Source: Perna viridis | Lineage: Eukaryota | Direction: 5' to 3' | Assembly: GCA_037379345.1 (NCBI GenBank) | Contig: CM074512.1 | Location: 32,426,001-32,490,000, forward strand | Length of the DNA stretch: 64,000 bases | Shown here: one piece after another, positions 1 through 64,000 of the stretch | Layout of the letters: each line of letters opens with the position of its first letter | Position numbering within the stretch: the stretch's first letter is position 1 | Notes under the pieces: generated by a model | What the model saw: only the letters and a program-made list of their open reading frames with translations | Database searches by the model: none | Told to the model about the DNA's origin: nothing | Position numbers and translations under genes: made by a program

Positions 1-929
1 TCCTTGAACCAGACGTATTGAGACCTTATTGCCTTGAGTACTTATGTTATAAAAATAAGTTTGAGACACCCATTTTTCAGACTATACATGTATAAATTGA
101 TTAGTTTACACACATTATATTAACTCGGTGCATGGTCTTACTTAAAATAGTGCAAAAACTATCGAATTAACTTTTTTATTTTTTTTTGGTTGAATATGGA
201 ATACGTGGTAGCAATGAGAATGCAAAGCATACTAGAAGAAATTAGCTGTATACATTTTTTGTAAAACGATTTCTTTTGAATTTCCGTTGATATGCAAGAT
301 TACCAACCACTGTCAATGCCATACACTACGTAGAAGGTGCAAGCCAGTGCAACCAAAACGTAGTAACATTTAAAAAAGAACCACTTTTACACCATCAGAG
401 CTGCCCGAAACTTGAACTTTTACAGTGAAGGAATACACATTTCGGCAACAGGTTGTTGAACATGACATGAAGTTGGTATAGAAAAAAAATCTGTCGTCAA
501 ATTAAGATAAATCCCTTTACATTATTAAATAAATTTGATGTAAAATCATTCAAAATATTCATCAGAGGAAATATTTGTTTTGAACTTAGTGTGACATTTA
601 ATATACTTATTAGATATATAAACACTACTTTTTGAAAATGTGATGGTGGCTGCTTATAAACAGAGACTTATAATATAGGACACTACACTTTACTATAATT
701 AATAACATCGACTTGAGATTGAAACTTGTCTATTCATTGTATTACATTACGTTAAAAATAAAATCTTACTAAAGTTTTTTGTGGCGACTCTTTCGACATT
801 TGCAACATATGAACAAGATAATTCAGATCCCTTCATGCATGAGAAAGATGTAAGTATAAGTCAACACTACCATGGAAAATTGTTGTTCTTCAAATACAAG
901 AAGACACGGTTTATGCAAAAATTACCGAC

Positions 930-1410
930 CACATAAAAAATGTAAATTGTAAATTTAGAATTAAGTGAAATGAAGAGACAATTAAGGCACCAGTTCCTGA
1001 TTCATTCATAGATTTTGACTTGTACATAAAGCAATAGCACGTTTGAAATTGAAACCCTATGCCAAACGTGATGATTTTTACTTTTAATTGCAATCTTTCC
1101 TTTTCTTGGTGGCAATATATCAACATCTCCAGCCTATGGAGTATACATTTCTCAATCGATCTGTGCAAAGGTGTTCTCTGTGCAGCAAAATTGTCAAATA
1201 AACCTCTGAATTAAAGATATGTTCAGCCTTTTTCAATGTCATCTTTACTGTCGTCATCACAATTTGATTGGCCAATATGAAGCGGAGAAAATAAAATAAA
1301 ATATGTCCAGTTATCTTCATGTCTTGCAGAAACAAGAACCTACCGAACTTGGCTCTTACTACCTTCAGTAGTGTTGTGGTTCTGGTTAAAACTGTCAACT
1401 CTGCTTTCTT
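930..1410 (+). mobile_element. Degenerate Penelope-like retroelement fragment (RT C-terminal part)
   Basis: Broken + frames give LKPYAKRDDFYF (~1049-1084) and FPFLGGNISTSPAYGVYISQSI (~1096-1161), matching the YDKRDDF..FPFL.SNIP..PAYGVYISQLIRY motif of invertebrate Penelope-like RTs. Boundaries approximate. Confidence 0.6.
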
Positions 1411-1481
1411 TTTTACCGTTTGAAATATAATTGTTTTTAAATGTACACGTTACAAAATTTATAACACCGGTTATATGTTTA

Positions 1482-1959
1482 AAGAGTAATCAAGGGAACC
1501 AAGATTCTAACCGACATTCTAAAACACACACACACACACACACAACATATAATAACCAAAACAAAAAACAAAAAAACAAAAAACAATACATACAAAGTAA
1601 CAGAAGTAAATGATCTCCTCGGTGTCCACTAAAAACTGGGAGCATGGACCGGTAGGATAAGTGTCCTCTGCTTTTTTAGAAACAACAGCCGAGTTGCTCA
1701 TAAAAGTCAAAGTCAAATATAGATGAAAGAGGAAAGGAAAAGTATGACACGTTGATCAAATCGGTTCTCATGGTGCAGTTGGATACACAGTAACGATCCA
1801 CGAGTTGATGATTGTCAACCATAAAACTTCTGTAGTGCTGACTTCAATCTGGTAGAAACATAACCTTGTTCCAGAAGCGTGGAACAAAAAGTCTGCGCAG
1901 TAATGGTAAGCTCTGGCATAGCGTATGAGTTTTGATATGAAAACTACATACGCAGGTGA
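1482..1959 (-). mobile_element. Penelope-like element 3' end (RT C-terminus plus structured terminus)
   Basis: Minus strand reads SPAYVVFISKLIRYARAY..LLEQGYVSTRLKSALQKFYG with lesions. The terminus AAGAGTAATCAAGGGAACCAAG is shared with 34624, 42734 and, inverted, 52926. Contains a (CA)n tract at ~1523-1543. Confidence 0.75.
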
Positions 1960-4577
1960 AAATAATTTATAACTCGTTCTATTTATCTGATAGTAGGATA
2001 TCAGACTATCGAGTTTTGAGAATTTAATGCATCGAAATATAATACGGCTAAATTATATATCGAAGGAAAGCTAATTTCAAGTTCCATCGAAATATCGATG
2101 TCGTACGCATTGATTGTTTGAAAGTGTCAGTTCTCCGTTAGTTCAAATACAAGTTCCAAATTGGTCGTTTTTGTGAACATTTCGTATATTTGCAAAGATA
2201 CTCATATAATACTAAGTAGTACGTCTCAGTTTTGGATTAAGTTCTTGATAAACATAAGTCTGTATAACTCAAAAGTCAAAAGAGCAACGACGAACCTGCC
2301 CATAATTTCTTGTTGTGCTGGCTACAACAAAAACTATCATTTTGTTGAGAAACGGAAAGCATGTATCAATTTTGAAAAAAAAGACAATACCAATAATGCA
2401 ATAAATGCAACTCCAAGAAAATAGTAGAAATAACACTTCTTTATCGGTTAAAGTTAATTGTATTGCACATAACAAAAAAGTGCATTAATGTAATCCTAAT
2501 TGATTTCGTATTATTTTTTGTTTTGCTGCATATCGCCGATATTCGTTTTAAAAATGTCAGTCAAGGCCATAAAAAACACTACACTTTTCTGGTCAGTTTG
2601 ATTATTTGTGTCAGCGGCAAGATTTTTATCGGTTTGAAAAGCTCATTATCCATTGACTTGAACATTTAAAAAAAAACGTAACTATTACTAATTGTACCCA
2701 GGTGTCCAAAACAATATGTTCTTAATAGAGTTAAGCTGTTGTTAATCAAAAGCGAGTAAAAATATTGAATATTCTGGCAGGTAAATACGTACCTTTCACA
2801 ACTAACTCCTAGTTAGTTTGTCTCTGCGTGCTCAGTTTATTTCCCCCTGAGTATAATGGTAAAGCAAAATGACGTCTGCTACAGGAAGCATCAAGTACAA
2901 CAATATTACGATTTCAGTCTGACATAGGTCTGACAATAATTACTATGGTTTTGATTGCTTAGTAAAGCGTTCGTTCGCCTAGGTATACAGTGGGTTCCTG
3001 TTAATCGCATAAGTAATTTGTCAGAAAAAAACGTTGGAATTAACAGGAATATGCAATTAAAAGAAATGATCACTTTCCAGAGATTTTACCTAATATTTTC
3101 ATTGTTTAAGAAGGATATATTCTTTTCTCATGTTTGATAAGATTTCTGTCTTAGTGTCTATTTTAAGGACAGAGAAAATATTGTTCTAAAAACAACATTC
3201 TTCAGAAAACTGAGCTAAATTCTGATTTAAAAAAAATCAACATACATTATTCCAAGCAGAATAAATAGTACACAACATGTCATTAGCAAAAAATGCGTAC
3301 TAGTTTTTGAGTGGCCACAGTATGCGGTAGATTATACACGGATCACGTGAAATCCTACATTTAAGAGGTAGCTTATACCACCGATATTGACCTTTTTGTT
3401 TACTTATTGAAAATACTTCTTATCATTACAGAAAAATTAGAGTTCATTCAGAAGGTACCTGGTTACAAAATCTATACATTTAAACCAACGAGTTGATGAA
3501 AATTGGCTTAAAATTACCACAACACCACGCCAATATTTTTTGTTTTGCATGACAATATATAATTCAAAAATCCAGCTTCAAGTAATCCTTAATGCTTACT
3601 TTGAAAGACTCTTAGATTATTAACAATTTGTTTAACGTTTTCATAATCAAATTGACTTTTTAACGCTGTATTTGTGAACGAAAATAGGGCGCCCTCACAA
3701 CACTTTGTGACCGCAATTCTGATTTGATAGTAGAATGATTTTCCTAAAAACGATACCAAATTTAGCCGTATTATATTTCGGTGCATTAAACTTCGTTCTT
3801 TTGAAATCTCTGCTATCCTACTTTGATGGATACTATGTTTGAGTTGCAAAGCAGAGACTTTTATATATAATTTAAAAGATTTGTCTATTTCAAACATGTA
3901 CATGTTTTTTTTTTTTCAGTATGAGCGATTTAAATAACTTCATGTAAATGCTTAGATGCAAAAGTTTCCGAATCAATATATTTAACTATTGTTTGTGCAA
4001 TACACATCTCATTCACCTAAAAAAAAAAAATAAATAAATAAAAAATATAAAAAAAAAAAAATGCAGAAAACTCGGAAAATAAAAATGTAGAGAACTCCAA
4101 ACATAAAAAAAATCAATCGCACAAATTAAATATTAATAATTCACTGACTGTTGGTATTGTTTGGCATACTGCTTCATTTCTTTTGGATGATTTATGTTAA
4201 ATTTTAAGCAAATGATGTATGTTTAGTGCATGTTATGTACAACCCACAACTTCTTCAACAATTTATGTGTACTCTAAGAATACATGTGCAACCTTTAAGA
4301 TGAATGCTTAATTAAAAAATGAAATAATTAAAGAAAAACAAAACCTCTCATAAACATACAATTCAGACTAAAAAGTAAGAGAAAACATACACATTCAAAG
4401 AATATGAAGTCCGACTGTGATACATTTTTGTACTGTTATCACGTCTATAGTATAAGTACATATCAATTTGTCGATAAGGGTATGAAATCTAACAAGATTA
4501 CATAACCTATATTCTAGGCTACTAGCCAATGTTCAAAGCTGAATTATTACAATATACATTTAAATATTTGATTTTAG

Positions 4578-7500
4578 TCAAAAGTCTTCAATAGAAATAT
4601 TTCTATTATCAAAACGTCTGTATCGCCGACCTTTGTTACACTCAAGACATTTCAGTTCACCATTTCTTTTTCGTTTAAAAATTATGTGACCTAAAAAGAA
4701 AAGGCCAATTTGAAAATCAATGTAAGTCAATATGTGAATGATATATATCTTTTGATATTAAGGAATTTCAGAAAATAAATATTGGTTTGTTTTATGCTGA
4801 AAAATGCAAATGTGTTCAATTGTGTTTTGCTTTGTAAATTTCTGTTTTAATCATGACAATGTCTTCATAAGTTAACATGCTCCATATCATTGTGCGGTCG
4901 TCGGATTTAATGAATGTATAACACATTTTATATAATTACATCACAATTAGTCGGTTTCCAGGAATTGACGAATCATTTATTTTTCTTCTTCAGTGTTTCT
5001 AAATGTTACCACCAAAAAAAATATGGTTTGTCATTTTTTATGTTCATTGACTTGTTTCCGCTAATTTTAATTTTGAATTTAAAATAAACTGCTGTATTTT
5101 GAGATTTAACCTTTATCGAGAAAAAATACTTCTTGAAAGCCGTTGATATACATTAGCAATAACTTACCAAATTTACATTGAAACCAAAGGCCATGTACAG
5201 GAATGAGAGGTTCATATGACGACACGTCACTGATAATGCTTTTATCGTCATATAAAGTGAAGACATGGAGGTCATTTCTTAGAAAGTTTTTAATGAGCAC
5301 TTGCCTACTAATGTCATATGCCTTGCCATCTGTAAGAAATTCATATGGTTTGTGAAACTTTGCTTCAAAAGATATATAACGTTTGCCTAAATGTTTATCG
5401 ACGCCGTCTTTTTTCATCTTAAAGAACAAGTTAAGTTTACTCATTCTGTCCAACTCTGAAGCAATGTCTTCGATTTCTTGACTGCTGAAACATATGCGAT
5501 TCTTCAAAATAAAGCTTTCCAATTTATCAATATCATAATCATCTATAACTCCGCGCGTTGACTGTTTTTTGCCTTCTGAAGCTTCGACAGAAATTCAACC
5601 TGGTTTCTAATTGTGGTTACCTCGAAACTTGAAAATGATGTTTTGTCTTTTTGTATTAAAATTGTTGACAGGAAATCTCCATCTGTTGATTTTAAATCAT
5701 AAAAAATTTCTTTGGTGTTCATTTCACTTGAGTTGTAGGTTATGTTTTAACCCTTTCCAAAGCACACAGCCTTTCTTTGATCAAATTACCATATATATGA
5801 CTTTTGTAAATTGGCTTGTCACAGGACGGACATCTGAGGAGTTCAATTAGTGCAAATTTCTGTTTATCATCAATTTTTTTGTCTAGAACGTTTACATCGA
5901 ACAAATGACCACACTCTTCTAGTTGAATAAAAACTTTGTCACCGAAAGGCTTACCCTTAAATATTTTTAAAAGTCTCTGTTTATCACAAATTACACAAAA
6001 ATTTGGACATACTTCACCACAAATACCAATGCATTGGTGCTTACAAATTAATATTTCACTGCAACGCATATTGCAACGAGGACAATCGCATGGTTCGAAG
6101 CACTTTTTTGTACATTAATAGTGAGAACATTTCCATGTACAATCTTCGATGCACTGAATACAAGGTTCTTCGCATGCCTTCAGACACGAACTATCTTGAC
6201 TGCATGTAGTTTGACATGGCTTTGTGCAAGAGAAACGGGTTGAACATTGAAAGGAACATCCATGGTTACAAACCAACTGCTGTCTACAAATATAATCACA
6301 CTGTGTGTGGAATTTTCCTTGGATGCAGGTCCCACATGGGCATAAGAATAGTTATTTTGTTAGATGAATAACCTTGAAGACGAGGATATTTACAGAGTGA
6401 AGCGATGTACATAGCTTCGTGATTGTTAGAATGACTCTTCATGTCTTGCTCAGGTGATTCCTTCTGCAATTGGTTTATGAAAAACACATTTTTTGAAATA
6501 CCTTTAAAGTCGTTGTATCCCATGACAACTTGATTATTTTGAAGATCGGGATATATTGTCTTGACAATTTCGCCTATCGTAGGTCGCATTCTGTGCTGGG
6601 TGTTCAAACAACAATTTTCTATTTTATTATTAATCATTCTTTCAAACAAAGATACCTCGAGGCCAAATTTTCCTGCAAGCTTATAAACTGTTGGAGACGG
6701 TTTTAATTGCTGATGATCGCCAATCAGAATCAAATGCTCGCATTTGTTACTTAAAGTTGCTACAATATGGGCCTCCAATACTTCAGCGCCTTCTTCAACA
6801 ATAATTACCCTAGGCCCAATGTCTTTCCGAACGTTTTGGTATTTTGCAGCGCAGGTTGTAGTCATTCCCAATACTCCAGCTTGTTTCATCATTTCTTTGT
6901 CTTCTTGTAATTGTACCTCCACATATGCTTAGCAAGCGTCCCTTATTTGATTTTCAAACTTACTTATTTCTCTGTTTATTAATTCGCAATATCTCTTTTT
7001 CCATGCCTTATACAGACGCCATCAATCTTTCGTTGTAAGAAACCAAACATCGCTTATCGCTTCCTCTTCTTCCTGGCTCATTTCGTCAGTGTTGCTCAAT
7101 TCATTCCTGATATTCTTTCTTAATCTTTTTCTTTCATGACCCTGTATTTGCCATCCTCGGACATTTTCAAACTAATCATTACCATTGTTCTCCCCTTCTT
7201 GTGATACGTTAAAGATGACTGTTTTCTTTTCTAGTCCTAATTGCCATAGCATATCATGCACATGATTAGTATCCTTATTTGTATCCTTTTTTGTTAAATC
7301 AATGTCGTCTGACTCGTTTATATCTACATCTGTTTGCCTCGAACTCGTACCTACGTCAACGTCATTTTTAACTTCAACGAAATCACTTGCATTACAGCTT
7401 TCCGTGTCTTCATTTTCTTCTTGGTTATTGTTCGGTCGGTTTTCGTCTTCACAAACATCCTGAATACTGTCTTTCTAGAAAAAAAAACCCAAACTGAAGC

Positions 7501-10500
7501 CATTTACTTATTGCTGAATATCTGCTAGCTTTTCCCAAGCAATGATTGGCAGATAACAATATGTTTGCAAACCCTCTAACAAGACTTTCATAGTGACACC
7601 AACTTATTACTTCCCCGAAGCAATCTTCGTGAATGATTTCTAATTATGCATTTTTCACCCTTTCAGCTAGTTTATTTATGGTAAGCCTCAATGTATCAAA
7701 TCTATCTCTCGAAATTAGTTTTTCTTTATGTATCAATTGTTGCAATGCACGACTGAGAGGAAATTGGCGCCGTCGATTTTTTAGACCGTAATTCTGCATA
7801 AGTTTTGAAGAAATTCGTCCTCTTACACGAAGAAGATTGCCCTTGCAGAAGGAAATAATACCCTCTAAAAACTGATCTAAAGCATGGTTAATATAACAGA
7901 CAACTAATATTGGTCGTCTGTCCATCTTTTCGAAGCTGGGACAAAATTCCAGGAGTGATAGTTATGGATAAGAGCTTTTGCTATTTTCAATCCCACATAT
8001 GTTTTGCCTGTACCAGGCGGGCCTTATATTAATGCGAATTCTTTAGTTAATGCATGTTGCAGCGCCTTAAATTGAGACCTGTTGAGTTTTAAAAGTTCTG
8101 ACTCAGGCCACAACTGCAGATTTAAATGTTTGATATCGTCAGCCTTTTTTGTAATTTCTAGGAATTCAGTTTGCGTTGAATCTAGATTTTCTTCAACCCG
8201 TCGTCCTGGCTCTTTTGTCTCATCCCTAATCACTATAGAATCATCGACTAGAGGTCTTAGATCAAATGCATCTTTAATTGGATTGTTCATTAAATATAAG
8301 GGTGGTGCTATTCCAGACTCACAAGTTACTAAGTATTTTTCAAATGACATTTCTCCTGGTTGAATGCTTGTAAGACTCTGTAAAATGTGTCTGTAAGCTT
8401 CAAAATACGCATTCGTTTCGGCCATAACAGAAGTTAACTCAGGTATCCGCGGCCTCGACAATTCTGATTGCTTTCCAAAACTAAGTACAATTTTTCACCC
8501 TTTTTCGCATCGTCTCGGTTGACGACTGTGGCAAAAGAGAACGTCTAAAAATTGTCAGTTGATATGCATAACAGCGAACCGTAAATAAGTCTTTTGCTTG
8601 GCTTCCATCTGATACTCGAAAATCTATGACAGGAAAACCGAACCACGTAAGAAAGCCCATCATTCTGAAAAGTTGGAGTTATCACCTGAGCATCTGTGTA
8701 TATCCTCAAATCTCTAAATTTTGCCAGTTTTTCGGTACTTTTGATTGCCTGGAGATATTGTTGGACGCCTTCCCAGAGGGGGGCAATGAAGTCTTCCCGT
8801 AGAAGTCGATACTGTACATCAAGATAGTGATCTAAGTCTTGATATATCTTCCACGTTCTATATTCCTTCGCAAAAAAGGCCTTGTGTCCATATTTAAATC
8901 AGCGTCTTCCGGTAAAACAGGTATGGTAGAATAATGTTCTGGTGGCTTTCTTTTATCGTCTCCGTCCTCTTCGTTTGGTACGTTTTTTTGATAGAGTTTC
9001 ACTCAGAGAATTCTCACCGATGGTTTTCCATTTTTTTTTTGGCTCAGACATTACCGTGGGAATGTCGATACTGTATTGGTTTTTCATGTTATCAACCACT
9101 TTTGACACTATTTCTGTGATCGCATTCAAGATGAAAACAGCATCGGGTATAGCTTCTTTCATCGTAAAGCATATGGTCATAATATCAAGAAGTGATTTTT
9201 CAGCAATGAACTCATGTTGATTTGAGCATGCTATAGAATTAAGAAACTTAAATAAAGTACATGTAATGAATCGAAAATTTTACAAACGTTTCCAGAACAC
9301 TGTCTTTGTTTTGACGCTGAGCTGCATTAACACGCCTTAGCAGAACAAGTCAGTATAATACGCGTCATGTCTTCACTGCGTTTTTTTCGTCTAGGAGTTT
9401 TTCTAATGCATTCGGTTTTGAAGTCAAACTGAACAAAACTTCATTTGAATCTTTCTGTTTTAATTCCTGTAGTCTAGTGAATCCATGGCTGACTTTCCAG
9501 TATTTTTCTTCTTCGTTTGATTCACTTCTCCCACCATAGTAATGTCTGTAGGAAAATGTGTATAAAATTAGTAGAAAATCACATTGGCATTTATATAATA
9601 CTTCTGTATTAATAGAGATGTTATTTGTTCTTAACACTAAATTTGGTTGCAAATTATGTTATCTATTAAAGATAGTATTTAGTTTAACTTATTTTTCATG
9701 TCAAAGGGATGCTTATATAATGTCTATATATACATACATCAATCAAGATATATTTTACAAAGCTTAGATAAGAGGTCAAGAACGTTGGGCTTAGGGAGTG
9801 TTGATTGAGATGCCAGAGTAGGTATTTCTCTTGATTAAAGTCTAGATTTTGACAAATCATATACATATGTACATGTAAAATACCGCGTACAATATAGACA
9901 CACTCAATATTTGCAGTCGTTAAGACTTCCGATAGAGAACGTTCACTTCATTTAAAACCAAATTAAATGTTAATCTATAAGCACAGCCAATTAAAAATAA
10001 GAATTGAACTTTAAAAAGATATCTATCAAATATCAAATTTTTATTTACAAGACCCTTTCATAATAACAGCAAGCTGTTATTTTTGGTGTAAAAAGAGTAG
10101 GCACATACCCTTTCTTTTAATTTTGCAGTCACAATACAATGTACTTGTTTTTAAATTATTTGCTAATACCATATAAACGGAAAATTTACGGCTCCACACT
10201 AATCCTATCAAAAGTAACGAATCTGCAAGTATTCTGAATTTTAAATTAAAGTCATGTATAGCTTGAAATAAAGCCTATGCAGTAATATTTCATTCATGTA
10301 ATTAAAACACATGATTTTATTCCTTGGAAAAAGTATTTTGAACAAAAAGTTGTTTTTCAAGTAATAGAATATACGAGTTCTGGTTAATCACAAGTTGGTA
10401 TCAGTTTAATGTAATTATAAAGTGCTCATGATAAAAACCCTAAGACTTTTCTACACTTATAAGAAGCCGGATATCCTCATTTTGAAATGTTTAAAGTATT

Positions 10501-11314
10501 TTTCTATGCTTGATTTAAATTAAGTGCATTGATATAAAAAAAACCAAAGACTAAAGTCTTCCAAGCCACTTATCGTCAAATATTCTAAGCCACTGGTTTT
10601 GACTTGCTTTAACATCAAGGCGAATTCAATGCTCTACTAAACTTAACTCCTAATCAATCAGTGTTTTTTTTTCATTTTCACCATAAACCCTGACGTTACA
10701 GAATGTTCAATGCTAACCGATCATTTCATCTTATAATGTAAACTTCCCGCTCTCATACAAGTAAAAAAACACATGTAGAACACGCGTGCATGGTATTTAA
10801 GAGGTACATTTTGATCTCGTGTAAAGCTAGAAATGCCGGTTCTGTAGCACCTATCTGCAACATAAGGTGGTGTCATAACATAATTATAATAATGAAATCA
10901 CAAACAAATGTACAGTAATTAAATTACGAGTGCAAAAAGTCGCTAACAATATTAACGACTTAAAAAGAATAAACTTTTATTCAAAATCTCGAAAGTGCAA
11001 AATCGACACTGAAAGTTTAATTGTTTATCCTATTGAAATGAGTGTATCCAACTTCAGACCAGCATAGAATTATAAAGTATCTGCATCTGTTATTTTAAAT
11101 ATGCTAATTTGTTATGTAAATTTGAGAAAAAAAGTGCGCTGTATTTCCATGCTTTAATAGTAAATATTGTGTTTTTACTGTATCGTCTTTTTAATTTTTA
11201 CCGTTCTGTCCTTCTTCCTCGATCAGGCCCACGATATGGTCTCCTAGCTCCTCTTGCATTCCTTCAAAACATCGTTTCAGCGAAATGTATGTTATTTTTT
11301 AAGCTTTAAATAAA
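4578..11314 (-). pseudogene. ZNFX1: ZNFX1-like pseudogene (copy 1); exons 11314-11202, 9545-5168, 4690-4578
   Basis: Collinear fragments homologous to copies 2-4 (YWKVSHGFTRLQEL, AETNAYFEAY, VVCYINHALDQFLEGI, GDHQQLKPSP, WFQCKFG). Lesions: ATG TTT TGA at codon 3 (ATG 11272), TAA just before Walker A GPPGTGKT (8024-8026), several frameshifts, internal deletion at ~6342. Splice phases (2, then 1) match the intact copies. Confidence 0.92.
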
Positions 11315-11990
11315 CTGAAATAAAGTATTCTAGTATTTTGTTCCTACGTTTTCGATAAAGTTCAAGTGAATAGTATACCAGAGTTGAAATCGGAGTATCA
11401 ACAGAATGAAAATAAATAACTGTTCTGCCGAAAGTTACCTTGTATTTATGTCTCTTTTTTTACCCAATTTTCGCTAAGAAATGTTGAAGATTTTTTAAGG
11501 GACATTTTACATTCAAGTATTCCATAGATGATTTTAAATTATAATAATTCTATAAGTAAGAAAATTATCAATATAATTTTAAACCATAATAAATTTACCC
11601 TCTTCCTCTGTTGTATTCTGATTCCTCCATGAGTGGCACACATCACATATTTACCTATGACAGGAAAACAAAACCAGAATATTCTCCATGTTTCTATCGT
11701 GTGATATATGTTTATTGTATAACTGTTTCTTACACAATTTACCTAGCAGATGAATATGTCACATTCATTTGTTTGCATAATTCATACAATTTGTAAACAA
11801 AAAGCACTTAGCAAAATGTCCGACAGCGTTCACTAAAATGCGAATTAGATTAAAAGCCAATTGTACTGCCATTTGTTCCGATTATAAAACTCATTCCGTA
11901 GCCTTTATCATATCTTTGAATATTACTGATGAAAAGATCAACAGACAATGAAATTGGAGGGATATGAATTAATTTTATTATATAAAATCT

Positions 11991-12192
11991 GATAGCAGTG
12001 TTTTATCGGATATTCCGAGTGTAATAAATTTCGATAATTCACACTGTGAAACTAAGTCGGTTATTTCACTCTCGGAATTTCTTTCGCCAAAACTTTCGCG
12101 GAACAAACTCCGCACACTCGTGAAATCTAGGCGTTCTTCGGCACTCATGATAATATTTTGGTATTAACTCTTTCCAAATAATTATCCTATTA
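11991..12192. repeat. Dispersed repeat, short copy (longer direct copy at 18286-18650)
   Basis: Shared blocks GTGTAATAAATTTCGATAATTCACACTGT and AAATCTAGGCGTTCT..GGCACTCATGATAAT..TTATCCTATTA. Family not identified. Confidence 0.75.
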
Positions 12193-12977
12193 GTCTCTGT
12201 TTTTACTGGAGTTTCTGCCTGTTATGGTGTTAATCTTTGAAGTGAGTCTGGTCGAAGTAAAAGTTAATACTTCTTTTCAGGAGCTGCTAAGAAAATTACG
12301 AAATTCATAGGACAAACAGAAAGTTAATACATGACCGAGCAAAAATGTATTATACACATTACTATCTATCATAATGATACTTCTAAACCCATTTTCATTT
12401 CTTCTCATGATGGATTGCATACATTTCAGACCAAAAAAAAAATCGAACCCCTACTTAAATAACAATGACGTACGCAAAACACGAAGAAATGCACGATCGA
12501 GACTTCCGTGAAGAATATGATAAAATTATGTGTAAAACCCATCGTGGTGAAGCGGATTTAAAGAAAAAGATTATAGTGACAAAAATCAAATTTACGTACA
12601 GCAAATAGAAGAACTATGCTGAAGTTGTATATACCAAATTTAAGGACGTTCGATGAACCGATGAAGAAAAGTTGGTGACAACGAAACCATGTATGGATCA
12701 AACGTATATATAATAAGTGAAAGTGAATGCTTAATACTCTTGAGGGTAAGGGTATTGAAACCCAATACAAATAAGTTGCAGCTGAAATGATATTTTTAAA
12801 TACAATGATAAGACTACCAGAATGTTAATTGAAATATCAAATTAGCTTACAAATTATACTAGGTAAGCGAAATGGATGACAAAAAAATATATATCAAGGG
12901 ATATATTTCTAATTTATTCTTTCAATTAGTTCAACTTCAATTTAAATTTAAATGCCAAATCTTTAAATACCAAATCA

Positions 12978-13300
12978 AACTGAAAAATTCTAAAGATCTT
13001 TTGGAGACAATCAGTTCAAGACTATTATCTGAATATAATATCATTAAAACCTATGATTTTTCAACACCGTATACTTCTATTCCCCATTCTCATTTGAAAT
13101 CCCGACTTAAAAACATTATACATCGTTGTCTTTCCAAGAAAAGATGACACACATAGATGCAAACATATAGTTCTTGTTTAAGATTCTTCATGCTTTGTAA
13201 GAAATAATTCCAAACCATCTTCCAAATATACAAAGGAAGATGTTTACAAAATGCTGAAATTTTTAATCGACAATATATTTGTCCAGTGTGGTGGACGTGT
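12978..13300 (+). mobile_element. Penelope-like RT fragment, left arm of fold-back
   Basis: Translates LKNSKDLLETISSRLLSEYNIIKTYDFSTPYTSIPH..FLIDNIFVQCGGRV; homologous to the 34624-35150 fragment. Confidence 0.8.
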
Positions 13301-13305
13301 GGAAG

Positions 13306-14660
13306 ACGCGTCTACCACACTGGACAAATATATTGCCAATCAAACATTCCAGCATTTTGAAAGCATCTTCTTCGGTATATTTGGAAGATGATTTGGAATC
13401 GTTTTTTTTTTACAAAGTATGAGGAATCTCTACTAAGAACATGTATTTAGGTGTTGTGTCTTTTGTTTTGTTGAGTAGCAACGATTTATAGTGTTTTCGA
13501 GTCGAGATTTTAACTCAGTTATAGTGAATAGAAGAAAAAAGAGTTAAAGGTTTTAATGCTATTGTATTCAATCTGATAATAATCTTGAACTGAGGGTTTC
13601 CAGAAGATCTTTCAATTTTTTCAGGATCCACATTGAATTAATACCACTTCGGTAATAAAAAATGTGGTAGGACAGGAGACCCTTCTTTGACAGATGTGAG
13701 TATAGAAGTGACAAGTTTTGAAAAAAGTTTGTACATTTTGCAGATCCAGCTATGTAGCGTTGTTCTGCAGACAAAAACAATGCTTCTTTGGGCTTTGTCT
13801 GGTGGTACGACAACATATTTGCCATGTACAGAAGACAATGGTTTTCCTACATCGGGATCTTTACAAACTGATGTAGCATTGACACTAAATGACCTACTTA
13901 AAGCTTTCAAACGCTTCAAATTAATGACCTCACAGCCTTTACCAATTTGACAATGAATCAATGTCTTCATGTACTCGTTTTTGTTTTTTTGTTTTTTTTC
14001 TTGTATAGTCCATCCATAAAAATGTTTAAGTTATAATTCCAATTATTCGTGATTCACAGTACATTGAACCTTTGGAAAGGACGTTACGGAGAGATTCGTT
14101 TTCTATGATGTTTAAATCTCTGATAATGACGTGATCGGAAAGACCATTATTGAATGGAGAGTTTTTCAACAGTCATGTGGTTCAGCCATGAAGTCTTCAA
14201 TCTCGAGGTCCTGCTATAGCCTTTTAGAATTGAAAATGTTTGATGCAATAGGTGAAGTAAAGTCCAGAATATGCAATAATCGGTATTGATTTGTCTTTGA
14301 AATAGTAGGAATTTTGTTCATAACGTTTTTGTAATGAACTAATTGTATCTATACCTTTGTTGGCAAATGGTAGTGGAGCAACTGATCGTTTGTTTTTCAT
14401 ATTGACCTTTAACACAAACTGGATTAAAGAGTCTGTGGAAACCAATATCCAAAATGATGGCAACAAGTCTGTATAATGATGAGGTAGGTTCAGAAACAGG
14501 AGTGTCAAGTTTGTTTTGTAAAGGGGTGCAGTAAAGTGAAAGGTATATAATAGAGTTTAGTTCGCATGTGATGAAGTCCAAGAGGTTTTTGTATGAAGAA
14601 GACGATCTACAGGTATGGAAATATCATGCATCTTAGGTGATGTATAGTGGCGATGGCTAT
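13306..14660 (-). mobile_element. Penelope-like element fragment; 13306-~13625 is the right arm of the fold-back
   Basis: Minus-strand peptides PFANKGIDTI, KYVVVPPDKAQRSIVFVC, GINSMWILKKLKDLLETLSSRLLS with frameshifts. Distal boundary approximate. Confidence 0.75.
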
Positions 14661-15004
14661 GAACCCTTATCCGTCTTGGATTTTTGACAAATTAATTCAT
14701 CACATTTGCGTTTTTGTTATATAGGCTTGTAAAGTTTTCTATACTTTTGATGTTGTCAATCAAAATGTTACAAAAATGATACATGTACATATAAATGGAT
14801 ATAACATGTACAGATATTTTTTGACCACCACCGAAACAAAAAATATCTCCAGCGCCGAATCCCAAAGGGATTAAGGACGAAAGTAAAAAGGACGGCATTA
14901 ACTGCAATGTGACGTTCTCATAATGTAAATATTGTATGTATTTCCAATCCTTTTTTGTTATGTAATATATATTTTTAGACGTTCAAGGGTTCGTTTAAAA
15001 TTTT

Positions 15005-15820
15005 AAAACAAGAGCCTCTCGAAGAGCCTGAATCTCTCACATTGCAAACAACTGCCATATTAACTAAGCAAGTAAATATCATGCTTTTTTACCATGTTTG
15101 ACAAAAATTGTTGAAAAAGATTGCTGTAAGTTCGAAAGAGTACCTAAGACACTGTAAAATGTTGGAAAAGTTTACAAAGTGTATTTTTTTAACTTTGGGC
15201 AGGGGTTCCCTATGCCATGTCATTCCACCGGGTCTAAAGGGGCATTAGCCCAGTATACATTTGCTAAAAAAGAACACAGAATGAAGTTAAACCATGGCTA
15301 TCCAACATTTTCATCATCACCATTCAAATCAAGAGACCATGTTTACAATATAAACCAAATATCGTTGAAATCAAAGCAAGTATAAAAATTTAAAAAAACC
15401 AAAATCATTGGAATCTAAACAACTGGTAAAATGGTCGCAAAATGGCAGCCATTTTGATTATGGCCGCCTAAAAAAATACATGTAGTTTCAATATTGCCAG
15501 TCATCTCAGAATATCATGTTTATCTTATGAGTAGCTTTCATTTTCATTATTCTTCTATAGTGGAGGAAATAATAGCAAAACAAAAACAAAACATTTTGAC
15601 CTCTATGTTCTATTTTAAGTAACGACGGCCGTGTTTTTGACCGATGAAACATTTTAAATGATCTGTCATTTTGTACAGGATCCTCTAAGGAACAATCATA
15701 TTAAGCTTCATTTCAGAGGAGAAGATGTTTGAAGAATTATTAACGACGACAACGACAGACTACGACGACGAACGCCCAGTGATAACAAAAGTTCATATGG
15801 CCAACGGCGAGGTGAGCTAA
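15005..15820 (+). mobile_element. Non-autonomous Helentron/HINE-like element
   Basis: Starts AAAACAAGAG..GAATCTCTCAC and ends with a (GAC)n tract then ..GGTGAGCTAA; same end architecture as the inverted element at 33171-33715. Family name is inference. Confidence 0.55.
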
Positions 15821-16649
15821 TAGTTATTGGGGACGTTAATTATTGATGCTCTGTGGAGTATATCACTTCCGGACGATGAATTGTTTTTTCTCATCATTCC
15901 AAAGGGCAAAGCAAATTTAGCATTTTAAAAAAGCTTGCCGCCTTTGTGGCTTCTTATTTTTATATTTGAAGTATATCAATGAAAATTGCAGTAAAGATTT
16001 TGCATTTTGTTTTCTGGATGTTGAATATTATTTTCGTTATGTTTGCTATATGTATACGATTATTCATATCATATTAATGTAAAGTTAACTGTTTGAGCCA
16101 TATTAATAGAAGGTGGTGTCAATTTGATGCTTTAGTGTTGTGTTGATCTTAAATGTGCGATGCCTCGACTTTGATATGAAGTTCAGCTTTTTACCTTGAC
16201 CTTAAAGCTTATTTATGGTACATCTTGTTTTGGTAGAAAACAATCATGCCGTTAATGACCTGTGTATTTGGACCTCAAAGGTCATATAATACAAATTTTT
16301 TAAGGACATGCATGAAGTCTGGGCATAAAATTTAGTATAGGAGCTATATTTCCTTAAGCATGACACTATAGCTGCACATTCGACAGTTTATTCTGGATAT
16401 ACCTATGGTGTTTGTTTACAGTATCATTTATTAAATTGTAATAAAAAGATATTTTATAGTTATCATTGATAATGTAACGATTTTAAACATGAAGAGATCT
16501 AGACTTAATTTCCGCGGGAAAAATTGACAAGATGATGAAACGTTATGACTTTCTAAATCAAAAAGTCAGAGGGAATTCCGAAGTATCGGTATAGATCCCG
16601 AAAATTAATAAAACAAATACTGGTGCTCTCTTTCCGACGAAGTCGGCAT

Positions 16650-16830
16650 ATTTTCGCTTTTTACCCTTTGACCTTAAAAAGCTTTTCCATGGAAACGCAA
16701 GTCACCTGATCGCAATTCTGTCTCCCGATTGGCCAAATACTGATAACTTAATGGCGTTCGAAAAAACTGTTTCGAAATTGCGTGCCATTTGTTATTTCCT
16801 GAATGAAATATAGAATATTCTAAGTAGAAA
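16650..16830. repeat. Dispersed repeat (second direct copy ~48633-48800 in the last intron of copy 3)
   Basis: Shared TTTCGCTTTTTACCCTTT..CGATTGGCCAAATACTGATAACTT..GGCGTTCGAAAAAACTGT..AAATTGCGTGCCAT..GTTATTTCCTGAAT. Confidence 0.8.
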
Positions 16831-18285
16831 GAACAAAATTTTACCGCGTCGACTATCTTTTTTAAAGATAGTACTTGTTTTACATTACCTTTCCCAGTCC
16901 GATGAAAGTTATCCAATGAAAAATTAACTGATCAAAATTGTTATCCAAAGAAAAATTGAGATCGTTGATTTTTATCGAAATCCCTGTACACTATTGCCGA
17001 CTTCCGTTTTCCGTGACAAGTCAGAAGCAATCAATTTAAGTTGAATGATGGGTACTTTATTCATGAGATAGTAATAACGTGATCCCCTTTATTGTAAAGG
17101 GAGCTAACTCGTCATATGCTGACAAATATAATAGTCTTTACTTCTTTTGGTAGTATTTCAGTCAAAATCGTTGACAAAGCAGCTTTTAGATTATTCTCTA
17201 TGACAAATGCAAAATGTAGGACTCCACGCTTCGATTTTGTTTTAATTCAAAGGGAAAAGCGAAATGAGTACAAATGATACTGAAAATAAGATCAAATACA
17301 ATTGTTAAAAACAGTCCATATGCGGACAAAATGTATCCAGACTGAATTTATTTAAGTTTTTTTCAAATTCTTTATTAATAAGCCTTTGGTATGGCGATCG
17401 TTGACAGAAATCCAGTATGGCTACTATGCATATTAGTAAATTGCCATTGACTCTGCCATATGCTGCACCCCGATAACTTGTACGTGCATGTTGCCGTAGA
17501 GTTTCCCGCTCTCGCTGCGGCTTCAGCTATCCACCAAAAGTCAAGCAACGTACTCTACAGGTCACCACACGGTCTTCAATTGTGGACAAAACCCAAAACA
17601 TAAAGCAAGTTGTAAAAGACACTAAAGTAAATGAAGAGCAACTATTCATGAAAGACGAAACTCTACCTAATCTATAGAAAAAAAACGTAAAACGAATAAT
17701 AATGAACATAGAAAAACAATGACCACCACCAGAATACAGGTTCCTGGCTTGGGACAGGCACATAATATAGTCCACGTTTTGAATCATGAAACCCCAAAAG
17801 CCATTTTCTTTGTCAAAGACCTTTTATAGTTCTCCGAAAATATTTTCTGTTTAACATTCGCTGGTGGATTTGATGCGTTTCATCAACATATCAGTCCTTT
17901 TTTTCTGTTAGATAGAAAACAAGAAAAGAGGTGTACAAAGGCATCAGGAAATAGAAAGTGTTACAGCCATTCATTTCTACACACATGAAAAAAAAACAAA
18001 CAAAACAAAACGTCCATTACCATTACTTTGAGGTACATAATCCAACCCGCCTGATATTTCTGAATACCATCAATTAACAAGTATACATGTGTACTTACAA
18101 CTTTCTAATCAATAGCAGACTTGAAATAAGGCATTATAATAAGCTTAAATTGTGAAAGCCGAATCCATTGCCCAACAAAGCAAGATGGGTTTCATGAACC
18201 ATCTAAATTAAGGAATATTCTCAAATCTTTCAATAATTTAAATACAGGGTCTAGTAAAAGATTTTATAAACTTAATTAATATATA

Positions 18286-18650
18286 GATAGCAATGTTTTA
18301 TCGAATGTTCCCAGTGTAATAAATTTCGATAATTCACACTGTAAAATAAATTCCGTAATTTCACTCTCGGACTTCCTCCCGCCAAAAGTCACAAATTTTA
18401 TATCATTCCGCCATTCACATAATTTGAAATTCATGTTAAAATATTGATAAATAATGAAGAAAATCTATATAATAATTAGGATAATCAATCGGTTATCGTG
18501 GATAACCAAAATATGATGACTCGTGCCAAGAACGCTCGAAGAAAAGACTCGTGCGCGGAAAAAGTTCCACACACTCGTTAAATCTAGGCGTTCTCCGGCA
18601 CTCATGATAATGTTTTGATTATTCACTTTTTCCAATAAATTATCCTATTA
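18286..18650. repeat. Dispersed repeat, long copy (see 11991-12192)
   Basis: Same terminal blocks as 11991-12192 with ~160 bp extra internal sequence. Confidence 0.75.
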
Positions 18651-19758
18651 TGACATAACGCTCATGAACCTACAACACAAACATCCTGTCATGTTGAAAC
18701 AATAATAATGTACAATATAATTAGAAACGATATCGGTGTGCAAACTTTTTGGCAAACTTATACTCGTTCTACAAGTTGATATGGTCATAGAATTATCCTA
18801 AGACAGTAATCCTGCATGAGGTTTGAAATGTATTAAAAGTTAAAACTGAAATCAATAAAACAATCAATCGTCCTTTGACTTTCGAAATTCAATCCAGGCA
18901 TCATTCCCCAAGATTTTCTTTGAGCGAAAAAAAAACCAGAACAAAACAAACAAACATACAAAATCAATGAAATAACAAACAGCAAAACAAAGGCCACCCA
19001 TGGGTCTGCATTGAACGACGAGGAGAGCCTCACACGTAAAACCGGGCAGGCTGTAGCTGGCCTCAAAACACTATTACACCACGGGGGCCCCCGGGTGGGG
19101 GTGGTTAAGTTAACAGGTAAAAGAGTACGGTTTTGCGCAATCTAATTAATTTGTCCACCACATTTCCTTGAATGCGGGAACGTAGTGGACAAATTACAAG
19201 ATCTAGTTTTAATTAGATTGGGTTGTGCGGCCCCGAAAATTTTTACCCACCCATTCCTATATTTTGACAATGAAAAACTGACACCCGTTTATATATATAT
19301 ATATATATTTTGCACTTATGTAACCCATTCATATATATGCATGGCATTTATCTGTATCTACATATCACAGCAGGATGCTTGTCAGAACATATTATGACAT
19401 TGTATCTACGGACTTCATTGTCATGTCAAGGTTAATTGGATCACTTCCTGCAAAAAAAAAATCATGTGTTAATCTTAATTATTTACTTTGATAATTTTAA
19501 GGTTCATTTAACCAGTTAATGCCAGATCAATAACCATGTGTAAACACATTGTGTATAGCCTATTTGTTAACCCTTATCACAAATACTACAACTATCTTTT
19601 ATACCTACCCTTTTCAAATATCACTAATCATAAAAAGTAGACCGATATGGGCCGTACATCTGTACCTATCCATTTGACATAAGTTGCCCCTTTTGCATTA
19701 TACTCAGGTACAGCCAAATAAATATCTGGAGATCTATATACTACAGCAGCATAAAACT

Positions 19759-19779
19759 AAACTGAAAGTGAAAACGAAC
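19759..19779 (+). promoter_or_regulatory. Tandem IRF-element-like motif upstream of copy 2
   Basis: AAACTGAAAGTGAAAACGAAC contains GAAAGTGAAA (GAAANNGAAA consensus), ~650 bp upstream of the putative promoter. Confidence 0.45.
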
Positions 19780-20362
19780 AAAATATACATAGGCCAGAAA
19801 TTCCTGACTGGGACTAGCGCAAAAAAAAATGCAACGGGGTGAAAGTACTTTGGCGTAATTACAACCCTTCCCCTTTTAAAACTGGCTACTGTGAAAATAT
19901 ACATGTTTGATCCAAACGATGATATTCATTTTCGGAATGTTACAAGCAAATACTTGCAAAATGATGTGATTGCGGTTCTCTTAAACCCGGGGAGGGGGTT
20001 ACTTTTTTTAAGGTTAATTTTTTGGAATATTCTTCTAGAGTGGGTGCAATGTAGATATCTTTTAGCGAGAAATTAAAGTTTCAATATAAAACCGCCTAAA
20101 TCTACACCTGACAACCCATGCTTTGCAAATTTTAGGGGACACGCCCTCCACGCCCCGCCCCTGAATAGTAGGAAAAGAATTAAATGCTCTGACTTCAGAT
20201 TGAAGTTTATAATTGGTCATATAAACTATGGTAATTTTAGCTTTATATTTGAGTATGGTTATCCAGGCTTGGGCTTACAATCCCAGGTAGTTGTTTTTCT
20301 TTTATAAGTCTAATAATAGTCCCCCAATAATACGTTCTTTCTATTTTTTTCGATTGAAAAAA

Positions 20363-20539
20363 ACCGGAAGTTTTAGTAAATTGTTGAGGCTTTTGGGAAG
20401 TTCAAGTTCTATTTATAGAAACGAAAGTAGAAATTCTTTCCTCGTTTTCTGAAAATTATATAACGTTGTCTGAGTTTGCACAATAAATATTTGGCAATGT
20501 TCGAATCGATTAATACTAAAGGATTTTTTTCTAGAAAAA
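20363..20539 (+). promoter_or_regulatory. Putative promoter and non-coding exon 1 of copy 2
   Basis: ETS-type ACCGGAAGT (20363-20371), ISRE-like GAAACGAAAGTAGAAA (20418-20433), consensus donor AAA|GTAAGT at 20539/20540. Confidence 0.55.
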
Positions 20540-23500
20540 GTAAGTATAGTATTTTACTTATTAGTATATTAACCATGGTACAATAGAAATGTAGATTGTC
20601 GTAGTTAAATCGAATGTAAACACTGTCAGTGTCACATATTTTCTGTTGCGATGGATTTTATAATTGTACCTTTTTGACTGTCTGATAAAAAGCGATCTCG
20701 TGGTATTTATTATATTAATATATGTGTTTAATTATAAAATCATATGTTTTGCTGACGTGGACTGAAGATCAATGAGGTCCATGTGAACTTAAATGTTATC
20801 ACTGGGTATCGTTTGTAGTCCATCCATCGTCTGTCATCTGTCATTAACAAGTTCTTCATAAACACCATGGTAGTTATTAACTCATTATACAGTGAAACCT
20901 TGCTAAACCGAATCAATTTTGGATTAATTTTGTTCGGTTTGCACAGAGCCCAAATATATTGAATTTTGGATATGGAGGAGTTCAGTTAAGATGTCTGAAA
21001 TAGACAGGTTAATGGAGTAATGACGGTTCTGTTTAGACAGCTTTCACTGTAAACTACCAACGTCACAGGACTGTCATACTCACGGTACTAATTACATTAC
21101 GTTTTCTGTACCGTTTTTTTACATTACTCTGTTTACATTACATTTACATTACTTTTTCAGTAAGTTGAGTTTTACATTAAATTTCAGTACTATTTTTTTT
21201 TTCATTAATTTTTCAGCAATGTGTTTTACAGTGTATCATTTCGGTACTTCATTTTCAGTATTAATACAATAATACATTGATAAAAAGAAATGATTTGTGC
21301 AAGAAAAAAAGGAAAAGCGGGTGATAGCCTACAGCCTTTTAAAAAATTTCTGGATCATAACGCCTTGTATAAATTTCTTTATTCGTCCCAGGTCCCTTAT
21401 ATCGATTTAGCGGTTTGGTCATACCTTTCAGGTAGGAGAGGTCTCCTTAATTGCTCATTTCTGTTGGTTGCTCAAATATTTTGATGGCGAAGGTTGATTT
21501 TTTCCCTTTTCTGCGACCGCGCAAAAATTGCAGTCATATAAAAGTATATGGCGCTGTAGTCGTCTTCCGCCTCGTCGTCGTCCATAGCAGGGGATTCAGA
21601 ATGTCAGGTTAAGGGGACGTTAATAGAATAAAAAAAATTTGGAGGAACAATTCATGAAAATCAAGATTTATAGCAAAAAAAATTCCTAATTTTAAGGGAG
21701 GGCATACGATCGGCATTACCGTCTCCTTGGCTCATTGTCTGCACAGAAAATTTGTTTTCGTGTAATAACTTAATATTGGTTGTTTGTTCTTTATAAAGTT
21801 TTACGACAAGGTTTCAAACGACGTAAGGAAGATGGGTATTGAATTCAAGGGTTATGGCCTCGAGTGCTTTTTGAAAATTAGGCGCCAAAAAGTGCCACAC
21901 CAAGCATTTCATAGAATTTATCTGTTGTACATGTAACTCAAGTGGAAGTATGTGGATATTTATAATATTGTTACACAATAGTGTATACCACTAAGGTCAT
22001 TCTGAGATTGATTTTGGGTCTTTAGATTTGAATTGTTTACGAGTGAGGGTCTAAAAGGGGACAGAAACACACATTTTCATGAAGTCTGGACAACGAGTTC
22101 ACTATAAGGAACGGATCCTTGGAACAAAACCACAAGGCGTCATGCAACCAAAGGAAGGCGGGGATTTAATTCATCCATATTAGTAATTGTGGGATAAAAG
22201 AGGTCTGAAACAAGCATTTTCCAGATGTCTATATGGAAGTTTAATAAGTAAAATAGAATGGACCTCTATAAAATTATGCCAAGAAGTGCCATTCATAGGA
22301 TAGGTAGGTAGGATTGCATTGAATTACAAGGTTTTGAAAAGAGACAATTAGGAATTAGTGACCAAAAAAAAAGAGAGCCACGTTGATTCTGGTTAAATTC
22401 TGATCCTGTGTCTAATGTCTACTTCAGATCTGTTTCAAGCTTGCATGGTGTGTCCATACTTGGCCTATCTGTTAAGGGTTCCATCTCAGCGGTGATATCG
22501 AGCTGTGCCGTGGGAAGCATTTTATATAATTGGTCCGTTCAAGGATCGGGCCATTTATCTTTAGTTGATATTTTAGACATTTTATTTTGGACATTGTTGT
22601 TAAAGCCATTTTAATTGGTTGATTTGAAAGGTATTCAACTCCGAGATCAAGAAAATTGACCAGGAAATTCGTATGGTAGATGCAATTTGTCAAGCAAGTG
22701 CTAAGACATAATTAAGTAAAGGCATACACTTTTAATAACTGTACGCTAAAAATTGATCATCAGGATTTCCTGAAATAGTTGCTCAACGACAATTAGTTTA
22801 TTTCATACCACTTTTTTTCTGACTTATCCAAAGGGTATGGTAAGGTTGACCTTCCAATGTTTTTAAAAAGCCAATACTTTTTTGTCGTTGTTTTTCGTGT
22901 CGGCGAAAACAATGCATCCTACTTTCGTTTTACTAAGTAGCCCGTATAGGATATGTTACTCAGTGGTGTCACGAGAATGGATCCCAATCTAAGTTTAGTA
23001 AAAAAGGTATGAATCTCCACGAAATTTGTACTATAAGGTTTCACTCACGCCATTCAAGGAAGGTTTTCATTGATTTAAATGGGTACTAACCAACGGTAGA
23101 AGAGGGTTGAAAATGAACATTTACTTCATCTGTGTTTCAAGTTCCAATTTCTTTCGTCTAATTGTAGAATTGACCACTGTCATTCTGGTCAGAAACTTGT
23201 ACCTTGCGAAGTATTTTATTTATATTAATAAATTTATGTCAGAAGAGTATAAAGAGGGCACTTCCAGAAAATATAAAAAGTCATGAAACGACACAAGATT
23301 TAGATATTTATTATTACTTTCAATTGGATTCAAAAATATAATGTAAATCTAAACTCGAACCACTCTCGAATTCAACCACATGAATTGCTAAAAAAAGAAG
23401 TTTCTAGGGGCTGAAAATAAAGGTTTTGAATCTCGAAAAGTACTTATAATGTAGTTGGTATCCAATATGTTTATGACATGTACGACTGTAAATTTCTGGG

Positions 23501-23880
23501 CTGCACAGACATCGGGATTGAGTGGTTATTTTGTTCGATACTTTGCATGAATATCAAATGCATGGACTGAGTATTTAAATCTATTTTAGTACTAAAGTAA
23601 ACATGAGTTTATTTTCCTGGGAGTATTTGAAGTCATTATATACACGTCACAAATTCATGGCCTCCATTAAAATACAATAAAGCCTGAAATGATGACATAT
23701 TCTAGCAGTGTACTCCAACTCTTATTTCTACATAGTGAATGCCCCCCCATTTTATTGCTCCCAATTTTTTGGAAAGCGCATGTCGTGCATCAGATATTTC
23801 TTATACTACATGCACATCTATCATGTATGTTTTCATTTCAGATGACACCATGATGATGTAGAACACAGAGAAAACGAATT

Positions 23881-25511
23881 ATGGCCGAGGGCTTTGATAT
23901 CTATAAGTGAGTTACACACTGTTTAAATACTCAAATTAGAAATTATGGAGGAAAAAAACCTGAATTTACACGAAGAGTACATAAGCCACAATTACGAAAT
24001 CATGCATGAATTATATTCCTTTTACATGCTTGTTGATTAAGTACGGATATGTGAACTCAATTCATCTACTAAAGTATATCAGTGACTGCGGACATACGGG
24101 ATTGTCCCGAACCCCGCCTAACCTAGCTGTTTTATAAATTTTTAAATGTAGTATCATTACAGATAAAAAGAAAATGACAAGAGCGTATCCAGAGATTTTG
24201 AAAAAGGGAGGGGTTCCAGGCTATTATTTGCTAAATCACCCCAAAACAAACAAACAAACAAACAACTACAAAATGTTTCAAAGAAGGCCTCTGGATCTGT
24301 TACTGAGCAATGATACATTTTAATGATATTAAATTATTATTATAAGTTTAGGTTGCACTTTTTATAGTAGTTGAAGACATGCTGTAAATATAAAAGAAAT
24401 GAACGCATATGCACTTCAATTATGTTAATAGCAAGGAATAAATCAACGTACTCTTGTACTGAATGCATTTATATCGTTCGTTTAAATTTTTATGCCGCAA
24501 ATAATCGTCCAATTGCAAAAATTGGGCCGGATAAAAGGAAAATATGGTGAACGAATTCAAACGTATCTAAACATAAGCTTATTGTTGTAAATGGTTAATA
24601 TTGAACTCTTTTATTTATTATTAAATTCACCATTCTGATTACGAGGGTCTTTACGAAAAGAAAAAACACACCCTATTCATTATGCATCGTAGCAGTGCGC
24701 CAGTTTGCCTAATATTCATGTTCGAGGTCGGTTTACATGGAACGCCTAGATAAATGAACACAAAGCTCTCCGACATACTGTGTAATTGAACAACAAACTA
24801 CTGGTTGGCCTTTCCCAATTTCTAATTTTTTTTAAGTCGTATGGCCTTTCCCAATTTATAATTTTTTAAGTCGAAATTCAATTTATCGACCTCCATGGTC
24901 GAAATTGTCTGTCAAATCATTCAAACTAAAGCCGCCACGATCATTGAAATACATCATCTCCTTTCATACATGTCCCTCTCAACTAGCTACATTCTTCAGT
25001 TGATAAGTTATCGCATAGACATCTATGTGGCATTTAAAGTGCTTAGTTTCTTAGGCATCTAGGTCCAGATACATGTACATTAATATAAGCGCCAAAGTCT
25101 TAGAATATAATTGAAGCAATTATGCCTGGTGCAGTTACTAGTCATGCCCTTTTAGGGCCCTGGGATACCCGCAGCTCTATTATCTTCATAAATGGCTAAA
25201 TTAGTCCAATAGAATGATTATTGCAAAAAGCAATATCACCAGCCCACAGACTGACGCCATCCCCAGAAGTGCATTAATTATTGAAATTTCTATGCTATCG
25301 TCTGAGCAATGTTTCATTTTTATTTTTCATCTCCGGGCTTCCGATGTCACGAGGCCGTAACCGTAATAAAGATACACGATACAGTGAGTGGTACATCGGG
25401 ATAGTTTCGGGGGATTATACTACCCTTTTGTACAACATTTGGTCAAACCAAAGAGTGGCAAATGATAGCATGGAACCCTTTTCTCAAAGTCTCTTGATCG
25501 GATCCAATGCC

Positions 25512-25549
<38 letters not shown>

Positions 25550-37632: not shown

Positions 37633-40600
37633 ATGAACACAGAGAGGTGATTATACATTTTTTGGTATAGATTAAACAAAAGTATAGTACATATTTGCAT
37701 AAATTTTCATTTAAAGAACAATATATTTGGAATGTTTTTATTTAAAACCTTCAATGCATTAGTATTTTTCATTAGAAGGTATGTACTGGTAAGAAAAATA
37801 TTATAATCATTCCTAAAGTAATCATTATTATTGTCAAATAACCAACAATTACTCACTTTAGAAATCAATAATTGTATACAATATAACTTTATACTGTGTG
37901 CCAAATATCTTTTCATTGATAAACGACCACAAAGTACAATTCAAATTAAATTCGCAGTTGGTAAGAGACTTTACGTCACTGTTTAAAGGTAAATATGCAA
38001 GTTGAATAATGCAATTTTCAGAAAACTCCGTATCTGTAACTTTATCTATCGATCTACGTTCTTTCCTTTTATATCATCCATAATTTTGCAAATTGACAAT
38101 TACTCGTTGCATAAAAATTCAAACAATATATATAAATTGATTTAGTACATGAGTGCTTTGATTTAACTTCGTTAATCAACAAGAAAACAGGTATATTAAA
38201 ACGCTCCACTCCGTCAATTTGTCCGTCTGTCTGCCTCGCGTAGGGGTACATATTTTGTTAAATCTGTTACTCAAAAACTATTAAACCAATATTATTTTTA
38301 TATATTAACTTACTACAATGAGTATTAATAAATTGAAGTTGTGAACTTCCTATTACAGAGAAATTAAATTTATTTTTCGTATATTTTCAGCATGTTTAAC
38401 TTTGAGATTTTTAGCTGTCAATTTTAATTCGAGTATTTTAAAAATCATACGAAAAGTTACATTACATTATGTGTTTAGATGATCTCCAGTTATCTTTACA
38501 ATCTCATCTCCATAAAAATAGAATAAGTGATCCCTTTTCATAGTCAACATTGAGAGTATGTACATATGTAAAGTCAACAACCATGATTTTTACAAATGCA
38601 TCCTATCATATCAACAAAGGGATTCATTCTAGAACACAGAGTACTCCTAGCAAAGTGTTCTCTCAAAGTAAACAAGGTAATTATGCTTATAACAAACAAT
38701 GAGGGAATTTATAGCTCTTGTTTCCTCTTAGTTCCCTGTTTCCGTCTTGCCTATCGAATTACTCACTTGTATGCTGATCATTGTAAAAGTGTGATTTCTG
38801 GAACAAACATACTAATCATATAAATATTGCAAATTTCGATATAAGAACCAAATTTCGGAAGCAAAAAGAAGTCTAAAAGCAGTTCGCACAACCAAACATA
38901 GCCCATTTTCGGAAAAGTGCACATAGCACACAAGAAAAACATTATAAACGCAGATTGTGCAAATTGGTTTCAGGGGCGGATCCAGGATTTCAGGTTGGGG
39001 ACATAAAAAGAATTAAGTGCCTGCCGAGCGAAGCGACGCAAGAAAATTTTGCGGGTAGAGTTTGTGAAAATCAGTGTTTCATGCAAAACCAATCCAATTT
39101 TAGGGGGCGTATGTCCGTTTCACCTCTTTGAATCCGCGCCTGCATGGTTTGGTTTTATAATCAAAATATTACTATAAACTCATTCTCATTACACCCTGTT
39201 TGTCTGCGTCTGTCCAAAGTAATTTCTAATAAGCAGCTTGTAGCCTTATTATGAACCTTTGTGGGATACAATATAACAACATGGAGACACATGTTTGGAC
39301 ACAATTTGTAGAAATGACGGTTGTTGAGCTTATACGTTTTTTTTTTCTCAGCAAAACATGATTGCAACTCCTCCTCAACGACTTGCAGGATTGTGTGTCA
39401 AAAGTGCTTAGTCTATCCGCCATAAATTATTGTATCCAACATGAATCAAATGTCCACAATGGTTCCTTAATGTACAGGGTTCAGCAGGCTGCTACGGGGA
39501 TACTAGTCCCGTTAAAAGGCAATGTTTACGAAACGATATACTCACACACGTTAAAGTCCTGCAAAATACAAATGTATAAATATCGAGATCCTTACTAAAG
39601 CACTATGTACAGTGTTGTACTGGGTTCAGAATGTCGTATTCGGCATTTTTGGTTCCTTGCACTCTGCGACGTTTTTAAGTACATGTACGCATAATTTGTT
39701 TAGAGGTTCAGCAATTCGAGCATAAGTACCAGTAAAGAGATTACTTAAAGATAATACAGATACGATCTGAACATGTACAGCGAGATAAGTACCTATTAGA
39801 ATGAAGTATTAATATTTACTTGAACATGCACGCCTTTTGTCTTTAACCCAAAGAAACAAAGAAAACAATCTAGTTACCGACAACTTAATTTTGTCTGTTG
39901 TCAAGTTACCGGTTACTGTCATCTTTGGCTATCAATAAATGCAGCCAAGAAAGGGATTTTTTAAGGATGATGTACGTTTCAAATTTGTTCCAATGATGAA
40001 TACTGATGTACCTAATATGAGGTTAAATAAGCCATCTAAACTGTAGAATAAAGTAATCGATCTTGTCTGTATTTGCATCCGCCATCAGTTTACCCCCAGT
40101 GATGAAGCAGCCGGCTTGATTTTTATTGGCTCTCAAAATTACCCCCCTGTTCCTCAAAATTACAGATTGACTTACTTTTGTTTTGACCACGAATCCCCTC
40201 AATATTCCGTTAACCTTTTTTTCATTTTGAGTGTTCAGTAGCAGTAGATAAGGATTATTTAGGGCGAAATATTTACAGCTATCGTAAATTTCAGTGGAAG
40301 AGATAAAGGACCAACCAGAGAAAGGGATAGACGACGTGGTAGAGAAAGAGGAAATCACGAGAGCAGGTAAATGTAGAGATTTTATTTAAACAACATGCAG
40401 GTTTAACTGATATGGAATGAGTATGTTCAATTTTTATCACTATGAACATTGTAAATCAGATTTCAACGACAGTAAAACTTATCATAACTTTCCTCATTTC
40501 CTAAGATTTTGAAGAGGACGAGGGCTCAATATATTCAGTCGATTTACACGAACTTGTTTTTATATATAAAACTTCTCTTATCGTACCAGCTTAGGTGTAT

Positions 40601-42356
40601 AGATTGTAGAGAGCACAGGAAAATTTTTTAATGTCATGCTACCCATTAGATTTGTCTGATATATTTCTTTATTTGGACGAAGAATAGCAGACTCATTTGA
40701 GACGTATCAATATGCAAGGTTAGCGTTCAGGAATACGCAAATAATTGGTACATTTCAAAGTCAAACAGTGCTCAAAGCTTTATTTGCCTTTGACACTTTG
40801 TTATCATTTATTTAACAACAACAGAAACCAACGTGGTATTGAAGTTGATGACAATGGAACACCTAAGGGAAGAAAACACACTTATAGAGGAAGAAGAGGA
40901 GGAAGAGGGATGTTTAGAAATGGTCAGAGGTATTAAGTTCAAGTCGTTGTAAGAATCATAGAAAAAGGAACAAATATGGTGAAACACAACAAATACACCA
41001 TCGTAGAATACCTATAAACATAGTAAATGCTTACAGAGATCACCGGAAGGTCTTCATTAAGTGTCAACAGCTTCAAGAAAGCTCTGAAAGGCACCGAAAA
41101 GTAAAGAAATCCAGGGTAACAGAACGATGATAATCCTTCAAAAATAACATAAAAAGTTAAATAGTAACAGGAGACACATTAATGACCAGCATTGATATTA
41201 GGGCGAAATCGTTCATTTCTAACCAGGTATCAGCAGACAACTTGGAAATAGTGAAAAATAAAACATCCGAAGTTAGATTAAGGCAACGAGAAATCAGTCA
41301 AAACATGTTTCATTCATAAATTATTTGTTGAAAATTTGGATTTGATCTTGAACTTGATCAATCGAAATGAGAAAAATGTCAAAAACCCACGGATATGACG
41401 ACACATTTTCATCCAAGAAATGTTTATATATCTAAAATGACCACCATTTGATCCCTGCGTCATTGTTTTTCTAAGAAAAATGTTTATCAAAATTTAAGAA
41501 CGAGTAAGAACAAGCAGTTATTTGACTTTAAAGGGTTCATTCGAAGTGCATTTCTACTCATTTGTGGAATCTGACCTATTTCGTTAGTTCAAATAGTCAA
41601 ATTATCGAAATTGTTTTTTTCCTACCATGTTTCATCCACTAGCTAATTCTTACAGAGACTGACTCTTAAAAAGAAACATTACATGACTAATTAGATAAAT
41701 ACGGAAGCTTATGTTTTTAAGGTTTTTCTTCCGTGTTACCACAGAGACTGGCATTTACAGATAAGTAAAAAAAGCTCGCCTTCTTTGTCGTCAGAAATGC
41801 CGTTGTCTGAAAAATCGGAACCTTTTGACTTTTTGATTACATGGGGGGATTTGGTAAATATTTGCTATCGTAAAGGGGTTCATTTTTGGCCATCTGACAT
41901 CATGGAACGTAGAGGATTGTAGCTTTAACTTTAATCGGTGAAGTAAGATTTGGCTTGTTGCATTACTGAATTGACGGTCCGATTCGATTAAACTTAAATT
42001 TACCATAACCTGTTCACGCAATAATTTTGACTATTGCCCTACTACCAATTTAAATTCTCATTGATTTTTCTTTTCACTGAAGCTGCTGGATAAAATTATT
42101 AAGTTTTTGAAAACTCACTTAAGGTAAAATGTTTTAAATGTTAAACTTCCAGTGTCATTTTGTACGAATTAGACCATTTAATTATGCCATGTGTAGCTGT
42201 ACCAATCGAGACACTTGACTGACGCGATCCTTTAGCGTCTTTAATTGAATGACTAGAAAACTATGTAAAGATTCTTTCATTGCGGATACCTTCATGGTAA
42301 TGAGTAGATGGAGAAAGTACTATGTATATGTAATGTGTAATTGACCTAACTGCATG

Positions 42357-42422
<66 letters not shown>

Positions 42423-45400
42423 CAAAGCAATGAAGAAGAGGATGACAGTTACGTGCCTAGAGGAAGAGGTAAATCAACCAGAGGAGGTAGAGGGTATAGA
42501 GGAAGGGGTGGTTCTGTACGAAATGATGAGAGGTAATTTACACAGAGAACAAAGATTAAGTTGACAGAGTAGGTTTGTAAGAGCGGCTTCTTAAATATAT
42601 TTTGTATACACAGTAATATTATTTAGAAATACTATCTGTCAAAAATTGTTCATGACTGGTTTCTATTCACCATGGTGCCATATTTTAAACGCGAGTTTGC
42701 GTATACTTTTTTTTATCATATTTCAACGTGTTTAAGAGTAATCAAGGGAACCAAGGTTATAGCGGTAATCAAAAGAATGTAATCCAGGGACAAAGACCAG
42801 ACATGGAAAACAGACATACACAACAAAGAACACAAAGTAACTAATATCATACATACAAAGTAACAAAAGTAAATGAGCAACTCGGACTCCACTAAAAACT
42901 GGGAGCATGGACCAGGTGCACCGGTAGGGTAAGCGTCCTCTGCTTTTCTAGAAACACCCGCCGAGTTGCTCATAAAAAGTCAAGTCCGGGGTAGACAAAC
43001 GAGGAAAGGTAAACTATGACCCGTTGAATAAATCAGTTTTCATGGTGCTGATGGATGCATCATAACGGTCCACGAGTTTCGATATGTCTTTTTTAGCACT
43101 TTAAAGGAAAATCATGATAATCATTATGCCTCTTCTTATTTTAGGACTAAACATTGGAGAAAGGTCTTTGGATTTACGAGGTTGACTGAGTACCAAAATG
43201 GGGAAGCAAGCGACTTAGTGCTGAAGTTTGTAAGCGAACAACAACTATTGAAGGAAGTACTTCAATGTGACGACCACAGTGATGAAATGGTAGAGCTTTT
43301 ATTGAAATGCTTATCAAAAGCCTGTTGTTATAGTATCTTAAAACAGCATGTGCAACAAATTCTTATTATACTCCAAGCCTCAACATTTTTTAAAATGACT
43401 ATACTACAATTAATTCTAAAAATTACAAAGCTGCCAGTTTCTGAATTAGACAAATATGAAGCATCATTAATCAGCATAATAAATTTAATCAAAGAAATGA
43501 AATCAAAAATGCCGAATACTATGTTTGAAGTTATTGGTATAACAACAGTTCTGGAAAAAGTTGTGTCTCGTGTATCAGCATGCAGCACTTTACAATCCGC
43601 GGAGATTGTTGCGGCTTTTAAACGTTTGGAACTATCGAACGAAGAAGAAATGCAAGAAATGTCATATGAAAAAGATCATTCCCATAAGCGTACATTTAGA
43701 CCTGATGAGGAGGATCAAGAACCACCAGAAAATTTCCATGAGATTCCAGTGTTCCCAGAGGAGCATGATATTTTGGTTAATATGAACCCTTTCCTCCGTA
43801 TGAACAAACGTTGTGGAGGTTACCAGGACCTTAATCATTACTTAGATGTACAGTTTCGACTGCTACGGGAGGATTTCATAGGCCCACTTAGAGATGGAAT
43901 TCAACAGTACATTGCGTTGTTAAAAGGAACAAACAATGGCGATAAAAAAAGTAAAATGCCAAAAGACATACGAGTATACACGGATGTCCAAGTCATAAGT
44001 TCGGTCTGCAATAGCAGTGGCTTGTGTCGCAGAATTTCTTTTTCTTGCCCAGGATTCAAGCGCATTCATTGGGAATCTAGCAAAAGATTGCTTTTTGGAT
44101 CACTTGTCTGTCTATCTAATGACGATTTTGACACATTATATTTCGCAACTGTCGGGAACAGGGACTTTAAAAATTTGCGAAAGGGTTTAGTAGACATAAA
44201 ATTCGAAGATGACTCAAATACGATGGCGTGTCTTCCAGAAAATGCTATTTTCAAAATGGCGGAGTCTAGTGCATTCTTTGAGGCATATCGTCACGTTTTG
44301 TCTGGTTTGAAGACATTGCTGAATGGAGATCTTCCTTTCGAAAAATATATAGTACACTCTAAAGCCAACGTGGATGAACCGGCTTACATACGTCGAAATC
44401 CGCATGCTATGTTTGATCTCAGACCTTTAGTTGATGATGACGTTGTATTAGTAGAGAAGACAAAAGAAAACATAAGATCACGTTGGAATGGATATAACTT
44501 CTCACCAGAATCAGCTCAAGCGCGAAATGTTCCTGTTATGAATTATGACCAGTGGCCTTCCGCAGATGCACTTCATCTGAACGAATCTCAGTATAGTGCT
44601 GTCCAAATGGCACTCTCTAAAGAGTTTGCAATTATACAAGGCCCCCCAGGAACGGGTAAGACATACATTGGTAAGAAGATAGTCAAGGCGCTCTTACACA
44701 ACAAGGATATTTGGTCTCCTAATGTAGATGAAAATAAACTCCTTCTTGTTGTTTGCTACACCAATCATGCCCTTGATCAGTTCTTAGAAGGAATTGATGA
44801 GTTCTACAAAGGAGGTATACTGAGACTAGGAAGTCGAAGTTCAAGTGACGTGATGAAAAGGCATAACATCAATACAAAGAGATTAGAATTGCGCAGGAAC
44901 CGGAGAGCACCAACAGCGCTGCATCGTGAGAGAGTGAAAGCTAGGGTTAAAAGGAATACACTAAAAATACAGATTAATGCAATAGCAGATAAAATAGAAA
45001 AAGCCAAAAGAGATGTACTGCATGAGGATACACTACAACCCTTCATCGGAACGCAACTTAGGTTTCAACTGACACGTGGCTGCAATTTACTTATTAATGA
45101 GATGAAGGCTCATGGAATTTATCCAAGTCGTGGATTTGAAATGTGTGCAATTTTAGAGTGGCTAGGGTATGGAAACTTGACTTGTGGTAAACAAACGCTT
45201 CATTTACCCACGACGAACTATGATCCCGAAGAAGATGATGATGATGATTATAATGATGATGAATACATCGATGCAGAAGATGAAGTAGACCGAGAAATGT
45301 TAAACAGAATTCCAGATATATATGACGAAAGGAACGAAGAAATTGACAAAAATGCAGCAGTTCTCGAAATTTCAAAGTTGTTTGCAGCTTTGGGCTTATC

Positions 45401-48400
45401 AAATGACAGGGTAGCATTAGATGTCTCTAGTATTGGATCAAAACGTTCATACACCTCTGGTGAATGGCAAATGGATGCAAAACAAAGAAAAAGGTTGAAA
45501 AAAACAATACGTTACGAACTAGCGTCTTCTGATAGAATGTCAATGCGAGATGTGTACAGAATTCAGAACATTTGGACATTAAAACAGAAAGATAGATGGC
45601 GACTTTACAGATTTTGGATTTTTCTTTACTGTCAGACGCTCCAAGAACAGATTCGCGACGCAGAAAAGGTATTTCAAGATGCATGTGACTTAGTAAACGA
45701 AATTCAATTACATGAAGACAAAGAAATCATGAAACGTTCAACTGTCATTGGAATGACCACAACTTGTGCGGCACGGTACCAGTCAGTTTTAAAAGAGATA
45801 GGACCTAAAATAGTCATTGTCGAAGAGGCTGCTGAAGTTTTAGAGGCACACGTTTTAACTACACTTAGTAAATATTGTGAGCATCTGATATTGATCGGTG
45901 ACCATCAACAGCTGAAACCAAGTCCAACGGTGTACAAGCTAGCTAAGAACTACAACCTTGACTTGTCACTCTTTGAAAGATTAATTAACAACAAGATGGA
46001 CTTCCGTTGCTTAGCTTTGCAACATAGAATGAGACCAGAGATTTCAACAATCATGAAAATTATCTACCCAAAGCTACAAGACCATAATTCTGTAAAGAAG
46101 TACCCGTCTATAAAGGGTGTTTCTACCAATGTGTTTTTAATAGACCACAGTGAACAGGAAACTTCAGATGAAGACATCGTCAGCCATTCGAATACTCACG
46201 AGGCGGAGTTTATTGTAGCTTTATGTAAATATCTATTACTCCAAGGATACAAATGCCACCAGATCACTGTTTTAACACTGTACTCGGCTCAGTTGCGCGA
46301 ATTAAAAAACCGCATGCCAAAAAAATATTTTGACGGGTTACGGCTCACAGTTGTTGACAATTATCAGGGCGAGGAAAATGACATAGTCTTACTCTCATTA
46401 GTAAGAAGTAATACAAACAGAATTTCTGGTTTTGTCAGCATTGAGAATCGTATATGTGTTGCGTTTTCTAGAGCAAAATTGGGACTATTTATTATCGGAA
46501 ATTTCCGCATGTTAGAAAGAGCGAAAGACAGAAAAAGTGATTTATGGAAAAAAATTGTGTCTTTAGCAGAGGACAAAAATATGATCGGTCCAAATCTCTT
46601 ACTTAAATGTCAAAACCACCCAATGGACGAGGGAATTGGTGCGAGTTCTGCAGCGGACTTTCGAAAAGCGCCAGAAGGAGGATGTATGAAACCTTGCGAG
46701 GCCCTGTTGAATTGTGGCCATGCCTGTACTAAAGCTTGCCATGTATATGACAAAAACATAAGGAATATACATGTATGAAACCCTGCGAAAGGCAGGTTTG
46801 TGGAATTAAAGGCCATAAATGCACTCGCACTTGTGGAAAGAAATGTGAACAATGTATGATTAAAATTCCAAAAGTTATTCCGGGCTGTTATCATGAACAG
46901 GATGTACCATGTTCCCAGGATCCATCGACATGGAAATGCATGGCTCAATGTAGACGTATACTGTCATGTGGTCATCCTTGTCAGAGCAAGTGTAGTGAAC
47001 CACACACAATACAGTGCCAGTTTGATGTCAAGAAAACTGCCCCGTGTGGTCATTTCATTAAAGTTAGATGTTTTGAAACCTTTACAGCAATATGCTCTAA
47101 ATCTTGTGATGCATTTTTAGATTGTGGACATCCCTGCACTGGAACATGTGGTGAGTGTTTCAGTGGTAAACTGCACAGACCGTGTAGACAAAAATGCAAA
47201 AGAACGCTTGTTTGTGAGCACGAATGTTCAGACAACTGTTCAAACTGCCCTCCCTGTTCAAGAATTTGCCAAAATAGATGTATTCACAGCGTCTGTCAAA
47301 AATACTGTGGAGAAATATGCATCTTATGCATTGAACAATGTGAATGGCGCTGTAAGCACTTTGTCTGTAATAAGCTTTGCTATGAACCTTGTGAACGACC
47401 TCGTTGTAATAATCCCTGCCTGAAACAGCTTCCATGTGGGCACGACTGCATTGGTTTATGCGGGGAAATGTGTCCTCGCGTCTGCCGTGTCTGCGACAAG
47501 GAAAAGGTTAAAGAGATACTTTTCGGAACAGAAGATGATGATGATGCCCGATTTGTCCAATTGGAAGACTGTAAACATTTCTTTGAAGTTGGTGGACTAG
47601 ATCAATGGATGGATCAACCAGTTGAAAGTGATGAAAGAAAAGTTTCAATCAAGCTTAAAGAATGTCCGCTCTGTAAAACTCCAATCAGAAGAAACTTAAG
47701 GTATGGCAATATGATAAAGAGTACTTTGAGAGATATTGAGAAGGTAAAAAAACAAATCCAAGGCGGTAGGCAAAATATAACTGCAATACGGCTTTCGATC
47801 GAGAGAGATATCCAGAGATTTGGAACAGAAGATCAGAAGGCAATTTCTGAAATATATTCAAGAAAGAGACAGAATGGTTTGTCTTCAGTCCAATCCTATG
47901 AAACAGTGAAGAATCAGTTACTGTTTCTGCAGAAGCTACAAGATCTCAAAAGACAACTAAAACACAGACATTTAGAAATTACGCCATGCAGAATGTTTCA
48001 AATGACTAACCAGGCAGTTTCAAATCTAAGGTACTTCATCGTCCAGGAACGGAACTATTTCACCGACCAGGAAATAGCCGATATTATGGAAGAAATCGAT
48101 AGGTTGACATTTCTGTTGCAGTATTGTGAGCTGGAAAAGTATATAGAACGTACGACGTTTAAGTTTGTCAAACACAAAGCTGCAACATATGATATGACAA
48201 AGGATTGGCTAACTAAGGACAGACGACTTTCAGAAACAGAAAAGACATGTATTAAACAATTTCTAAAAAGTATGAAACATTTGATAAAAAAAGATGGATT
48301 AGGAATAACAGACAAAGAAAGGGAAGAGATTGTTCGTGCCATGGAGCTGTCAAAAGAACATTGGTTCAAATGCCCCAGTGGTGAGTTGTATTAGGATTAA

Positions 48401-50202
48401 TTGAAAACGTATATATATTAATTTCACTGTTATTTTTTCCATTTTTTAAACGAACAGTAAAACGCATAAAAAGTATCCACAAAAGTCGAATTATAAATTA
48501 AAAACATATTTATCAAACAAAACAAGTTTACGAATATGATAAATAAATTTCGTGTTATACAATTAACAAATTATTTTCACTTCGAGAAAAATAGTAGTTC
48601 AAAAGAAAACTGTTGTCGACGCAATCGGTATAGTTTCGCTTTTTACCCTTTAACCCCAAAGACGCTCTTTCATGGAAACCTGATTGCATTTCTGTTTCTC
48701 GATTGGCCAAATACTGATAACTTGGGGGCGTTCGAAAAAACTGTATCGAGAAATAAAATTGCGTGCCATGTGTTATTTCCTGAATAAAATATAGAAACTT
48801 ATAAGTAAAAAAATCAAATCAGATTTTAATTAGTGCTTCGTTTTTACAAAAGCTATAAAGTCTAATAGAAATTCGTCGCGTTAAGGTGCTGCGAATAAAC
48901 GTTGCTCGCATATCTAGTACTTTTTCCCTGCGTAGACAATATAATATAAATGACATGTAGCTAAGAGTGTGATAAAGCATTTTTTATCCCGAGAAAATCG
49001 TTGACAATCCGAGGCGTAGCCGAGGGTGGCAATGTTTTTTTCAAGGAGTAACAAACTATCACTCTCTAAGCTATATGTTATTTATTTTATTATACTGAAT
49101 GTTCAGTTGTAATGCTTTTTCAAAGTAAGCCCTAAAAATCAGTTTTGTATATTTGGCTTTTGTCATTATTTTCTTCATTAAAATTGTTTTATTTTCTTTT
49201 CAAGTTTGCAGTCATATGAAATTATGAACGTTAATTGTGGATCGCACTCCTTTTTTTGTGACCTCAATGTATCGTTGATGGACTTTTTCCTGCTTACAAA
49301 CAGAAATGTCATTAAGATTTTTTTGTTGTTTTTTCTGTTTTCAAGTTTGCCAGTTCACACCTCAATCACTTTTTAATTTGACAATACACTAAGAAATGTT
49401 TGGGTACAGATTCGTAGTTGATTTGGCATCATGAGTAGAAAGATATATTTATAAGTCTGTTAATCGATGTTGTGTAAGTTATAATGGTCGTTTCGCATAT
49501 TGATTCCTTCAAACGCAGGAACTGCTACCTAATTTTTACAGCAACCGCTTTGACTGCCCAAATGTAATAGACAAAAACCAAAAACAAAAAACAAAAACGT
49601 GTGTTAGAGCAGATTATTAAGCTCGTATTGAACCAATCAAAATTCATCAAATTGACATGAAGTATAATAATATGTACTATTATTCTAACGCGATTTCCAC
49701 GTGATTTTCATTTGAACTGAGCAAATAAAATATATGGCAGTGCTCATGTGAATCGGGTGAAGGTACATTCACACGAATTTCACGTTAACAATATTTTGCA
49801 TGTTTAATACCTTCTTCATTTTCTTTTGTTTTGGGATTCAATTACCTCTTCAGCTTAAAGGTATGAATGCTTACATGTATTTCAGCCAATGCAAAGTAAC
49901 TGTGCTAAATATTGTGAGTTTTGCCCCAAAATATTAAACGATATTTCACTATTCACTGCGGCTTCCAATATTTTTCCCAATTATATAATTGTTTTCTTCT
50001 AGGACACGTATATGCTATAGGAGAGTGTGGAGGAGCAACGGTAGAAAGCAGATGCCCAGAATGCAATGCGACGATCGGTGGGGCAAGCCACAGATTGAGA
50101 GAAGACAATGCGCTTGCTTCAGAGATGGACGGAGCAACTCATGCAGCTTGGTCGGAACAAGCCTACATGGAAAACTATGACCCATTTGAAATTAGATTTT
50201 GA
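37633..50202 (+). CDS. ZNFX1: ZNFX1-like copy 3; join(37633-37646,40295-40366,40825-40929,42419-42532,43145-48380,50003-50202); one 1-nt frameshift at 46752-46756; 1913 aa if repaired
   Basis: The 1198-aa and 539-aa ORFs are consecutive halves of one ZNFX1. All 5' junctions are phase 2 with GT-AG; the last junction AGT G|gtgagt..tctag|GA CAC is phase 1 and gives WFKCPSGHVYAIGECGGATVESRCPEC. Total with one added nt is 5742 = 1914 codons. Could be a very young pseudogene. Confidence 0.85.
38971..39142. mobile_element. Small MITE-like element
   Basis: Imperfect terminal inverted repeats CAGGGGCGGATCC / GAATCCGCGCCTG. No clear target-site duplication. Confidence 0.5.
40295..40366 (+). CDS. ZNFX1: Copy 3 micro-exon A (72 nt, phase 2-2, Arg/Gly-rich)
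   Basis: tttcag|T GGA AGA..AGC AG|gtaaat; GRDKGPTRERDRRRGRERGNHES. Confidence 0.75.
40825..40929 (+). CDS. ZNFX1: Copy 3 micro-exon B (105 nt, phase 2-2, RGG)
   Basis: caacag|A AAC..CAG AG|gtatta; NQRGIEVDDNGTPKGRKHTYRGRRGGRGMFRNGQ. Splice sites are weak. Confidence 0.7.
42361..42416. repeat. (AT)28 microsatellite abutting a splice acceptor
   Basis: 56 nt of perfect AT repeat followed directly by AG (42417-42418). Confidence 0.97.
42419..42532 (+). CDS. ZNFX1: Copy 3 micro-exon C (114 nt, phase 2-2, acidic plus RGG)
   Basis: atatag|T GAT..GAG AG|gtaatt; DQSNEEEDDSYVPRGRGKSTRGGRGYRGRGGSVRNDE. Confidence 0.78.
42734..43078 (-). mobile_element. Penelope-like element 3' terminus, antisense in a copy 3 intron
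   Basis: Aligns with 1482-1807 and is highly similar to the reverse complement of 52699-52926; ends ~65 bp before the acceptor of the large exon. Confidence 0.85.
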
Positions 50203-51329
50203 TTTTTATGATAAAGACACTTTATACAGTGCACTTATGAAACAATTTATCGTATTAGCTGTTAAAAGTTCCTTATATGTCAACAATTTTATGTTCATGC
50301 AAGTTTATATAACTGAATATTGCTTTTAAAAATTATTGACCTACATGTATATGTCTTTTCGGTTAGAGCTGCCGGGTTATGGTAGTGATTCACATTTTAT
50401 TTCTATACTAGGCAGCAAAGAAACGATACAAATTTAAATCTATGGTTTATTTATATTATATATATTTTTTTTCAATATGCATCTTCTTTAAAAATTCCAG
50501 TCTTTAATCAAGACCAAAAGAAACTTTTAATCTATATTCAAAAATATACCAAAACGGATACGATCAAAATCCGGAAAGTTACTTTTCCGACTGATCATCG
50601 AGTTCACCGTGAATCAATAAAGGGATTAATTTTTTAGAGTCAAACGGAAATTATGACTCGAGGAATACCTAAAAGTCCCTGCTGATAGTCATATTAACAT
50701 GACTTCGGGTCAATTGGCAAATGCGATAATTTCCCTATTCAGTGATTTCGCAAATTTATTTATTTATTTATTTATTTATTTTTTTTTTTTGGGGGGGGGG
50801 TTCCAGATACGGTCTTTAAGGTTTTTATTTTGCATTTGCGTCACGTGGTACATTGACAACTTTATTTTAGATCCCAAACATGGGATTTGGTTTGAACAAA
50901 GGGATCTGGTGTATCAGATGCTTTTCATTAATACTCTAGAATGTAATGAATTATTTAAGTAGAATTTTTAGACTTAAGGATAAATTGTAGTATATGGACT
51001 GGTTAATTTCCTAATAAATTAAATAAACAAATGTAGGAATTGATCCTAAGTGGCATGATTGAGTGATTTATTACTTCCAATATTGCCATTCGATATAAAG
51101 CCTGTAATATTTTTTGTCTTCCATTCATGTTGTAATAGACGGGTCATACATATGTTACTTTTAAAGTTGCAATTCCTCATAGATTTGTAATGCTGAAAAT
51201 TGTGAAGTAGGAGAGAAGAGATTGAGGGCATAGCATGGCTCCTCAGGATGTCGTCTGCCTCCCTGTCTTTTAGATATAATTTGTTACATGGGGATAACTC
51301 CCTCATGATAGAGTCTTGGTGTAGTGGTG

Positions 51330-51540
51330 ATGCTTTTTTTACTATGTCTGGCATTGGTTTTGTTTTGTGTCCATGGCAGTTTGGACACTGCGCTCTTTTG
51401 AGGTTGTCTATTTCTGGCATTGTTTTTGTTTTGTGTTTGTAGCCGTTCATACTCTGCATTCTTCTGAGGCTTGCTATGTCTGGCATTGTTTTGTTATGTG
51501 TCCGTGGCCCGTCGGACACTGTCTGCTTTCGAGGCTGGCC
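51330..51540. repeat. Degenerate ~66-bp tandem repeat (3 units)
   Basis: TCTGGCATTG recurs at ~51347, ~51413 and ~51479; the minus-strand ORF shows repeated NKTMPDI / KTKTMPEI / KTKPMPDI. Confidence 0.7.
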
Positions 51541-52431
51541 TGGAAAATAAAGATATTAAGTTTTACATTTTATTGGTCCAAAATGTACACAGTGATCAGT
51601 GATAAAAATATATTATTCTAATAATTTTAGTTGAACTTTATCTAAATATTTCTTTATTTAATCACTGCTTTTCGTTTATTTATTTTAATTAATAAGAATT
51701 TAACTATTTACTAAGTTGCATTAAATGAAACTTAAACTATAAACTTCATTTCTTAAATTCTAATTATAAAAATAAAAGTTAGAAATCCAATATTAAATTT
51801 AAATTGTTTACGTACCTGGTAAATAAAGATATTAAGTTTTACACTTCATTGGTCCAAAACGTACACAATGATACCAGGGCTGGGTTTAGCTCCTTTAAAA
51901 ACACAGTATCACATGCTGTCGGACCAGTCTTTACAAATGAAATCCCTTAATTTTATTCAATTAGCAAAGATGAATATTCATTACGCCTTAGTATATGAGA
52001 CTTTTGTATCTAAGATTACGTTTACTCAAACTTACTTTATCTTTTATGTCTAATACTGTTTTAATTTATTTATCCTTAAACAATGGATACTATTATTTAT
52101 AGCAATTAAATACACTTTACCAATGTTTGTAAAGTGTCAGTTGTTTACAAAAAATTATTGGCAAGACAATTAAGCAAGTACCAAAGAATTCAAACCTATT
52201 TAGTCTCTTGTCACAGTTATATAATATACAATATACACATATTTCTTTCTTTCGGCTACATTTACAAATATGTCAAGACTTTATCAATTTAATTGAACTA
52301 AAATGAAATTTTATTTTTAATTTTTGTTTAATCATATAGAATTTTACTGCATCACAGATTACCACATATTTTTATTTTCGTGCTGTTGGCCTGACCTTCG
52401 TATACTTAAACGAAATTTGATTATTTAGGTG

Positions 52432-52617
52432 TTTCAGCATAGTTTTGCTTTTACAAATATTGATAATCTAGTCATTTCAGCATAGTTTCAGCATAGTTTT
52501 GCTTTTACAAATATTGATAATCTAGTCATTTCAGCATAGTTTCAGCATAGTTTTGCTTTTACAAATATTGATAATCTAGTCATTTCAGCATAGTTTCAGC
52601 ATAGTTTTGCTTTTACG
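52432..52617. repeat. 54-bp perfect minisatellite, ~3.4 copies
   Basis: Unit TTTCAGCATAGTTTTGCTTTTACAAATATTGATAATCTAGTCATTTCAGCATAG starting at 52432, 52486, 52540 and 52594. Confidence 0.95.
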
Positions 52618-52698
52618 AACATTGAAAGTTTGAAGTTCTCGGAGGTCAGTAACTATAATAAAAAATGATTTCATTATTAGTTGTTGTGATTGTTACAA

Positions 52699-52926
52699 GG
52701 CGGGTGTTTCTAGAAAAGCAGAGGACGCTTATCCTACCGGTGCACCTGGTCCATGCTCCAAGTTTTTAGTGGAGTCCGAGTTGCTTATTTGCTTTTGTTA
52801 CTTTGTATGTATGATTTTAGTTACTTAATGTTCTTGTTGTGTATGTCTGTTTCCCACGTCTGGTCTTTGTCCCAGGATTACATTCTCTTGATTACCGCTA
52901 TAATCTTGGTTCCCTTGATTACTCTT
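52699..52926 (+). mobile_element. Penelope-like element 3' terminus (5'-truncated)
   Basis: Reverse complement of 42734-42962 with few substitutions; starts at GGCGGGTG and ends GGTTCCCTTGATTACTCTT. Confidence 0.85.
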
Positions 52927-53129
52927 ACAGACTTTCATCGAGAAATAGTCTGGTAAAGAAAATAATACGTAACGGTTGTAAGTTATAGAAGTTCTGAAGA
53001 ATGTTTTATGTTTTTGTACAGATTCTAAAATTCATATTCTTACTTTGTTGTTTAATCAATTTAGAATGAAGATCAGAATTTATATAGCAGTTACCAGAGC
53101 CTTTAAATATAATATGTAAAGCCTGTTAG

Positions 53130-54236
53130 CATATGCATTTATCTTGCACTTCCGCAGGAAAATAGTCCCATTGGCATACCCCATGAAGGTTTAAATGCAT
53201 AGAGTAAGGTCCATTTTATAGGTTACACCAATAAACAAACACAATAAGCAACGTTTACTGCGAACTAAATATGCTGATTAATTTGATTGATCCAATTCTA
53301 ATCTCAGTATCTGTTGTCACTGTCGATATATTCAAGTTGCCTATAAATGCTTTATTCTTATAATAAACCATTTTATGTTAAGATAGAAATGAAAACTGTA
53401 CGAGGTTATAAAGAGTCATCAATCATAGAAATTGAAATATAAAGAGGAATGATAGCATCCGGGCTGTTGGTATTGGCGGATCCAAATGTTTGCCAAAAAA
53501 AAAGCTGTGGTTCAGCTATTATTTGCCGATCATTTTATTCGTCAATTTAAAAAAAATGGTAGCATAATTCCCGAAACTATCCTATTATAGGTTACAGACC
53601 ACCAATTCAACCAATGAGCATTTGGAACGTACGCAAAAATAGTCCTACGCAGAAATTACCCCTGTTCCTCATAGTGCTGTGAAAAAAGTTCTCATCTTAT
53701 TTTAAAAATTTAAACAGTTTCTGAAAGGAAAAACATTTCTGTACATTTTATAGGTGCATTTTGCTTCTTGTGATGTGAAGCCTAATCTCCATAATGATTT
53801 TTAAATATACCCCTATCTTGTGAAAACACTGGGATTTCCCATGCTATTTATCGACCCTTCACTTCCGGTGACCAGTACTGCACTGCAAGTCTGCTAACCC
53901 CACATGCCATTCTGAGGATTGTGAGCTGACATATGTAGAATCATGCTGATATATAGTCATCTGCAGGTTAAAGTTAAGGTAAAGTCCAGAGAAGCCATTG
54001 AATATTGTGAAATTAGCATAGAAGCCTATGGGAAGTGGAATTAGTGGTTTTTAGCCTATATCACCCAATGCATCGTGTATTTTTATTTCGGTTAACGCTT
54101 CGTGACATCGGAAGCCCGGAGGTGACAAATAAAAATAATAACTTTGCTTATTGTGTTTGTTTATTGGCATATGAATTTCGATAATGCATTTCCCAGGAAT
54201 AGTGTCAGTCTGTGGTCTGGTGATATTGCTTTTGTT
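53130..54236. repeat. Inverted copy of the 25226-25990 repeat with a ~0.5 kb interruption (~53585-54070)
   Basis: Homology blocks to 25226-25380 resume at 54070-54236 after unrelated sequence. Confidence 0.7.
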
Positions 54237-54329
54237 TTGTAATTATCATTATATTTGTCTATTTCGTCATGTGTTATGATAATAAAGATGTAGGTATGAT
54301 TTTATTCTTCCAATAATTTTATAATCTAA

Positions 54330-54665
54330 CTGACAAATAGTGTGTCTTTTTCGATCGTCAACGACCTGATTAACAAATAGTGTGTCCTTTCCGATTCTCA
54401 ACACGACCTGACTGACCAGTTTCGTCTCCTTTTCGAATGTGAACATGACCTGACCGACCGGTTTCGTCTCTTTTTCGGTTGTGAACAAGACTTGACTGAC
54501 CGGTTTCGTCTCCTTTTCGGATGTGAACATGACCTGACCGACCGGTTTCGTCTCTTTTTCGGTTGTGAACAAGACTTGACTGACCGGTTTCGTCTCCTTT
54601 TCGGATGTGAACATGACCTGACTGACCGGTTTCGTCTCTTTTTCGGTTGTGAACATGACCCGACT
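54330..54665. repeat. 42-bp minisatellite, ~6 good plus 2 degenerate units
   Basis: Unit ACTGACCGGTTTCGTCTCCTTTTCGGATGTGAACATGACCTG; gives the 14-aa periodicity of ORF 54267-54656. Confidence 0.95.
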
Positions 54666-56949
54666 AACTAATATTGTGTCCTATTCTAATATAATCAGCG
54701 ACCTCAACTGCAATACCAGTATCTTGTATTTCCTTTCCTACAGACGTGACCATCAACGAACAGCACGGCTTGTGATTTACACGAAGCAGGAATTGCGAAT
54801 AAGGGCCGCGCTGTTCGCTTTTTGGTGTCTTGTGTTTTACGATTTGTTCATGTTATTATTTCCGGTATTGAATTCCACTTGTTTGCACCTTCCGTATCAA
54901 CAAAATAATCCATAATTACATGTATTGTAATGTTTTGTTTGTTATTATTTGTGATTACATCCTATGTTTCTTTCAACATATTTGGTGTACGGTCAATTTT
55001 TCAACTGCTATGATTATTCAGTTTTTGAATGTTATTAAATGAATTCTTAGCGTTAATGTAGTAACTGTCCACCAAAGAATTGTACAGAGAATTAATATGT
55101 CGAAAGGTCACATACTTTTATTGAATTTATAGATTACTGTGCTGTTAAGAATGCTCCACAGTATTAAAATCTAACAATTCAGAATTGCCTTTTTTTAAAG
55201 GAAGACTTTGCACTGTACTCTGATTGTGCCATCATATTCTGTGTCTTTCACAAGTATTTTTTGCCTATAATTCCATTTTGAATTAAATAATTTAAATTAT
55301 CTTACATATGTGTCTATATTTGAACTAATCACTCCGTTCTATTTTCGCAAGATTCTTGGGATGATGTACAATTTCTTTACTCTCAAAACATAAATGGTGT
55401 GACGTCGCTCAATACCGTGCATGTAATGACCCGCTTTTATGTCTTGATAAAACACCCCCACCTCCCCCAAAAGAAACATATAAACGGAATACCAAGGTAA
55501 CATTCATAAAAATCTAGAATACCGACCTGAACATATCGTTTCTTATGGTCAAATTTAATAGAAGTTTCAGTCGGAATTTGTATGCACTTGTAGAGTGTAG
55601 AGAAAAAACACAAAGTTAGTAGTGATTGTAAAATTTTAAAGCTTCTTAGAAGCAAATATTTCTTTTTCATAATGACATAGGTGATAGGGAGTGTGATCCT
55701 CCATAATGTCCATACTTGACATGGAATACAATACAAAAAATACTTAAAGTGAGGAAAATATTTGTTCCTGAAATCACAGTTTTCCCTAAGTCTGAAAACG
55801 GACACAATGGTTGCTGTACTGTGACATGAAGGATGTTTTGAAGAAATTCGGTTAATACTTTTTTATTATCTTATTAAAGAAGAAAGAAAATAAAATGGAT
55901 CATTTCAAAAACGGTGTTCGAACAAAAAAGAAATGTCCGTCACTCATAAAACAATGGAACATTACTGATGTAATGCAATAGATACATATAAACTAAATAC
56001 AATTAATTATTACTTATTTATTGTTCAAGAACCCGGAACCAATATGTGGCATCTCAACAAATAAGCTAGAAATGTACCCATTTGAAATGTACAACCTTGC
56101 AGTGTAAGAGGAGCGCATTTTAAACCTTATTTGCCACACATGCTGCTCTTATATTACAAATTGAATATTAAATCCGTCACACTGTATAAACAAATTAAGA
56201 CATCACAAAAACAAATGACTTAAACACCCATTTTCCATACAGTACAATATAGTTTCTATTTAATCTAAACAAATAATACACAATTAAACGATGCACAGAA
56301 GATAAAAAAAAATAGTTAACCATTGCAAAATATCAAACAATGAGATAAATCAAAATGGGTTGTTGAACAGTTTTTGGCAAGCAAAAAAAAGTATGTACTA
56401 AATCGAAATTCGAAATTCTGGACATTTGGATTATGCCAGAAAGCGAAATGTCCATACAAGTTTATGATGCAAGAAAATCTGTTCGAAATTTCAAACAACC
56501 CATCAATAGTATAAATCGAATCGTTTTCAAATATACCGTACCCAACTAACAATCTTTTACACGGTGACTATGAAAAGTTGCATATTTTAACAAAACTGAA
56601 AAAAAATGCAATTTGGCCACCACAAGTAAATAGACATTACATGTACATGTATTTTTTATTATCATGCAGATATTTATGACATTCAAATCGACCACAATTC
56701 CATTTTTCTTGCTTTTTCGGCACCATTGCAGTTTGAGTATTCAAACTCCTAATTTGATCACAATTCAAAACAGTTCTTACATTTGTTAGATCTAGTGTTC
56801 TATTTCATCCAAAAATGAAGATATTTATATACAATCACAGACTTCCCTTTTGTGGTAAGGACACCATGTAGTACAATTTAAAAGAAATATATTTATTTCA
56901 GTCAAGTTATTGTCCACATATCAGAATACACTTTTGTCCGACCTTTTCT

Positions 56950-57302
56950 TGTCCCTCATCCTTGAACGGTTCAAATTTTAAACCCCAATATCAATCCTAG
57001 TAGGACCTTATTAGTATGAAATATTGTGGAATAATATCATAGACACTCACATACCTTTAATGGAGTAAAGTTATAGTTCTTTTTTTTTTAACTTGTTTTG
57101 TGAATTTTTGGCCCCTAATTCTTAAAAGATTGGGGCAATAACCCTTAAATCAATATAAACATCCATTTAATTGTTTGCAACATCGTGATAAAATCTTATA
57201 AAATTCAACCAACTAATAGTCAAGTTACCGTCAAGACGACGACGACACGGACGACGACAGACTTATACCATTATACGACCATTAATTATTTACGGTCGTA
57301 CA
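56950..57302 (+). mobile_element. HINE/MITE-like element end within the presumed 3' UTR of copy 4
   Basis: (GAC)n tract 57235-57258 followed by hairpin TACGACC..GGTCGTA (57274-57300). Left boundary uncertain. Confidence 0.4.
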
Positions 57303-57374
57303 GAAATATTATCGTTCATATTGGTATCAGCAAAAATAACAGCAAATTCAAAGTATAAATGATTGTAAGCATGA

Positions 57375-60300
57375 CTAAAATCTTATTTGAAAAGGGTCAT
57401 AATTTCCCATATTTGCTAGTTCGGACCATGCTGGGTGAGAAGCACCATCCATTTCTGGAGCAAAACGATTATCGTCTCTGAGTCTGTGCCCAGACCCGCC
57501 AATTGTAGATCCACATTCAGGACATCTGCTCTCAACAGTCGCACCTCCACAATCTGCTATCGCATAAATATGTCCTGAAAATGGTAGCAAACAATCGCTA
57601 TCAAATCTGGATGAAATGTTCAAGGATTGACTATATTTGCAAACGGATTTAAAAATGTTTGAAAATTTCTACGTATACGTTTCTAGTCACATGTCATCAA
57701 TTTCATTCCATTTTAATATTTTTTTAGTTAAAAGCCAAAAATTTACCAACTAAATGTCTTTTCTTCTCATATTACGAGTATTGATTCCCACTAAAATAAT
57801 GAAAAATAGTATTGGGTCGTAGGTAATTATAACTCATTATTCTGCATTCACATAAACGAATCAAGTGAGTTTTTTTTCGTACAACACATAACCCGTTTCC
57901 GGTCTAAGCATTTAAACTGACAGCAGCAGTGCGTATTTATATCTGAAATGGGAGACAATGATATCAACTGCAGTTTTGGGCAGTACAACTGCTTAATCCC
58001 TACTTCAATATAAAGATGCATCTCGTATTTAAAGACACTTTCGAAATTTTATGCAGAACATGGCTGGTAATAGTTCCGCTCAATTAAAAAAAATCTAGAT
58101 TAAAGCCTAAACTGTGAAGCGTCATAGCCATGCAACAACAAAAAAGCTATATATTCGCACAAAAATAATGTACCTTATCGGATCATTTCATTGGCAGCAG
58201 TATTTCCCAATTGTAAATGGCCCATTCCCCCGATACGAGATTTACATTCAGGACAAATTCCGTGTTGATTAGCCTGGCCACAATTACCAATGGCATATAT
58301 GTGGCCTAAAAAAACAAATAGTTTTCCGTTTTCTTTCTTTTAACAAATACACTGATCAATAAACATCCAAGATATATTTAATTTGTTTTCAGTTAAAACT
58401 AGAACACTGTTTTTAAAATTTACCTTGATTTAGTCTAATCAGTAGGGATATTGCATAATACTTGGTAATATGTGTACTTAATTTACCAACAAAACCTTTT
58501 TTTTTTGCAATTCATACACGCATAACACGAACACTTTAGTACAGAATGAAACCACAATGGGTATTAAAGTTCTGTCAAATTCCGTAAACACTTAAATTCA
58601 TTACATTTTCTTTTGGCAGGAATTTTGGCAACATGTTTCGACAACTTATATATTCCAACCAAGAAATTCTATCATATCGGGCCAACTTTTGACAAATTAT
58701 CTAAATGTTGGAACATGTCGTTGAAAAAAACAACCGAAACATCGTAATTTAATAAGAAATTAACGAAAGTTGCATAGAAACAATACTTTGAGAATCCATT
58801 TTGCCAAATGAATGTTGCCACAGCTCGTAAGCCCTGTATGTCCGGATTTAGTCATCTTTTTAACACCAAAATATACGTCTTTTAGTAAGCTAAGGTAGTA
58901 CTAAACGGATAAGTCAATTCTGAAAATTTGGTCCCATTTTGTTGAAATAAAGCTTTTTAGAGGCAGTCCGCACAGAAATTTAAAGTGTTTTGTCATGAAA
59001 CAGTACATATTTTTCTAATCCATGGTGTGTGCATGTTCAAGTAATTTATAAGTAATTTAATTATTATTGTTATAAAAGCCAACAGCCATGGTAACATACT
59101 GAAAAAAATACACATATTACTGTGTTTTAGTACAAATCAGGGGTGCCTTTCCAAAACTAAACAGCCAAATATTATGTTTATAAAACATCAGGAACTTTAT
59201 AGACACTAGCACAGAGTGAAAGCATACATTGAGGAGGTGGAAAAAGGGTAAAAATAGTAATACCCTTTTCGATTCATGAACTCAGAGTTTTAATTCCAAA
59301 AGTTCATGCGCGATAAGATAATTTGAAAATCAGCCAGCTGATGCTGAGGAGAGAACCTAAAAGAGCAGAAGACTGAAACGTTCCGGCTACCATTCTTCAT
59401 TTAAACTACACCTGTTTACCATTACACATATTGCTTCGGTCTATGTATAAATGCTACATTTACATAAAAACTACATTTAAACAATATATCCACCAAATTT
59501 CAACTTGTACAATTTTGAGTTTTACAAAATTTGACCGGGTCAACTTGCTGTGCGAACAGTGTGTCTAAATGTAACTGTATAGTGCACCCTAAAACTAACA
59601 ATAAATAACATGACCAGAAACTAGTTTTAACGAATATAACGGATCGTTTATGCTCTTTAACATACAAAGAATATTCAATATGGATAGCTATACCCTCTTA
59701 AACTGTGACCTTTCATGCTTGAGCTCGTGTACTTACAAAACAAAGGGGAATATACTTGTGCTACAATTGGTTTTAAGATTTCAATGTCATTTGTACATGC
59801 TTAATAGTATCATTGGTTTAAGTTTACGCCCCGTTTTTTTTTTTTTTTTGAGATTTTGACTTATTTGAACCTTCAACTACTGACGCTCCGGTATTTTTTG
59901 CCGATATTCCGCAACTCAAATGGGGGCAGTATCATAAGAATATCAGATTTTTTTTTCATAGAAATTAGTGTTATGATAGCATGAGAGAACTTAATAGTGA
60001 CTTACCTTGAGGACATTTAAACCAATGACCTTGCCCAAGTCCTATTGCTGACACTATGGCTTTTCTCTCTTTGTCTGTGATTCCTAACCCAGACAAAGGT
60101 AAAACTTCCTTTAGCTTTTCAAATGTCATGTTCACAAACCCATTTCTTTCCATCTTGTACGGACCTTTGGTAAGATATTGTTCGACTGTCATGAAATCGA
60201 GGCCCAAGTCTCTTGGTAAAGTTGTGTCTAAGGTTCGTTTTCTCTCTTTGAATTTCAGGAATTTTCGTAGTTTTTGCAGACGTTCCAACTCAACGTTTAT

Positions 60301-63300
60301 GTCATTTATCTCCTGAGTAGTGAAGTATCGCCTTATCTGAAGGGTAAAAGAAAGACAGTCGTCTAGACTCCCAAGTGCTTTGTTGTACATATCCATGTAA
60401 GAAGCCGATGCTTTATCTTTCTCGAAATCTCGTTTTAGATCTTCGACTTGCCTTACAATGATAATTTGATTCTGAATTGCCGAAAGGGTATTCTCATCAT
60501 AAGGTCCTTTGGTCAGACAATCATAGAATTCTTTTATTTTCCTAGCATATTTTACATGCAAGTGTGGCATTTCTCTTGAAATTGATCTTTCCAGGTCCCT
60601 TTTTATAGGGTCATTTCCGAGCATGCGTTTTTTAACAGCTTCTATGTCTTGTAAAGCCCGTTTAATCATGTTTCCATAACGCAGATTACGTCGAATCGCA
60701 GTTTTACACCGTGGGCATTCTTTCAGTTTTACAGCCGTATCACTACCTTCATTTGTAACATTGTCCATCCAATGATCGAGATCTGAGTATTCGAAAACAT
60801 GACCACAATCTTCGAGCTGAACATATCTTGCTTTGTCTTCATCTTCACTACCTAGAAAGACTTCTGTTACGATATCATTGTGGCATACTTTGCAAAGGGT
60901 CGGACAAGGTTCCCCACAAAGACCAATACATTGGTGACCACACTGAAGCGTCTTCCTGCAGGGTTTGTTGCATCGAGGTCTCTCACAAGGTTCGCTGCAT
61001 ATTTTCTCACATCTGTGATGCCGACATTGCCACTCGCATAACTCTGCACAAGGTACGCATAAGTCGCCACATTTCTTTCCACAGAAGCTGTGTTTACAAC
61101 GGTTTTCGCATTTACGCGTACATGGTGGGCAATTTGAGCAACGATCTCCACATGGATGTTCACACACTAACGGTCGCTTGCATAATTGAGTGCATGGCTT
61201 GTGAAGCCTTTTCTGGAAACAATCGCCACACGTTCCTCCGCAGACATCTCCACATTCCAGCACCACATTGCATTTAACTGTGCACCTTGTTGAAATTTTC
61301 TCATAACAATTAATGTTAGCAGTATGTCCACAATCCCAAGTCATTTGAATTTTAACAGTGCAAGACTCCGTATGTCCTTCTCCGCACAAATTTTTGCAAG
61401 GGTGACCACAAGGTAAACGTTCTGGGCATTTTGATGTACATCTCCAGTGAGTGGGATCAACATAGCATGGCACATATTGCTTATGTCCACATTGTGGTAA
61501 AAACTTTTCCACCATTTCATGACATTTTCCACATTCTTGATTACACCTTCTTTTACATCTGTGTTCCTTTTGACAAATAGTTTTTGTACATGGCTTATTG
61601 CATTCGTACTCTTCGTGGTCTCGATCGTAGGTATGACAAGCTCTGGCACAGGTATGGCCACATGGTAAACGGAATTCACAAGCTTTCATGCAGCCACCTT
61701 CTGGAGCTTTCTTAAAGTCTGAAGGTTCTGCGGCCATAATCATATCGTCTTTCGGATGATTTTGGCAGTAGAGCGGTAGCGCTTCGCCTAGAAACTGTTG
61801 ACGCCTTGCATGGTCGGCAATACCACACCACAATTTGCTTTTATCAGACAATAGGGAGAAGTTTCCGATGACAAAAAGACCCATTTTAGCTCGTGACAAT
61901 GCAACGCAGACTCTGTTATCAATGCTTAAAAATCCAATTTTTCCGTCATCGTTGCTACGCACCAGTGACAATATAATGATATCGTTTTCTTCACCTTGAA
62001 AGTTGTCAACAACAGTCACTCGAACGCCCTCGAAAAAAGTTTTGGGCATTTTTCGTCTAAGTGCAAACAGCTGTCCTGAGTACAAAGTGAGTACTGTAAT
62101 TCTTTCTCGGTCGTATCCTTGCAATATTAGGTATCTACACAGGCCAACGACGTACTCTGCTTCATGTTCATTTGAGTGACTTTTTAAGTCCTCATCATCA
62201 GATTCGAGATTTTTATGATCAATAAAAAACACATTATTGGCAACACCTTTGACATTTTCATAGTGTTTGACAACATCATCATCTCTTAGTTCGGGATATA
62301 TTCGCCTCATCATTCTTGATATATCAGGTCTCATTCTGTGCTGAAACTGCAGACAATCGTATTCAAGCTTGTTGCATATCATTCTCTCAAAAAGAGATAA
62401 TTCCAAATTAAACTTTGTGGCTAGCTTGTATACCGTGGGATTCGGTTTTAATTGTTGGTGATCCCCTATCAAAATAAGATGCTCGCATCGCCTGCTTAGT
62501 GTAGTAACGATGTGAGCTTCCAAAACCTCTGCCGCTTCTTCGACAACAATGATGCGGGGTCCAATTTCTTGGAGAACTGACTGGTATCTTGCGGCACATG
62601 TCGTTGTCAAACCAATTACAGTCGAATGACGCATAATTTCTCGGTCTTCTTGCATCAAAACCTCATTGTATTGTCTACACGCAACTTCAAATTGGTCTTC
62701 TTTCCCACGTATCTTATCCTGAAGATTTTCGCAATATGCGTTTACCCAGTAACGATACAAACGCCACTTGTTCTTTTGTGACAATGTCCACATATCAAAG
62801 TTTCTAGAAACTTCTGGTCCCGTCATTCGGTCATGAGACAAAAGCTCCCTCCTTATTGTTTTCTTCATTCTTTTCTTTTGATCTTTAGTCATTTGCCACT
62901 GGCCCGCAGTGGTCGGTTTCTTGTCCTCTGCATCTAAGTTTGATACATCAAGGGCGACTAAAAGCCGTTGGGCGCCTAAATCGACCTGTTGTAACTGCTC
63001 TTGAAGGTCAGCTACGAGTGGGTCATCATCTTCCTCTATATCCAGGTCTTCAATGTCCAACTGTCTCATATTCATTTCTGCATCGAGTTCGTCTATCACA
63101 TTAATGAACTCGTCCATCAGTTCATCTTGTTCCTCTTCATTGTTGTTACCTTGGTTTTGTACGTTGTCGTGTCGAGCATTTACATTCTCCTGGTTTTCGT
63201 TTTGACCGACTGGTTCATCTTGCTCACCAACAAGCAGCATCTCACCATATCCAAGCCATTCCAATAGCGCCGAATGATGTTTCTTCTTATTCCACTCAAA

Positions 63301-64000
63301 TCCATAATTCATCATTTCTCTAACTCGGTATTCAAAACCAGATATCAATCGTGAGTAAAATTTTCCCATAACTACTTCTAAGCTGTCTTCGTGCAGAATT
63401 TCTCGTTTTGCCATTTCAATTCGTCCAGATATTTTGTTAATCTCATCTTGAAATGCTTTCATTTCATGTTTTGTGCGCATTCGTGCAAGATGTACTTCTC
63501 GTGGAACCTCCCGTCTCCTCCTCATTGCCATTCTCATGTTATTGATGTTTAATTGCTTCATTACCTCACTCGAGGAACGACTTCCCAACCGAAGTATGTC
63601 TCCTTTGAAAAATCTTAAAATTCCTTCTAGAAATTGATCAAGTGCGTGATTTGTATAGCAGACGACAAGTAAAGGTCGGTTGTCTTCAGCACCGAGGGCT
63701 GGGTCAGTATTCCACAAAGATCTATTATGGAGAAGTGCCTTAACGACCTTCAAACCAATGTACGTTTTTCCAGTCCCAGGTGGGCCTTGTATGATAGCAA
63801 ACTCCCTGGAAAGAGCGTTCTGAACAGCTCTATATTGCGACATATCTAAATGAAAAAGATCGGCTACTGGCCAGGTCTTTAAGTCGTCGACTTTAACTCG
63901 TCGAGCCCCAATTGACTTCGGGCTAAAGTTGTACGTCGTATCTCTTGCATCTTCTTCTCGGTTTCCAGGTATATTTTTGCGTCCTCGTAAGATTATCTCC
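57375..64000 (-). CDS. ZNFX1: ZNFX1-like copy 4, 5'-partial; join(>64000-60006, 57574-57375)
   Basis: Frame is open from the window edge (EIILRGRK..LFHLDMSQY) through the 1290-aa ORF. Donor CAA G|gtaagt at 60006/60005; acceptor tttcag|GA CAT at 57574 gives GHIYAIADCGGATVESRCPECGSTIGGSGH..PFQIRF*. Confidence 0.93.
58175..58305 (-). CDS. ZNFX1: Alternative RZ-finger exon of copy 4
   Basis: tatttgtttttttag|GC CAC ATA TAT GCC..CGA TAA. In phase with the 60006 donor it gives GHIYAIGNCGQANQHGICPECKSRIGGMGHLQLGNTAANEMIR*, with all RZ Cys/His retained and no lesions. Confidence 0.85.

Follow-up and report, generated by a model that had tools for sequence, protein, structure and literature searches.

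The 64,000-nucleotide stretch of Perna viridis DNA analysed here (the window) holds an old cluster of ZNFX1 genes, three kept and one dead, in which copy D splices in a tail-less RZ finger that likely weakens the second ubiquitin-transfer route of the protein (probability about 0.62 for this reading as a whole). The cassette exon encoding this finger is already annotated in RefSeq as isoform X2; the main result is the swap of RZ fingers itself, which, judging from sequence, likely acts as a switch on enzyme output.

Four ZNFX1 genes in the window

Searches with tblastn and Pfam (ZNFX1, AAA_11, AAA_12 and ZnF_RZ) identified four ZNFX1 genes, A, B, C and D, in the orientation − + + − (Table 1), confirming the paralogues and strands proposed by a sequence-only reading of this DNA. 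The Pfam ZNFX1 (1B), AAA_11 and AAA_12 domains scored above cut-off in B and C and left only remnants in A; in D, AAA_11 and AAA_12 lie inside the window and PF25396 just outside it. B, C and D thus combine ZNFX1 (1B) with a UPF1-like SF1 helicase, which places them in the ZNFX1 helicase/E3 family. Their Walker A (GPPGTGKT) and Walker B (VEEAAE, with the deviant EEAA) motifs are identical, with EEGA in A, and the Z-RING/Miz ligands (C1591, H1593, C1619 and C1622 in human numbering) are present in all three, whereas the E2-contact position F1575 is F in B and C and L in all D orthologues. The ARM region, 1C insert and pre-RZ helices share 20–41% identity among B, C and D. In sequence comparison, the acidic segment of the three copies aligns with the human 1C plug helix (828–836), and that of D matches M. 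edulis across 22 residues. The earlier contrast between invariant helicase motifs and diverged ARM, 1C and pre-RZ regions was therefore correct as a pattern, but it is not specific to these four genes. The same profile emerges when oyster is compared with scallop or with ape, and we rejected domain-wise divergence as a sign of diversification.

Table 1 Features of the four ZNFX1 copies (positions in the window)
Feature	Position	Strand	Basis
Copy A last exon (predicted), RZ-like	4578–4690	−	AG acceptor in shared phase, open to stop at 4578
Copy A main exon, pseudogene	5168–9545	−	Frameshift-aware alignment; junction and stop codons
Copy B main exon	26453–31764	+	1789-codon open frame, Pfam
Copy B last exon, canonical RZ finger and tail	32148–32350	+	Splice sites, translation; PF20173
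Copy C candidate upstream RGG-rich exons	40295–40366, 40825–40929, 42419–42532	+	Predicted only: AG/GT ends, RG-rich frames
Copy C main exon	43145–48380	+	X6 contig 43028–48379, frame restored, joined to 50002
Copy C one-base shortfall in A5 run	46752–46756	+	One frameshift in this assembly
Copy C last exon, canonical RZ finger and tail	50003–50202	+	Spliced in X6 and X12; PF20173
Copy D last exon, canonical RZ finger and tail	57375–57574	−	Joint 60005>57573 in 4/4 runs
Copy D cassette (132 nt), alternative RZ finger	58174–58305	−	Joints 60005>58304 and 58173>57573, GT..AG ends, 3/4 runs
Copy D main exon	60006–64000, continues ~1.36 kb to about C2:32491359	−	Single contigs cover it end to end in 4/4 runs

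The suggestion that the locus may run beyond position 64000 held for the main exon of D and not for further genes, as tblastn found no extra ZNFX1 copy in the 50 kb upstream or the 79 kb downstream of the window. Genome-wide there are 11 ZNFX1-domain matches. Loss of RZ catalysis is recurrent among them, going by predicted last exons, six of the 11 being without the RZ nucleophile; the last exon of the C10:17M copy was searched for and not found. A second broken ZNFX1 copy lies at C10:21.21M, and the tree shows the C2:69M copy as a fast-evolving branch derived from B. A search for the first exons of A, B and D located none; an open reading frame at 25278–25670 was rejected as the first exon of B because it matches repeats elsewhere.

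Three retained genes and one dead copy

Copy B is intact, as had been noted: it encodes 1,837 aa with no lesions, and its main exon runs from the ARM region through the SF1 helicase with 1B and 1C inserts, the NFX1 zinc fingers, the Z-RING and the helical bundle to the first RZ cysteine. Copy A, described earlier as heavily decayed, is a true pseudogene and the only dead copy of the four. It carries 18 (reference B) or 19 (reference D) lesions, made up of 8–9 in-frame stops and 10 frameshifts, and an internal deletion near 6343 of ~230–280 codons, depending on the reference, that removes the helicase end together with the first zinc fingers. Its predicted last exon has the zinc ligands H and CxxC and lacks both the catalytic cysteine and the tail. 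An intact sister of A lies 3.7 Mb away at C2:36.16M (trees), and the number of stops in A fits ~0.04 substitutions per site (range about 0.02–0.08), so that its death is apparently recent.

For copies C and D, we used assembled contigs from six sequencing runs, four for each copy. The 'RNA-like' status of these runs is a tool's guess, with no listed run on record as RNA, and their contig depth gives no splice ratio; the spliced joints themselves show that the transcripts were processed. The single lesion reported for C is a frameshift of this assembly and not a fixed stage of decay, because in three of four runs one additional base (A in X3, C in X6 and X7) puts the sequence back in frame, the contig of the fourth breaking exactly there. 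A fixed pseudogene was thus rejected, and C is whole and spliced in other individuals. The frameshift may be an assembly artefact or a rare null allele. Since the C haplotype in the window has 11 private substitutions, one of them at an invariant glycine, it may be a real null allele; these private changes are 7 non-synonymous to 4 synonymous, against 3 to 6 for segregating changes (Fisher p = 0.37). Upstream of the C main exon, an RNA-like contig carries a further 433 nt, and Mytilus C has an RG-rich N-terminal extension.

The expansion is old. The ZNFX1 copies form a mytilid-only clade (100/100) with the tree ((A, 36M, M. edulis E), C), (D, B), in which all four groups are starred and with which a FastTree analysis of 64 rows agrees. 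Identity to the respective Mytilus orthologue is 68% for B, 60% for C and 73% for D. On one scaffold each in M. coruscus, M. galloprovincialis and M. trossulus, the genes follow in the order B-C-D (by accession, not by coordinates), and B, C and D are 1:1 with Mytilus genes, their order apparently kept. Synonymous sites are saturated (pS 0.81–0.85 in all six paralogue pairs tested) and the best DNA self-matches between genes reach 64–69%; on these grounds we rejected both a recent duplication of the copies and gene conversion between them. Within-species variation leans towards purifying selection, with pN/pS of 0.25 for C (p = 0.003) and 0.40 for D (p = 0.07). A metagenome scan for DNA around a D orthologue returned only two distant loci, 47–48% identical.

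Under the birth-and-death model of multigene families (Nei), pseudogenes and lineage-specific duplicates occur beside long-kept members. Here, A and C10:21.21M are broken, and C2:69M, C2:36M and the Mytilus B duplicates stand beside the kept genes, so birth and death describes this lineage-specific expansion. What does not follow is that the four copies are successive stages of a fast-turning antiviral locus under diversifying selection, a reading that we regard as improbable. It draws on the apparently recent death of A, on an E lineage seen in only one Mytilus species (at 90% clustering), on the second B copy found in two Mytilus species, on the fast-diverging helical bundle of C (28–31% identity between orthologues, 84% within Mytilus) and on the possible null allele of C. 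Yet three of the four copies are 1:1 across the sampled mytilids, and paralogues group by orthologue rather than as young copies within species. Saturation at synonymous sites and pN/pS values under 1 also speak against it, as do the complete C of other samples, the generic domain profile and the conserved extra exon of D. The phylogeny that had been suggested as a check supports a mytilid-only expansion and not turnover among B, C and D. The cluster is an ordinary, old gene-family expansion, and very probably a stable one, with three retained genes and one dead copy.

A conserved splice choice in copy D

Copy D can end in either of two RZ exons. The long isoform measures 1,855 aa counted from the main exon on. 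When the cassette is included, a stop codon 1 nt before the cassette donor yields a tail-less isoform 23 aa shorter, and the two proteins differ only in their last 65 (long) or 42 (short) residues. Because this stop precedes the donor used, D cannot make a tandem double-RZ protein of the kind seen in two ab initio Mytilus models, which we excluded. Both cassette joints were found in X4, X6 and X8 and not in X12, where contigs show presence and not absence.

The cassette is conserved in five Mytilus species. RefSeq X2 isoforms from four of the Mytilus species end in the equivalent exon, and the two C-termini are annotated there (XP_071160029/30, XP_076097015/16, XP_052104786/87 and XP_063429950); in M. 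coruscus and M. edulis gene models, the alternative exon precedes the canonical one, as in D. Further, distant records carry the alternative finger at 88% identity, including every zinc ligand. The 'duplicated terminal exon' of the earlier reading is therefore there as a second RZ exon, but it is spliced and conserved, not a product of decay, and the D cassette is almost certainly a real, conserved splice choice.

The cassette might instead be a regulatory, poison-like exon whose inclusion reduces full-length D, the short protein being of no consequence. Its stop codon does precede the last exon, and it was not seen in every run. However, a stop near the final junction escapes decay under the 50-nt rule, as this one would at 1 nt, and what the distant records keep is the amino-acid sequence with all zinc ligands and not just the stop. 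We consider this explanation very unlikely.

Two RZ fingers compared

According to work on human ZNFX1 (bioRxiv 10.1101/2025.10.14.682297 and 10.1101/2025.09.05.674436), the ligase becomes active on binding RNA. K63 chains, built by the Z-RING, trap RNA, and K48 chains, built by the RZ finger, lead to protein turnover; H1881N abolishes the RZ route, and C1860A restricts virus less than the wild type. This 2025 work proposes a possible switching role for the RZ finger, between turnover through K48 and RNA trapping through K63, on the basis of engineered mutants only; the C-terminal 500 residues are not resolved in its cryo-EM structures.

The canonical exons of B, C and D are complete: the zinc ligands C1849, H1853, C1869 and C1872, the nucleophile C1860, the base H1881 and helix residue I1835 are all present (human numbering checked on the ape protein P0106). 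The alternative finger of D (PF20173, 50.8 bits) has all four zinc ligands and the nucleophile cysteine, which are invariant in 18/18 records. It differs in length: the span between the last zinc cysteine and EM measures 18 residues, against 19 in all 73 measurable canonical fingers, the missing residue lying beside the general-base histidine (H-L in place of the canonical H-x-L, with H at +9 in this genome). At the histidine position, 73 of 76 canonical fingers have H, whereas the 18 alternative records, which are not independent and represent about three lineages besides this genome, have H in 14, N in three and R in one. This genome and all Mytilus alternative records retain the histidine, which is probably ancestral, with its spacing from the last zinc cysteine unchanged. 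The two fingers also differ in the MDGA..AWS tail, which is found in 72/76 canonical fingers and absent from the alternative finger, where spliced records stop 2–4 residues past EM. The C1:65M copy ends in a tail-less RZ with all six residues, and therefore the tail is not always needed; the papers examined assign it no function.

In AlphaFold models, compared at the level of secondary structure only and with the R-variant record P0205 standing for the alternative finger, the bridging strand lies at L345 in the alternative finger and at R650–I651 in the canonical one; these modelled positions fit a shifted register in the alternative finger. A Foldseek search with the alternative-isoform model gave no match at E ≤ 0.001, and a PDB sequence search with the last exon gave only weak RNF213 rows (E 0.63).

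Taken with the human H1881N phenotype, the putative shift of the histidine register and the N and R at the histidine position suggest that the RZ route is weakened. On sequence, model and analogy, we put the odds as roughly even that the alternative finger weakens the RZ route, that is, the K48 (turnover) branch of ZNFX1. It may also be active, because its histidine is kept and probably ancestral. Less likely is a fully active finger with another choice of substrate or partner (for example, RNA versus lysine acceptors), the loss of the tail altering specificity or localization and not activity. The invariant ligands and nucleophile and the 14 of 18 histidines favour this, as does a model that still forms RZ strands at moderate confidence. 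The ANQ and SRIGGM residues point the same way: they recur in the canonical exon of an unrelated bivalve-like locus, so that the catalytic loop of the alternative exon has retained ancestral residues. Against full activity stand the one-residue deletion within a segment of otherwise fixed length and the N and R at the histidine position, where N kills the human RZ route.

A proposed switch

Under the weakened-finger reading, skipping the cassette would give a D enzyme with both ubiquitin routes. Including it would give a protein in which binding of RNA, E2 and ubiquitin is retained but ubiquitin transfer through the RZ finger is poor, and this short form would be longer-lived and biased to K63 trapping, the splice ratio of D setting the K48/K63 balance. 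Such weakening would not simply be a gain, because human C1860A restricts virus less than the wild type. More tentatively, mussels could tune the two-route ZNFX1 circuit genetically, D by a splice switch to a K63 RNA trap and most dispersed paralogues by having fixed the same change through loss of the nucleophile.

If the proposal is true, splicing of D would convert a K48/K63 enzyme that destroys itself into a stable RNA trap based on K63 chains. The human switch idea rests on engineered mutants, whereas D offers a natural pair of proteins kept by several mussel lineages. Comparing its long and short forms directly tests the roles of the histidine register and the conserved tail, and their ratio would be a simple marker for mussel antiviral responses.

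Comparison with known systems

A literature search, with the main review (Blasi et al. 2022) outside its scope, found no paper on a mussel ZNFX1 cluster or an alternative RZ exon. The mussel resembles other molluscs in having several genes per genome and differs in that its cluster is a mytilid-only clade; Aplysia has three ZNFX1 genes (PMC9334734). Induction of bivalve ZNFX1 by DNA viruses is reported in a citing sentence of PMC12585102, and oyster data are given in bioRxiv 10.64898/2026.05.15.723513. The RefSeq Mytilus X1/X2 models have the same two C-termini, annotated automatically, but are named only 'NFX1-type zinc finger-containing protein 1-like isoform X2', and the RZ swap is absent from the names.

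Human ZNFX1 shares the domain order, Walker A, the EEAA Walker B, the Y1043 equivalent, the Z-RING C/H/C/C, I1835 and the six RZ residues with B, C and long D. It differs in being one gene against four old paralogue lineages in the mussel; D has Leu at F1575, and B, C and D have Lys in place of the Q1623 linchpin. D can also swap its RZ exon, an isoform with no mention in the sections examined on human ZNFX1. The RZ of RNF213 (PMC11549300) has the C-H-C-C zinc site, Cys nucleophile and His general base, spaced as in the canonical mussel exons, but RNF213 is an AAA+ ring and not a helicase, and the alternative mussel finger is one residue shorter past the His position. According to bioRxiv 10.1101/2025.10.14.682297, C. 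elegans ZNFX-1 is a natural ZNFX1 that functions without RZ catalysis, like the mussel copies predicted to be RZ-less (A before its death, C2:36M and C2:69M); there the RZ has been lost outright, whereas mussel D keeps both options in one gene.

An ancient cluster of ZNFX1 genes

Six-frame translation, tblastn and Pfam identified four ZNFX1 genes, A to D, in the window, as the sequence-only reading had proposed; its suggested extension to further copies was not borne out, since searches of 50 kb upstream and 79 kb downstream of the window turned up none. Each gene consists of a single very long exon followed by a short last exon, with the intron at a common phase-1 position directly after the first RZ cysteine. 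Genome-wide, at least 11 ZNFX1-domain matches were counted (a lower bound): four in the window, two elsewhere on the contig and five on three other contigs.

Coordinates of features in the window and in further stretches examined (L003, L005, L011, L015)
Feature	Position	Strand	Basis or remark
Gene A	9545-4578	-	six-frame translation, tblastn, Pfam
Gene B	26453-32350	+	six-frame translation, tblastn, Pfam
Gene C	43145-50202	+	six-frame translation, tblastn, Pfam
Gene D	from beyond 64000 to 57375	-	six-frame translation, tblastn, Pfam
Helical bundle of C	47700-48300		between Z-RING and RZ
(AT)28 microsatellite	42361-42418		abuts predicted acceptor of upstream C exon, replacing pyrimidine tract
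Dispersed repeats	12980-15340, 34660-35140, 42700-43080, 52700-52970		also in neighbouring contig stretches
Tandem arrays	51342-51536, 52431-52625, 54385-54665		
LTR retrotransposon with open gag and pol frames; TspO/MBR-like gene	L005:2736-8113, L003:9126-9989		downstream of cluster
Divergent ZNFX1 (G000:C1:65.08M)	L015:217-6780 + 8065-8238		~450 extra N-terminal residues without Pfam match
B offshoot (G000:C2:69.2M)	L011:1021-6279		fast-evolving, branch 0.87

The best matches of B were Mytilus proteins (66–67% identity), which points to a mytilid host outside the genus Mytilus itself. B, C and D each resemble their own, distinct Mytilus protein (68%, 60% and 73% identity, respectively), compared with 45–54% for the Mytilus orthologues of the other two genes. 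IQ-TREE on 23 chosen rows (LG+G4, no mixture model) yielded a mytilid-only clade of 18 rows (support 100/100) with the topology ((E, C), (D, B)), all four groups being starred; E, a fourth mytilid group, contains A, an intact copy at C2:36.16M and one M. edulis protein. FastTree on 64 rows (nine models of our own, A and 54 of the 120 listed matches) was concordant with this grouping. A and the C2:69M copy sit on long branches, so that their placement is less certain. By accession number rather than coordinates, B, C and D lie in this order on one scaffold in M. coruscus (CAC5363614, 618, 621/622), M. galloprovincialis (VDI32196, 191/192, 189/190) and M. trossulus (XP_063429945, 947/948, 950); in one M. 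edulis assembly the accession order differs. Synonymous sites were saturated in all six paralogue pairs tested, including A versus its sister 36M. With B, C and D having their own Mytilus orthologues and synonymous sites saturated, the proposal of stages of fast turnover mostly fails: the cluster represents an old expansion within the mytilids, of which one member is dead. Separately, M. californianus has two copies of B; the second (record P0003, XP_052107137) shares 87% identity with the first, carries Tyr in place of the RZ histidine and has a changed tail.

The ARM, 1C and helical regions vary among the copies, as had been pointed out, but are equally variable between oyster and scallop (27, 38 and 30% identity) and likewise between oyster and ape. 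One exception to this generic profile is the helical bundle of C, with 28–31% identity between orthologues (84% within Mytilus) versus 47–59% for B and D; on these comparisons it is a candidate for positive selection.

One dead copy and one interrupted reading frame

With B as reference, the copy originally described as heavily decayed, A, shows 18 lesions, and with D 19 (8–9 stops, 10 frameshifts); some 230–280 codons have also been deleted. In a simple simulation, 8–9 stops in 1400 codons would be expected after neutral change of about 0.04 substitutions per site (range about 0.02–0.08), so that A died long after its origin. The predicted last exons of A and 36M lack the RZ nucleophile and tail; in the M. 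edulis member of E, Ser occupies the nucleophile position.

The single lesion ascribed to C is present in the assembly, which reads five A at 46752-46756, but not in three of the four sequencing runs compared: there is one more A in X3 and one additional C in both X6 and X7, whereas contigs of X12 break there. One X6 contig contains the entire C main exon in frame, spliced to the last exon. An A/C variant within a homopolymer is a likely spot for run-length error. Counting against plain assembly error, 11 further sites of C in the window set it apart from all four runs, and the best word sharing with the window among 20 listed read sets is at most 0.92; one of the 11 private changes replaces a glycine that all 67 aligned proteins share. 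An artefact and a rare null allele have about the same probability, and in both cases the species has a working C gene model. Across contigs, pN/pS was 0.25 for C (19 sites, p=0.003) and 0.40 for D (17 sites, p=0.07).

D is spliced to an alternative RZ exon

What had been seen as a duplicated terminal exon in D is a second RZ exon that is both spliced and conserved in Mytilus. The canonical joint 60005>57573 occurs in all four RNA-like runs, and the joints of the 132-nt cassette, 60005>58304 and 58173>57573, with GT..AG ends and 26–35 letters on the shorter side, in three (X4, X6 and X8). Junction-contig depths, a poor measure, would put inclusion at roughly 28–45%. The 50-nt rule governs the escape of stop codons from decay; since the cassette stop lies 1 nt ahead of the donor, the transcript should escape. 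RefSeq isoform X2 ends in the same exon in four Mytilus species (M. edulis, M. galloprovincialis, M. trossulus and M. californianus); in M. coruscus and M. edulis, gene models place the alternative exon ahead of the canonical one. A search with the 42 cassette residues gave two more clusters (88% identity) among only two candidates, a weak sampling of taxonomic range. In records that include the remainder of the protein, the alternative exon was found only on D orthologues.

For human ZNFX1, bioRxiv 10.1101/2025.10.14.682297 gives C1849, H1853, C1869 and C1872 as zinc ligands, C1860 as nucleophile, H1881 as general base and I1835 as holding ubiquitin; this numbering was verified on an ape protein (P0106). 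According to bioRxiv 10.1101/2025.09.05.674436, K63 chains are made by the Z-RING route and K48 chains, which drive turnover, by the RZ route; H1881N abolishes the RZ route, and C1860A stabilises the protein and halves the virus-growth delay. Full-spacing fingers were obtained from 76 of the 120 listed matches (44 dropped: last exon absent, other spacing or pattern miss). Among these canonical fingers, 75 have the nucleophile Cys, 73 the His and 72 the MDG tail, and 19 residues separate the last zinc Cys from EM in all 73 having EM. All 18 records of the alternative finger, which are not independent, retain the zinc ligands and the nucleophile, have 18 residues in the stretch before EM and end 2–4 residues past it; the His position holds H in 14 of these records, N in three and R in one.

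AlphaFold models were compared for fragments of an alternative-form record (P0205; mean pLDDT 84.6) and of canonical B (P0153; 83.1). Four RZ strands keep the same register in both, and in the canonical one the tail folds into a short helix. The bridging position that follows these strands is L345 in P0205 versus R650-I651 in P0153, which, at the level of secondary structure, fits a histidine moved by one position. Against such a shift, a bivalve-like locus has a canonical exon with the related loop GGMNHRL, and the histidine was probably inherited from the ancestral exon.

The alternative RZ finger of D, both spliced and conserved, is a novel form of a known enzyme, already in RefSeq but unnoticed. 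No description of the mussel cluster or alternative exon was found in the literature covered, which comprised main-text sections of the two preprints above, passages of PMC11549300, PMC11959080, PMC9334734, PMC12585102, PMC12953842, PMC13710534 and bioRxiv 10.64898/2026.05.15.723513, and the title of Blasi et al. 2022 with one sentence citing it; alignments in the supplements of the preprints could show the D isoform.

Predicted loss of RZ catalysis across the family

A complete RZ is present in four of the 11 copies (B, C, D and the also tail-less C1:65M). In six others, last exons predicted by a pattern scan keep the zinc ligands and lack a nucleophile where the canonical exons have it; for one copy no last exon was found. 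PF20173 had no match at the loci lacking the nucleophile. A, 36M and 69M lack the E2-contact Phe in the alignment and retain Walker A and B.

Several features of individual copies were also observed. At the position of F1575, the E2 contact in human ZNFX1, every D orthologue has Leu (window 60006-64000 and Mytilus), and the Q1623 linchpin is Lys in B, C and D. The deeply divergent C1:65.08M ends at about the same place as the D alternative exon. C2:69.2M has intact helicase motifs and apparently lacks the E2-contact Phe and RZ nucleophile. Four loci (L013, L014, L016 and L017; G000:C3:38.6M, C10:17.0M, 21.21M and 21.28M) group as another ZNFX1 clade, whose zinc-finger regions are longer and whose last exons, where found, lack the canonical RZ nucleophile; the C10:21.21M copy is split over several frames.

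Together, the predicted exons suggest that RZ catalysis has been lost recurrently in this family, as in C. elegans ZNFX1, for which bioRxiv 10.1101/2025.10.14.682297 likewise reports its loss.

Follow-up and report, generated by a model that had tools for sequence, protein, structure and literature searches.

ZNFX1 is an antiviral RNA-sensor gene, and in one of its copies in Perna viridis (copy 3) three small exon candidates rich in arginine and glycine, here named A, B and C, lie between the first coding exon candidate and the main exon. The question raised by this arrangement is whether splicing chooses among the three exons, which would place an innate RNA sensor under splicing control, or whether they are normally spliced in together and lengthen the N-terminal tail. 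The window (the whole stretch of 64,000 nucleotides analysed) illustrates a known process neatly: it shows what is probably an ordinary exon duplication within a known disordered tail. Among papers on ZNFX1 and RGG regions outside subscription journals, judged by title and start of the abstract, none deals with RG exons of this kind, and the literature outside subscription papers yielded no account of the exons or isoforms of ZNFX1 in molluscs.

The gene and its 5' exons

The main exon of copy 3 (43145..48380, forward strand, as are all copy-3 exons given here) encodes an N-terminal helical part, the ZNFX1 domain (PF25396, E 1.1e-32), a UPF1-like SF1 helicase (AAA_11, PF13086, 6.8e-28; AAA_12, PF13087, 1.1e-38) and a putative Cys-rich zinc-finger stalk, the Cys/His-rich repeats of which are plain in the translation, with no NFX1-type match in the Pfam search. 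The last coding exon (50003..50202) encodes an RZ-type E3 zinc finger (PF20173, 59.9 bits against a cut-off of 27, E 1.8e-16), and its Cys and His stand 21 residues apart, the same spacing as that of C1860/H1881, the pair given for human ZNFX1. In the assembly, the reading frame of the main exon is broken by a single base near 46751; four of five reads of RNA run X24 (and not the single read of X22) add one A at 46751, so that the frame is likely intact in the X24 animal, and a pseudogene status of copy 3 is disfavoured by these reads. Sense coverage of the gene is low in all four RNA runs. Thirteen matches in the genome G000 point to several paralogs; no full-length copy-3 protein appeared among the best 120 of 1084 matches listed, and when shorter proteins were sought with the main-exon start, none of 435 candidates received a score.

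Upstream, the first coding exon candidate (37600..37646, ATG at 37633, beginning MNTE-) has a strong T-rich acceptor and a phase-2 donor, and is followed by exon A (40295..40366, 72 nt, R/E/D-rich), exon B (40825..40929, 105 nt, an acidic patch and then a tri-RG stretch) and exon C (42419..42532, 114 nt, an acidic patch and then two tri-RG stretches). Exon C could also start at 42428, by way of a second in-frame AG, which would reduce it to 105 nt. Each of the three is bounded by AG and GT and is of phase 2-2, in accordance with phase 2 at the end of the ATG exon (37646) and at the start of the main exon (43145). The lengths, divisibility by three and phases proposed in the first-pass annotation thus agree with the coordinates, and its statement that any of the eight include/skip combinations keeps the frame was borne out, all eight being open. 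The term "micro-exons" was given up, the lengths of 72-114 nt lying above the usual limit of 27-30 nt and above the widest one of 51 nt (classes of 3-27 and 28-51 nt; PMC12626424), and the similar AG|gt ends are common to the exons, as had been claimed, but are partly imposed by the donor consensus.

The acceptors of B and C are the weakest in the gene, with 10 and 9 pyrimidines per 19, respectively, against 17 in the first coding exon and 15 in the main exon. That of B is A-rich, and the place of the polypyrimidine tract of C is occupied by an (AT)28.5 microsatellite (42361..42417), which adjoins the AG of the exon. The donor of C is a good GTAA. Read-through of each donor meets a stop within one to two codons, which follows from the phase-2 GTAA/GTGA donors.

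Composition and origin of the tail

RG/RGG regions bind RNA and are arginine-methylated. The definitions of di- and tri-RG and of di- and tri-RGG motifs allow spacers of 0-4. Exon A contains two RG and no RGG (di-RG only), exon B four RG and one RGG (one tri-RG) and exon C six RG and two RGG (two tri-RG); of the RG/RGG tracts attributed to all three exons, RG therefore stands throughout and RGG in B and C, A having none. Di-RGG or tri-RGG motifs with spacers of 0-4 are absent from all eight exon combinations. Inclusion of A, B and C would give a tail in which about 103 residues hold 12 RG pairs, and skipping of all three would leave six residues without RG. The mean hydropathy of the tail (0.20-0.30) lies below the charge-hydropathy boundary (0.41-0.47), which predicts disorder by this crude measure, and a Pfam search of the three exons gave no family. 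These data support a longer, predicted disordered and RG-rich N-terminal tail, assembled from putatively duplicated in-frame exon candidates.

Regarding the origin of these exons, the likeness of B and C suspected in the earlier annotation held up in shuffling tests, in which ten pairs were compared: at the protein level their score of 59 was reached in 1 of 3000 shuffles (p=0.0003), and at the DNA level theirs was reached in 3 of 3000 (p=0.001). As a control, B and C were compared with RG-rich windows of other ZNFX1 N-termini, and an equally good score was reached by 1 of 78 proteins in one comparison and by 3 of 80 in the other. At the DNA level, exon A is similar to the 3' two-thirds of C (3 of 3000, p=0.001), but it shows no likeness to C in protein (p=0.98), and A and B are not significantly alike in protein (p=0.76) or DNA (p=0.25). 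The pattern of tandem-duplicated symmetric exons is thus found for B and C in protein and DNA, for A and C in DNA only, and not for A and B. The flanking introns hold no convincing duplication remnants (the lowest p among 12 tests was 0.035). The chance of two internal phase-2 junctions in the absence of duplication is 0.06-0.11, and duplication is the likely history of A, B and C as read from their sequences.

The host intron has phase 2 at the main-exon acceptor in all five paralogs compared (copies 1, 2, 3, 4 and that at C2:69.2 Mb), and a phase-2 AG is also present in the paralog at C2:36.16 Mb. An exon duplicated inside a phase-2 intron is bound to be 2-2, and the frame compatibility of A, B and C would follow from this. 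In a six-frame scan of the window, only five R/G-rich stretches were found, that is, A, B, C and the two announced for the other copies: the GRGRGRGRG of copy 2, which lies within its main exon, and the RG-rich exon of copy 1, a 60-nt candidate of phase 2-2. Together with C2:36160306-36160368, the latter makes single 2-2 RG exon candidates in two other paralogs.

The relatives of copy 3 were placed in a tree of 43 sequences and 1019 columns (38 of 225 proteins plus five own copies, without copy 1, which is broken, and without the paralogs of C10, C3 and C1), in which copy 3, P0001, P0144 and four Mytilus proteins form one group with a support of 1.0. The paralog in which A, B and C stand before the main exon is a complete ZNFX1 with Mytilus orthologs. 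The tails of this group are RG-rich and of 84-226 aa (P0126, with 324 aa, is probably over-extended), and in sister mytilid clades eight of ten proteins have tails of 32-36 aa. RG-rich N-termini are frequent: in 80 of 120 homologs, R and G make up at least 30% of some window of 34 residues among the first 260. Four of the five ortholog tails tested contain internal repeats with a period of 71-109. One-to-one homology of A, B and C with the ortholog tails was not accepted (lowest p 0.034 of 15 tests). The roughly sixfold spread of tail length on a conserved core among mussel paralogs offers a natural series for the role of the RG tail in RNA capture and clustering.

RNA reads and the use of the exons

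The RNA evidence consists of four raw runs (X21-X24) in bins of 491 nt, which are mostly intron; the intron background was taken without the repeat-dominated bins 38946-39436, 40910-41891 and 42383-43364. Sense signal above this background was found in the A and B bins of two of the four runs, with depths of 1.58 and 1.55 in X22 and of 0.40 and 0.59 in X21, not below that of the first coding exon, whose bin has faint sense reads. The depths of these two bins in X23 and X24 (0.13-0.30) stayed within the intron background (0-0.5). The bin of exon C is unreadable, being swamped by an abundant dispersed repeat of the last 5' intron (42734..43078, depth about 3000-4800), with reads from other loci that run on unlike the window and with further copies at 52926-52699 (94%) and 1557-1806 (80%). 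All 15 RNA joints listed (there are 92 more) lie in intronic repeat, and since no splice junction is among those listed, the boundaries of A, B and C rest on sequence. A second locus was considered as the origin of the A, B and C reads, against which stands the (at least) one match of each exon in G000.

The preferred explanation, to which a probability of about 0.55 is assigned, is that the duplicated 2-2 exon candidates are mostly included together and that tail length is a difference between paralogs and species. One RG-rich exon would have been duplicated in tandem inside the phase-2 intron to give A, B and C, which would usually be included jointly, yielding the tail of about 103 residues that is predicted to be disordered. 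By analogy with established RG/RGG biology, this tail, possibly arginine-methylated, would add low-affinity multivalent RNA contacts that may help the helicase/E3 ligase to capture and cluster RNA, and its length would vary mainly between paralogs and species rather than between splice isoforms. Majority inclusion is likely, to judge from bins in which the depth amounts to a few reads. The weak B and C acceptors, the X3 isoform of Mytilus californianus, the lack of intron remnants and the difference of A from B and C in protein count against this explanation.

The possibility that one or more of the three are regulated cassette exons (or B and C mutually exclusive ones), with splicing tuning the tail over 6-103 residues and 0-12 RG and thereby RNA binding and clustering, is considered rather unlikely, at perhaps half the standing of the preferred one. 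It would be favoured by the eight open combinations, by the weakness of the B acceptor and of the C acceptor, the latter after an (AT)n repeat, and by precedents such as the isoform-specific methylated RG exon of CSR-1A (PMC8270938) and the splicing of the disordered domain of FXR1 (PMC7147106), but A and B bins are equally deep in the two informative runs, and the symmetry, being imposed by the host intron, is weak evidence for alternative splicing. According to PMC3632108, 2-2 exons make up 5.79% of alternative and 4.55% of constitutive human exons, a likelihood ratio of about 1.3, and 108 of 118 highly similar neighbouring human exons are symmetric; the same study reports that disordered exons are enriched among alternative ones. 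The RefSeq isoform X3 of M. californianus (P0123), which misses 71 aa of the RG repeat, is a weak hint of exon skipping, but both repeat units are kept in seven of the eight Mytilus ortholog models showing the tail. Only phase-2 junctions fit both ends of the 71-aa unit in Mytilus isoform pairs; the X3 deletion starts between residues 27 and 46, within a block that the two repeats share unchanged, rather than at the junctions inferred from other Mytilus isoforms (residues 79 and 150), so that a misaligned read can explain it. A bolder version, in which one mytilid ZNFX1 lineage repeatedly rebuilt its RG tail from skippable 2-2 exons, splicing served as a dial of 0-12 RG for RNA capture and clustering, and X3 reflected the same dial in Mytilus, is doubtful.

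Less probable still is that one of the three exons, most likely C, is a decaying duplicate rarely spliced in, its polypyrimidine tract replaced by the microsatellite. The acceptor of C, which is (AT)28.5 plus AG with no T/C tract, and the want of readable RNA evidence for it agree with such decay, but the frame of C is open, its RG content is the highest of the three, its donor is good and its likeness to B is colinear, which suggests selection as coding sequence.

It is very improbable that some transcription yields a short 5'-only RNA that ends in an intron downstream of B or C and would encode fewer than about 105 residues as a free RG-rich peptide without helicase: the 5' excess over the main exon in X21 (four 5' bins with the bases of about five reads, which would amount to about 3x were they all exonic, against 0.06x) and X22 (9-11x against 1.25x), the (at least) single-copy state of the exons and the stops on read-through speak for it, but the counts are tiny and may include duplicates, the bins are mostly intron, the ratio is opposite in X24 with no clear excess in X23, the stops are owed to the donors, and no transcript end 5' of the main exon was called in X21-X24. 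The greater depth of the 5' exons in X21 and X22 is left unexplained by the preferred reading.

Comparison with known systems

Several known cases resemble the tail of copy 3 in part. The consecutive symmetric disordered exons of Schad et al. 2013 share with A, B and C the same phase, sequence likeness and disorder, but that study is human and genome-wide, whereas the present case is one mollusc gene with the rarest symmetric class (2,2) (PMC3632108). CSR-1A of C. elegans, likewise a protein that handles RNA, has an RG-rich N-terminal exon that is disordered and poorly conserved; CSR-1A and B, however, arise from separate promoters, with methylation and function shown, whereas those of copy 3 are internal exons known from sequence (PMC8270938). 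In FXR1, exon inclusion alters the disordered C-terminus and condensates, in the manner proposed for splice tuning, but with measured inclusion and conserved exons, whereas those of copy 3 are not alignable to Mytilus tails; deletion of the FXR1 RGG alone had no droplet effect (PMC7147106).

The closest comparison is human ZNFX1, an SF1 helicase with an RZ-type E3 ligase in the same domain order as copy 3. Its residues 1-140 are disordered and unmodelled in cryo-EM (PMC13710534), so that the N-terminal tail is missing from the structures, and in the ZNFX1 literature consulted clustering is attributed to ARM dimers and ubiquitin. The copy-3 tail differs from that of human and vertebrate ZNFX1 in that it is divided among three small exon candidates, probable duplicates, and copy 3 differs from the human gene in being one of several paralogs. 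Finally, its tail holds 12 RG pairs, against two to five in the three vertebrate outgroups of the tree.

Copy 3 and its upstream exon candidates

Four ZNFX1 copies are found in the window (C2:32426001-32490000, in an assembly of 723 Mb), and 13 ZNFX1-like matches in the assembly as a whole, on contigs C1, C2, C3 and C10. Copy 1 (about 5100-11640, minus strand) is broken, with eight stops in seven aligned pieces and several changes of frame; its small upstream exons still appear intact. Copy 2 lies at 26445-31814, and only the 3' part of copy 4 (minus strand) falls in the window. The best named matches of copy 3, the gene studied here, are Mytilus proteins (63% identity), so that the source is likely a mytilid mussel. 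The domains of copy 3 are ZNFX1, AAA_11 and AAA_12, with the RZ finger, a C-terminal E3 zinc finger, in the last exon. Its main exon (43145-48380) shows in the assembly a one-base frame break near 46751, in an A run, which is either an assembly error or an allele; since four of the five reads of RNA run X24 carry one more A at 46751, the gene is likely intact.

Upstream of the main exon lie the exon candidates A (40295-40366, 72 nt), B (40825-40929, 105 nt) and C (42419-42532, 114 nt), all with AG/GT bounds and each single-copy in the assembly, which make up three of only five R/G-rich stretches detected in a six-frame scan of the window. The first-pass annotation had taken them for symmetric RGG micro-exons, whose splicing could set RGG valency: lengths divisible by three and phase 2-2 were borne out in the sequence, and reading stays open in all eight include/skip combinations. 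They exceed microexon size, as given in the part of PMC12626424 available, and the RGG tracts stood only in part, RGG being absent from A; di-RGG, defined with spacers of 0-4 residues, occurs in none of the combinations. With A, B and C included, the N-terminal tail would have 103 residues, 12 RG, 3 RGG and a net charge of +11, and it is predicted to be disordered by a crude charge-hydropathy test.

The proposed kinship of B and C goes beyond composition, as their score is reached by one of 3000 protein shuffles and three of 3000 codon shuffles; it is matched by 1/78 or 3/80 homologs with RG windows. Moreover, A aligns as DNA to the 3' part of C (3/3000 shuffles reach the score), and in shuffle tests neither the A-C protein alignment nor the A-B likeness was significant.

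Phase 2-2 and the origin of the tail

In copies 1-4, as in the paralog at C2:69.2 Mb, the main exon begins in phase 2, and a phase-2 AG is also present in the paralog at C2:36.16 Mb. An exon duplicated within such a phase-2 host intron survives only if it is 2-2. The single RG-rich exon attributed to copy 1 was recovered as one 2-2 candidate of 60 nt, and the C2:36.16 Mb sister paralog has an RGG-bearing 2-2 candidate of 63 nt (C2:36160306-36160368). The chance of two internal phase-2 junctions without duplication is 0.06-0.11; among very similar neighbouring human exons 108 of 118 are symmetric, and 2-2 exons form 5.79% of alternative versus 4.55% of constitutive human exons (PMC3632108, in the part available). 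Thus, the symmetry of A, B and C points to duplication and carries little information on skipping.

The reading we prefer, with a probability of about 0.55, is tandem duplication of one RG exon, with its copies mostly included; this would give the copy 3 paralog a longer flexible basic tail before the ARM-helicase. RG/RGG regions make weak multivalent RNA contacts and offer methylation sites, and the tail would, by analogy, supply both. Cryo-EM shows human ZNFX1 to be disordered over residues 1-140 (PMC13710534), and its clustering is ascribed to ARM dimers, protein-protein contacts and ubiquitin (bioRxiv 10.1101/2025.10.14.682297; 10.1101/2025.09.05.674436), according to the portions of these sources available; the tail would therefore be at most a modifier. 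ZNFX1, its disordered tail and the growth of disordered regions through symmetric exon duplication are already known; in the literature covered (mostly open-access main texts) neither exons A/B/C nor a ZNFX1 tail with RGG was found described.

Ortholog tails and possible regulated skipping

In a tree of 43 sequences, built over 1019 columns from 38 proteins (out of 225 fetched) and our five copies, with three vertebrates as outgroup, copy 3 groups with the ortholog proteins P0001 and P0144 and four Mytilus proteins (support 1.0). Tails in this clade measure 84-226 residues, apart from the probably over-extended 324 of P0126, and in sister mytilid clades 32-36 in eight of ten proteins, 48 and 79 in the other two. 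RG-rich N-termini occur in 80 of the 120 ZNFX1-family matches listed, and internal repeats in four of the five ortholog tails tested. As none of these five tails gives a convincing alignment with A, B or C, the expansions look lineage-specific. Where Mytilus isoform pairs differ by one or six residues, only tandem acceptors in phase 2 are compatible with the difference, at the start as well as the end of a 71-aa repeat; this repeat is therefore likely a 2-2 unit as well.

Regulated skipping of A, B and C seems rather unlikely. It is favoured by the weak acceptors of B and C, by precedents in CSR-1A (PMC8270938) and FXR1 (PMC7147106), as far as the accessible text of both goes, and by the M. 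californianus isoform model X3, which lacks 71 aa. Both repeats are held by seven of the eight Mytilus models showing the tail, and the X3 breakpoint sits within residues 27-46, a stretch that the two repeats share unchanged, off the two inferred junctions; the loss therefore reflects a skip of two exons or else a misalignment.

Transcription and neighbouring features

Four raw stranded RNA runs from two studies (X21-X24) were read as depth in 491-nt bins, and they show copy 3 to be weakly expressed. In X22 the A and B bins reach sense depths of 1.58 and 1.55, against 0-0.27 in intron bins free of repeats; in X21 the depths are 0.40 and 0.59 (intron bins 0-0.15), and in X23 and X24 they are 0.13-0.30, within intron background. 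As the X22 and X21 bins exceed the intron bins and the exons are single-copy, transcription across A and B is supported in two of the four runs. The C bin is swamped by reads of a dispersed repeat, and C being a decaying exon is improbable. All 15 joints listed (92 further are unlisted) lie in the repeat, with no copy 3 splice junction among those listed. A short 5'-only transcript from copy 3 is more improbable still.

The 5' exons (36491-40929) appear much deeper than the main exon in two runs, at about 3x versus 0.06x in X21 and 9-11x versus 1.25x in X22, from few reads; this excess is absent in X24. A candidate promoter and non-coding first exon lie at 36430-36660, with sense reads in bin 36491-36981 in three of four runs and a possible GTAAGA donor near 36653. 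This candidate region contains one of the window's 15 TTTCnnTTTC motifs, at 36455, which resembles an IRF site.

The dispersed repeat is highly transcribed and occupies 42734-43078, with further copies at 52926-52699 and 1557-1806. Its initial bases also occur at the end of a fragment at 34624-35028 that is decayed and presumably reverse-transcriptase-like, and in which Pfam gave no match.

Finally, the last exon of copy 4, which encodes the RZ finger, exists in two tandem versions (minus strand, 58305-58175 and 57574-57375), each with its own stop, one short and divergent, the other long and canonical, with a Cys-His spacing of 21 residues in both. Its Mytilus ortholog cluster contains annotated isoforms with either end (M. 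edulis, M. galloprovincialis and M. californianus are listed with both forms, M. trossulus with the short one), and in two models the two exons are fused. Conserved alternative splicing of the E3 catalytic domain is the likely explanation, and it is better supported than the N-terminal case of copy 3. Between copies 3 and 4, minisatellites with periods of 66, 54 and 42/84 occupy 51342-54665.

Follow-up and report, generated by a model that had tools for sequence, protein, structure and literature searches.

The window, by which we mean the whole 64-kb stretch of DNA analysed, contains three ZNFX1-like genes, A, B and C (Table 1). A DNA pattern for the CPEC knuckle of the RZ finger is found four times in it, where 0.02 occurrences are expected; one lies in A, one in B and two in C, and copies A and B possess a single RZ exon apiece. 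The large constant exon of gene C encodes the helicase, the NFX1-type zinc fingers, a helical bundle and the start of the RZ finger including its first zinc-ligand Cys, and ends in GHWFKCPQ followed by the G of a split Gly codon. Pfam places AAA_11 and AAA_12 matches on this exon; the nearest homologues of gene C combine PF25396 (ZNFX1) and helicase domains with PF20173, and the protein tree nests the gene among bivalve ZNFX1 proteins. Its architecture is that of ZNFX1, with an SF1 helicase, an NFX1-type zinc-finger stalk and a C-terminal RZ finger. Over the C-terminal 380 residues the best named homologues are Mytilus proteins (71% identity), and a transcript-derived protein of another species shows 82% identity; these best matches suggest that the DNA comes from a mytilid mussel outside Mytilus. 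The upper coordinate of the constant exon, 63843, is the limit of the open frame and not a mapped 5ˊ exon border; the gene runs past the edge of the window.

Table 1. Features of the three ZNFX1-like genes and of the 3ˊ end of gene C, in window coordinates (/, exon border).
Feature	Position	Strand	Remarks
Copy A	26535-31814 (large ORF)	+	RZ exon from 32148
Copy B	43182-48394	+	RZ exon from 50003
Copy C	63843-59971 (large open frame)	-	
Gene C constant exon	60006..63843	-	ORF list; Pfam AAA_11/AAA_12; RNA depth 18-20
Constant-exon donor GT	60004..60005	-	Consensus CAAG/GTAAGT; serves both splice forms
High-copy repeat	58900..59600	.	Within the intron between constant exon and cassette; DNA run X15
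Proximal RZ half-finger cassette	58174..58305	-	132 nt; PF20173, RNA junctions, mytilid orthologues
Polymorphism G>A (plus strand)	58237	-	3/4 RNA reads; cassette codon 23 CGT to TGT, Arg to Cys
Short-isoform TAA stop	58175..58177	-	1 nt upstream of the cassette 3ˊ end
Cassette donor GT	58172..58173	-	Weak, TAAG/GTACAT; 4 RNA reads, 2 starts
Distal RZ half-finger exon, coding part	57375..57574	-	PF20173; 6 reads and X23 contig
Common 3ˊUTR, both forms	57000..57374	-	RNA depth 10-17; extends below 57000

The last base of the constant exon, 60006, leaves the frame in phase 1 (TGT CCT CAA G/GTAAGT), in agreement with the preliminary description, which had let this donor end on WFKCPQG. The intron that follows contains a repeat whose word depth in DNA run X15 is 1e4-1e5, compared with about 105 in its flanks. 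The proximal exon, with the borders ag/GC CAC ... CGA TAA G/GTAC, yields (G)HIYAIGNCGQANQHGICPECKSRIGGMGHLQLGNTAANEMIR and then a stop, 42 residues past the split Gly. The distal exon (ag/GA CAT ... TTT TAG) supplies 65 residues past the split Gly, terminates with a TAG at 57377-57375 and carries the canonical tail ...EMDGASHPAWSELANMGNYDPFQIRF; when the cassette is included, the distal exon becomes 3ˊUTR. Aligned with each other, the two exons have the same H-x6-C-x8-CxxC-x8-H spacing, and when the exons of gene C are searched singly, as separate exons, the proximal and the distal one score 47.5 and 57.3 bits against PF20173 (ZnF_RZ), both above the curated cut-off of 27 bits; the profile match of either exon starts at position 18, positions 1-17 falling in the constant exon. 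The loop that leads from the nucleophile to the zinc knuckle reads GQANQHGI in the short form and GGATVESR in the long form, and the DGA.H.AWS..NYDPF tail is absent from the proximal exon and present in the other three RZ exons of the window. The common spacing, the different residues after the central Cys and the missing tail had all been pointed out before and are borne out here, as is the remark that the proximal exon is missing from the ORF track, of which the lack of an early start codon is the sole cause.

In human ZNFX1 the zinc ligands are C1849, H1853, C1869 and C1872; the nucleophile that accepts ubiquitin is C1860, a residue labelled by E2-ubiquitin probes, and H1881 acts as the general base (bioRxiv 10.1101/2025.10.14.682297; 10.1101/2025.09.05.674436). 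An H1881N substitution abolishes RZ-dependent activity and RZ transthiolation (bioRxiv 10.1101/2025.09.05.674436), and the E2 is bound by a second, RING-like (Miz or Z-RING) domain upstream (bioRxiv 10.1101/2025.10.14.682297; 10.1101/2025.09.05.674436). By spacing, the mussel constant exon provides the equivalent of C1849 in WFKC, and either RZ exon provides those of H1853 (H1), C1860 (C8), C1869 and C1872 (C17 and C20) and H1881 (H29); the spacing of the four zinc ligands (Cys, His, Cys, Cys) is obtained with either exon, and the Mytilus orthologues, like both window exons, have the Cys/His dyad at C8 and H29. Because each exon supplies these residues, splicing swaps three of the four zinc ligands along with the nucleophile and the base, and the earlier suggestion that a catalytic tip is exchanged on a constant helicase body is supported by homology to the human protein. 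The two classes show fixed differences beside the nucleophile, IGNC (proximal) versus IADC (distal), and in the pre-knuckle loop, AN[QE]HGI (proximal) versus AT[VI]ES[RK] (distal). After the base His the short form retains only L..[GD]N..A.EM before its stop.

The human ZNFX1 RZ finger shares the motif, its spacing and the extreme C-terminal position with both mussel exons; however, it has a conserved tail past the base His that is missing in the mussel short form. Against PDB sequences the short form matches the RNF213 RZ finger (E = 3e-7) with all key residues matched. The RNF213 finger is likewise a PF20173 member with a Cys/His dyad, but it lies inside the protein, ahead of a C-terminal E2-binding domain, and a helicase body is absent. 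For structure prediction, which had been suggested for both C-termini, natural mRNA contigs of relatives (L018 and L021) were modelled with AlphaFold, using 40-row alignments. Both forms are modelled with the same helix-plus-strand core, consisting of a helical bundle, a pre-finger helix and short strands, and human ZNFX1 has the same upstream helix and helical bundle. The long form has a mean pLDDT of 83; its finger and the tail to about 23 residues past the base His reach 75-89, so that the model includes part of the tail in the fold. The short form is modelled less confidently, with a mean of 78 and finger values of 57-75. A Foldseek comparison of this model with the PDB returned no match at E <= 0.001, which for a small finger plus helices carries no information.

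Transcripts of gene C were analysed in X21, a stranded RNA-seq run of the same organism of which about one fifth was mapped to 57000-60300. All exonic reads come from a minus-strand transcript; their depth is 18-20 over the constant exon, 10-17 over the distal exon and the 3ˊUTR (about 13 over the distal exon), about 3 over the cassette and 0-2 over most of the intron. The skipping junction 60006>57574 is covered by six X21 reads with five start positions and is contained in a contig from X23, a run of another study. The inclusion junction 60006>58305 is covered by one X21 read, and a 52-nt contig of depth 14.5 from X24, again from another study, spans it. The donor at 60006 therefore joins either exon in RNA, as had been predicted, both junctions being present. 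A further junction, 58174>57574, is seen in four X21 reads with two start positions, which indicates that the G/GT right after the TAA is a working donor and that the proximal exon is a 132-nt cassette. On this point the preliminary description, in which the two exons were parallel terminal exons, has to be revised: the proximal exon is a cassette which contains a stop and is joined to the distal exon, both in these four reads and in the mRNA contig L018 of a related mytilid. Nor do the exons form a mutually exclusive pair, as they are homologous and of the same phase, yet joined in one mRNA; their exclusivity acts at the level of translation. Cassette inclusion is about 30% by junctions, 2.5/(2.5+6), and about 20% by depth, values that come from small counts in one sample (X21). 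RNA support for the included form is thin in this species, amounting to five X21 reads and the 52-nt X24 contig. Past the cassette donor the X21 depth falls across about 400 nt (3.1, 2.0, 1.1, 0.8, 0), which may reflect a retained intron or some intronic 3ˊ ends; the same short protein would be encoded either way. A protein search with the last 200 constant-exon residues, seeking transcript ORFs of the species itself with either tail, gave one match only, of unrelated length.

The cassette is found in the loci of M. edulis, M. californianus and M. galloprovincialis, where it is 132 nt long, starts at ag/G behind a pyrimidine tract and ends in TAA-G/GTA. RefSeq holds automatically annotated isoform pairs for the same three species and the X2 form for M. 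trossulus. In the cluster of the M. edulis orthologue (XP_071160029.1 / XP_071160030.1), which also includes a 2018 M. galloprovincialis pair, X1 has 1847-1848 aa and ends in ...NYDPFQIRF; X2 has 1822-1825 aa and ends in GH[IV]YAIG[ND]CGGANQHGICP[EV]CKSQIGGMGHLV[AT]GNTTALEMT[NS], which is the proximal type, with CPVC in place of CPEC in the M. edulis and M. trossulus short forms. The lengths of X1 and X2 differ by 23 residues, as do the two window tails. These isoforms resemble those of gene C in orthology, tail types, length gap and cassette structure, but they are automatic annotations from another genus that carry no comment on the RZ finger. In the literature searched we found neither a paper on the mussel isoforms nor an alternative RZ exon for human or any other ZNFX1; the claim that the arrangement had not been described thus holds for the papers but not for RefSeq, where the Mytilus isoforms are already annotated. 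Two older gene models (P0125 and P0130), in which both exons are read in frame and in tandem, are taken as annotation artefacts since they require a non-GT donor within the cassette and have no supporting reads.

Assembled mRNA contigs are available from a third mytilid, which is more distant (64% identity). In one of them, L018, the ORF ends in the proximal type with its TAA 8 nt ahead of the junction, and the distal exon follows the cassette out of frame as UTR, the same layout as in the window reads. In two of the three cassette-containing transcripts of this species the base His is replaced by Asn and another His by Gln. The six key positions are retained in five species; the open frame, length and splice sites of the cassette are kept in at least five species of three genera, and it is included in transcripts of three lineages. 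The protein-body tree shows A, B and C to be paralogues specific to mytilids, and a C clade with SH-aLRT 100 unites the window gene with those of the species of 82% identity, the third mytilid and Mytilus, implying that the ancestor shared by the sampled C genes already had the cassette. The ZNFX1 loci of Pinctada, Ylistrum and Tegillarca, like copies A and B, share the phase-1 intron after CPxG and have a single RZ exon; the cassette is thus not general to bivalves.

A comparison of related genomes, also proposed at the outset, finds the cassette open in mytilids, with a dN/dS of 0.12-0.37 between genera and pN below pS (Fisher p = 5e-6 to 1e-2). The distal exon is more constrained (dN/dS 0.04-0.15); dS is 0.4-1.1 for the cassette and 0.9 to saturated for the distal exon. 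When the cassette is aligned together with its 200-nt flanks, conservation is confined to the ag...GTA interval, a boundary that is the signature of a coding exon, and conserved intronic flanks that might mark splicing regulators are not seen beyond the splice sites within these 200 nt. Judged by these substitution patterns, the cassette is under purifying selection. In a tree of the exon peptides the proximal exons form one clade (support 100/98) with a stem of 0.67 changes per column and short internal branches, which fits an early divergence followed by conservation. This clade adjoins the Tegillarca/Pinctada type and not the distal exon of gene C (94/94), a placement that is based on 43 columns and involves a long branch.

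Gene C has an expressed, conserved and selectively constrained cassette, through which it very probably produces two proteins differing in the RZ catalytic half-finger, a long one when the cassette is skipped and a short one when it is included. The cassette in the last intron would have arisen long ago by copying of the terminal coding exon, of which it represents the first two thirds, and would have diverged since. The RZ finger is cut just after WFKCPxG by an ancient phase-1 intron, and with the intron in this position either exon supplies the same set of residues. Skipping would give the canonical 66-residue C-terminus; use of the acceptor at 58305 would make translation stop at the TAA 1 nt before the cassette donor and leave the distal exon untranslated. 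Owing to this placement of the stop, the choice of acceptor alone should set which catalytic half-finger the helicase carries.

The strongest competing reading is that the cassette is a regulatory "poison" exon, which lowers the output of the full-length protein or triggers decay and whose peptide is irrelevant. The in-frame stop, the weak donor and the minor share of the form (about 20-30% inclusion) would suit such a role, and a cassette dS (0.4-1.1) below that of the distal exon is expected under RNA-level constraint. The amino acids are nevertheless conserved (dN/dS 0.12-0.37), and zinc and catalytic positions needless for a mere stop-carrier are kept over three genera. The stop is moreover placed where it is least able to trigger decay: a premature stop is taken to cause nonsense-mediated decay when it precedes the last exon junction by more than about 50 nt, a criterion that may not apply in molluscs, whereas here stop and junction are 1 nt apart in the window and Mytilus and 8 nt apart in the third mytilid. 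With its stop 1 nt before the last junction the mRNA would escape junction-dependent decay, provided that this vertebrate rule holds in molluscs. We consider a poison exon improbable.

Still less probable is the view that the proximal exon has a polyadenylation site of its own and serves as an alternative terminal exon alongside the distal one. The decay of depth over about 400 nt past the cassette donor could mean that some transcripts end in the intron; however, the cassette donor is joined to the distal exon in four reads, the L018 mRNA runs on into the distal exon, neither a canonical AATAAA nor read ends are reported downstream of the cassette, and the conserved G/GTA donor argues that onward splicing is the norm. 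That the cassette is a functionless, decaying duplicate occasionally picked up by the spliceosome, as its low inclusion, its tail truncated relative to every other ZNFX1 exon and a non-synonymous polymorphism among few reads might suggest, is scarcely credible given an open frame of the same length and splice sites kept in at least five species next to an unalignable flanking intron, significant purifying selection and inclusion in transcripts of three lineages.

With gene C read as the source of two proteins, we infer that the short form is translated and folded as an RZ finger, and that its different loop and the loss of the EMDGA..AWS..NYDPF tail probably alter the RZ arm in its activity, its specificity or its regulation. 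The catalytic competence of the predicted short form is not uniformly preserved, as the Asn in the third mytilid suggests. In view of this Asn at the base His and of the effect of H1881N in the human protein, the short form may in some lineages be an attenuated or regulatory variant, which on our analysis is equally possible as the second ligase specificity put forward in the preliminary description. A regulated inclusion that switches the RZ arm of this RNA-sensing helicase-ligase between two active sites of different chemistry or targets is conceivable but rather doubtful. One form might, for example, act on hydroxyl or non-protein substrates and the other on lysines; alternatively, one of the two might lack coupling to the Miz/RING arm. 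If such a switch is true, it would be a natural, evolutionarily tested case of a transthiolating E3 that swaps its active site.

RZ fingers, only recently recognised as catalytic modules, enable RNF213 and ZNFX1 to ubiquitylate unusual substrates, and the determinants of their specificity are an open question in the field (bioRxiv 10.1101/2025.10.14.682297). Two catalytic half-fingers kept on one helicase body across several mussel genera offer a natural variant pair for biochemistry, which differs in the loop beside the nucleophile and in the presence of the C-terminal tail. The arrangement also suggests that splicing, in addition to gene duplication, can diversify antiviral sensing in invertebrates. 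Challenged mussel haemocytes up-regulate ZNFX1-like transcripts among other genes, and an isoform-aware re-analysis of existing data could thus show whether the switch is regulated. The oyster alternative oxidase, as far as its outline in PMC5589949 goes, is a comparable bivalve gene in which a duplicated exon gives two variants of one segment; gene C differs from it in that both exons can be joined in one mRNA and their exclusivity stems from a stop codon closing the first exon, not from mutually exclusive splicing. Elsewhere in the same genome, a second RZ gene on contig C6, whose host gene was not recognised among the ORFs, has a tandem pair of 98-nt RZ exons, hinting that the swapping of RZ exons is a recurrent strategy.

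In two older gene models, P0125 from M. coruscus and P0130 from M. edulis (1889-1890 aa), the cassette, i.e. the proximal RZ half-finger exon of gene C, is read in frame with the distal exon as a tandem, the join being …ALEMTR/HVYCIADCGG…. Because this reading requires, in the M. edulis sequence, a non-GT donor within the cassette, the tandem arrangement is probably an annotation artefact and was rejected.

Tandem RZ half-finger exons are encoded in the P. viridis genome itself, on a contig outside the window (C6, of which L011 is a stretch), where two exons are separated by only 52 nt and each has a length not divisible by 3. The first carries Tyr in place of the general-base His, corresponding to H1881 of human ZNFX1 (…IGGEGYNL…), and the second keeps His at that position (…IGGQGHVL…). 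Judged from its sequence, this pair looks like classic mutually exclusive exons, in an RZ gene other than gene C.

Coordinates of the tandem RZ exons on C6 and of the repeat in the gene C intron (slashes mark exon boundaries)
Feature	Location	Strand	Remarks
RZ half-finger exon 1, 98 nt	L011:1354-1451, about C6:31754903-31755000	plus	ag/TGTGG...GG/gta
RZ half-finger exon 2, 98 nt	L011:1504-1601, about C6:31755053-31755150	plus	ag/TGTGG...GG/gta
Very high-copy repeat	window 58900-59600		within intron, upstream of cassette; DNA word depth 1e4-1e5 vs about 105 in flanks

Transcripts of gene C that retain the intron were also found (window 59886-60005). The assembled protein P0001 (1798 aa), which is 100% identical across the 380-residue C-terminal query region, runs from CPQG on into intron sequence (…KSLLSSLMLS, then a stop), and immediately beyond the exon border RNA coverage of the intron amounts to about 10% of that over the exon. 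As predicted from this reading frame, the intron-retained product would be missing the entire catalytic half of the RZ finger. At the repeat within the same intron, RNA reads map to both strands and their loose ends run on into other sequence.

The large coding region of copy B consists of two ORFs, 43182-46778 and 46775-48394, lying in different frames with a 4-nt overlap (window 46775-46778). In the protein-body tree, each of the two aligns well with ZNFX1; the split could be due to a frameshift, a very short intron or a misassembly.

The tail of the short form, in which the cassette is included, occurs in two versions in a third, more distant mytilid (mRNA contig L018:5679-5810 vs proteins P0145/P0147), one reading ...ANEHGIC...GGMGHLQ... 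and the other, without the general-base His, ...ANEQGIC...GGMGNLQ...; these could represent alleles, close species or paralogues.
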